Under the pieces are notes generated by a model. That model saw only the letters and a list, made by a program, of their open reading frames with translations, made no database searches and had not been told where the DNA came from. A DNA stretch of 37,770 nucleotides from assembly GCA_023231475.1 (NCBI GenBank), contig JALJEE010002753.1, forward strand, positions 1-37,770. The letters are read 5' to 3'. Within the stretch, counting starts at the first letter, position 1. Each line of letters opens with the position of its first letter. The position numbers and the translations under genes are program-made. Positions 1 to 37,770 of this stretch are shown here, piece after piece. Source of the stretch: Seison nebaliae. Lineage: Eukaryota.

Positions 1-64
1 TAATAATCAAATAGTTGAATAATTGGTGAAGTACCATTTAGACTTGTAGTAGAATTAAAACGTC

Positions 65-137
65 GGCCGCGTGGCCCAATGGACAAGGCGTCCGACTTCG
101 AATCGGAAGATTGCAGGTTCGAGTCCTGCCGTGGTCG
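65..137 (+). tRNA. tRNA-Arg (anticodon TCG), eukaryotic, intronless
   Basis: 73-nt cloverleaf GGCCGCG-TGGCCCAATGGACAAGGCG-TCCGA CT TCG AA TCGGA-AGATT-GCAGG TTCGAGT CCTGC-CGTGGTCG. A and B boxes present, no encoded CCA, T5 run at 141-145 (Pol III terminator). Confidence 0.97.
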
Positions 138-334
138 AAATTTTTCATGTGAGTATTTTTTTTCATTTATTATTATTTCTTCTCATTATCATATGGATCT
201 TATAAATATATACTGCTAAAATATTAAAATATGGATATTAGTGAATGATACTATTTTTTAAAGATGACCCAAAAATTATTAAAGTTTCAGTAAGATGAAT
301 CTACAAGAATTATAGGAAATGAATCATCTAACCT

Positions 335-380
335 TACCGTCATGTGGGGCAAGATTAGACATTGGGGCAAAATGAGACAC
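335..380 (+). mobile_element. Possible terminal inverted repeat end of a DNA transposon (pogo/Tc1-mariner-like), orphan
   Basis: TACCGTCATG followed by a 17-bp direct repeat, TGGGGCAAGATTAGACA / TGGGGCAAAATGAGACA (15/17 identical). This GC-rich island resembles pogo-type ends. No inverted partner seen in the window. Confidence 0.4.
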
Positions 381-863
381 TTCTCAATAAGCTTCTTTCT
401 ATTGAGTATAAACCATTTTAATACTCTGTTAATTTCCTTAATATTAATTTTCAACGTGAACGTTAAGAATGCGTACTCTTGGATTTACAACTCTTGTTTA
501 TCTATTTTTATTTAGAAAAAAAGGAAGCCACTGTAAAATAATGGTAAATTTGATGCTGATTGACTAACGTAAGCTTATTTAGCCAAAAAAATTCAATTTT
601 TCCTAATTATAAGAAGCAATTAAAATTGATTATAATCTCGCTATAACCATTGCAATGTCTCCCGAATGTCTTCTCCGAACAAATTGACTGTCATTCCTGC
701 AGACATTGACAAACGGATACAAATTTTTCAACTTTTTTAAAATCAGGTGCTTTTTTAAAAATAAGTGGCGTCAAAATAGTTTAAATTAAAATGACCGAAG
801 TGAAAATAGTTTAAACTAGGTTTAAACTAAAAGAACTTAAATTGAAGTATTTTGAACAATATC

Positions 864-1170
864 AGGACAGATGACAATCGAGACAAAAAACAATAGGAAA
901 GAATAATAAAATGAACAAATAAAAATCAAATAAACTACGATTAGGACAAATTATCATCGGGACAAACAAAAAATAAGGGAAGACCTTCGACGATATTTAT
1001 TTTTTCCAATTATAAATTTGTTTAATTTTCTTTTCTTCAATTGGTTTTTATCAATCTAAAACTTATGACAACTCGGTTATCTTTTCTTCCGATTGTCATT
1101 TGTTTCGATTGTCTTTTGTCCAGATTGTCTTTCGTCCAAATTATTTTTGTTCAGATTGTCTCTTGTCCCA
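864..1170. repeat. Foldback/MITE-like element built from inverted arrays of a degenerate ~16-bp unit (GGACAAAAGACAATC)
   Basis: Left arm 864-970 has GGACAGATGACAATC, GAGACAAAAAACAAT, GGACAAATTATCATC. Right arm 1075-1170 has reverse-complement units GATTGTCATTTGTTTC, GATTGTCTTTTGTCCA, GATTGTCTTTCGTCCA, GATTGTCTCTTGTCCC. Confidence 0.6.
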
Positions 1171-1642
1171 GAAAAGTTTCCTAAAAAAGTTTTTACTAAT
1201 AAAAACTTATAAAAAGTTTTTGAGGAAAAAAGTCTAAACTAAAAACTAGTTTTTAATGTCATCCTAATCTACAATTTATATACAAATACAATCATTATTG
1301 ATTCAGAATGTTGATATTCGATAAGTTCATCCATATCCCCAACAACTTCTTCATTGACGAGAAGTTTTGATGTTAATTGAATTATTCCAAAGTTAAAAAG
1401 AAAGTTGATAGTTTATCCGGAGATTATTTCGATTCTATTTCAAATGGCAATCGATGCGATATCAGTCTTATTAGGTTATTGGATAGTAGACAGAATATCA
1501 GAAATAGATGATAATCAAGATAAAATCATTCAGGAACTTAATAACACGTGCGATTAATTTCCCGCCGATTACTTTGTTAATGAGAATAAAAGGCGTTTCT
1601 GTTCATTTTAAATTAACGTTTCCTAAAAAAAATATTTTTAGG

Positions 1643-1760
1643 AAAAGGAGTAGAAATGTCTTATCTTCTAGATTAAAGGAGTAGAACTGTCCAAAGGAGT
1701 TTTAAGGAAGTAGTAGAACACTCATTTTTTGCATAGCAACTCAAAAGGAATAGAACTACC
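1643..1760. repeat. Dispersed short direct repeat AAAGGAGTAGAA(C/A)TGTC, about 4 degenerate copies
   Basis: AAAAGGAGTAGAAATGTC, AAAGGAGTAGAACTGTC, GAAGTAGTAGAACACTC and AAAAGGAATAGAACTACC occur within ~120 bp. Confidence 0.55.
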
Positions 1761-2670
1761 GAAATAAATAATCCGGCTACCGTCAAGACCTTCTTATATG
1801 AACTTTATCTTATTTTGGAAGAGAGATGTAAATTGAACTATTATCTTCCTTATCTTCATCATCAAATATATTCGACCGTTCGACCGGATTTCGGATTAAG
1901 TTCGGGAGAATTTTATAACAATTTAAATTCCTTCAATTCCTTCAAGATTCATTATTTCCGGATGATTAACGTACTTCAATAATAGAATGTTGTGAATCCC
2001 AAAAAAACGTGTCGAGAAGTTGAGGGAAATATTGAGGGAATGAAGAGAATTTATTAAATTGATCGAGAAAGAACTGTCTTCTACAATTTCTAGAAGGCAA
2101 GAGAAGTTGATGGTTTTTACTGATGTTCGTTCATTATTTCTTTCCCATAAATATGGAGAGAGCTGTTCTTTTCAAAAACCATAAAATGTGAATGGGTGAA
2201 GGAAGTGAAAGATGGTGGTGATGGAGGAAATGTATGTATTAAGTGAAGTTTTTACATCTCTTTCCCACTTTAGAAATTGATTGTGAAAAGGAAAATTTCC
2301 GTGATTATATTGATCTTCTTCGTTGTCTTGAGGAAATGTATTTGTCAAACAGTGTTTGATGAGAAGAATATTCTGAAGAGAATGTTTATAAATATATTCC
2401 TTTCCTATGTGATCACAATCGACGACAATCAATTATGAATAATGAACTCGCTTCATAACAACAACAGCAACAACAACAACAACGACAATTATCGTTTTCA
2501 CAGTAACATTAATAAATTTAATGAATTAAATGAAATTCTTGTAAAATTTTTTCCTTTGTTTCTTCCACAAAAAACATTTTATTTAATTTCTACCTCATTG
2601 CATCATCGTTTACAATAATCGGCGTCATCTTTCAACGTGTAATTGAAACAAGAAAAATATTTTAAACGAC

Positions 2671-5094
2671 ATGGGAAATCATGAGAAGAATTCCGAGAAT
2701 CGAATCGATACCAAATGGACATGTGACAAGTGTACATATATTAATGAATTCAATAAGAATCTCTGTCGAATTTGTGAGAATGATCGAACAAAACATAAAT
2801 CTCTCGAAAAATCGAATAAAAAGAGCGATTATCATCATCATCAACAACGGAATAATCATCGATCAATTTTTCAACAGAATCTCCAAAATAAAAAATCTCA
2901 TCCCACCACCTCATCCACCCAACAACAACAAGACCAACAAACAACAACAAATAATTTATCGAGTTCGACAAGAAAGAAACTGAATGAAGCGAAATATCGA
3001 CGGAATCGTAGTCGAACAAAAGCTTCGAATATTTTATTGCAAGAACAATGTTTATCACAAATCGAATTAGATAATATTGCAAAAAGATTAAGAAGTAAGA
3101 ATAAATTGTTTGTTGATCATACTTTTCCACCAACCATCCAATCGATAATTGGAAAGGAGAATAGTAGAAATCAATCAGATAATGGACTTCCAACATATCT
3201 TCAAGATCGTATGTCTCAATCGACGAATTCAACATCACTCGTCTGGTTACGTCCTCATGAATTATCATTGGAATCTCTCACATTAATTTATCATTCATGG
3301 AAAGTGTTCCGAGATGATCTCGTACCATCAGATGTAGAACAAGGAATTCTCGGTAATTGTTGGTTCTTATCAGCTTTAGCAGTTCTCGCAGAACGACCAG
3401 ATCTAATAAGAAATATTATGTTAACAAGTGAATATAATAGTTTGGGAGCATATCAAGTCAGATTATGTCTGGATGGAATATGGAAAAGAATTATGATTGA
3501 TGATTTATTACCATGTGATAATGTCACAAGAATTCCATATTATTCAAAACCGTTAAGGAAACAATTATGGGTTCCTCTTATTGAGAAAGCAGCAGCTAAA
3601 GCATTCGGTTCTTATTCAGCGTTGATTGGTGGTTATCTCGTCGACGGTTTAGCAACTTTGACTGGAGCACCTTGTGAATCGATTGCTGTTGTACCAGATA
3701 CAGATTCCGATGTAACATTAACTTCAGATATTATTGATAATCATCTCCAAGTGATTTGGGCGAAGTTATTAAGTGCGAAAGATGCCGGTTTCTTAATGGG
3801 AATTAGTTGTGGTTTTCGTGTCACTCAACAAGTCTATGATGAAGTTGGATTACATTCACGTCACGCTTATAGTATTTTGGATGTTGTTGATATCGATCCG
3901 AAATTAGTTGATCATAATGAGAATGATGGTCCTATACGTTTGGTGCAGGTACGTAATCCATGGGGAAGAACGAAAGATAAATGGAGGGGAAAATGGAATG
4001 CGAAAGATCGAATTTGTTGGACAAGTAAAATGATCAAATTATTAGGAGATCCAAAATTATTAAATTCAGCTATTTTCTGGATATGTCTCGATGATGTATA
4101 TAAATATTTCGATTCAATAATTGTTTGTAAAGCGTATCCGAAATATAAGAAGAATGAAGGATGGCATGAAACGAGAGCAAGTGGTGCAGTTTGGTATCAG
4201 AACTTTTCTTCTAAATGTCATGTCTTTCTTCTTAACGTCTTCGAAACAACTGAAATGGAAATAACTTTATTTCAAAAACATTCTGAATATGAAGATATGT
4301 TGGATGTTGGATTTGTTGTAAATAAATTGGCGAATGAAGATCAATTGAATGAGAGAAGTAGAAATAAACGTCGAATTAATTTCGTCGGTTGTTCAGAAGT
4401 TTCACGAATCGGTGATTGTGTCATGTATTGTGGGAAACAAGTGTCTCATAGTGTCGCTAGTAGTGGCTGGTTCGATCCAGGTCAATATATTATTACTCCT
4501 ATGGCATTTAGTCAAATCATTCCGAATGGAAATAATTCTGGAAAAAAAGTTACATATCCTTTCAACATCGTTATTCATAGTAGTCAATCGATATTTCTTG
4601 ATCATGATCGTTTTCCTTCCACGCATATTGCTGATGCTGTAATTTCTTGTGCTAAACGTTTTGGAACTCCAACTTATCTGAGAGACGAAGCAACTATGTT
4701 TGCATTAATGAGATGTGCTGGTGCCATTCTGGTAACAGAGAATCGTCACAAAAGTCATTTCTTACATGTCCAAACGAATGTTAATGATGATCCTAATCTC
4801 ATTTGTTCTCGTGGTGGTTTGACATGGGTCGATTCCATTCCTCCAAATAGTCGGTTAGTTTTACTTCTCTTTTACTTTTATTTCACTTTTATCATTTCCA
4901 TCTTCAGAATGGTAATGGGCGTCTTCTCCCAAGTCAGTTTCACAGCTGGATATGTCCTACGACATCAATGTCGACATCGATTAGTTAATCGAGCTCAATT
5001 AGGCAGTGAATGGTGTCCGAATTATAATCAAGCAACTAATTCTCCAGGAATTACTAACGCCATTTCTGGTCTACATCTTCCCAGACAAATTTGA
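2671..5094 (+). CDS. CAPN15: Calpain-15 / small optic lobes (SOL)-type calpain, ~789 aa; exons 2671-4853, 4908-5094
   Basis: RanBP2-type zinc finger WTCDKCTYIN...CRICE, CysPc catalytic triad motifs QGILGNCWFLSAL / HAYS / RNPWG, and a C-terminal SOL-homology region (..DSIPP..R..SQ..; GLHLPR). An in-frame 54-nt GTT..CAG intron explains the Phe-rich insert in the ORF track. Confidence 0.9.
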   Translation: MGNHEKNSENRIDTKWTCDKCTYINEFNKNLCRICENDRTKHKSLEKSNKKSDYHHHQQRNNHRSIFQQNLQNKKSHPTTSSTQQQQDQQTTTNNLSSSTRKKLNEAKYRRNRSRTKASNILLQEQCLSQIELDNIAKRLRSKNKLFVDHTFPPTIQSIIGKENSRNQSDNGLPTYLQDRMSQSTNSTSLVWLRPHELSLESLTLIYHSWKVFRDDLVPSDVEQGILGNCWFLSALAVLAERPDLIRNIMLTSEYNSLGAYQVRLCLDGIWKRIMIDDLLPCDNVTRIPYYSKPLRKQLWVPLIEKAAAKAFGSYSALIGGYLVDGLATLTGAPCESIAVVPDTDSDVTLTSDIIDNHLQVIWAKLLSAKDAGFLMGISCGFRVTQQVYDEVGLHSRHAYSILDVVDIDPKLVDHNENDGPIRLVQVRNPWGRTKDKWRGKWNAKDRICWTSKMIKLLGDPKLLNSAIFWICLDDVYKYFDSIIVCKAYPKYKKNEGWHETRASGAVWYQNFSSKCHVFLLNVFETTEMEITLFQKHSEYEDMLDVGFVVNKLANEDQLNERSRNKRRINFVGCSEVSRIGDCVMYCGKQVSHSVASSGWFDPGQYIITPMAFSQIIPNGNNSGKKVTYPFNIVIHSSQSIFLDHDRFPSTHIADAVISCAKRFGTPTYLRDEATMFALMRCAGAILVTENRHKSHFLHVQTNVNDDPNLICSRGGLTWVDSIPPNSRLVLLLFYFYFTFIISIFRMVMGVFSQVSFTAGYVLRHQCRHRLVNRAQLGSEWCPNYNQATNSPGITNAISGLHLPRQI

Positions 5095-5200
5095 TATGGG
5101 AAGAATTCTTCTTTTTAACAATCTCATTTTTATCAAATTCATCAGTGATAATTTAATTCTTTATTTAAAATAATAAATTTTATTATATCGAAAACCAAAT

Positions 5201-5350
5201 TAGAAAACTTCAAATATTTTCATGTAGAAAAATTATCAAATTATTATGTAGAAAACTTTAAATATTTCCTTTTGGAAAATTGAAATATTTTTATGTAGAA
5301 AACTTGAAATAATTTCGTGTGGAAAATTAACAAATTTTTATTGGGAAAAT
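5201..5350. repeat. Degenerate 23-24-bp minisatellite, ~6 units
   Basis: Units begin TAGAAAAC/TGGAAAAT at 5201, 5225, 5249, 5273, 5296, 5320; consensus approximately TAGAAAACTTNAAATATTTTNATG. Confidence 0.75.
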
Positions 5351-5897
5351 TGAGAAGAATTAAAGTTTGATTTGAAATAAAAAAGGAAAAATTTTAAATG
5401 AATAGTTCAACAAATGATCTTCCTGAGAGAATGATTAAGATGCCTGAAATCCATAAACTTTTCCTTTCACCTAAAAAAATATTGAGAGAAAGAGTAAAAA
5501 TAAAATTTCCTAACCGACTCGTGCAAATTTCCAGAATAAACCTCTTAAACTCCAAAAAGAAATTGAGAAAAATTTAGAATGAAAGAACTAACCCAGTTGT
5601 ACGTGGCACCAATGTTGGAAATAGATTTTTCACATAAGCACAAGTGCATATCATGAGAATAATGACGGTAATTAAACTTTCGAAATTGAAAATGGCAGAC
5701 TAAATTAAGAAATAAAATCGATAATATTTCCATCAAGAAAAAGACAAAAGAACCATAGTTCTCTCAGAAACCGGTTGGATGACAGGAAATTATAAGAAAA
5801 TTTATTCACAATTAATTTTTTTTCTAAACTAAACTTTCAAATAATCAAATTGAAAATGTTAAGCAATTGAAATATTTTCAACAAATCTTTCTTAATC

Positions 5898-5911
5898 GTT
5901 TCTATAGGAAC
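5898..5911. promoter_or_regulatory. X-box (RFX/DAF-19 binding site)
   Basis: GTTTCT-AT-AGGAAC is a full match to the GTHNYY-AT-RRNAAC consensus, ~35 nt upstream of the ATG of the ciliary gene BBS9. Confidence 0.8.
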
Positions 5912-5945
5912 CAGATCAATAATCTTTTTATTCATCTCCTGATAG

Positions 5946-8900
5946 ATGACTTTGTTTAATCTGATAAATTTGTGGTCAGTCAAGGCTGACGTCGATTCTG
6001 ATGTCATATCACACGCAGTCTTACATCAGAATGAACGTCATTGTTTTTTAGCCACAGGTTTCATGAATGGAAAAATTTGTATTCATTCACCCGAATCAAT
6101 CAAAGATGATGAAACAGAACAATCGTCTGTTAATGATTTATTGGTAGAGAAGGACTTGAGTAATGATGGACCGTTACTCGATTTATCCTTTGGCAATTTT
6201 ACTGGAGATGTAAACGATATTTCGTTGGCTGTACTTCAATCGAAAATATTGACAATTTTCAGATTAATAAAATCTGAATTAGCAAATGGAATATTTTGTC
6301 TAGAAGCGGAACATACGAACCAATTCAAACATGATGCTTATAATTTCTGTACAGGATATTTTGGTCGGAATAAATGTTCCATTTCCATTATCATTTAATT
6401 AATAATTTTATATTGTGTTTGACAGATAAAGAATTTATTTGTGTTCAATCGATTGATGGATTACTGTTGATATATTGTCAGGGAACTTTCCACTTTCAAA
6501 ATTTCCTACCCAAATTCTTGATTCCTGGACCAATCACTTATCTACCATCCAATGATATGATTGCCACTATTTCCACCGCTTACTGTGTAGAGGCGTATCG
6601 GTTTTCATAAATTCATTTAACTTTTTCTTCAAATTTCTCGAAAAGATATCAAGATTTAGCGATGTGTACGTCAGAGGAAGGTAAAGATGAAGGTAAAGTT
6701 CTACAGGTTAAAAACCATATTTTCTTATTTACAAATTTAAAAAATTTTTAATAGTGTAACTGGTCATTGAATATAGGAGAATATGCGATAGATTTATATT
6801 CAATTGATATGGAGAATTCGAAACATCAAATTTTAATTTTAGGTTTCCTACTTCCAAATTACTTTGACCGTCATTTTATGTTGAAGGCGAACAAAATTTG
6901 TTTATGGCGAATGATGAAGGTAAATTGTTGTGGACAGTTCAACCCGAATCAAATTATCTTCACGCAATTCCTTATCGATCAAGTTTTTGATTTTTCAAAT
7001 CCTCTCCCTTTATCCATTATCTTCGTCAAGTTAATCATAAACAAGTCAATACTATTGCCATCACCGATAACAATTTACTTCATATTTTAGAAGATAAATT
7101 TGTGAAATGGTCATGCAAATTGGATGAGAACGTCTCCTCCGTCAATATCGTTCAATCGAAGTTCGATGGAAAATGGAAATTTCTTTTTTAATTTTTAAAT
7201 TTTAGAAATTTGAAGAATGTTGTTGTGACATTCAGTCCAAATGGATCAATTCATTGCTCATATTTGGGTACGGATCCTCAATTACAAACGAAAGCAGTCA
7301 AATATCGAGAAGTTGATATGTCGAATCATATAGAAAAACTGAAAACTCTCCAAAAGAAAATCAACGCAGAAAAAAATAATCCTGGTTAATTTCTTTTCTT
7401 TTTCCTTATTTAATTCTTTTAATATTTCCGTTCCATAGATAATTCAAGTTTATTATTAAACAGGAAAGATCAACAGAAGAAAATTAACTTGAAAGTAAAA
7501 CTTGAACCCGAATTGAAATCGGTTAGGAAAAGATTTATGAAAAAAGGTGAAAATTGAGAAATTTTATAGATTGACGCAACAATTTTTAGTAATTTGCCAA
7601 ACGAAATTTTATCTGTCGCCAGATATGCGACGTTACATGTTAATTTTACTTCCACTTTTTTTCCCTTAAATTTATTTGAATAGATCGAATGTCAAACAAA
7701 CGAAGTCTTATCGAAAATGATGTTGTCTATCGACGTCAAATCACCTTTAAAATGTAATCGTAGTCAAATCGTCTCTGATAGTAATTCTCCAACAATCGAA
7801 GAAGAAGTAAAGATATATTTAAATGAAATGGACATTCTCTGTAACGATTTGACAGCAACAGTCGTCGTTTCCATAACAACTACAAACGGTGGAGTATTGA
7901 GAAGAAAAGAAGAAGTGGCATTACCAATGAGATTGGTTATGGTACCATTTGCGTCGAATTTGAATTTAGAAGAAAAATTAACATTTAAATCAAATCAATC
8001 AATTCCATTACATAAACTCTTTATTGGTTTCTCCATTATTTAAAAAGGAAAATTTTAATTTTCTTTTAAGATTATCAATCATCTTCTTCTTCAACGGATA
8101 ATCGTGCAATCGGTTTCTCTTATTATAATATACCGAATTCCTCCGTAACTCTAGCATATAATCAAGGTTCGATAATTTTTTTCGATTCATCATTTAATTA
8201 TCGTTTTAGATCTCTTAAGAATCTGTAGTAATCATTTGGCATATTGTTCGTTGCCATATAAGGAATTATTGAAACGATTATCATCGAAATCATCAAATCA
8301 TGATGATTTTATGAAAGAGAATCCATTTGAATTAATTGGAACTTTTCCGTTTGCTTCGATGGAGAAATGGTTGAAGAGTTATTTGAATGATGAGAATGAA
8401 TTGAGGAGATTGGAGGAAGAGTTGAATAAAGCATCAATTCAATTTCGTGCTTTACAATTAATTACTAATAATAAAATGGAACACGCAATGAATAATAATA
8501 TGGAGAATTATGAAGGAACTTATGGAACAGCATATAATATTGTTGTGGAATGTTGTGAGAATTGTGAGAAAGTGCAAAAATTACTTTATTCAAATTATCT
8601 ACATTTAATTTCAATTTTTAATTTATTCATATCATTAATCCTTTCTGATAAACGAAATCGAATGCCGATTGAAGAGAAGAAACAATTATATCGTCAAACT
8701 CATTTGGGATGGTGGGAGAATGTGGAGGATATGAATATCGATGTTCTCATTGAAAGTATCCTCTACTATTCACTTCATGGTAGTAATAATAATAAGATAA
8801 CGAATATCTTAAAAAACAAAGTCCCAATATCGAACGATTCGTTAGAAGTTCGAAAGAAACGTCTCATGAATATCATTTCAATTATTTGGAATGCTAATGC

Positions 8901-9081
8901 TGAAGGACATATCGATGGAATAAAGAAAATTATCGAGTCGTTAACTGATCGAACTGATCGACCGATGTCGACCACTGTGGGAAAACATAATATTTCCGCT
9001 ACATCCGATTTCTCGAATTTACCACAAACCAGACCAACCACCGCTTTCGATGAGTCGATTTCATCACAAGTATTATTTTAA
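5946..9081 (+). CDS. BBS9: BBSome subunit BBS9/PTHB1, ~873 aa; exons 5946-6375, 6426-6600, 6646-6706, 6755-6842, 6887-6982, 7031-7160, 7206-7384, 7439-7521, 7570-7638, 7684-8026, 8071-8166, 8210-9081
   Basis: The spliced frame is open (2622 nt). PTHB1 motifs: MTLF..W start, ICVQSIDG, FLIPGPITY, WSLNIGE, LGEQN, HCSYLGTDP, QFRALQ, GWWE. It has 11 introns of 43-54 nt, all GTT..AG. Confidence 0.92.
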
Positions 9082-9264
9082 AATTTATTTTATAATTCCG
9101 AAAAAAAAAACGATCGTTTATGAAATTTCTCATTTTTCTTCTCCTCATTGTTTGTGAAATAAATTGAATCGGTTATTTTATGGTTTTTTTATTATTATCA
9201 TCTTTTTCTTATTTGCAATAATTTTTACACAAATTTCTCTTTCCATAATTATTTCAATAATTTA

Positions 9265-10560
9265 TCATGATGTCTGTAATCTAGACGACACTTCTCCATC
9301 TTTCGGTATTCTCTCACAACCGGTGTCAATACGAGGTGCGGCAGCTGTTCTAAACTTCAGTTTCTCATTATGAATCTTCAAAAAAGAAATAATTCATCAA
9401 AATTGAGTAAACGTTAATTAACTCTGATATTTCCGCCTTGTTGCTGATGTTTAATATTAGCCAATGAATTAATTTTTGATTCGGTTTTCCATGCAAGTTT
9501 CTCATTCATAATCTATTGAAGAAATGAAAGTTGTTAAAGAGAATTGGGAAATTTAAACTCGAATATTTCCTCCTTTCGGTGTATGTGTCTTGTTCGCTAA
9601 TGATTGGATCTTGGAATTAGCTTTCCATTGAAGTTTATCATTCAAAATCTGCATTAATGTTTGGATGATAATAGGAATTAATATCAATTTTAAATGTGTT
9701 TCTACTAAACTTGGACATTACCACCTTTAGCTTGATATGTCGAATTTTCTAAAGAGCCACATTTAGCTTTCACTTGTTTATAATCGTATTTGGGAGCATT
9801 GAATATTTGAACATTGCCACCTTTTGGAACATGTCTCACTTTCAATTTATCTAAACGGAAAGAAAAAATTAGAGTGTTTTCGAAATTTTTTTTGGATAAT
9901 TTTTTAAAAATTTTTTAAAAAGTTTTCTATGAAATTTTCTTTTTAATATTTTTTTGAATTTTTATCTAGTTTCTTTGAAGAAGTTTTAAGAAGGAATAAA
10001 AGTCGTTTTTAGTGTGGAAATGAATTTGAACATTTTATACCACCCGCTTTCGGTGGTTGGGTATTGGATGAAGTTGATTGCGATTGACGGCTCATAAATG
10101 ATTCAGACGAACAAACACTTCCTCTACTACTGAATGTTGTGGAATTTGCATTATTCTTCTCACTTTTTTCTATGCTACTCCTCGTTAATTTAGTTTGGTT
10201 GCCATTAGAATCATTCGGTTTCACTCGAAGTGTATCATAGTTTCCGTCATCGAAATTATCATACTCGATATTCATCTTCTTTAATTGTTCGCAACATTCA
10301 TCGACGTATTGTTGACAACGGCCGATGGATTGCATGTCTTCTCTCGAGTTCGCTTTCGAAATGTTTGTTGAACTAATTTGACTTTTTGAAGGAATGCGCG
10401 ATTGCTGCACACTATTTGTCGATTTGGCGGAATTCGAGAAATTAGTAGGTCGTCTTATGTGAGAAGATGTTACGGAGATGTTGCGTGATTTGGAACGTAT
10501 TCCTCCATTGAAGCGAGGTATCATCGACGAACCTGGGGCTGGCCCTGTTTGTGTAGCCAT
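9265..10560 (-). CDS. Tau/MAP2/MAP4-family microtubule-associated protein, ~319 aa; exons 10560-10032, 9850-9711, 9648-9559, 9512-9423, 9375-9265
   Basis: Translated repeats HVPKGGNVQI, VKAKCGSLEN..QAKGGNVQI, SKIQSLAN.THTPKGGNIRI, SKINSLANIKHQQQGGNIRI, followed by KLKFRTAAAPRIDTG (compare tau KLTFRENAKAKTDHG). Basic Ser-rich N-terminal region; spliced frame open (960 nt). The repeat exons are absent from the ORF track. Confidence 0.88.
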
Positions 10561-10974
10561 AACTGAAGTCTATTCCCTAACCGAATGGCACACGAATGGT
10601 TGAACGACTAAGAGATCTGGGGAAATGGTTTTTTTTCGTAGGGAATATCAATAAAAATGGAAAATTTTAAATGAGAAAAATATGGAAATTCTTTTCGGGA
10701 AGTTCCATGAAACGGTAGAATGTTGCGTGTAGATAAGGAGGTGGAAAGTTAATGAATAATGATTCGGTCGAAATGCAAATTGAATTAAAAGAAGAAAAGT
10801 TCTCCTTATTAAATTATCTAATAAATTCTGTTCGAGATTAAATGTGTTTAAGTGAATAATGGATAAGCATTGATTATTGTAACAAGAGACATAGGTAGGT
10901 CATCGACGTGATATGTCAGTTATTCAATTATGATATAATATTATCATCTAATTAATATCGAAACGAGGGAGATG

Positions 10975-10977
<3 letters not shown>

Positions 10978-11005
<28 letters not shown>
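10978..11005. repeat. (AG)14 microsatellite
   Basis: Perfect AG dinucleotide run, ~420 bp upstream of the tau-like ATG. Confidence 0.9.
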
Positions 11006-11009
<4 letters not shown>

Positions 11010-14000
11010 AGTTTCGATGAGAAAGATAATATTTAATAAAAGAAGAATGTCGACATATCAGAATTTTCATTCTCTTCTCGTGATTGAAGGAATCGGACGT
11101 TTTCCTTCTTGAAAAAAATAATAACTTCTTAAATCATTTACCATTTATCATCGCATGATTTTAGAATGTGAAGATGATTACCTAATATTATTATTATTAT
11201 TGTTGTTGTTGTTTGTCTTGTTATTGTTGATGGTGTGAAATGAGTGATATTATTAAGAGAATTGAACGTCAACAATGAGTGTGTTAGGAGGAGGGGGAGG
11301 ATGGGAGAAGAATAGATTCATCATCATAACATATCTCATCAATCGATCTTTCCAATCACTTCATTCGTTTGAACAACCTACTTCTTTTAACAATTCACTT
11401 CGAATGAATAGAAAGATAATTAATCTACGATTCATCCATCCAATATCCATAGTCACTTATCCGTTACACATAGACATACATCAATCTCATCAATTGATCG
11501 TTCCACATTTCTCTAAAGAAGAAGAAGATACAATATCCTATTGATTCTGTCCATTCCAAATATCATCTCAATTACTTTTCGAGTCTAAATCATATTTTCA
11601 TACATCAAATTGATTACTATCCCATCTGGTCCGGTTTCCATACCCCTCACTTTTATCATAACCGCTTCTTCTGCAAAGATTATCGACGAATAGAAATATC
11701 TCTTACTTTTCCATCAACTATTCCATCGACATACGTCAAATGATTGTGGTTAGGAGACTAACGAAATGCGATAGAAAAAAATAATCGAAGAAAACGTTAA
11801 AACTGTTTTCTGTCGATAAGGAAATATGAATTCTTATCGTTAAACATAAATATCATCAATCTCCACTATCTTCTAACCAACGAACAACAACGACAACAAC
11901 AAGAAAAACATTATGTAAATATTCACTTGTCCGTTATCAGATCAGTGATAGTTCCAGTAATTATTGATGAATTTTGTTTGAATAAAAAAAAGGAAGAACG
12001 TTCAAAAATTGAATTCAATGGAAATAAAACATTCCCCAATTGGAGTTAAGGTCGTCATTGTCTGATATTATTGTTGACATTAAACTCTCACAGTCTTGTC
12101 AGTCTTTATATCAGTTCGACGGAAAAAGAAAGAAGGAAGTTTGACTGGCGGTTTTTTGTATTGGAAAAATATGATGGAGTCTTATCGATTATTATTCTTT
12201 CATATTCGATTTTATGGAAATGAAATTTTATGGAACGTAAAAATTTTGACGTTTTCTATTAGGGGTGGCACTCCTTATCAACTGGAATGATATATGTTAA
12301 TATAATTCATTTCACTCACTGGAACTAAATATTCGTTCGCTTTTATCTAATTTGTATCTTTCATTTCTTTTCTCAGATGATTGTGAACATTCCAATTACG
12401 AGAGTTCACCTTTCAACTTTATTTCATAACAAATCGAAAGGAAGAAAGATATGTTCTTTGACTGTGCATCGAAATAAATAGATGTAGTCTGATTAATTCA
12501 AACGGAAATTTCTATTTGAAAGGCGAAGGTTAAGAAACGGTTTGACTCTAACCACAGAGCACACTTCCATTTCTTCCTCCAACCTATTCTGAATAATCGA
12601 CGTCGAAATCAATTCGACATTCCTTAAGATGTTTGTACGTGGGAACTGATGGTTCAATTTCCATCAACTCTCATTCAAAGGAAATGTAAGAGGGAATGTA
12701 AAGTCGAGTTGTACATCGTAAGGAATAAAAATTGTTGAAGTATCATTTCCGATAATATTATTCAAATGTCATTTTCTACTAATAGAAGAATCGTTTTTTT
12801 GTTGTGTTGCCGGTGAATGGGAACAATTAATTCTCAGTAAATAGAGTGAAATGTTATTTCTTTCTTTTCGAACAATACTTATAATTTTCAAAGAATATAT
12901 CAAGAGAAAAAACAACAATTACTTCTATTACATAATCGTTCCGTGAATTTCAAGTCACTATTCCTAATGTCAGTTAATCTAATAACTCAAATAGATAATA
13001 ATAAAAAATTAGGAAATATATTGATTTTTTAAAATATCCGAAATAATTAATTAAATTAATTACTTTTTTTATTTTGATAGAATTTATTATCTGATGAAAA
13101 TTTATTTGTTTGGGAATCACATTAGAAATAAGGTGTTATCTCTAAAATGATTGATTTTGATGGATGGATTACGTTTTATATATTGTTGATTTGAAGGAGA
13201 ATTTGTTTTATATTTATTCTCACTTTCTCCGATATGAAGAAAAAGTAGTAAAAGGAGAAAAGGAATAGTGACATTTGCACGAAAGAAATAAAAGAAGAAA
13301 TAAGCGAATCTCACATAATATGTAGAATTGGACGATGTATATTGGACCATATGCTGCGCTCTTCTCCACTGCAACGAATTAGTGGAAGAGGAGCTCTTGT
13401 CGACTTGATCTACTGGAGGGAATAGCAGCTCCTGCACGTGTACTCCCAAAATAATTCTCTTCTCCTTCCCCCTCTTCGAACAGAGAAGAAACCTGATATT
13501 TACATTTACGATAGAGATAAACATTTTGATTGAACTACTAAAAATATCGGATGAACATAGAGAAAATATTTTGGTGTTCTTCTTGTTGTTGTTGTTGTTG
13601 TTGTTAATGGTGGGAGGAATATAGTCTAGTAAAATAGAGTAGAAGAGGAATTGTCTTTAACATAAAGAAAGATTTTGTTGATGACTCGATCGAATGAATA
13701 GAAGAAGAGATAAAAGACTCTATTCTTTTAGGACGAGAATACATCGAGACTTAATCATACGAATTGGATAATGTTGATGAAAACAACTGCATTATAACTT
13801 CTCTTCAAATGCTTCAATATTGATTGTCGCATATGATACAGAAACGACGAGGAATATACATAAAAATATGAGGAATTTATAATATTCTTTTCGTATTCGA
13901 ACTGTAAATAAATAACTTTTTCTTTGCAATCCTTCCCCATACAAATTCCTCAAACAGTTCATTCTTTTCTTTCGCTCTATTCATTGATATCCTGATATTC

Positions 14001-14260
14001 AATCAAAATATCACGATTATTTTATTCGGCAAATTGGTCGGAATTAGTAGATGGTGGGTAAGGTTGTCGGTCGGAAATAGGTTTCTACTCTTACAAATGG
14101 AGTAATCGCTATCTCATTTACAAAATAAATAAAGTTTCAGAAGAGAATTCAAGGAAACGCAAAATCGTTATTTGGTAATTGGATGGATGTCTTCCCGATT
14201 CCATGTGGAGTTCATGATCGCAACTTTCAACAAATCATTCCGTAATTTTAATAATTTAAC

Positions 14261-14984
14261 CGAAAAACGCAGCAGATGGAGAAAAGAGTCGGTTTAATTT
14301 GGTTCTTTCTGAAAAGCTTCGTATAATATCTGGAAATTTTCCGTTTTACATTTATTCGTCAAATTAATTTATAAGTTTTCTTTGTCAGTGGGGATATGTA
14401 TATCCGTCGAAGAGATTTCCTCATGATTAATTAAAAGAAATGACATGATTGTACTAACATTCATAATGTTTATCCGAGAGAATTAACGGACCAGTATATG
14501 GTACGAAGACTTGAGATGCGGTAGATGAGATATAGCGATCTGGTCCTTCGCTTCTTGATCGAGTAACTTCAAAATTTCCATTCGACTTTGGTCCGCTCGT
14601 CGGTTTCGATCTGTTTCTGTTCGTAAAAGAGTTAGATGACGGTGATGGTTTATTATATGAATGGTTTGAAAATTTATTTTTCGATGACGAGTTGTTTGAC
14701 ATCTGTCGTGATATTGGTGGTAATTCTGACTTTTTCGGTTCTATCAAACGTTCAGGACTCTTATTATTCTCGACGTTATTCTTATCTCTATTCTCATTCA
14801 TATCTCTATTCTCATTCAAATCTTCGTTATAATATCTATGATGATCATTATGATCATGATTCTCAATTGGAATTGAATCTTCATTATCATCATTGCTCTG
14901 AATGCCATCATCATATGGAGCTTTCTTCAACGAACGATCTTCTCCAAATGAACCGGATCCATATTGCGAATCGTTTTCCATCAT
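14261..14984 (-). CDS. Putative upstream coding exons (14984-14459, 14329-14261) encoding an acidic/Asn/Ser-rich disordered region; probable alternative N-terminus of the tau-like gene
   Basis: A 175-codon ORF with protein-like composition ends at a GTTAGT donor (phase 1). It is followed by an open 69-nt CAG..GTT exon, again ending in phase 1, which is compatible with the 9850 repeat exon. The linkage is inferred. Confidence 0.55.
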
Positions 14985-15334
14985 TATTCCCGTTTCCACT
15001 CTAACTCTATTAAGTTATGTTTGTAAAAAAATTGTAGTTGGACTGTTGAAATTTCAATTAAAAATTCTTCTTGTTTGATCGTTGATACATAGGATTGGGT
15101 GAAATACAAATCAATTTTTTCTCTTCGAGAAATCTCCAGAAAAATTATTTTCCTTCAAATAAATTATCCGTCTAATCACTTGTTCGTGAGATGAATCAAC
15201 TTTTACATAACACACATAAAACTTTATTAAAACTTAAACAAAGTCGAATTATTAGAGGAAAATTAAATTTGTATTAGCAGAAATCCGAGTGAGATAGATC
15301 GAATGGGAAGTTTTATAGACGTGTGCTCAATATG

Positions 15335-15347
15335 GCTGCTAGGCAAC
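15335..15347 (-). promoter_or_regulatory. X-box-like RFX motif
   Basis: The minus strand reads GTTGCCTAGCAGC, a 12/13 match to GTTGCCTAGCAAC, ~350 bp upstream of the ATG at 14984. Confidence 0.5.
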
Positions 15348-18300
15348 GAATATTTGGATTAAATCTATGTACATAAAATGGAGTTTTCTCTAACTTTTTC
15401 CAATGAAACTTGTCGGAATAAGAGAATTCAATTTGGACAATATTTTTTTAATTGAACTCCTCGTACATTTCGAACACTCCTCAAATTCGACGTTTTCCGA
15501 AAGTTTTTTAAAGAAATATTTTTGGATAAGTTAAAACCTTTTCATTACTTTTTCTCTATTATACATTCATCAATGTCAAGAATATTATTTTTCTTCTTTC
15601 TAAGAGAGACTATATCAAAATGGTCTTGTAAGAACCGATATGTCGTCAACACGTTCCTTCCACGATCAATTACAATCATTCATTTTTCTCATTTAGTCAG
15701 TCTTCACAATTACTTGTGAATTACTCCAGTACAATTGGCATTCTCTTCTCGTTGTTATCCCGTTGGTTTGTTGTTTTCCATTTGATCGAGGAGAAAAAAG
15801 AGTCGATAATTTCCTGTCAATCAAACAGTGCAAATCATGTAATAAAAATGTTTATTAAAGAGCGATACATGTCAGTCAATTGGTATTAAACAAATAAAAT
15901 TGGTATTTCCTTTTCGGAGAAATTTCTCCTTCTACTTTCGTTTCTTGTGGAATTTTCTGACAAACCTCAAAAATTTTTTGTTTTCATTATTGGTTAGCGC
16001 ATTTAGTAAATGACAATTTATTGGAGCATTGATATGCAACTTCAAGTTCGTTTAATCGAATATCATTTTGATAGGAGACAAGACAAAAAGAGAACCTGCT
16101 TCGTTCCACCATAATTGTTGAATCGATTGAACGAAATAGTTTCGAAGAAAGAAATCGTTTTTTGGAGAGACCTAACAACAGAATAAATGAGGAGAGTTTT
16201 ATGAGAAAGAAATAAAGTAACGATTAGGAATTGGAATCTACTTATAGAAAATATGTTTAGTTCTAATCTCATAAATTTTCAATATCAGAAGCCTTCGGCT
16301 ATTTAATATAGCAACAAAGGGGAATATCCTCTATTCTCCTTCATTCTCCCCCCAAAAAATCAGATAGACAACACAAGAGAATAACTAAAAGAAGTAACAT
16401 TGAGTATTTTAAAATATTTTTTATATGACTACTTACAAATTCGTCATATGAAAGGGCAAATAATTTATTGTCAACTTAAAACATCATCAGCATCGATTGA
16501 AGTTAGAAAGTAAACGAATTCATAAACTCATTGAAACATCTTAAGATTTCTATTTTTACACATGTTATAAATTATTCTGGTAAACAAGATGCTTTTAAAG
16601 AAATGGTTATTTAAATTAATTTCTATCCAACATCAATTTGACTGAAAGAAAAGTAGTTGTTTTGGTGATTTTTATGAATCGATAATGGGAGGTCAATTTG
16701 GAGAATTCTTATAAATAATTAATCAAAGTGCCATAAGTAATTGGTTAAAGTGTTGCATCTGTTGAGATAAATTGGGATGTTGGAATAAATCAATCATTTC
16801 CCCCACATCACAATTCGTTCGGATAATGAACTGATAAATTGGACTAATTTGCACTAGGAAGACAAATTGTTGGAATCGAAGTGTTTTTGAATTAATGCAA
16901 ATGATTATGATAATCGTCTCTTCAACCTTCTCTTCTTTTCTCCAATTCGCTTAATCGAACATTTTGATTGTCGTAGTAATCTGGTGAGGTAGGTCGATGA
17001 GGTTTAAACTTCCATTGTACGGAAGAGCTTGTTAATAACATAATAATATGAGATAAGATTACAAGCATTGAGACGAAAATAATTGTGTGAAGGTTAAGAA
17101 ACTGTATGGTTAGTGGAGATTAATTTGATCATAAAATTTCCATCGAATTCTCGTTGTAAGCAGTTGGAAGGTTGGAGTCCTGACTTATCTTTTATCAATT
17201 CGGAGTCAATTGTCTTTGATATAAATCAATGGGGATGGGGCGGAGAGGAAATGAAATGAAACATTTCTGCCAACTTTTATTAGAACCTTTGGAATTGAAC
17301 GGGATTGTTTATATTCAGATACAGATTCGAATCGAGACTATGTTAGTTCGGAAGTAGAGTTCACTCCTACAATTGGCTTCATCTTAAAATTATTTCAAGA
17401 TTCTCATTTCTCGGCAATTGAAAAGTGTGATTGACTTCGCAGTGTCGATTCGCTATCTATTTACCAACTAGAAGGAAAAATGAAAGAAATGTATACGTAT
17501 ATCATTACGCCGAAGTGAGCAACATTCGAATTGTTGGGAAAGATGATTCTTGTGAATTCTCATTCACTTTTAGTTCCTCGTTGTGGAATAGTTCGAGAAA
17601 TGTTCCCAGTATTAGCCGCCGACAAATTAATATCGATAGAAGACTTTCCGCTAAGTTGTTTATCTATCTAAAGTTCTAATTAAATTAATATTAAATTTAT
17701 TTCATTTACATTCCACCATCATTGATGGATGTATTATTTCCATATATTATGAGAGATATTGTTGTAGGAGAATAAAAGAAGTTATTTTATTAGTAGCACC
17801 ATCTAATGTTGGCTTGTAAGAAGAAGAAGAAGAAAGGAAGAAGAAATTTCTATATTATCGACATAATCGACACCTGTCTCACATTGCTTATCATTCTCTT
17901 CTTTGCAACTTTCTTCATCGTCTTTCTCAAAAACTGGTCTTATATAAATTGCTTATGTATCTGCCAAATTTCTTTTAGGGAGAAGAAATTTAGTTTTCTT
18001 ATTCACTCCTTCCCACCAACTAACGACACTAACAAATGTGATATCGTCCTTAATTCGAGTGTTCTATCACTGAAGAACAACAACAGTAGTCCGTTCGGGA
18101 TTTATGTTAATAAGAATATCTGCTCAAATCTCTTATGTCATTCTCCATAATGTTTTGTTCAATTATTGTTAAATGTAGTCCAAGGTTGATTTTCAGTATT
18201 GACTAATCTTCCTACAAGGTATTAATTTTCTATTTTTTAACCGTCTACCAAGATAATATCCATTTCTTAGACTTCCACTTACATCTTGTTAGACATCTTT

Positions 18301-20659
18301 TCCAGGTGTTGAATTTAGATAAAAATCCCTTCAACATTTCAGTTAACTTATCTGACAATTTGTTCGCGTAAAAATTCTTCCGGATCGATTAACAAAATTT
18401 TGTAATTTCCCAATTACTTAACTCGGTTATCGAGATGATCTGTTATAATTATGAGATATTGATTAATTTCAGATGAGTCAAACATATATCTCTGATGAAT
18501 CAGAAAATGAATTTCAGTCGTTTCGGTGAGTAAGAGATTAGTCGTCTGGTTCCAATATCATCTAAAGGATGAATAGCTTTTCTCCTTCCGCAAATCCACC
18601 CACATACCCAATTTTCCTTTGGGATATACAAAATTATCATTTAACTTTACAGGATGGAATAATGGTGCCATATTATGCGGTCAAAATGTGTGTTCCCTCC
18701 TTTCTTGAGACGTGTGAATGATAAAAGTTGAATTATTATTATTCAATGATCCAATTCAACGAAATTATTACATTACACCAAAACAGGATATGAAACACTT
18801 CATTATTGGCAATATTAACAAAAGGAGCATTATGTGCACATGGCGCTTATCGATATGATTTTGCGGTTGAATAATTTGTTGTATGAAGAAGAAGAAATAG
18901 AAGAAATTAACACGATTTCATTACGTCCGTTTAATTGGTACATTTTATCGACATTATCTACTAATTTGTCGAAATTGACATAAGTTAGGACGGACGCCAA
19001 AGAAAAGGACCTGTTCCTCCTAATTGCACTAGTCGTTGTAATCGGAGTAATGGTGAGGAGTGAGTAGAGATTCCCTCCACAATAATCAAATGAGGAAGAA
19101 TTGTGAAGAAATCTAATAAAAGTAGTACGAGGATGATAGTTCCAATATATCGATAAGCTTGCCCAAAAGATATTTTTTAGGGGAGAATTATCGTTACACA
19201 TCACTATCTAATATTATTACCATCTATCATCACACCAATTTCTTTATATTAATATAAATGACGTTTTTCTTATTGTTATTTCTCCGACGATGATATTTAT
19301 TCATTTATTATCAAATTCTTCTTCTTCCTCCGAACGCATAATGAGAATGAATTGGAAGATAAAGTTTCATTAGTTTCTATCACTTCTAATATACATATCT
19401 ATAATGATTGAATCGCGATATATATGACGATTCTATTCCAGTCATTCGTCAGGAAACTTATTTCCTTCCTTGACCGACATCTACCCGAATTCTCTAATAT
19501 CCAATCTCGTCTACATGGAATGACGTGAAAATGAGATCAATCCTTTTCCAATTTGTGCATATACACCAAGCAACTTCCTTCCTTCAATTAGAACACATAT
19601 TCAATCTGTTTCCTGTTTCCATTATGGATGACAATGAAAGTTCACCTTGTAATATTTCTCTTTTGGATGAAATTGTCGACGAGTTCTTTTCCACTTTATT
19701 CTTAAGAAGCAGTTTGACATCGAATTATCCGGTTCGATTCTTATCCGATTTATCTGCTACTGCTTCAATCAATCAAAATATTCATATTCTCATTCGACAT
19801 TGAACAATTTGAAGAAGACGAAGAGATGTCGATGAGAAGGAATGATAAAAAAAGATTATTGTTTGAAATAATGATGTTCATCATGAAAAGTTTATTACTT
19901 CGATTATCATCAATCTATTTCATATGATATGCACCATTCCATGTTCATGTTCAAATTCTCTTTATGTTTCCCCCACCAATTTTTTTCTTCACGATGAATA
20001 CTTCCATGTAACAGTTACCATTTCGTCTTTTGATGAAGATGATTCTTTTATTGATCATACTTTACTCGTTCCTTTACGTATTGCCTCTCCTCTGATGTTA
20101 ATTCAGATTATGATGATGGTGATGATGATTTTCATAAACGAAAAATATCGATAATAAATTTACAAATATTTTCTCCCCATACCAATTCAACAACTACTCA
20201 AACGATAAAGTAACTCAATTCATCTATGTATCGAGAGTATTTCATCCAATTTGACTCTGCTTAATAAATTTATTTGTGATCATTTTTCATCGACCTGTCA
20301 GATGGCAATTAAGAAGGAAAAATAGAATTTTCTTTGGTGGGTTTTCCTATATAAATTTTTCTTCTTCTTTTCATGTAGATAAATTTCTTTTAGTTGATGC
20401 AAATCGAACGCAAACCAAATCTTTATCTTCCTGCTCCTCAACTAATATCTCATGCATCAATACATCGATATGTTTCCGATCAATGAAGGTTGATACAACA
20501 TTGCAACAACAACAACAACAACAACAACATCTTCCTCTAAAAGGATTAACATCTATCAATCACGAATTCCTCTTCATTTCATTTTCTATCAGACAAAACC
20601 GAATTCATTTGTCTCACCATCCCCAATAAATTTCATGTATTCATTCCGTTCCATCACTG

Positions 20660-23600
20660 ATGATGATGATGATGAATTGTAAAATTTTTCAATTTCTCAT
20701 AATCCTCACTATCACACTCATCGTCGTATCGAGAGAGAATGGGAATGATGTGTCATTCCACAATATAAAGAAACTTCGAGTGATAACTTCGACAAAGACT
20801 CAGCGACGGAATGTTGATGAGGAGAATGAAATGAAGGAATTATTAGATGCTCATCGCACAATCATCAATTTCACCAAACATGACAATGTCGATGAATCAT
20901 TCTATTTTATTCATTTGAAAGATTTTCAAAAAATTCAACAATATTATCTCAGACAATCTAAACAATTATCTGTTCAACCATTTCCCGTTTGTCTCATTAT
21001 TCACTTGACATTGGACGCTCTCGTCGATGCTCAACTACGACATGTTTATCGCATGTTATCAATGATACAATTATATAAAGGAATCTATGACACATATCCA
21101 ACTACCAATCATACTAATCAATTTATTAAAGTTCCTCGAAAATTTCATTTAAAATTCTATCGAAATTTTATTAATTTTATTAGACTGCCATTGAAATGGC
21201 GGGTGAATGTCGATCGTCCTTCATCGATAAACATAATGAATGTCAATTGATGGGAAAGCAGAAAAACATTTACTACAATTCCTTAGAATTAATCAGGAAG
21301 CTATTAACACAATCTTATGAATTCCATTGGAAATTGGCACCCCACCATTTATCTTATACGCAACTTCTCTTCGAATTTCAAACAAATCATTATGTTTATG
21401 GTTTACTTTTCTGCATATTTCCCAAATAATAGAATTATTGGATTTAGCAATTCGTATTTTATTCTGTTCGGAAAGGCGATTTGTTCACGAATTCTCTTTA
21501 TCACAGAATCGTTTGATTATTCATTATAAAATTATTAGAAAAACGACAAGTTCATTCTCATCAACATTCTCTCTTATATATATTTCCTCTTCTCGCAGAA
21601 TGCACGTCATTTATTACGACTTTATCCACCGAATTATTTCTGTCATCATCAAAACGACGGGAGAAAATTTCAGTTGCCATTATTCATCGTTTCTTCTCCG
21701 CCAAACTAAAACAAGATATTACCGTTCGTCTCTCTATTCCCATTTTCCATTTCATCATTTTCACAGATTTCAGCGTCTTACGGAAAGAAGAATAATTGTT
21801 ACGAAACGATAAGTCAATCGAAATTCATCAAAGTTCTACCTCATCTCAAAATTCCTCAATTATTCGGGATTCTACGAAATAAAGAAAAAAATATATGTAG
21901 AGGAGAAACCGAATTTAAATATTGGCAAAATAAATTCAGTCAATCGCCACAATGTGAAACTTATTTGAATTTGAAAACCATTTCAAAGAACTATCAATAT
22001 TTCTTCCATTTTTTTCCCGAAAATTCCTCCAACAATTCATCCTTACCATTACTCACATCTAATCAATCATACGATAATAGAAATCCAATTGTTATACTAT
22101 CTCCAAATGTTTTTCTTTTTATCTACTTCAATTTCTCATATCTCTCTTTTTAGTCCTCCGATAGTGAAACCACGACGGAATTTTCGTTCAATAAAATTCT
22201 GGATAACAAACAGAAAAAGGAGATGATTGTTACGAATCTCAGACACAACAAAGACGAAACTGGAAAAATTTACAATATCTACAAAATTTTATTTGGGGCG
22301 TATGATCGAAAAATGGATTTAAATGAGAATGTCGTTATTAATGTGGATGGAATCAAACCGGTAATAGTCGCAGATATTTTGGTAATAATTTGTTGTTTCA
22401 TTAACATTCTAATTCAATTATATTTCGTGTTAGTAATTTGAAATAGAAAATTTATCTCATTATTTATATAGTGGCTGCAAATATTGGAAGGAACCGAGAA
22501 TATTCCACTTGTTCTTCACCGCCATATTCCATTCTATAAAAATTACATTAACCGTAACCATATTCCAAAAAGTTTTCCATATTTTCTTTTAAATTTCTTT
22601 ATTTGATAAATTTTGAAGAAAACGTGCAAAACTTTATGTATTATTTTTTATTGGGTGAACTTATCGTGTTATGGATGGCTCTTTTCTCATTGTTCGTATT
22701 GTTTGGGAAATTTAATTTTACGAATTAACATCCTCAATTATTTGTGTGGACAATTTAATTTGTTGAAGAAGAAGAAATCAAAATACATCATCGAATCGTT
22801 CTATCCGAAAAGTTTATCTCCATCAAATTTGAATTCTCATCGAAATGTAATTCATCGCGATTCGAATGAAACAATTCCATCATCGTCCACTCAATTCTTT
22901 CCGGCACAACATTCACAATCGTCGATGGATAATGGAATTAATTGTTTTTGTATGAAAAAACAAAAGATGAAATTGAACGAGAAATATGTGGAATTTAAGA
23001 ATTTACAGGATCTGATTTCCGAATATTGTCGACTATGTCAAACATCTAAATGGAAACGACCAATTCTAATTTGTTGTCATTTGATGGGATGGAGTTTATA
23101 ATTTCATATTATTTTATAAATTATTATTTCTTTTTTAGTTTATCCAATTATTAGTCTTCTGATTATGACAATGAAATTCCCAAATTGTTTATTCAATCGA
23201 ACTTATTGTTGGTTGTTCGATAAATGTTATTGGATATATCTGATACCATGTGGCGCTTGTTTACCTCTTCACTTTATTGTTCTCATCTCCAATACATTCC
23301 TACGATCTAAATTACTCTCACAATTATACACGTTATCGAAATTGAATGAACAATTTCAGAAATTGTTGCGAGAAGAAGATGAGGAATTAGAGAAACGATA
23401 TAATGTTATAGCAAAATATAATTGTAAGAATAATAAACAAAATACGTCATATGAATTAGATAACGACACATATTTCACTTCATCCAAAGATTATTGGTTG
23501 TGGAAGAAAGATAAGAAATTCTCATCGAAATTCGACGGAAATTCTTTAGAGAATGAAAAACTGTTGAATTTGAATGAGAAAAAGTCAATTTTTCTTCTTT

Positions 23601-25647
23601 TTTATTCTTCACCTTTTTTTTGAAGGTCGTCAAAGAAACATTCGTTCGAAGAGAAATCGTTTCAACAATCGTTTAGAGAAGTGCTTGTTGTAATGAATGG
23701 AGTGAAGAAGAAGATTCATGAGAAGAATGTGAAGTATCGTCGTGCTAATTTAAATAATCGAATATCGAGATATTTAATGTCGGTGGCTGATCGATCAGAA
23801 GAAACATTAATTGCAACAACTGCCCCGTTTCTATTCATTCAACCTCTATGTTGGGTAGTTGGTCAATTTATTTTGAATCGTGAAGGAAGCATCAATTTTT
23901 TGATGATATGGCTCTATTTCGGATTTGCTTTACTCCTCTGTCTATTTATCACCATTTTCTACACTTTGACAAATGAAGAAGTTGAAAAATTTGTTTTTAA
24001 ATTTAAATTAATTTTTCTTTATGATAAAAATAAATTTAGTTGAAACGAAATATCATGAATGATATTTGTGGGAAATGTTATGATAACCAAATCAGGAAAT
24101 ATCGTCAAGAAAAACTATCGACAATCAGTTAATTTCTTCTATGGGAAATTAATTTTTAAATAATTCCACTTTCTTTTCAGATTCATCGAACGACGCTTTG
24201 TCTAACGAGAATTATATAAAGCGATTAATCCTACATGAGAAATTGTTGAAATATGTTGAGAATGAGAAAGAAACTTTAGGGAATTATGAGACAAAAAGTT
24301 TCGTATCAGAAACTAATGAACAATTGGGAAATGGGAAATTATCATCAATCCAACAAACAAAGAAGAATAATGAAACTAATTCTGTACCAAGTGTATCATC
24401 AATATCGATGTCATCATCATTATCGCCATCCAATGCATCGTCACCTTTTGAAATTAGTATTCATAAACCGGTTTTAGATAAACCGCCAACTATACCCAAA
24501 AATCAACGTCCAACCGAATCATATTCATCGTCAATTCCAAGAAAGAAATATATTCCGACAAATTCAACAATTGACACATTACCCAAAAGAAATTCGTCAC
24601 AAAGAATTATTTCAAATACTAATATACAATATCAAGAAAATCCATCAAAAAATCGTCGTCATTTGAATAGTGAAAACTCTTATTATCATCAAATGTTCAA
24701 TTATAATACACAACAGAAATATGCGTACGAGAAGATGTTAACGAATGATGACAGAAAATATAGCGAGAATGAAATTCCTGAAGTTTGGCCTACGTCCATT
24801 CAATTTAATTCGACTTATTCTATGAACAATTCCATTCCTGATAATGAAGATAATGAGAGGAGAAAGAACTTGTATTCAGATGGTCAAATATTTACGAAAT
24901 CGGATGAAACGGATAATGCCAATTCATTCTCATCATTCTCCAACACATCCGTTTCTTCGGCGTCGTCTTATATTTTGGAACCGTTAGAAAATATATTTCG
25001 ACGATCTGAAAAATGTTCGAACGTAAAAGATTATGGACATTTATCTGATGCATCAGTTGATGAGAATTATTCTATGTACAAATTAGGAAGGACAACCGAA
25101 CTCGCCACGATAGCAGAAGAAAAGAATATCAATATGAATTATTTGTCGAATGAGCAAGAAAATCAGAAATTCCATTCATTAACAATGGCAATGAATCGTG
25201 GAGATGTTATGTCGAACCAGATGCAATATCCATTCTCGAACAATCAATTGGAAGCGAGCTCATTAGTTTAATCTATTTAAAATTTTTAAGTCTTTTAAAT
25301 ATTCTTTTTCTTAGAATTTCTCCGGTAGAAGTACTTGTATGATCGAAGGTTCGGATGAACAAGATATCTTTAATTCCAATATTGACATATATGTGGAAGA
25401 AGCGTCAAATGATGAAACGAAAACTATGACACCGGAATTATATACGTCGAATATGGACAATTATGGGAAAATTAAAAACTCCACCAGGAACTCGTTAATT
25501 GTTCGGAATCGTTTACATGATCAAATCGGATCATCGACGATATCGTCTGGTGGCGAAGGTGAAAGCAACGCTTTCGTCATACGTGCCAGTACATCGACAT
25601 CGAGTGATTATCGTTCTTCATTCAACGAAGGACTCGAAAATAAATAG
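20660..25647 (+). CDS. Divergent secretin/adhesion-class (class B-like) 7TM receptor, ~1470 aa; exons 20660-21130, 21184-21400, 21448(or 21433)-21549, 21599-21723, 21767-22108, 22154-22428, 22472-22571, 22619-23093, 23139-23583(or 23562), 23626-23980, 24040-24127, 24181-25265, 25315-25647
   Basis: Signal peptide; seven hydrophobic segments with class-B hallmarks: TM3 CKTLCIIFYWVNLSCYGWL, TM4 LMGWIYP, ECL2 YCWL, TM5 YLIP, TM7 ending IFYTLTNEE. Long Ser-rich cytoplasmic tail; the spliced frame is open. The 5' exons are less certain. Confidence 0.75.
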
Positions 25648-27984
25648 TTGAATTTGGATAGAGTCCGCTAATCCGTCGAATGATATTCAGTTGTAAATAA
25701 AAAACAAATTTCTCATTCGGAATGAGAATAATTAAATTATCTCTCAATTCTATTAAGAAAAGAACATTCATATATTATCTTCTCAATTGAACAACAAAAA
25801 TAAATTATATAATTACTCATTGTTTTTTCCTGTTAATTTAATAAACATTTGAATTAATTATGATTTAAATTATTTAATTTTTAAATTAATATAATTATTA
25901 AGATGTGAATGAATTATTATTATGGAAATTTACTTTTCGAGATCGGACGTGGGAATTTACGGAAGATATCCTCAACATTCTGTCGAGAATGTTGAGTTCT
26001 ATTAAAATGTTATATCGATTATATATCAAAGTCTTTATATTAAGGAATCTGTATATCTTTATCGCAGTGATGATATTATTAATGGTAGTAGTGGTAGTTG
26101 GGAAGAATAAAATAAGACGAATCTGAATATTTTTCCGATTTCCGTCTTAATAACGGATTCCATACGACTGATTATTATCTGTATGGATACATATAGATCT
26201 CGTCCCACATTTCGTCATCTGGTATTTTGCGGCGACGCATTGCTTCATCGTTATTTCAATCGATTCTTCTTTATTTCTTTATCGATTATCTTCTTCGAAT
26301 AAGAGAGATCTTCTTAATTCCAATACACGCCAATAATAAATATTTCCCATTCGAATAAGAGAAGATTAACATGAAAAAAGAAATGAAAGAAGGAAAATAT
26401 CCGTTCTCAACAACATCCGACTTACTTTACATTTCTCTTAACGTATTCTATATTTATCATTCCATCTTAATATATACAGTATATGTATTACTCCATTATC
26501 AGGATGGAGGGGTGAGTTGAACGAATTATTCTTCATTCTCCAAAATTATTTCAATCTTCTCCGTTTGTCTCGTTGGATTCTGAACTATATTCGATTTCGT
26601 CATTTTGTATTTGACAAGGTGAAATTTAGTTAAGTCAATCTAAATTTGATAGTTATGATTATTGGACATGTGAGAGGAAAGATATGGAGAAAGAAGTTCC
26701 TTTTTTGAACCGAACGGTTATAGTAATAATACTATAACCGTCGATTAATATTCTCACAATTGTCACCAATATTTTATGACATGTGTTTCTCGTTGAATCA
26801 TTGAAGATGAATTCATAAGTGTGATACTGATTATCTTCAATATCAAAAAGATCGTTATAGTATCATCTATAAAACGTTGTCTTTCTGACACGTAGTTCAT
26901 CGAAATTACTACAATAATTCGACTAACAATACCTAGATCAATAGCAATGAACAGCCGTTCATTTTATCTGTGAGGTAGAAAAAGAAGGAGAATATTCTCC
27001 ACCTTTACATCGGTTTTGAGATATTGTCATGTCATGTCATGCTCCCACAGTTCAGTTTTATTCTCTTTCTTCCTGAAGAAACCAATTTTGGTTATACTAT
27101 GGTTGTACAAAATTGTATACCTAATACCGTTGCCATCATGTAAATGTAAAAAGAGAAAAGCGAATGGTTTTTAAACCACAAAACGTGAAATTATTTTATC
27201 TACAAGACATCTCCATTTAGGTCTAGAGAGATTTAGATTCTATTCTGCGGTTGCTGGAGTCAGAAGGGAGAAGAAAAGAGGCTAATATGTAGAGATGGTT
27301 TGTAGATGTTGTTCGTCTAAAAATTCATCTTCGATATACGGAACATCATCAGGTACATCTATTCAGATGAGATATTTAAGTATATTCATGAATACATCGT
27401 AGGGAAATATATGTACCTGAAACCATATACTATTTACCCATACATGTATTCATTCAAAGAAAACTACTTGTTTATCTTTTTTATTTCTTCATAAAAATAA
27501 GTGAGTGAATATAGATTCATAGATCTTGTAATTTCAACCATCATATTTCTCCCAACATCTTCCTATTATTATTATTCTTCTTTGTACAATAATTCTTATT
27601 CCCATTTTCACCTTCATCCTATGAAATTAACTTTTCTTCGTCCCAATGACATTTATTTCTATTTATTAGAATAGCATTGAAAGTTAATACGTTAAAAGAA
27701 ACTACTAAAATTCAACTTTAAAATTCAACCAGTTCTTTTTATTCCCATCGAATAGAAAAACAATTAAATTATTTCATTCTTTTGGGTAGTCCTAGTACGA
27801 TACGACAGGATATCTATTTCATTTCCTTTTGCCGTTTCGTGTCAAGTATCGGATATCTCATTCATTTGACTATCTCACCTAAAAAATACCATTTTCGATG
27901 TTTATTCTTAACACTTCTCCCTTATTTACATATAAAAAACTGAACAGAATGTAAATGGTTCTCATCAAATAATCTTTCCCTGCA

Positions 27985-30699
27985 ATGATGGGTGAAATGT
28001 TATGGATTATTCTTTCTCTTCTTCTACCGATCGTTTTATCCGAATATCGACTTGTTTGTTATTACGCCAATTGGGCCCCTTATCGTGATCTACGTCCAAT
28101 CTTATATCCTGATGATATCGATCCTAAATTATGTTCACATATTCATTTCGCCTTTGCTCGCATCAATCCGAAAACGTTAGAGATAACACCAACAGAAAAA
28201 CATGACACTGAATGGTTACCATCGTCAGGACCGGTTAAAATAAACTTTATTCATAATAAATTTATTATTTTTATTTAATTAATTCTAGCCATTATATTTT
28301 CGAATGAGTCGATTAAAAATGACGAATATCGGTTTGAAAACGATATTGAGTATTGGAGGATGGAATGCTAAGTCAACGGGATTTAATGCGGCTTCCAAAA
28401 ATGATAAAAATCGGTTTGGCTTTTTTCTCTAAAAATTGAATTTTAAACATTTTCTAATTAACATTTTGAAGAAGAAAATTTGCTACGCAAGCGATAAAAT
28501 TCTTAAGAATGTGGAATTGGGATGGAATGGATTTGGATTGGGAATATCCTGGTGACTTACAACGTGGCGCTGCTGAATCATCAAAAAATGATTTTCATCA
28601 ATTACTGCGAATAGTTCGAGATGAGATTACTAAAGAATCAATGTTAAGTGGAAGAGAACCGTTGTTGATTAGTTCAGCAGTTTCTGCAAATCCACTCAAA
28701 GTTATTAAAGGATATGATGTCAAAGAATTTTGCCAGTTCAATTTTCTTTAACATATTTCAAAATAATTTAATTTTCAGTTTAATGGATTATGTCAATATT
28801 ATGACATATGACTATCATGGTCCATGGGATAATGTGACAGGATCTAATAGTCCATTATATAATTCGATAAATGAAGAATCGACTTCCATTAAAAAAACAT
28901 CGAATGTTCCAAATATGAGATCTGATGAAAATGTTAGAATATTAAGATCGATGGTTGAAACCAATGAATATGAGAAACATCAAGATAAAACAGCTTATGA
29001 TAAGGATAACAGTTGGAAGAATGCCGTTAGTATATTTTTTATGGAATTTTTTATGCATTTTTTTTTGTAGAATTATAGTATATTTTTTTGGATACGTAAT
29101 GGTTGTCCACCAAAAAAATTGCATTTGGGCATAGCTGCTTATGGGAGAACGTTCATTATGAATATTTCATCGTTAAATTCGAATTTGAAACGGAAAAATT
29201 ATCGTACAGAAATTGTTGATGAATTCAGTGGGAATATTGTGCAGAATAATTCGACAATTAGACCACCACATCAATTTGAACGGAATGCGAAATTATTTTC
29301 AGCCATACCAAATATTGGGACTCCCATAATATCGCCGGGTAAATCGGGAAGATATTCGAAGGAGCCAGGTGTCCTCACTTATTATGAAGTTTGTGAGCAG
29401 TTATATATTAAACGATATAAGAGAGAATGGTTATCCGACGAATTAGTTCCATATGCATATAAGAATGATGAATTTGTATCATTTGATGATTCAGTGTCAG
29501 TATATCATAAAGTGAAATATGTGAAATCATTAGGATTGGGAGGAGTGATGTTATGGACGAGTGATATGGATGATTATTCGGGACGATTCTGTTATGCTGG
29601 TCCATTTCCTATAACGAGAACTATACGAATGTTATTGAATGCGAATAATACGGATACAAATAAAAAGAATTCTTATTCAACCAATACGACGAGAAGAACT
29701 TCCACACCATTTCAAACGACGTCCATATCGATAAAAAAAGAAAAAAGAAAACAAAAGAATTCTCATAATGATCTTCTGCAGTACGAGAAGGCATTCAATG
29801 AAATACATTCAGCTGCTGATTTTATTAAAAATTATCGGAAGAATAACAAAATGACAACCACTCGACCTACAACCACCACCAAATTGACGACGCGAGTAAA
29901 TTTTAAGAAAATTATCAAAATAGAAAATTTTGATAATCGACCAAAAAATAAATTTTATTATAATACAGCAATTAAACAATCAAACAACAACAACAACAAC
30001 AATAATAATAATATAAATATTAATAATCATCAATATTATAATGAACAATTGTTTGAGAAGGATCTAATGAATGATTTAACATCATTTCAATCTGATAATG
30101 ATGATGATGACGACGATTTATTTCCATCTATTAATAATAATAATAATCCATTTCTTTATGGATATCATAATCAATTTGATTGGCAATCACCATTATTAAA
30201 TGGATTATCTAATCGTTATCGAACGACAACAACAACAACAACAACGACGATCATACCATCATCAACAATATCACATTTCCCGAATGCTTATAATCTAATC
30301 GCAGGATTTCTGGAACAACATTCCAATTTTAAGAATGTCAAAGATTCACTCTTACAATATGCGAACATCCTTCATCCGGAATTATCATCCAATATTTCTG
30401 GTCTAACATATCAGAAAGAAAAGAAGAGTAAACGAATCGACTCTAAACTCATATCTACTTATAACAATTACAACAATAACAACAACAATAACTTCTATAC
30501 ATCAGAATTAGTTACGAATTCGACGGATATTCAGCCAATCTTCCTGACTACTAACAGAAATAAAATGTTTAGATTGGTGGGAAAACATAAAGAAAAATTT
30601 TATGATTCACAACATTCCAAAACTAACAAATTATTTTTGAATCCGAAAATTATTATCTTCTTATACTTTTCTCATACCTGCATCCATTTTCTATTCTAG
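27985..30699 (+). CDS. GH18 chitinase, secreted, ~837 aa; exons 27985-28233, 28289-28413, 28472-28735, 28779-29025, 29071-30699
   Basis: Signal peptide, LVCYYANWA, CSHIHFAFA, SIGGWN, intact catalytic DGMDLDWEYP, MTYDYHG, YGRTF, YYEVC, GGVMLW..DMDD, then a low-complexity Thr/Asn tail. Confidence 0.95.
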
Positions 30700-30927
30700 A
30701 ATTTTCTTTTTACTAATTTCTCTCTTTTTCACGTGTACATTGCATAAAAATAAAAATTATTTGTATAATTCAAATGAGACATCTCCAAAAAATCTCCTAA
30801 AACATGAAATAAGTCGATCAAAAGAAAATATTTCCTTGGATATAATTCAAATTTGAGGCACGTGACGTTCTTTGCTTTTTTCATTTCTTCTTACACTATT
30901 GATCTTAAACACGTCTCATTACTCATT

Positions 30928-33900
30928 ATGGACATTTTCAACAATTTCTTAAAAGTGCATTCATTGAATCTGGATATTCTCTATGAAGAAGATTTGTCGT
31001 TGGAGAAGATAATTGAGAAGACGGCAAAGACAGATGAGAATCAATATAAACATTATTTGATGTTTCATTCCATTTTACCGATTAATCGATTCATAATCAT
31101 TTCAACTCGTTTAATTCATCTAATTCATGAATCATATAAAGAATTCTTACCATTCTTTCTCGACGAATGTTTGACACGTACGAAAAATTTCATCCGACAC
31201 TTTTCTGAATGGCGCCGACTATTTCCCATCGATCTCAATTTGAGACCATTCATCAAGCAATTGGATAATAGAATAGCATTATATTTCGAAATGCTGAAAC
31301 AATTGAATGAAAGTCTCGTTCGATCATCTGATACGAAATGTTTACAGAGACAATTCCGTCAATTTCTCCAAAATTTAGATCAGAAAATCGATTCGGAGAA
31401 GAAGGTGAATAAACCATCAGATATTCTCATTCATGTCATCGTTAATAATCGTGTGGAATGTGATGTTGTATATATTTTGTTATCTCATTATTTCAAAGAT
31501 TTCAAATTAATCATACCATATCGTTATTCGTTTTTTGATGAATTATTGAAATCATTTCAAATTAAATCGATCGAATCCGTTTTCCTTCTCATGAAATATT
31601 TACAGATGAATAATATCGATCGAATTGCCAATTATTATCAATCAGATTTTTCATCCAATCGACCAATAATATCAATTCATTATAATGAAGATGATCGAAT
31701 ATTTCGTGAGAAGATTTATCTACAGGAAACTCCATTAATAACATCAACATTAGAAATGAATAAAATATTATCAAATATTGATACGAAAGTAAAAGAGATA
31801 GATTACGAAATTAAATTCCCTAAAGATTTCAAGACTGTTGAATATCAAAAAACTCAATTCAAACCACCAACCTTCCATATTAGAGGAACACCTGAATACC
31901 AATTGATGGTGTTATATCTCGGATTTTCCGAACAACAACAAAAATATATCGAACGTGTTGTAGAGAAACAGTTAGAAACGATAGTGGAGAAGGAGTTGGT
32001 TCTCATTCCTCAAACAGATATTAATTTCATTATTAAATTTTTCAAAGAATGTTTTCATCAACAATTACTTTCGCCCTTTATTTTGCTCGTTCCCAATCGA
32101 TTTCATGAAAATGAACAGAAAATCTTGAACGGATTGACAGTTGAAACGGTATTGAAATTCATTGAACATTTTATTATTCTATTCGAATCGTTTCGAAAAG
32201 ATTCTTATCATTTTCATACGACGAGACAAATCGCCATAATCGAAGAACTTTATTTTCATTTGTTGAATAATTTGCCGTTATTCGAGAAAGTTTTCTTCCA
32301 ACTCTTACCAGTTTGTAAGTTTAGTGGATTGATTCGATTCTCTCAAATCGGTTATACTCATCAAACCATCACTGATGACCAATTGACAGAATTGAAAGAG
32401 AATCATATAACGAACGTTTCATATTTCAATCAAATTATCAAAGCTAAACGTCTCACCATCACTCAGAATCAGAAGAATGAATTTGAAGAACAATATTTAT
32501 TTGTTGAATTGGAAGTTTATGAGAAGATGTTCAATTTACCTGATTGTATCAAAAAGAAGGAAACAAATGCATTCTTTGAAAATGATCAAAATTTCTCCAA
32601 ATATTATTCAGTTTTTGCAAAACTCGACGAACATAACAATTATTTCTTCTTCCCAACAAAGACTAAAACGTCCCCATCAAAAGGAGATGGTGACAATACA
32701 GAAAAATTGTCGTTAGCACATGTACCTTATTCGGAGAAGATTTGTGCGTTACATGTCAATCGACAATCTCTCAACGAACCGATAACAAATACGAAACATT
32801 CAGCCGTTCGTTATTGTTCACCTGATCATTATGCCGATTTGTGTAATGATCGTCTATTATTTAAACGTCTTCGATTGAAGAAATTCCTTCATATTTCATT
32901 TTTCTTTATATCGAAAATGAAAGATGTATTTGGAATTGTCGATTTTTGTGATCGATTTCAATCATTTTTAAATATTCATATTATTATCGATTATCCATTT
33001 ACTATAAATTTCGATCGAGATTTTTTTGTGGATAATCTCATAGAATTATTTAATCGAAATGATGACGATTTATATTTCCATTTGAAACGATTTTCAAATA
33101 AATTCTCTATTTCAACAACATGTGAAATTAGCGATAAGATTCAAGTGGATTATGACGAACAATGTGCCAAATTGAAAGAATTGAAATTATTGAAGAAATT
33201 ATTCATAAAAAATTCGGAAAGAATCCATTTGAGATTTGAAGAGATCATGCAAGTTCTAACAACCAAATCAGTAATAAATTTAAATAATTTGGAATTTCCA
33301 GAATTTCTCGGTGACTCATTACTCGATTTTATCATGGCACTCTATGCATTTAATTTGCGTGATACTGACAAAGATATGACGAATTTGAAAAGTGATCTTA
33401 CTGAGAATCGATATTTGATGAATCTTTCCCGCAAACATTTACCACTCAAAGACAATATTATTCGAATGTCGTTCGAATATCAAAATAATTTTGTTCCATC
33501 ATTCTTTTCAGCTGCTCCCGAATCATTAGATCCCAAATCCATTGCTGATTCCATCGAAGCTTTAATGGCACTGTTGTATGTGAAAGGTGGATTTGATTTG
33601 ACATTAGAATTCTTTCGCCACTTTTTTGGAAAACAATTTAATATTTTATGTAAATTAGTCACCGAACAATTGGATATGACACCACATGAAAATTCCGAAT
33701 ATGAAACATTTAGTCGTTCCATTCTCCGATATAAATTCCATGATCTCAATCTCCTCAAACGAAGTCTGTTAATGAGGAACGTGAGTAACACAGTGAATAA
33801 TGAAAGTCTCGAATTTCTCGGTGACGCAATTCTAGATTTTCTCGTCACTCTCGCCATCATTCAGTATTTGATGGAGAAGAAACTTTATGATTGCTTGACC

Positions 33901-34584
33901 CCAGGAAAAATTACATTAATCCGATCAAATATTGTTTGTAACGTCACATTTAGCGTTCTAGCGTACAAACATAAATTTTATAAATACGCTTATGGTAGAT
34001 GTTTGGAGGAAAAACGTGAAGATTTCGAAAATCTTTTTAATCAATTCTCTTCTGATTCTCGAACGGGAAAAAATATTCCGATCGATATCAATCGATATCT
34101 CGAATTGGAAAACGATCAATATTTGGAGAGAGATGTTCAATCAATCATTCATAAAATACGAGAAAATCGAACAGCCACTACTCACAAAAAACGAACTTTA
34201 CTCGAATTCCAAATTGACGAAGCTAAAACTTTTCATAAAATTTTTAGTGACATGTTCGAATCGGTTGCAGCTGCCGTTTACATCGATAGTGGAAATGATA
34301 TCGAATTAACATGGAAAGTTTTCCATCCATTCTTAGCAACACAAATCGTTTATGCGTGCGAGAACGTCCAGAAGACGGTGAAAGCAAGATTGCACGAAAT
34401 GAATCAGACTGTCGATTTCCAAACGGAAAATAAAGGAAATTTACAAACATTAGTCAACTGTCGCATCATCATTGAAAATCATCAGTATGTCATCAAGATG
34501 ATTGGAAGAAATCGGAAATTAATTACTGATCGTCTCTCATATCGGATAGTGAAAGCGTTGGAACAAGTCGATTTGAAATCATAA
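30928..34584 (+). CDS. Dicer-like endoribonuclease, intronless and divergent, ~1218 aa from the first ATG
   Basis: RNase IIIa (EFLGDSLL at 33301, KSIADSIEAL) and RNase IIIb (NESLEFLGDAILDF, T..RS.IV.N, KIFSDMFES..AAVYIDSG), followed by a dsRBD-sized C-terminus. Remnant motif FFLDECL at ~31153-31173 and a PAZ-like segment at ~32590-32760. Confidence 0.88.
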   Translation: MDIFNNFLKVHSLNLDILYEEDLSLEKIIEKTAKTDENQYKHYLMFHSILPINRFIIISTRLIHLIHESYKEFLPFFLDECLTRTKNFIRHFSEWRRLFPIDLNLRPFIKQLDNRIALYFEMLKQLNESLVRSSDTKCLQRQFRQFLQNLDQKIDSEKKVNKPSDILIHVIVNNRVECDVVYILLSHYFKDFKLIIPYRYSFFDELLKSFQIKSIESVFLLMKYLQMNNIDRIANYYQSDFSSNRPIISIHYNEDDRIFREKIYLQETPLITSTLEMNKILSNIDTKVKEIDYEIKFPKDFKTVEYQKTQFKPPTFHIRGTPEYQLMVLYLGFSEQQQKYIERVVEKQLETIVEKELVLIPQTDINFIIKFFKECFHQQLLSPFILLVPNRFHENEQKILNGLTVETVLKFIEHFIILFESFRKDSYHFHTTRQIAIIEELYFHLLNNLPLFEKVFFQLLPVCKFSGLIRFSQIGYTHQTITDDQLTELKENHITNVSYFNQIIKAKRLTITQNQKNEFEEQYLFVELEVYEKMFNLPDCIKKKETNAFFENDQNFSKYYSVFAKLDEHNNYFFFPTKTKTSPSKGDGDNTEKLSLAHVPYSEKICALHVNRQSLNEPITNTKHSAVRYCSPDHYADLCNDRLLFKRLRLKKFLHISFFFISKMKDVFGIVDFCDRFQSFLNIHIIIDYPFTINFDRDFFVDNLIELFNRNDDDLYFHLKRFSNKFSISTTCEISDKIQVDYDEQCAKLKELKLLKKLFIKNSERIHLRFEEIMQVLTTKSVINLNNLEFPEFLGDSLLDFIMALYAFNLRDTDKDMTNLKSDLTENRYLMNLSRKHLPLKDNIIRMSFEYQNNFVPSFFSAAPESLDPKSIADSIEALMALLYVKGGFDLTLEFFRHFFGKQFNILCKLVTEQLDMTPHENSEYETFSRSILRYKFHDLNLLKRSLLMRNVSNTVNNESLEFLGDAILDFLVTLAIIQYLMEKKLYDCLTPGKITLIRSNIVCNVTFSVLAYKHKFYKYAYGRCLEEKREDFENLFNQFSSDSRTGKNIPIDINRYLELENDQYLERDVQSIIHKIRENRTATTHKKRTLLEFQIDEAKTFHKIFSDMFESVAAAVYIDSGNDIELTWKVFHPFLATQIVYACENVQKTVKARLHEMNQTVDFQTENKGNLQTLVNCRIIIENHQYVIKMIGRNRKLITDRLSYRIVKALEQVDLKS

Positions 34585-35083
34585 ATTCCATAAAGTTTCC
34601 ATCCGTCCAAAACTATATTCTAAATAATTCATCGAAAAAACTTTTATTTTTCATTTAATTTCCATTTAAGTTTCTTTAACAGATCGTTTTAATTAAATTG
34701 TGTTGTATAAAATTTTGTGAATAATTTTCTCAAAAAGAAAATAAATTTTTGCAATTTCTACAATTTTAACTTTAAACTTTTCAATTTCTTAAAATTAACT
34801 TCAAATTCTTTATTTCCTCAAAAATTAAAATATAATTTAATAAATTTTTAAAAAATTAAAAATCAGAAAAATTTAGATAAAAATTCTCACAAATTTTCAA
34901 AATCAAGATAATCAAAGATTTAAATTGTAAAAATTTTTAAATTTAGTCATTGTAATTAAAAGAAGAATGAGAAATTAGAAGAATCGAATGAGAATGTTTT
35001 TAAAAATGATTTGTAATTGAATCGAGAGCTGATAAAAGATTTTGATTCAAAAATAAAAGAAGGAAATAAATTTTTCTTTTATC

Positions 35084-36941
35084 ATGTTTATTCGTAAGAT
35101 TACATCATCCTTCAACAAACCGTTACTTCGTCAACATCAACAACGAAGATTACTTTCATTATCGTCGTTGTTAAATATAAAATTTTATGATTCGGCAACA
35201 TCGGCAATTGATGATATTCCATCCAATTCTAAATTATTAGTGGGTGGATTCGGTGTTTGTGGAACGCCAAATGAATTATTGAAAGCTTTATCGAGTAAAC
35301 GTCATATAAACAATTTGACGGTTGTATCGAATAATTGTGGTTTACAAGATTTCGGTTTGGGACTTCTACTTAATGAACGACAAGTTCTTTTTTGAAATTT
35401 TGTTAATTTAAAATTTTTCTAAAAATCTCAGATAAAACGAATGATTTCTTCTTATGTTGGAGAGAATGCAGAATTCGAACGTCAATATCTTTCCGGTGAA
35501 TTAGAAGTGGAATTGACACCACAAGTTTATTTGAATCTTTTTCAAAAATTTTTCAATCGAAATTTCCAGGGAACTTTAGCGGAGAAAGTGAGAGCTGGTG
35601 GTGCTGGTATTCCAGCCTTCTTTACAACGACTGGTGTAAATACTTTGATACATGAAGGTGGTGCTCCAATTAAATATAACGACAAAGGAGAAATTACTGT
35701 GAAAAGTAAAAAACGAGAAGCAAGAACATTCAATGGAAGAGAATATATCATGGAGGAATCAATAACAGCTGATTACGCTTTAATTAAAGCATGGAAATGT
35801 GATAAATTGGGAAATTTAGTATTTAGGAAAACAGCAAATAATTTCAATCAAGCAATGAGCAAAGCAGCGAAAACAACGATCGTGGAAGTAGAGGAAATAG
35901 TGGAAGCAGGAGAATTACCATCTGGTGCCATTCATGTTCCATCAGTTTACGTTCAACGCATTTATAAAGGAAAAGATTATTCGAAAAAACGAATCGAAGT
36001 TAAAATTGTTTTAAATTAGAATGAAAATTATGAAATTTCTCTAAAAGAAAGTGAGAAATTTTGATCCGAATGAAAGTTCAATGATTAAAGACAAAAGAAG
36101 AGATAGAATCATTCGTCGAGCAGCATTAGAATTCACTGATGGAATGTATGGTTAATATTTTCACGAGAATTTTAGAAAATTTTAAATTCGAATAGCAAAT
36201 TTGGGAATTGGTCTCCCGACCAAAGTGGCAAATTATATTCCGAAAGATATTTCCGTTTATCTCCAAAGTGAAAATGGAGTTTTGGGTCTGGTTATTTTCC
36301 ATTTTCCATTCGATTAAATGTATATTCTTCAGGATAATTATCCTTTGAAAGGAGAAGAAGATGCTGATCTGATTAATGCAGGAAAAGAAACAGTAACTGT
36401 TCGAGTTGGTGCTGCATATTTTGGAAGTGATGATTCATTTGCAATGATTCGTGGGTTCTCAATTGACTAAAATATCTTTAAATAATTATTCGTATTTAGT
36501 GGCCATATCAATATGACGATGTTGGGAGCGATGCAAGTGAATGAATTTGGTGATCTCTCCAATTGGATGATTCCAGTTTAAATCTAAAAAAAATTTTTCA
36601 AATTTTTCAAATTGTATTCTTAAAAATATTAGAAAATTATGGTGAAAGGAATGGGTGGTGCCATGGATTTAGTAGGTGCTGCTAGTACGAAGGTCATCGT
36701 TGTCATGGAACATACGACGAAGAAAGGTGGAGCGAAGATCTTAAAGAAATGTCAACTTCCATTGACTGGAAAACGAGTTGTAGATAAAATTATTACCGAT
36801 ATGGCAGTTTTTGAAGTAGATAGTACGAATGGTCTCTTATTGACGGAGATCTCTTCAGATACATCAGTCGATGAGGTGAAGAAAGTAACTGAATGCCAAT
36901 TCACAACGTCACCGAACTTAATTCCAATGAAACAAATTTGA
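35084..36941 (+). CDS. OXCT1: Mitochondrial succinyl-CoA:3-oxoacid CoA-transferase (SCOT), ~508 aa; exons 35084-35383, 35432-35524, 35570-35998, 36048-36150, 36196-36290, 36333-36454, 36500-36575, 36633-36941
   Basis: Arg-rich presequence, [47 protein letters not shown], catalytic [30 protein letters not shown]. Seven GTT..AG introns restore the conserved alignment. Confidence 0.97.
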
Positions 36942-37154
36942 ATTTGTAATGAAGTTTTTAGTTGATTAAGATTTCAATATTAATTTCAAAATAAACTTAT
37001 AAATATTTAGAGAAAATTTTATTTTCAAACAAAATTATAAATATTAAAAGAAAATTTTTTTTTTTCAAACAAAATCGAAATTGATTGAAGTATTCTTGAA
37101 ATTTTCTTCACTTCCTTTGGAATTGCAACAAAAACCGAAATTTATTGAGGTAGT

Positions 37155-37396
37155 TTAGTGTGGTTGTAACAGGAAATTGGTACAATTATCCTCCAATTCC
37201 ATTAGATAAATTGTATTCCAAATAGTCTTCGAATTGGTTCGGTGGTGGGACAATTCCCCCGAGGACAACCTTACTCGTCCATTTTTCCCTTGTCTAGCTG
37301 AGTGGTAGAAGAGGACCATGACATTCAAGACACTTGTATGTCCTCTTCCTTCCCTTTTGATCAATTTGTCGATCGGAACATCAATTCCGAATTGAC
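37155..37396 (-). CDS. Possible terminal exon or gene/TE fragment of unknown product
   Basis: An open, relatively GC-rich stretch follows an acceptor-like TTTTATTATAG. Upstream segments (37440-37610) look coding-like but are interrupted by stops; no family recognised. Confidence 0.25.
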
Positions 37397-37770
37397 CTAT
37401 AATAAAAATAAACATTTAAAAATTCACTGAATTTCACTATTCATTCCACGACTTTTATATTCGGATTGTGTACATTTGTGCGCTTAATTTTATTTATATA
37501 ATTAAATATATATTTCGAAAGTATTATGAGTTGTCATAATTTTATTGGTGGACGAATGGTAGAGTGCCACGTCATGTATAATTTCTAACGTATCTCCATC
37601 AACCCATTTCAATTACGTGTCCCAATAAAAAGTTCACAGTTTTACACAAAATTTTTAAGCAAAATAAACAAAATTTTATTTGGAGAAATGAAAGGAAAAT
37701 ATAAATGAGAATTGAACAAATGGTTAAATTAAATTAAATTCGGTGAGTAGTTATCATCACTTAAGATTAT

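What the first reader, a model, noticed from the sequence alone, without database searches (positions are those of the whole stretch)
4854..36632. Window-wide GTT 5' splice sites: an apparently rewired spliceosomal donor code
Seen: 39 introns reconstructed in six unrelated genes on both strands. 38 start GTT, and the remaining one has in-phase GTT (23563) or GTC (23584) options. None starts GTA or GTG. SCOT examples fixed by protein conservation: GTTCTT 35384, GTTTAT 35525, GTTAAA 35999, GTTAAT 36151, GTTATT 36291, GTTCTC 36455, GTTTAA 36576. Positions +4 to +6 are variable, and +5G occurs in only about 8 of 39. Canonical-looking AG|GTAAAG sites at 6681 and 6693 are out of phase and apparently skipped in favour of a GTT donor (6707). 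Established: U2-type donors are normally GURAGU, with +3 purine and +5G read by the U1 5' end and the U6 ACAGAGA box. Inference: this lineage has an altered U1 or U6 sequence, or altered U1-C/LUC7/PRP8-type factors, making +3U obligatory. I do not know whether this has been described for this organism.
Basis: partly seen in the sequence, partly recalled or inferred. Interest (0 to 1): 0.93.

Follow-up and report, generated by a model that had tools for sequence, protein, structure and literature searches.

The report
GTT-starting introns in a marine rotifer
In this DNA from the rotifer Seison nebaliae, 44 of 45 mapped introns begin with GTT instead of the GTA or GTG usual in animals, which likely means its splicing machinery reads intron starts with a changed small RNA, though that RNA could not be examined here.

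Summary
The window encodes proteins labelled Seison nebaliae (Seisonidea, Syndermata). Of 45 introns I mapped in nine loci, 44 start GTT, one GTC (annotation only) and none GTA/GTG. All 11 SCOT and chitinase junctions ranked by homology alone are GTT too. Intron T content (51%) cannot explain it (p about 4e-12). Weak in-register -1G and +5G preferences remain; +4A is lost. A divergent low-depth SCOT copy keeps GTT where the intron body has changed. Shifted register and a shared transposon origin were tested and not supported. The mechanism is inferred. Most likely U1 snRNA has A instead of pseudouridine opposite +3, as in Entamoeba; a U6 change is the main rival. A published BUSCO table lists METTL16 as missing in Seison alone of 25 syndermatans. 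U1, U6, the rest of the genome and sister taxa could not be read. The closest precedent is Entamoeba GUUUGU; my searches found no report for Seison or another animal.

The parts
2671..5094 (+). Calpain-15/SOL-like gene; one intron 4854-4907, donor GTTAGT (in frame, no stop)
   Evidence: Pfam Peptidase_C2; the intron is my own reading, no RNA or annotation support
   Evidence: transcript blocks; open frame; Pfam DUF1242
5946..9081 (+). BBS9/PTHB1; 11 introns, all GTT: 6376, 6601, 6707, 6843, 6983, 7161, 7385, 7522, 7639, 8027, 8167
   Evidence: deposited protein P0121 mapped back; alignment to human and bovine BBS9
6681..6698 (+). two unused AAG|GTAAAG sites (6681, 6693) in exon sequence upstream of the used CAG|GTTAAA at 6707
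   Evidence: they rank among the best canonical-U1 matches of unused sites
9115..15262 (-). tau/MAP-repeat gene with two alternative first exons; GTT donors 14458 (4608-nt intron), 10031 (181 nt), 9710, 9558, 9422
   Evidence: transcript blocks; both isoforms have open frames; Pfam Tubulin-binding
13493..13535 (-). 43-nt GTT intron in a short transcript inside the long tau intron
16040..16095 (-). 56-nt GTT intron in a short transcript of unknown gene
20672..25647 (+). 7TM/adhesion-GPCR-like gene; 12 introns, 11 GTT (21131, 21401, 21550, 21724, 22109, 22429, 22572, 23094, 23981, 24128, 25266) and one GTC
   Evidence: deposited protein P0272 mapped back; weak Pfam 7tm_2; no homologues, so annotation only
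23563..23625 (+). the one exception: GTC donor 23584 (42-nt intron, used by the deposited model) or in-frame GTT 23563 (63 nt)
   Evidence: unresolved
27988..30699 (+). GH18 chitinase; 4 introns, all GTT: 28234, 28414, 28736, 29026
   Evidence: P0123 mapped back; homology ranking
35084..36941 (+). SCOT/OXCT1; 7 introns, all GTT: 35384, 35525, 35999, 36151, 36291, 36455, 36576
   Evidence: P0002 mapped back; homology ranking; first two in transcripts; divergent copy keeps GTT

Best explanation
These are ordinary short spliceosomal introns of Seison nebaliae in which the third base is almost always U, likely because the U1 snRNA arm has changed so that an A, not a pseudouridine, faces position +3. 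Shown: GT..AG ends, removal from transcripts, 44 of 45 GTT, a residual in-register preference for -1G and +5G, loss of the +4A preference. Inferred: a U1 arm reading ACUAAC pairs only with U at +3, where the normal arm accepts A or G, so the usual purine rule would collapse into a U rule. Inferred: the +3U would then sit opposite an unchanged U6 G44 as a G-U wobble, as in Entamoeba. Inferred: loss of METTL16 (no m6A on U6 A43) would explain why +4A is no longer favoured. GTT is needed but not enough, so a narrow length (42-62 nt) and a U-rich body probably finish the definition.
For: Near-fixed +3U at transcript- and homology-fixed junctions. Signals stay in the normal register: -1G, -3C and +5G enriched, +6G not; among GTT sites alone the other canonical positions separate 44 used from 45 unused (AUC 0.78). 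GTTAGT, the canonical hexamer with only +3 changed, is joint commonest (5 of 45) and starts the 4.6-kb intron. 26 of 71 unused non-GTT sites near introns match canonical U1 at least as well as the median used donor. Precedent: Entamoeba has 96.9-98.5% GUUUGN, a U1 arm changed to AACAAAC and an unchanged U6 ACAGA; Mastigamoeba has a separate matching change. METTL16 is scored missing in Seison and found in the other 24 of 25 syndermatan genomes.
Against: No Seison U1 or U6 sequence was seen; none lies in the window and no genome is held. Lineages with GUAUGU donors did not change U1, so a changed donor need not mean a changed arm. Pairing would be short: -1 is G in only 18 of 45 and +6 is at background. 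METTL16 loss elsewhere goes with +4U, whereas +4U here is below intron background (14 of 45). BUSCO 'missing' is weak: Seison lacks 356 of 954 genes, 76 of them beyond the 280 shared with acanthocephalans. That the ACUAAC arm separates used from unused sites best is circular and is not counted.
Confidence: 0.5

Rival explanations
1. The rule is imposed at the U6 step: U6 position 44 of the ACAGAGA box has become A and pairs Watson-Crick with +3U; this would also destroy the site METTL16 methylates and make the enzyme dispensable.
For: +3 faces U6 G44 and interacts only weakly with it until activation. Yeast U6-G50A/C alleles were testable in vivo and form an extra pair with +3. +3U holds whatever -1 and +5 are, like +1 and +2. 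METTL16 is scored missing only in Seison. The METTL16 recognition motif is recalled, not from a call (0 hits).
Against: Entamoeba reached the same +3U with U6 unchanged. The single exception is +3C, which would pair with G44 rather than A44 (annotation only). No U6 sequence seen.
Confidence: 0.2
2. The snRNAs are unchanged and diverged or lost proteins (U1-C, LUC7, PRP28, PRP8, TIA-1-type U-rich binders, SNRNP40) enforce +3U.
For: Yeast prp28 alleles change selectivity most at +3 and +5. Entamoeba U1-C is highly diverged. SNRNP40, LSm2, SPF45 and METTL16 are scored missing in Seison.
Against: Known alleles relax rather than reverse the +3 preference: A3U is a poor substrate in yeast with normal snRNAs. 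PRP8, DIB1, SNU23, KIN17, PRP6 and PRP31 are scored complete. U1-C, U1-70K, LUC7 and SNRNP27 did not appear in the rows I saw.
Confidence: 0.17
3. Donors pair with a normal U1 in the +1 shifted register, so that +3U takes the place of +2U.
For: Known for rare human sites and reported in unchecked notes on other genomes of this scan. -1A goes with +5A (14 of 19 against 7 of 26; nominal p = 0.003).
Against: The shifted register predicts +6G and +7U: 4 of 45 and 22 of 45, both background. G is enriched at +5, the normal register. The -1A/+5A link does not survive correction (family-wise p = 0.3). Mean pairing is lower shifted than unshifted.
Confidence: 0.05
4. Base composition, annotation bias or a local effect: GTT merely reflects T-rich introns, or a gene finder trained on GTT, or holds on this contig only.
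For: Introns are 51% T; 32 of 45 junctions come from one deposited annotation; only one contig was examined.
Against: 21 of 21 annotation-independent junctions are GTT (p = 8e-7). GTN inside intron bodies is mixed (GTT 11, GTA 8, GTC 7, GTG 2). The annotation chose GTC over an in-frame GTT once. Nine unrelated loci on both strands agree.
Confidence: 0.05
5. The introns descend from one intron-forming transposon whose end happens to be GTT.
For: Narrow length class (43 of 45 are 42-62 nt).
Against: No pair among 903 intron-body comparisons scores above the shuffled maxima, and there are no consistent junction repeats. The intron at 36576 sits at the position of human OXCT1 intron 13 (c.1248, counted through the alignment with a recalled 520-aa length), so at least this one is ancient.
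Confidence: 0.03

Closest known systems
Entamoeba GUUUGU(U) donors with co-evolved U1 AACAAAC (Roy and Bowser, bioRxiv 10.1101/2022.06.08.495308; passages and Introduction read)
   Same: Near-universal U at +3 of U2-type GT-AG introns.
   Different: Entamoeba is intron-poor and fixes +3 to +6 (88-90% GUUUGU). Seison is an intron-rich animal (7 introns in SCOT, 11 in BBS9) that fixes only +3, with +4 and +6 nearly free. Its U1 has not been seen.
Saccharomycotina switch from +4A to +4U with loss of METTL16 and SNRNP27K (as reviewed in PMC11732430, section 8 read)
   Same: Loss of the +4A preference together with an apparently missing METTL16.
   Different: There the change is at +4, in intron-poor genomes, with +3A kept; here +3 changes and +4U is not favoured.
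Standard U2-type donors, CAG|GURAGU (PMC9311317, PMC11732430; passages read)
   Same: GT..AG ends, -1G and +5G preference in register, conserved intron position.
   Different: +3 purine is replaced by U: 0 of 45 purines.
Bonamia ostreae GTT donors
   Same: Reported 43 of 47 introns starting GTT.
   Different: A protist with 20-24-nt introns and a +4T bias; not tested here and not independent support.
Shifted-register 5' splice sites (Roca and Krainer 2009, known through the review PMC9311317)
   Same: GTT start.
   Different: Needs +6G/+7U; absent here.

Membership tests
U2-type spliceosomal introns | GT at the start and AG at the end | tested here: met
   45 of 45; placements were chosen among equivalent shifts as GT/GC..AG
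U2-type spliceosomal introns | removed from transcripts | tested here: met
   12 junctions in the published transcript mapping; the other 33 have no RNA evidence here
U2-type spliceosomal introns | branch-point motif upstream of the acceptor | tested here: inconclusive
   7 candidate patterns, none above shuffles; weak branch points are normal in intron-rich animals (own knowledge)
Standard GURAGU donor class | purine at +3 | tested here: not met
   0 of 45
Standard GURAGU donor class | -1G and +5G preference in register | tested here: met
   18 of 45 and 11 of 45, both above background but weak
U12-type introns | RTATCC donor | tested here: not met
   none of 45; the minor-spliceosome protein ZMAT5 is scored missing in Seison
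Entamoeba-type transformed donors | near-fixed +3U | tested here: met
   44 of 45
Entamoeba-type transformed donors | fixed +4U, +5G, +6U and low intron density | tested here: not met
   +4U 14, +5G 11, +6U 22 of 45; 45 introns in 38 kb
Entamoeba-type transformed donors | complementary change in the U1 arm | not testable with these tools
   no genome held; no U1 in the window
Shifted-register donors | consensus displaced by one base (+6G, +7U) | tested here: not met
Introner-derived introns | sequence likeness among introns; junction repeats | tested here: not met

The most novel reading that the evidence does not exclude
An intron-rich animal has turned the invariant GU of the 5' splice site into an invariant GUU across its genome by changing the U6 ACAGAGA box itself (G44 to A), converting ancient introns one by one and losing METTL16 as a consequence.
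Probability: 0.18. Interest if true: 0.92.

Novelty: new variant of a known kind. Interest (0 to 1): 0.74.

Why it matters
Homogeneous or transformed donor signals have been tied to intron-poor genomes, and matching snRNA changes are documented for very few lineages. An animal with many introns per gene that has swapped the +3 purine for U, at least in part at old intron positions, would show that thousands of sites can co-evolve with the spliceosome without intron loss. It would also separate what U1 and U6 each read at +3, because that position changed while -1 and +5 kept their usual bias. The test is cheap: one search of a public genome for U1 and U6. In practice, gene finders and splice predictors trained on other animals would misplace donors in this lineage.

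Tried and rejected
No whole genome was held, so there is no genome-wide logo and no snRNA search. The run search listed no RNA holder; the three runs that covered 18000-37770 are continuous DNA with no intron-sized joints, and a fourth laid nothing; this says nothing on expression. A metagenome scan with a SCOT alignment, meant to give control donors from other eukaryotes, returned 80 loci, none with an intron-split SCOT. Rfam at both thresholds and a U1-arm pattern found no snRNA in the window. No donor logos for bdelloids, monogononts or acanthocephalans turned up; Schwartz et al. 2008 was not held under the id I tried; searched passages of PMC3033335 gave no +3 figures. The -1A/+5A link looked real but failed family-wise correction. 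No branch-point motif rose above shuffles. GTT is not avoided in exons (94 of 243 Val codons), so there is no exonic-depletion signal. The calpain translation was printed in the wrong frame and is not used. Notes of this scan hold nothing on this genome or look-alike stretches. The transcript table is cut at 4.0 million characters and gave only 15 rows for this contig; more may lie in the unseen part. Supplements of the bioRxiv preprint were not seen.
Full report
Identity. A SCOT exon matched at 100% a 508-aa protein labelled Seison nebaliae on a 37770-base contig; BBS9 and a 7TM-like protein gave the same label. Seison is a rotifer living on Nebalia crustaceans, close to Acanthocephala (PMC8351084, abstract and sections 6 and 26 read). 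The window holds calpain-15-like, kish, BBS9, tau/MAP, 7TM-like, chitinase, intronless Dicer-like and SCOT genes and a tRNA-Arg. No whole genome was available.

Mapping the introns. I mapped four deposited proteins back to the DNA, allowing junctions at any dinucleotide: SCOT 7 of 7 GTT, BBS9 11 of 11 including 6707, chitinase 4 of 4, 7TM-like 11 of 12 with GTC at 23584. Because an annotation can be biased, I looked for independent evidence. Supplementary file 2 of PMC8351084 lists transcripts mapped to the genome; 15 rows in the held part share the window's coordinates. Their gaps give 12 distinct introns, each with a single GT..AG placement, and all 12 start GTT. Ranking every in-frame, stop-free GT/GC..AG pair near each junction against 16 SCOT and 25 chitinase homologues picked the same GTT donors, 7 of 7 and 4 of 4; the margin is small at 35999 and 29026. 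The spliced BBS9 aligns to the human protein across its junctions, firmly in the N-terminal domain and weakly in the linker (residues 386-437). The codons holding AAG|GTAAAG 6693 align as exon. With the unverified calpain intron the total is 44 GTT, 1 GTC of 45.

More than chance. T follows GT at 41.5% of window sites and is 51% of intron bodies. 44 of 45 gives p = 3.9e-12; 21 of 21 annotation-independent junctions give 8e-7, with a lower 95% bound of 87%. GT sites inside intron bodies are mixed. At 80% likeness, DNA runs showed a low-depth SCOT copy 81-89% identical to the window, probably a second Seison lineage, two being described for the species. At 36291 it keeps GTTA while the rest of the 42-nt intron has 17 substitutions and 3 gaps. 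Its alignments stop at +3 of 35999 (two runs) and at +4 of 36455. That is one direct and two indirect cases in low-depth contigs: modest support.

Anatomy of the signal. Lengths are 42-62 nt for 43 of 45. The donor reads R|GTTHR: -1G 18 of 45 (p = 1e-4), +5G 11 of 45 (p = 1.7e-5), +5 purine 32 of 45, +4 A 17, T 14, C 13, G 1, +6 onwards background. Acceptors are TAG 23, CAG 11, AAG 10, GAG 1. No branch-point motif stood out. GTT is necessary but not sufficient: 45 unused GTT lie near the introns and GTT is the commonest Val codon. 26 of 71 unused non-GTT sites match canonical U1 at least as well as the median used donor.

Rivals tested. A shifted U1 register, common in unchecked notes on protists, predicts +6G and is not supported. 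A -1A/+5A link failed correction. A transposon origin is not supported: intron bodies are unrelated and lack junction repeats. The intron at 36576 falls at human OXCT1 c.1248, intron 13 (PMC6060985 passage; counted through with a recalled protein length). From memory, several other SCOT introns and the kish intron after the start codon also sit at human positions; this was not checked.

Mechanism. +3 is read twice: by a pseudouridine of the U1 arm (PMC9311317 passages) and by U6 G44 (PMC11732430 and PMC9803359 passages). In yeast with normal snRNAs A3U is a poor donor (PMC3632134 passages), so an snRNA change is likelier than none. Entamoeba shows near-fixed +3U with a changed U1 and an unchanged U6. 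I therefore favour a U1 arm with A opposite +3 (0.5), then a U6 G44A change (0.2), then protein-only change (0.17). The BUSCO sheet of PMC12256650 (rows read) scores METTL16 missing in Seison and present in the other 24 genomes. LSm2 and SPF45 are also missing in Seison alone and SNRNP40 in Seison and one bdelloid, while PRP8, DIB1, SNU23, KIN17, PRP6, PRP31, SF3B1 and the Sm proteins seen are complete. This fits the loss of +4A but does not explain +3U: METTL16 loss in yeasts goes with +4U, which is under-represented here. Seison also misses 356 of 954 such genes, so the absence needs a direct search. U1 proteins, LUC7 and SNRNP27 were not in the rows seen.

What is known. 'Seison' with 'spliceosom' gave 0 papers. 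'Seison nebaliae' with 'intron' gave 5; I read passages of 3 and none treats donor sequence; the other 2 I saw as listings only. Searches showed no listing on GTT donors in an animal. Subscription journals, including any paper behind the deposited annotation, were not searched. That GTT is a sizeable minority donor in some AT-rich invertebrates is recalled, not tested, and sister taxa could not be examined.

Verdict. A real, well-supported and apparently undescribed donor rule on this contig, very probably genome-wide (my estimate 0.9), of the same kind as the Entamoeba case but in an intron-rich animal and confined to +3. The mechanism is unproven but one genome search away.

Noticed in passing
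window 5298-5810 (-): A kish/TMEM167-like gene with three transcript-mapped introns lies head to head with BBS9, about 190 bases between start codons.
   Followed up: yes
acceptors of the 45 introns: AAG ends 10 of 45 introns and GAG one (5550, transcript-mapped); the divergent SCOT copy has AAG where the window has CAG at 36330-36332. The -3 position of the acceptor looks relaxed.
   Followed up: partly
window 9115-15262 (-): Tau/MAP-repeat gene with two alternative first exons spliced to one acceptor; its 4.6-kb intron holds further transcribed pieces (11199-11611, 12120-12383, 13347-13602).
   Followed up: partly
window 30808-34584 (+): Intronless Dicer-like frame of about 1220 residues in which Pfam finds only the two RNase III domains, no helicase or PAZ.
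   Followed up: no
window 37004-37477: Unspliced transcribed stretch behind SCOT, richer in G+C than its flanks, with no convincing frame, no Rfam match and a weak fold (z = -1.7).
   Followed up: partly
BUSCO sheet of PMC12256650: SPF45/RBM17 and METTL16 are scored missing only in Seison among 25 syndermatans; SPF45 is recalled as a factor for short introns, which makes its absence odd in a genome of 45-nt introns.
   Followed up: no
window 64-138 (+): tRNA-Arg(TCG) gene.
   Followed up: yes

Follow-up and report, generated by a model that had tools for sequence, protein, structure and literature searches.

Several known Dicers provide the closest comparisons for the Dicer of Seison nebaliae. 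The compact Dicers of bdelloids, a multi-copy family (Rotaria P0404 and P0452; Adineta P0017), and Pomphorhynchus laevis P0248 resemble it in the length from motif IV to the C-terminus, in their short RNase IIIa and in weak or absent Pfam scores for PAZ and platform. They differ in that GSGKT, DECH and QSKGRAR, none of which occurs in the Seison protein, are all intact in the bdelloid members, and P0248, a partial sequence, keeps motif VI, which the Seison Dicer lacks. The rotifer Dicer-1 set compared here (A. steineri g6841 and Brachionus A0A3M7S6C3, from the supplement of PMC7943196, with P0052, P0503, L001 and L002) shares with Seison a degenerate Walker A and motif VI and a long RNase IIIb loop; unlike Seison, rotifer Dicer-1 has 1977 aa, clear PAZ, platform and DUF283 domains, an RNase IIIa insert, a long PAZ-to-RNase III linker and a short branch (0.39). 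Outside this group, the mouse isoform DicerO lacks HEL1 and is described as ATP-independent and reportedly tolerant of extended stems and loops (PMC9645528).

A single-exon Dicer gene and its RNase III domains

The window, the 37,770-nt stretch of DNA analyzed here, comes from Seison nebaliae, a small relative of the rotifers whose hosts are crustaceans. It contains a single-exon open reading frame of 1218 aa on the forward strand (P0001; 30,928..34,584), whose exact sequence is found in NCBI/nr. In each of three runs (X1, X2, and X3) a single contig covers it end to end, with only one difference inside the frame, a synonymous one. All motifs quoted in the initial annotation are found in this protein, and its identification as a Dicer rather than a Drosha holds: it scores 53–61 bits against Dicers and 22–23 bits against Drosha, its RNase III pair is not closest to Drosha, and it has a motif IV. 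The trees described below contain no Drosha sequences. Upstream exons might have supplied a helicase, but none is found in the window: the gap of 228 bp between the stop codon of a chitinase gene and the Dicer ATG (30,700..30,927, forward strand) has no CAG/TAG acceptor and is too small for a Hel1 exon, and a six-frame Dicer HMM scan of the whole window gave no further Dicer piece.

The protein carries RNase IIIa (33,235..33,627) and RNase IIIb (33,685..34,347) in tandem. The four acidic residues reported earlier for each domain (E792, D796, D874, and E877; E962, D966, D1108, and E1111) align with the catalytic columns of Dicers, as do K870 and K1104. The absence of the RNase IIIa insert was likewise borne out, with 170 aa between the IIIa and IIIb signatures against a median of 207 aa in 109 Dicers and 277 aa in Dicer-1, but it is not specific to this gene, the distance being 191–210 aa in the compact rotifer and acanthocephalan Dicers. 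A C-terminal dsRBD (34,360..34,566) follows a Dicer-type IIIb linker; it was recognized in profile alignments and by a predicted alpha-beta-beta-beta-alpha fold (pLDDT about 90), and was missed by Pfam alone (no match to PF20932). The initial annotation was silent on this domain and on the unusually long RNase IIIb loop (33,994..34,227), which at 142 aa from signature to lysine is the third longest of 318 (median 101 aa; 93–109 aa in the compact rotifer family and 153 aa in bdelloid Dicer-1).

A diverged second copy of the gene is present in public runs. In the RNase IIIa core (residues 770–794) all 10 changes between the copies are synonymous (P about 2e-6), showing that purifying selection acts on this domain. 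Identity to the diverged copy is 85% over residues 157–175, the motif IV region, and 89.5% over residues 485–497, within a candidate platform helix. The compared N-terminal piece has a near neutral ratio, with seven nonsynonymous and three synonymous codons, and the gene lacks introns where bdelloid Dicer-1 has many, both of which would suit a gene copy that is decaying or no longer functional, or else an assembly or contamination artefact. Such a reading is already largely refuted and we regard it as very improbable, given the synonymous RNase IIIa core, the +6 indels of the diverged copy, which preserve the frame and leave it free of stops, the 1218 stop-free codons in DNA of 31% GC, and a read depth matching that of the neighboring genes.

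The N-terminal region

The first 760 aa are, by sequence comparison, nearly beyond recognition. The initial annotation had described a decayed helicase without a Walker A motif, and the loss of the ATPase motifs was confirmed: no GxGKT, DExH, or QxxGR (motif VI) occurs anywhere in the protein, and the combination of intact Walker A, DExH, and motif VI expected of an ATP-dependent RNAi Dicer (Dicer-2 / DCR-1 type) is absent. The GKT/S of Walker A is kept in 208 of the 237 Dicers compared. Among the helicase motifs only motif IV passes a shuffle test, which agrees with the earlier reading of VIVNNR as part of a Hel2 motif IV-like strand and helix (residues 168–190; 31,429..31,497), a segment conserved in the diverged copy; its p=0.002 (500 shuffles) is that of the best of 28 blocks tested and rises to about 0.06 after allowing for the 28 tests. 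The Hel2 HMM score was matched by 4 of 300 shuffles.

This motif lies at residue 170, whereas its position in other Dicers is at minimum 311 (median 392, n=237) and in the compact rotifer family 392–488, so that about 220 aa are missing ahead of it. The DECL tetrapeptide (31,162), previously taken for a remnant of Walker B, does not stand as one, as it falls outside the top two matches of the motif II block and lies 91 aa ahead of motif IV, compared with a minimum of 183 aa in 251 Dicers. Because motif IV is placed so early and DECL is too near to it, Hel1 has probably been deleted, a conclusion that depends on the one motif; deletion fits better than decay in place. The segment ahead of motif IV (residues 1–165; 30,928..31,422) is predicted to be all-helical, with pLDDT mostly under 50, and judging from its length and position is probably Hel2i or another helicase remnant; profile searches with it returned no significant match. 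For the N-terminus, neither global hhalign nor pairwise alignment gave a result, and a Hel1 profile match (z=4) at residues 320–410, gap-rich and downstream of motif IV, is taken to be an artefact that arose because gaps were penalized too little.

Were the helicase instead decayed in place, DECL would be a true Walker B remnant in a collapsed Hel1, with Hel2i deleted in its stead; the enzyme would still be ATP-independent, and the docking site for a TRBP/Loqs-type partner would be lost. MAFFT does put FFLDECL in the motif II column, but the motif II block prefers other positions, the score of the Hel1 HMM does not stand out from those of shuffled sequences (73/300), and both structure models give long helices with no strand near residue 79, at low confidence, which makes this arrangement improbable.

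Residues 191–765 (31,498..33,222) would comprise a degenerate Hel2, DUF283, platform, PAZ, and connector according to a MAFFT mapping, one of two possible colinear mappings; Pfam searches on seven sub-regions found no Dicer family here. The MAFFT mapping and a glocal profile point to a candidate platform helix at residues 480–505 (32,365..32,442), the profile placing the platform at residues 439–541 with a score equalled in 5 of 100 shuffles. The helix reaches pLDDT 81–85 in the alignment-guided model, which is circular, as are its structural matches (Z 24.7 to mouse Dicer 7zpi and 21.9 to Drosha 5b16), because the alignment contained Dicers only. The stretch NFSKYY...EKICALH (32,590..32,754), earlier likened to a PAZ core, lacks statistical support: PAZ profiles do no better on the protein than on shuffles (85/300; 91/100), and the second colinear mapping places PAZ elsewhere. 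In the alignment-guided model the PAZ region has a pLDDT under 50. DUF283 gave no HMM match in the protein, and its candidate positions are residues 211–285 or 360–420, depending on the mapping. A single-sequence AlphaFold model of residues 1–701 was uninformative (pLDDT 34), and the ESM Atlas returned only scores under 0.8 or nothing.

Relationship to the compact rotifer Dicers and to Dicer-1

The spacing of the recognizable parts agrees with the compact family. From motif IV to the C-terminus the Seison Dicer has 1049 aa, the compact members 1050, 1059, and 1071 aa, and bdelloid Dicer-1 1549 aa; from motif IV to RNase IIIa the corresponding values are 622, 631–646, and 1008 aa. The Seison protein combines the short motif IV-to-end span and the short RNase IIIa of this family, and has neither the diagnostic RNase III residues nor the IIIa insert and long linker of Dicer-1. 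It matches 1 of 12 Dicer-1-diagnostic columns, compared with 9–10 in Macrostomum, C. brenneri, and Trichinella, whose Dicer-1s are divergent, and only 2 in Trichuris.

The trees do not decide between descent from the compact family and descent from Dicer-1. On a fixed backbone (13 of 40 rows left out, as in the simulation), placement beside Pomphorhynchus and the compact family was not rejected and placement beside bdelloid Dicer-1 was (pAU 0.006–0.017); sisterhood to the three bdelloid compact members alone had been rejected in an earlier test, in trees with 11 of 53 rows left out. A free constrained search did not reject Dicer-1 sisterhood (pAU 0.56). In the simulation, a log-likelihood difference at least as large as the -20.4 observed arose in 4 of 30 replicates when descent was from Dicer-1 and in 2 of 30 when it was from the compact family, and the placement beside the compact family can be long-branch attraction. 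Fixed N-terminal blocks, drawn by eye and with one misplaced by a residue, gave a score of +32 with bdelloid Dicer-1 and scores of -12 to -20 with members of the compact family, and the sharing of rare states (6/82, 12/132, and 18/200; background 2–12%) did not separate the rival families.

The initial annotation had proposed a fast-evolving paralogue. The branch is indeed very long rather than ordinary (4.2 vs. a median of 0.51), but that of the neighboring calpain is also lengthened tenfold (2.69 vs. 0.28), so that a fast rate is not by itself the sign of a paralogue. What favors a paralogue is that the spacings lie nearer the compact multi-copy family than Dicer-1; weighing against it, rotifer Dicer-1 also has a degenerate Walker A, and the simulation leaves room for Dicer-1 descent. 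The protein could be a shrunken form of the microRNA Dicer, orthologous to rotifer Dicer-1: the ATPase consensus would have been lost earlier, Hel1 and the long linkers subsequently, and pre-miRNAs would be cut without a check on loop size. In bdelloid Dicer-1, Walker A reads HSQTSKN and motif VI reads KGKAR, the ATPase motifs of the Brachionus copy are still more degenerate, and the long RNase IIIb loop is held in common. The free constrained search does not reject Dicer-1 descent, the simulation leans slightly toward it, and Seison has microRNAs and no RdRP (PMC12256650). The motif VI-to-DUF283 spacing of 69 aa is close to that of P0503, which at 73 aa has the shortest among 273 (the median being 93), but it depends on an unproven MAFFT mapping. 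This descent would require about 760 aa to have been lost in several places, whereas, compared with its relatives, Seison shows no shortening of its BUSCO proteins (PMC8351084); with the compact-type spacings, the low count of diagnostic columns and the fixed-backbone rejection, we consider it possible but doubtful. We lean instead, with some reserve, toward a conserved Dicer with intact RNase III domains and no ATPase motifs that is probably a compact RNAi-type rotifer Dicer minus Hel1, likely acting independently of ATP and making one cut per binding event.

Putative mechanism and comparison with known Dicers

Such a Hel1-less compact Dicer would likely cut dsRNA without ATP. By analogy with Dicer biochemistry, the dsRBD would clamp the duplex, and the RNase IIIa and IIIb pair would cut both strands to leave 2-nt 3' overhangs, the RNA end probably still being anchored by the degenerate platform/PAZ cap. 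If Hel1 is missing, there would be neither translocation nor a closed-state lock, and long duplexes as well as hairpins with long stems or loops would be accepted, as by mouse DicerO. The product length is not predictable; nothing supports the atypical length suggested earlier, and the suggested antiviral or anti-transposon role found no support in this analysis. Seison lacks an RdRP and has kept piRNAs (PMC12256650).

MirGeneDB 3.0 names the cause of the length constraint on pre-miRNAs as an outstanding question, and Seison, with pre-miRNAs of 75–175 nt (mean 117), is one of three animals listed as having uniformly long hairpins. A Dicer lacking Hel1 may help explain these unusually long precursors, and a natural enzyme without the module that limits loop tolerance would make the constraint directly testable. 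More tentatively, this could be the sole Dicer of Seison, performing all microRNA processing without Hel1 or ATPase, in which case the loss of the loop-checking helicase would have left every pre-miRNA free to lengthen. The enzyme described here would then process the uniformly long pre-miRNAs, and the DicerO state would exist naturally across a whole organism. No other Seison Dicer was recognizable among 356 RNase III sequences, in searches not designed for one (the P0248 query missed even P0001), and the supplement text of PMC12256650 and PMC8351084 has no "dicer" entry. If it is a second Dicer, an RNAi-type enzyme would have lost its motor in an animal lineage that has no RdRP, and would have stayed under selection while 760 aa diverged past recognition.

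Compared with the compact family, the Seison Dicer is about 220 aa shorter ahead of motif IV, its RNase IIIb loop is longer, and identity over 386 RNase III columns is only 21–25%. Dicers whose helicase is degenerate or missing, or whose PAZ is divergent, have precedents in Drosophila Dicer-1, dust-mite Dcr2/3, and Giardia Dicer (PMC9645528, PMC5805368, PMC10328071), in other lineages and through other losses: as described there, the mite enzymes lack DUF283 and the dsRBD, and in Giardia the dsRBD and the entire base are missing, whereas the Seison Dicer retains the dsRBD and a helicase remnant. Mouse DicerO and the Seison Dicer have both kept the core, with HEL1 missing in the former and probably in the latter; DicerO, in the account cited, is the oocyte form of a gene that is otherwise conserved, and its HEL2, DUF283, and PAZ are intact (PMC9645528), whereas in Seison the loss is genomic and the remaining N-terminus has diverged almost past recognition.

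The Dicer gene and its nuclease core

The window is AT-rich eukaryotic DNA from Seison (Pararotatoria, within the Rotifera), and its Dicer is encoded as a single open reading frame of 1218 residues (30928–34584, + strand), the exact sequence of which is present in NCBI/nr. One contig per run spans this frame in three runs, at the depth of the neighboring genes, with a single difference, which is synonymous. Directly 5′ lies a GH18 chitinase-like gene (27973–30699, +) with a long Thr/Asn-rich low-complexity tail, whose stop codon is 228 bp from the Dicer ATG; because this gap holds no CAG/TAG acceptor, and scanning all six frames of the window with a Dicer profile revealed no further Dicer piece, upstream exons within the window do not supply the helicase that the initial annotation had reported as decayed. 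The surroundings include a nearly intronless gene of the Calpain-15/SOL type (2647–5094, +), which carries a RanBP zinc finger, lies on a long branch and matches a Seison nebaliae protein at 99%, possibly BBS9/PTHB1-like exons (5946–9081, +), a multi-exon CoA-transferase with short introns of ~50 bp, presumably SCOT-like (35084–36941, +), and a tRNA gene (65–137, +), the sole Rfam match in the window.

Pfam recognizes RNase III twice in this protein and nothing else. Residues 736–1213 align over RNase IIIa, RNase IIIb and the dsRBD of profiles built from 41 and 55 Dicers (probability 99.9), and all eight acidic positions are kept, four per domain as first described, together with a lysine ahead of the second acidic pair in both domains. 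Solved Dicers are matched with 53–61 bits and Drosha with 22–23 bits, which argues for a Dicer rather than a Drosha. The AlphaFold model of the C-terminal part is confident (pLDDT mostly 80–96 outside the IIIb loop). The gene is real and looks functional. The EFLGD signatures of RNase IIIa and IIIb share an identical 15-nt stretch (33301–33315 and 33811–33825; chance of identical codons ~0.035), and D800, in place of the lysine found in 55/55 aligned Dicers, makes the IIIa signature IIIb-like; this hints weakly at a possible local conversion between the two.

A diverged copy of the gene, retrieved at 80% likeness, is found in low-depth contigs (depth 2–5) of the public runs X2, X4, and X5 over 30978–34566, with 80–91% identity over the 11 pieces listed. 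Two of its stretches are replaced, each by one 6 bases longer, so that the reading frame is kept. Among the 40 of 84 differences listed, no stop codon arises, all 10 differences in RNase IIIa residues 770–794 are synonymous (P about 2e-6), and residues 28–39 show seven nonsynonymous and three synonymous codons. Constraint is evident in the core, whereas the N-terminal piece compared changes much more freely. Two S. nebaliae strains have been reported (PMC8351084), and the samples may include a second lineage of Seison, to which the copy would belong.

The N-terminal 760 residues

The collections searched contained no close relative (best other match 77 bits among 192 and 93 bits among 741), and among the best 150 of the 741 matches no best-matching stretch begins before residue 702. 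The Walker A, DExH, and motif VI patterns are all absent; for Walker A, this bears out the earlier reading and compares with GKT/S in 208 of 237 Dicers. When 28 blocks built from 310 Dicers were scored against shuffles, motif IV at residue 169 was the single block standing out (p=0.002), in keeping with the assignment of VIVNNR to this motif; one platform block reached p=0.044. The best colinear chain of blocks scored 17 compared with 12.7 ± 2.8 in shuffles, 16/200 of which were as high, and the same score was 261 for the Pomphorhynchus and 457 for the Rotaria Dicer, both of them in the training set.

Motif IV lies at residue 170, whereas in 237 Dicers it lies at residue 311 at the earliest (median 392); DECL precedes it by 91 residues, compared with at least 183 from DExH to motif IV in 251 Dicers; and residues 1–155 are predicted as helical only in both structure models (low confidence). 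We infer from this that about 220 residues, the size of Hel1, are gone ahead of motif IV, and that DECL, initially regarded as a remnant of DECH, is probably a chance occurrence. Both MAFFT and a glocal profile (5/100 shuffles) place the platform at about 440–540, which would imply a PAZ of about 90 residues. A second mapping, made by eye, retains NFSKYY...EKICALH (32590–32754) as the PAZ, with DUF283 and the platform shifted forward. Neither mapping is significant, and the PAZ originally proposed fits just the second.

Origin among the rotifer Dicers

Rotifer Dicers are of two kinds, a single-copy Dicer-1, for which the supplement of PMC7943196 gives a tree and an alignment, and a compact multicopy family. 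The Dicer-1 sequences retrieved (P0052, P0503, L001, and L002) group with spiralian and deuterostome Dicers and have an already degenerate Walker A and motif VI; the ATPase motifs of the compact family are intact, and the partial Pomphorhynchus protein joins it once N-terminal blocks are added to the tree. In the bdelloid-type Dicer-1 (L001:2922–9437; P0503), the Walker A consensus is gone but DECH persists, and the RNase IIIb loop is long and acidic. The Adineta ricciae protein P0017 (2097 aa) gives four RNase III matches, and its gene model probably merges two tandem Dicer genes. The top match, P0241 of Trichuris muris (1473 aa), has no Pfam DEAD domain but keeps Helicase_C; the presence of a 1659-aa protein in its cluster points to a gene model that is too short, or to an isoform.

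We lean toward an origin of the Seison Dicer from the compact family. From motif IV to the end it measures 1049 residues (1050–1071 in the compact family, 1549 in Dicer-1), from motif IV to RNase IIIa 622 (631–646 and 1008, respectively), and it matches only 1/12 Dicer-1-diagnostic columns. Descent from Dicer-1, which we consider less likely, would fit the long RNase IIIb loop (142, compared with 153 in bdelloid Dicer-1 and 93–109 in the compact family; median 101 of 318), the decay of ATPase motifs already present in rotifer Dicer-1, and the N-terminal block scores, which side with Dicer-1. Sisterhood to bdelloid Dicer-1 is rejected on a fixed backbone (pAU 0.006–0.017), but not in a constrained tree search, a type of search that leaves the alternative unrejected too. 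The fixed-backbone rejection can be long-branch attraction: simulations gave a log-likelihood difference at least as large as the observed one in 4/30 cases under Dicer-1 descent and in 2/30 under the alternative. The end branch measures 4.2 against a median of 0.51, as expected of the fast-evolving paralogue first proposed, yet the neighboring calpain is also on a long branch (2.69 vs. 0.28), and a long branch of Seison has been noted (PMC8351084).

Putative activity and known helicase-poor Dicers

The RNase III pair of Dicer cuts both strands, product length is set by the distance from PAZ to active site, and ATP-driven threading requires an intact helicase; mouse HEL1 locks the closed state, and a Dicer without it is consequently more active on long dsRNA and on long-stemmed or long-looped hairpins (PMC10328071, PMC9645528). 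By analogy, the Seison enzyme would work distributively and without ATP, and would tolerate long substrates. Seison hairpins are reported at 75–175 nt (mean 117, compared with means of 59–74 in relatives), in an animal described there as having 29 microRNAs, retained piRNAs, and no RdRP (PMC12256650); the regions excised by Dicer have a mean length of 62 nt, whereas about 15 nt is the figure for most animals (PMC12553114), and the cause of the pre-miRNA length constraint has been called open (bioRxiv 2024.09.27.615356). Since fly Dicer-1, together with Loqs, can process a long hairpin in vitro, Hel1 loss is not needed for single long precursors, and the long Seison hairpins could be linked to it only if this is the Dicer that meets pre-miRNAs.

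No published description of the Seison Dicer was found in the accessible literature on Seison or acanthocephala and Dicer, or by a broader query, subscription texts and bioRxiv supplements being outside reach. Helicase-poor Dicers are already known from fly Dicer-1, the mouse oocyte isoform DicerO, Giardia, and dust-mite Dcr2/3 (PMC5805368), and the Seison Dicer is a further case.
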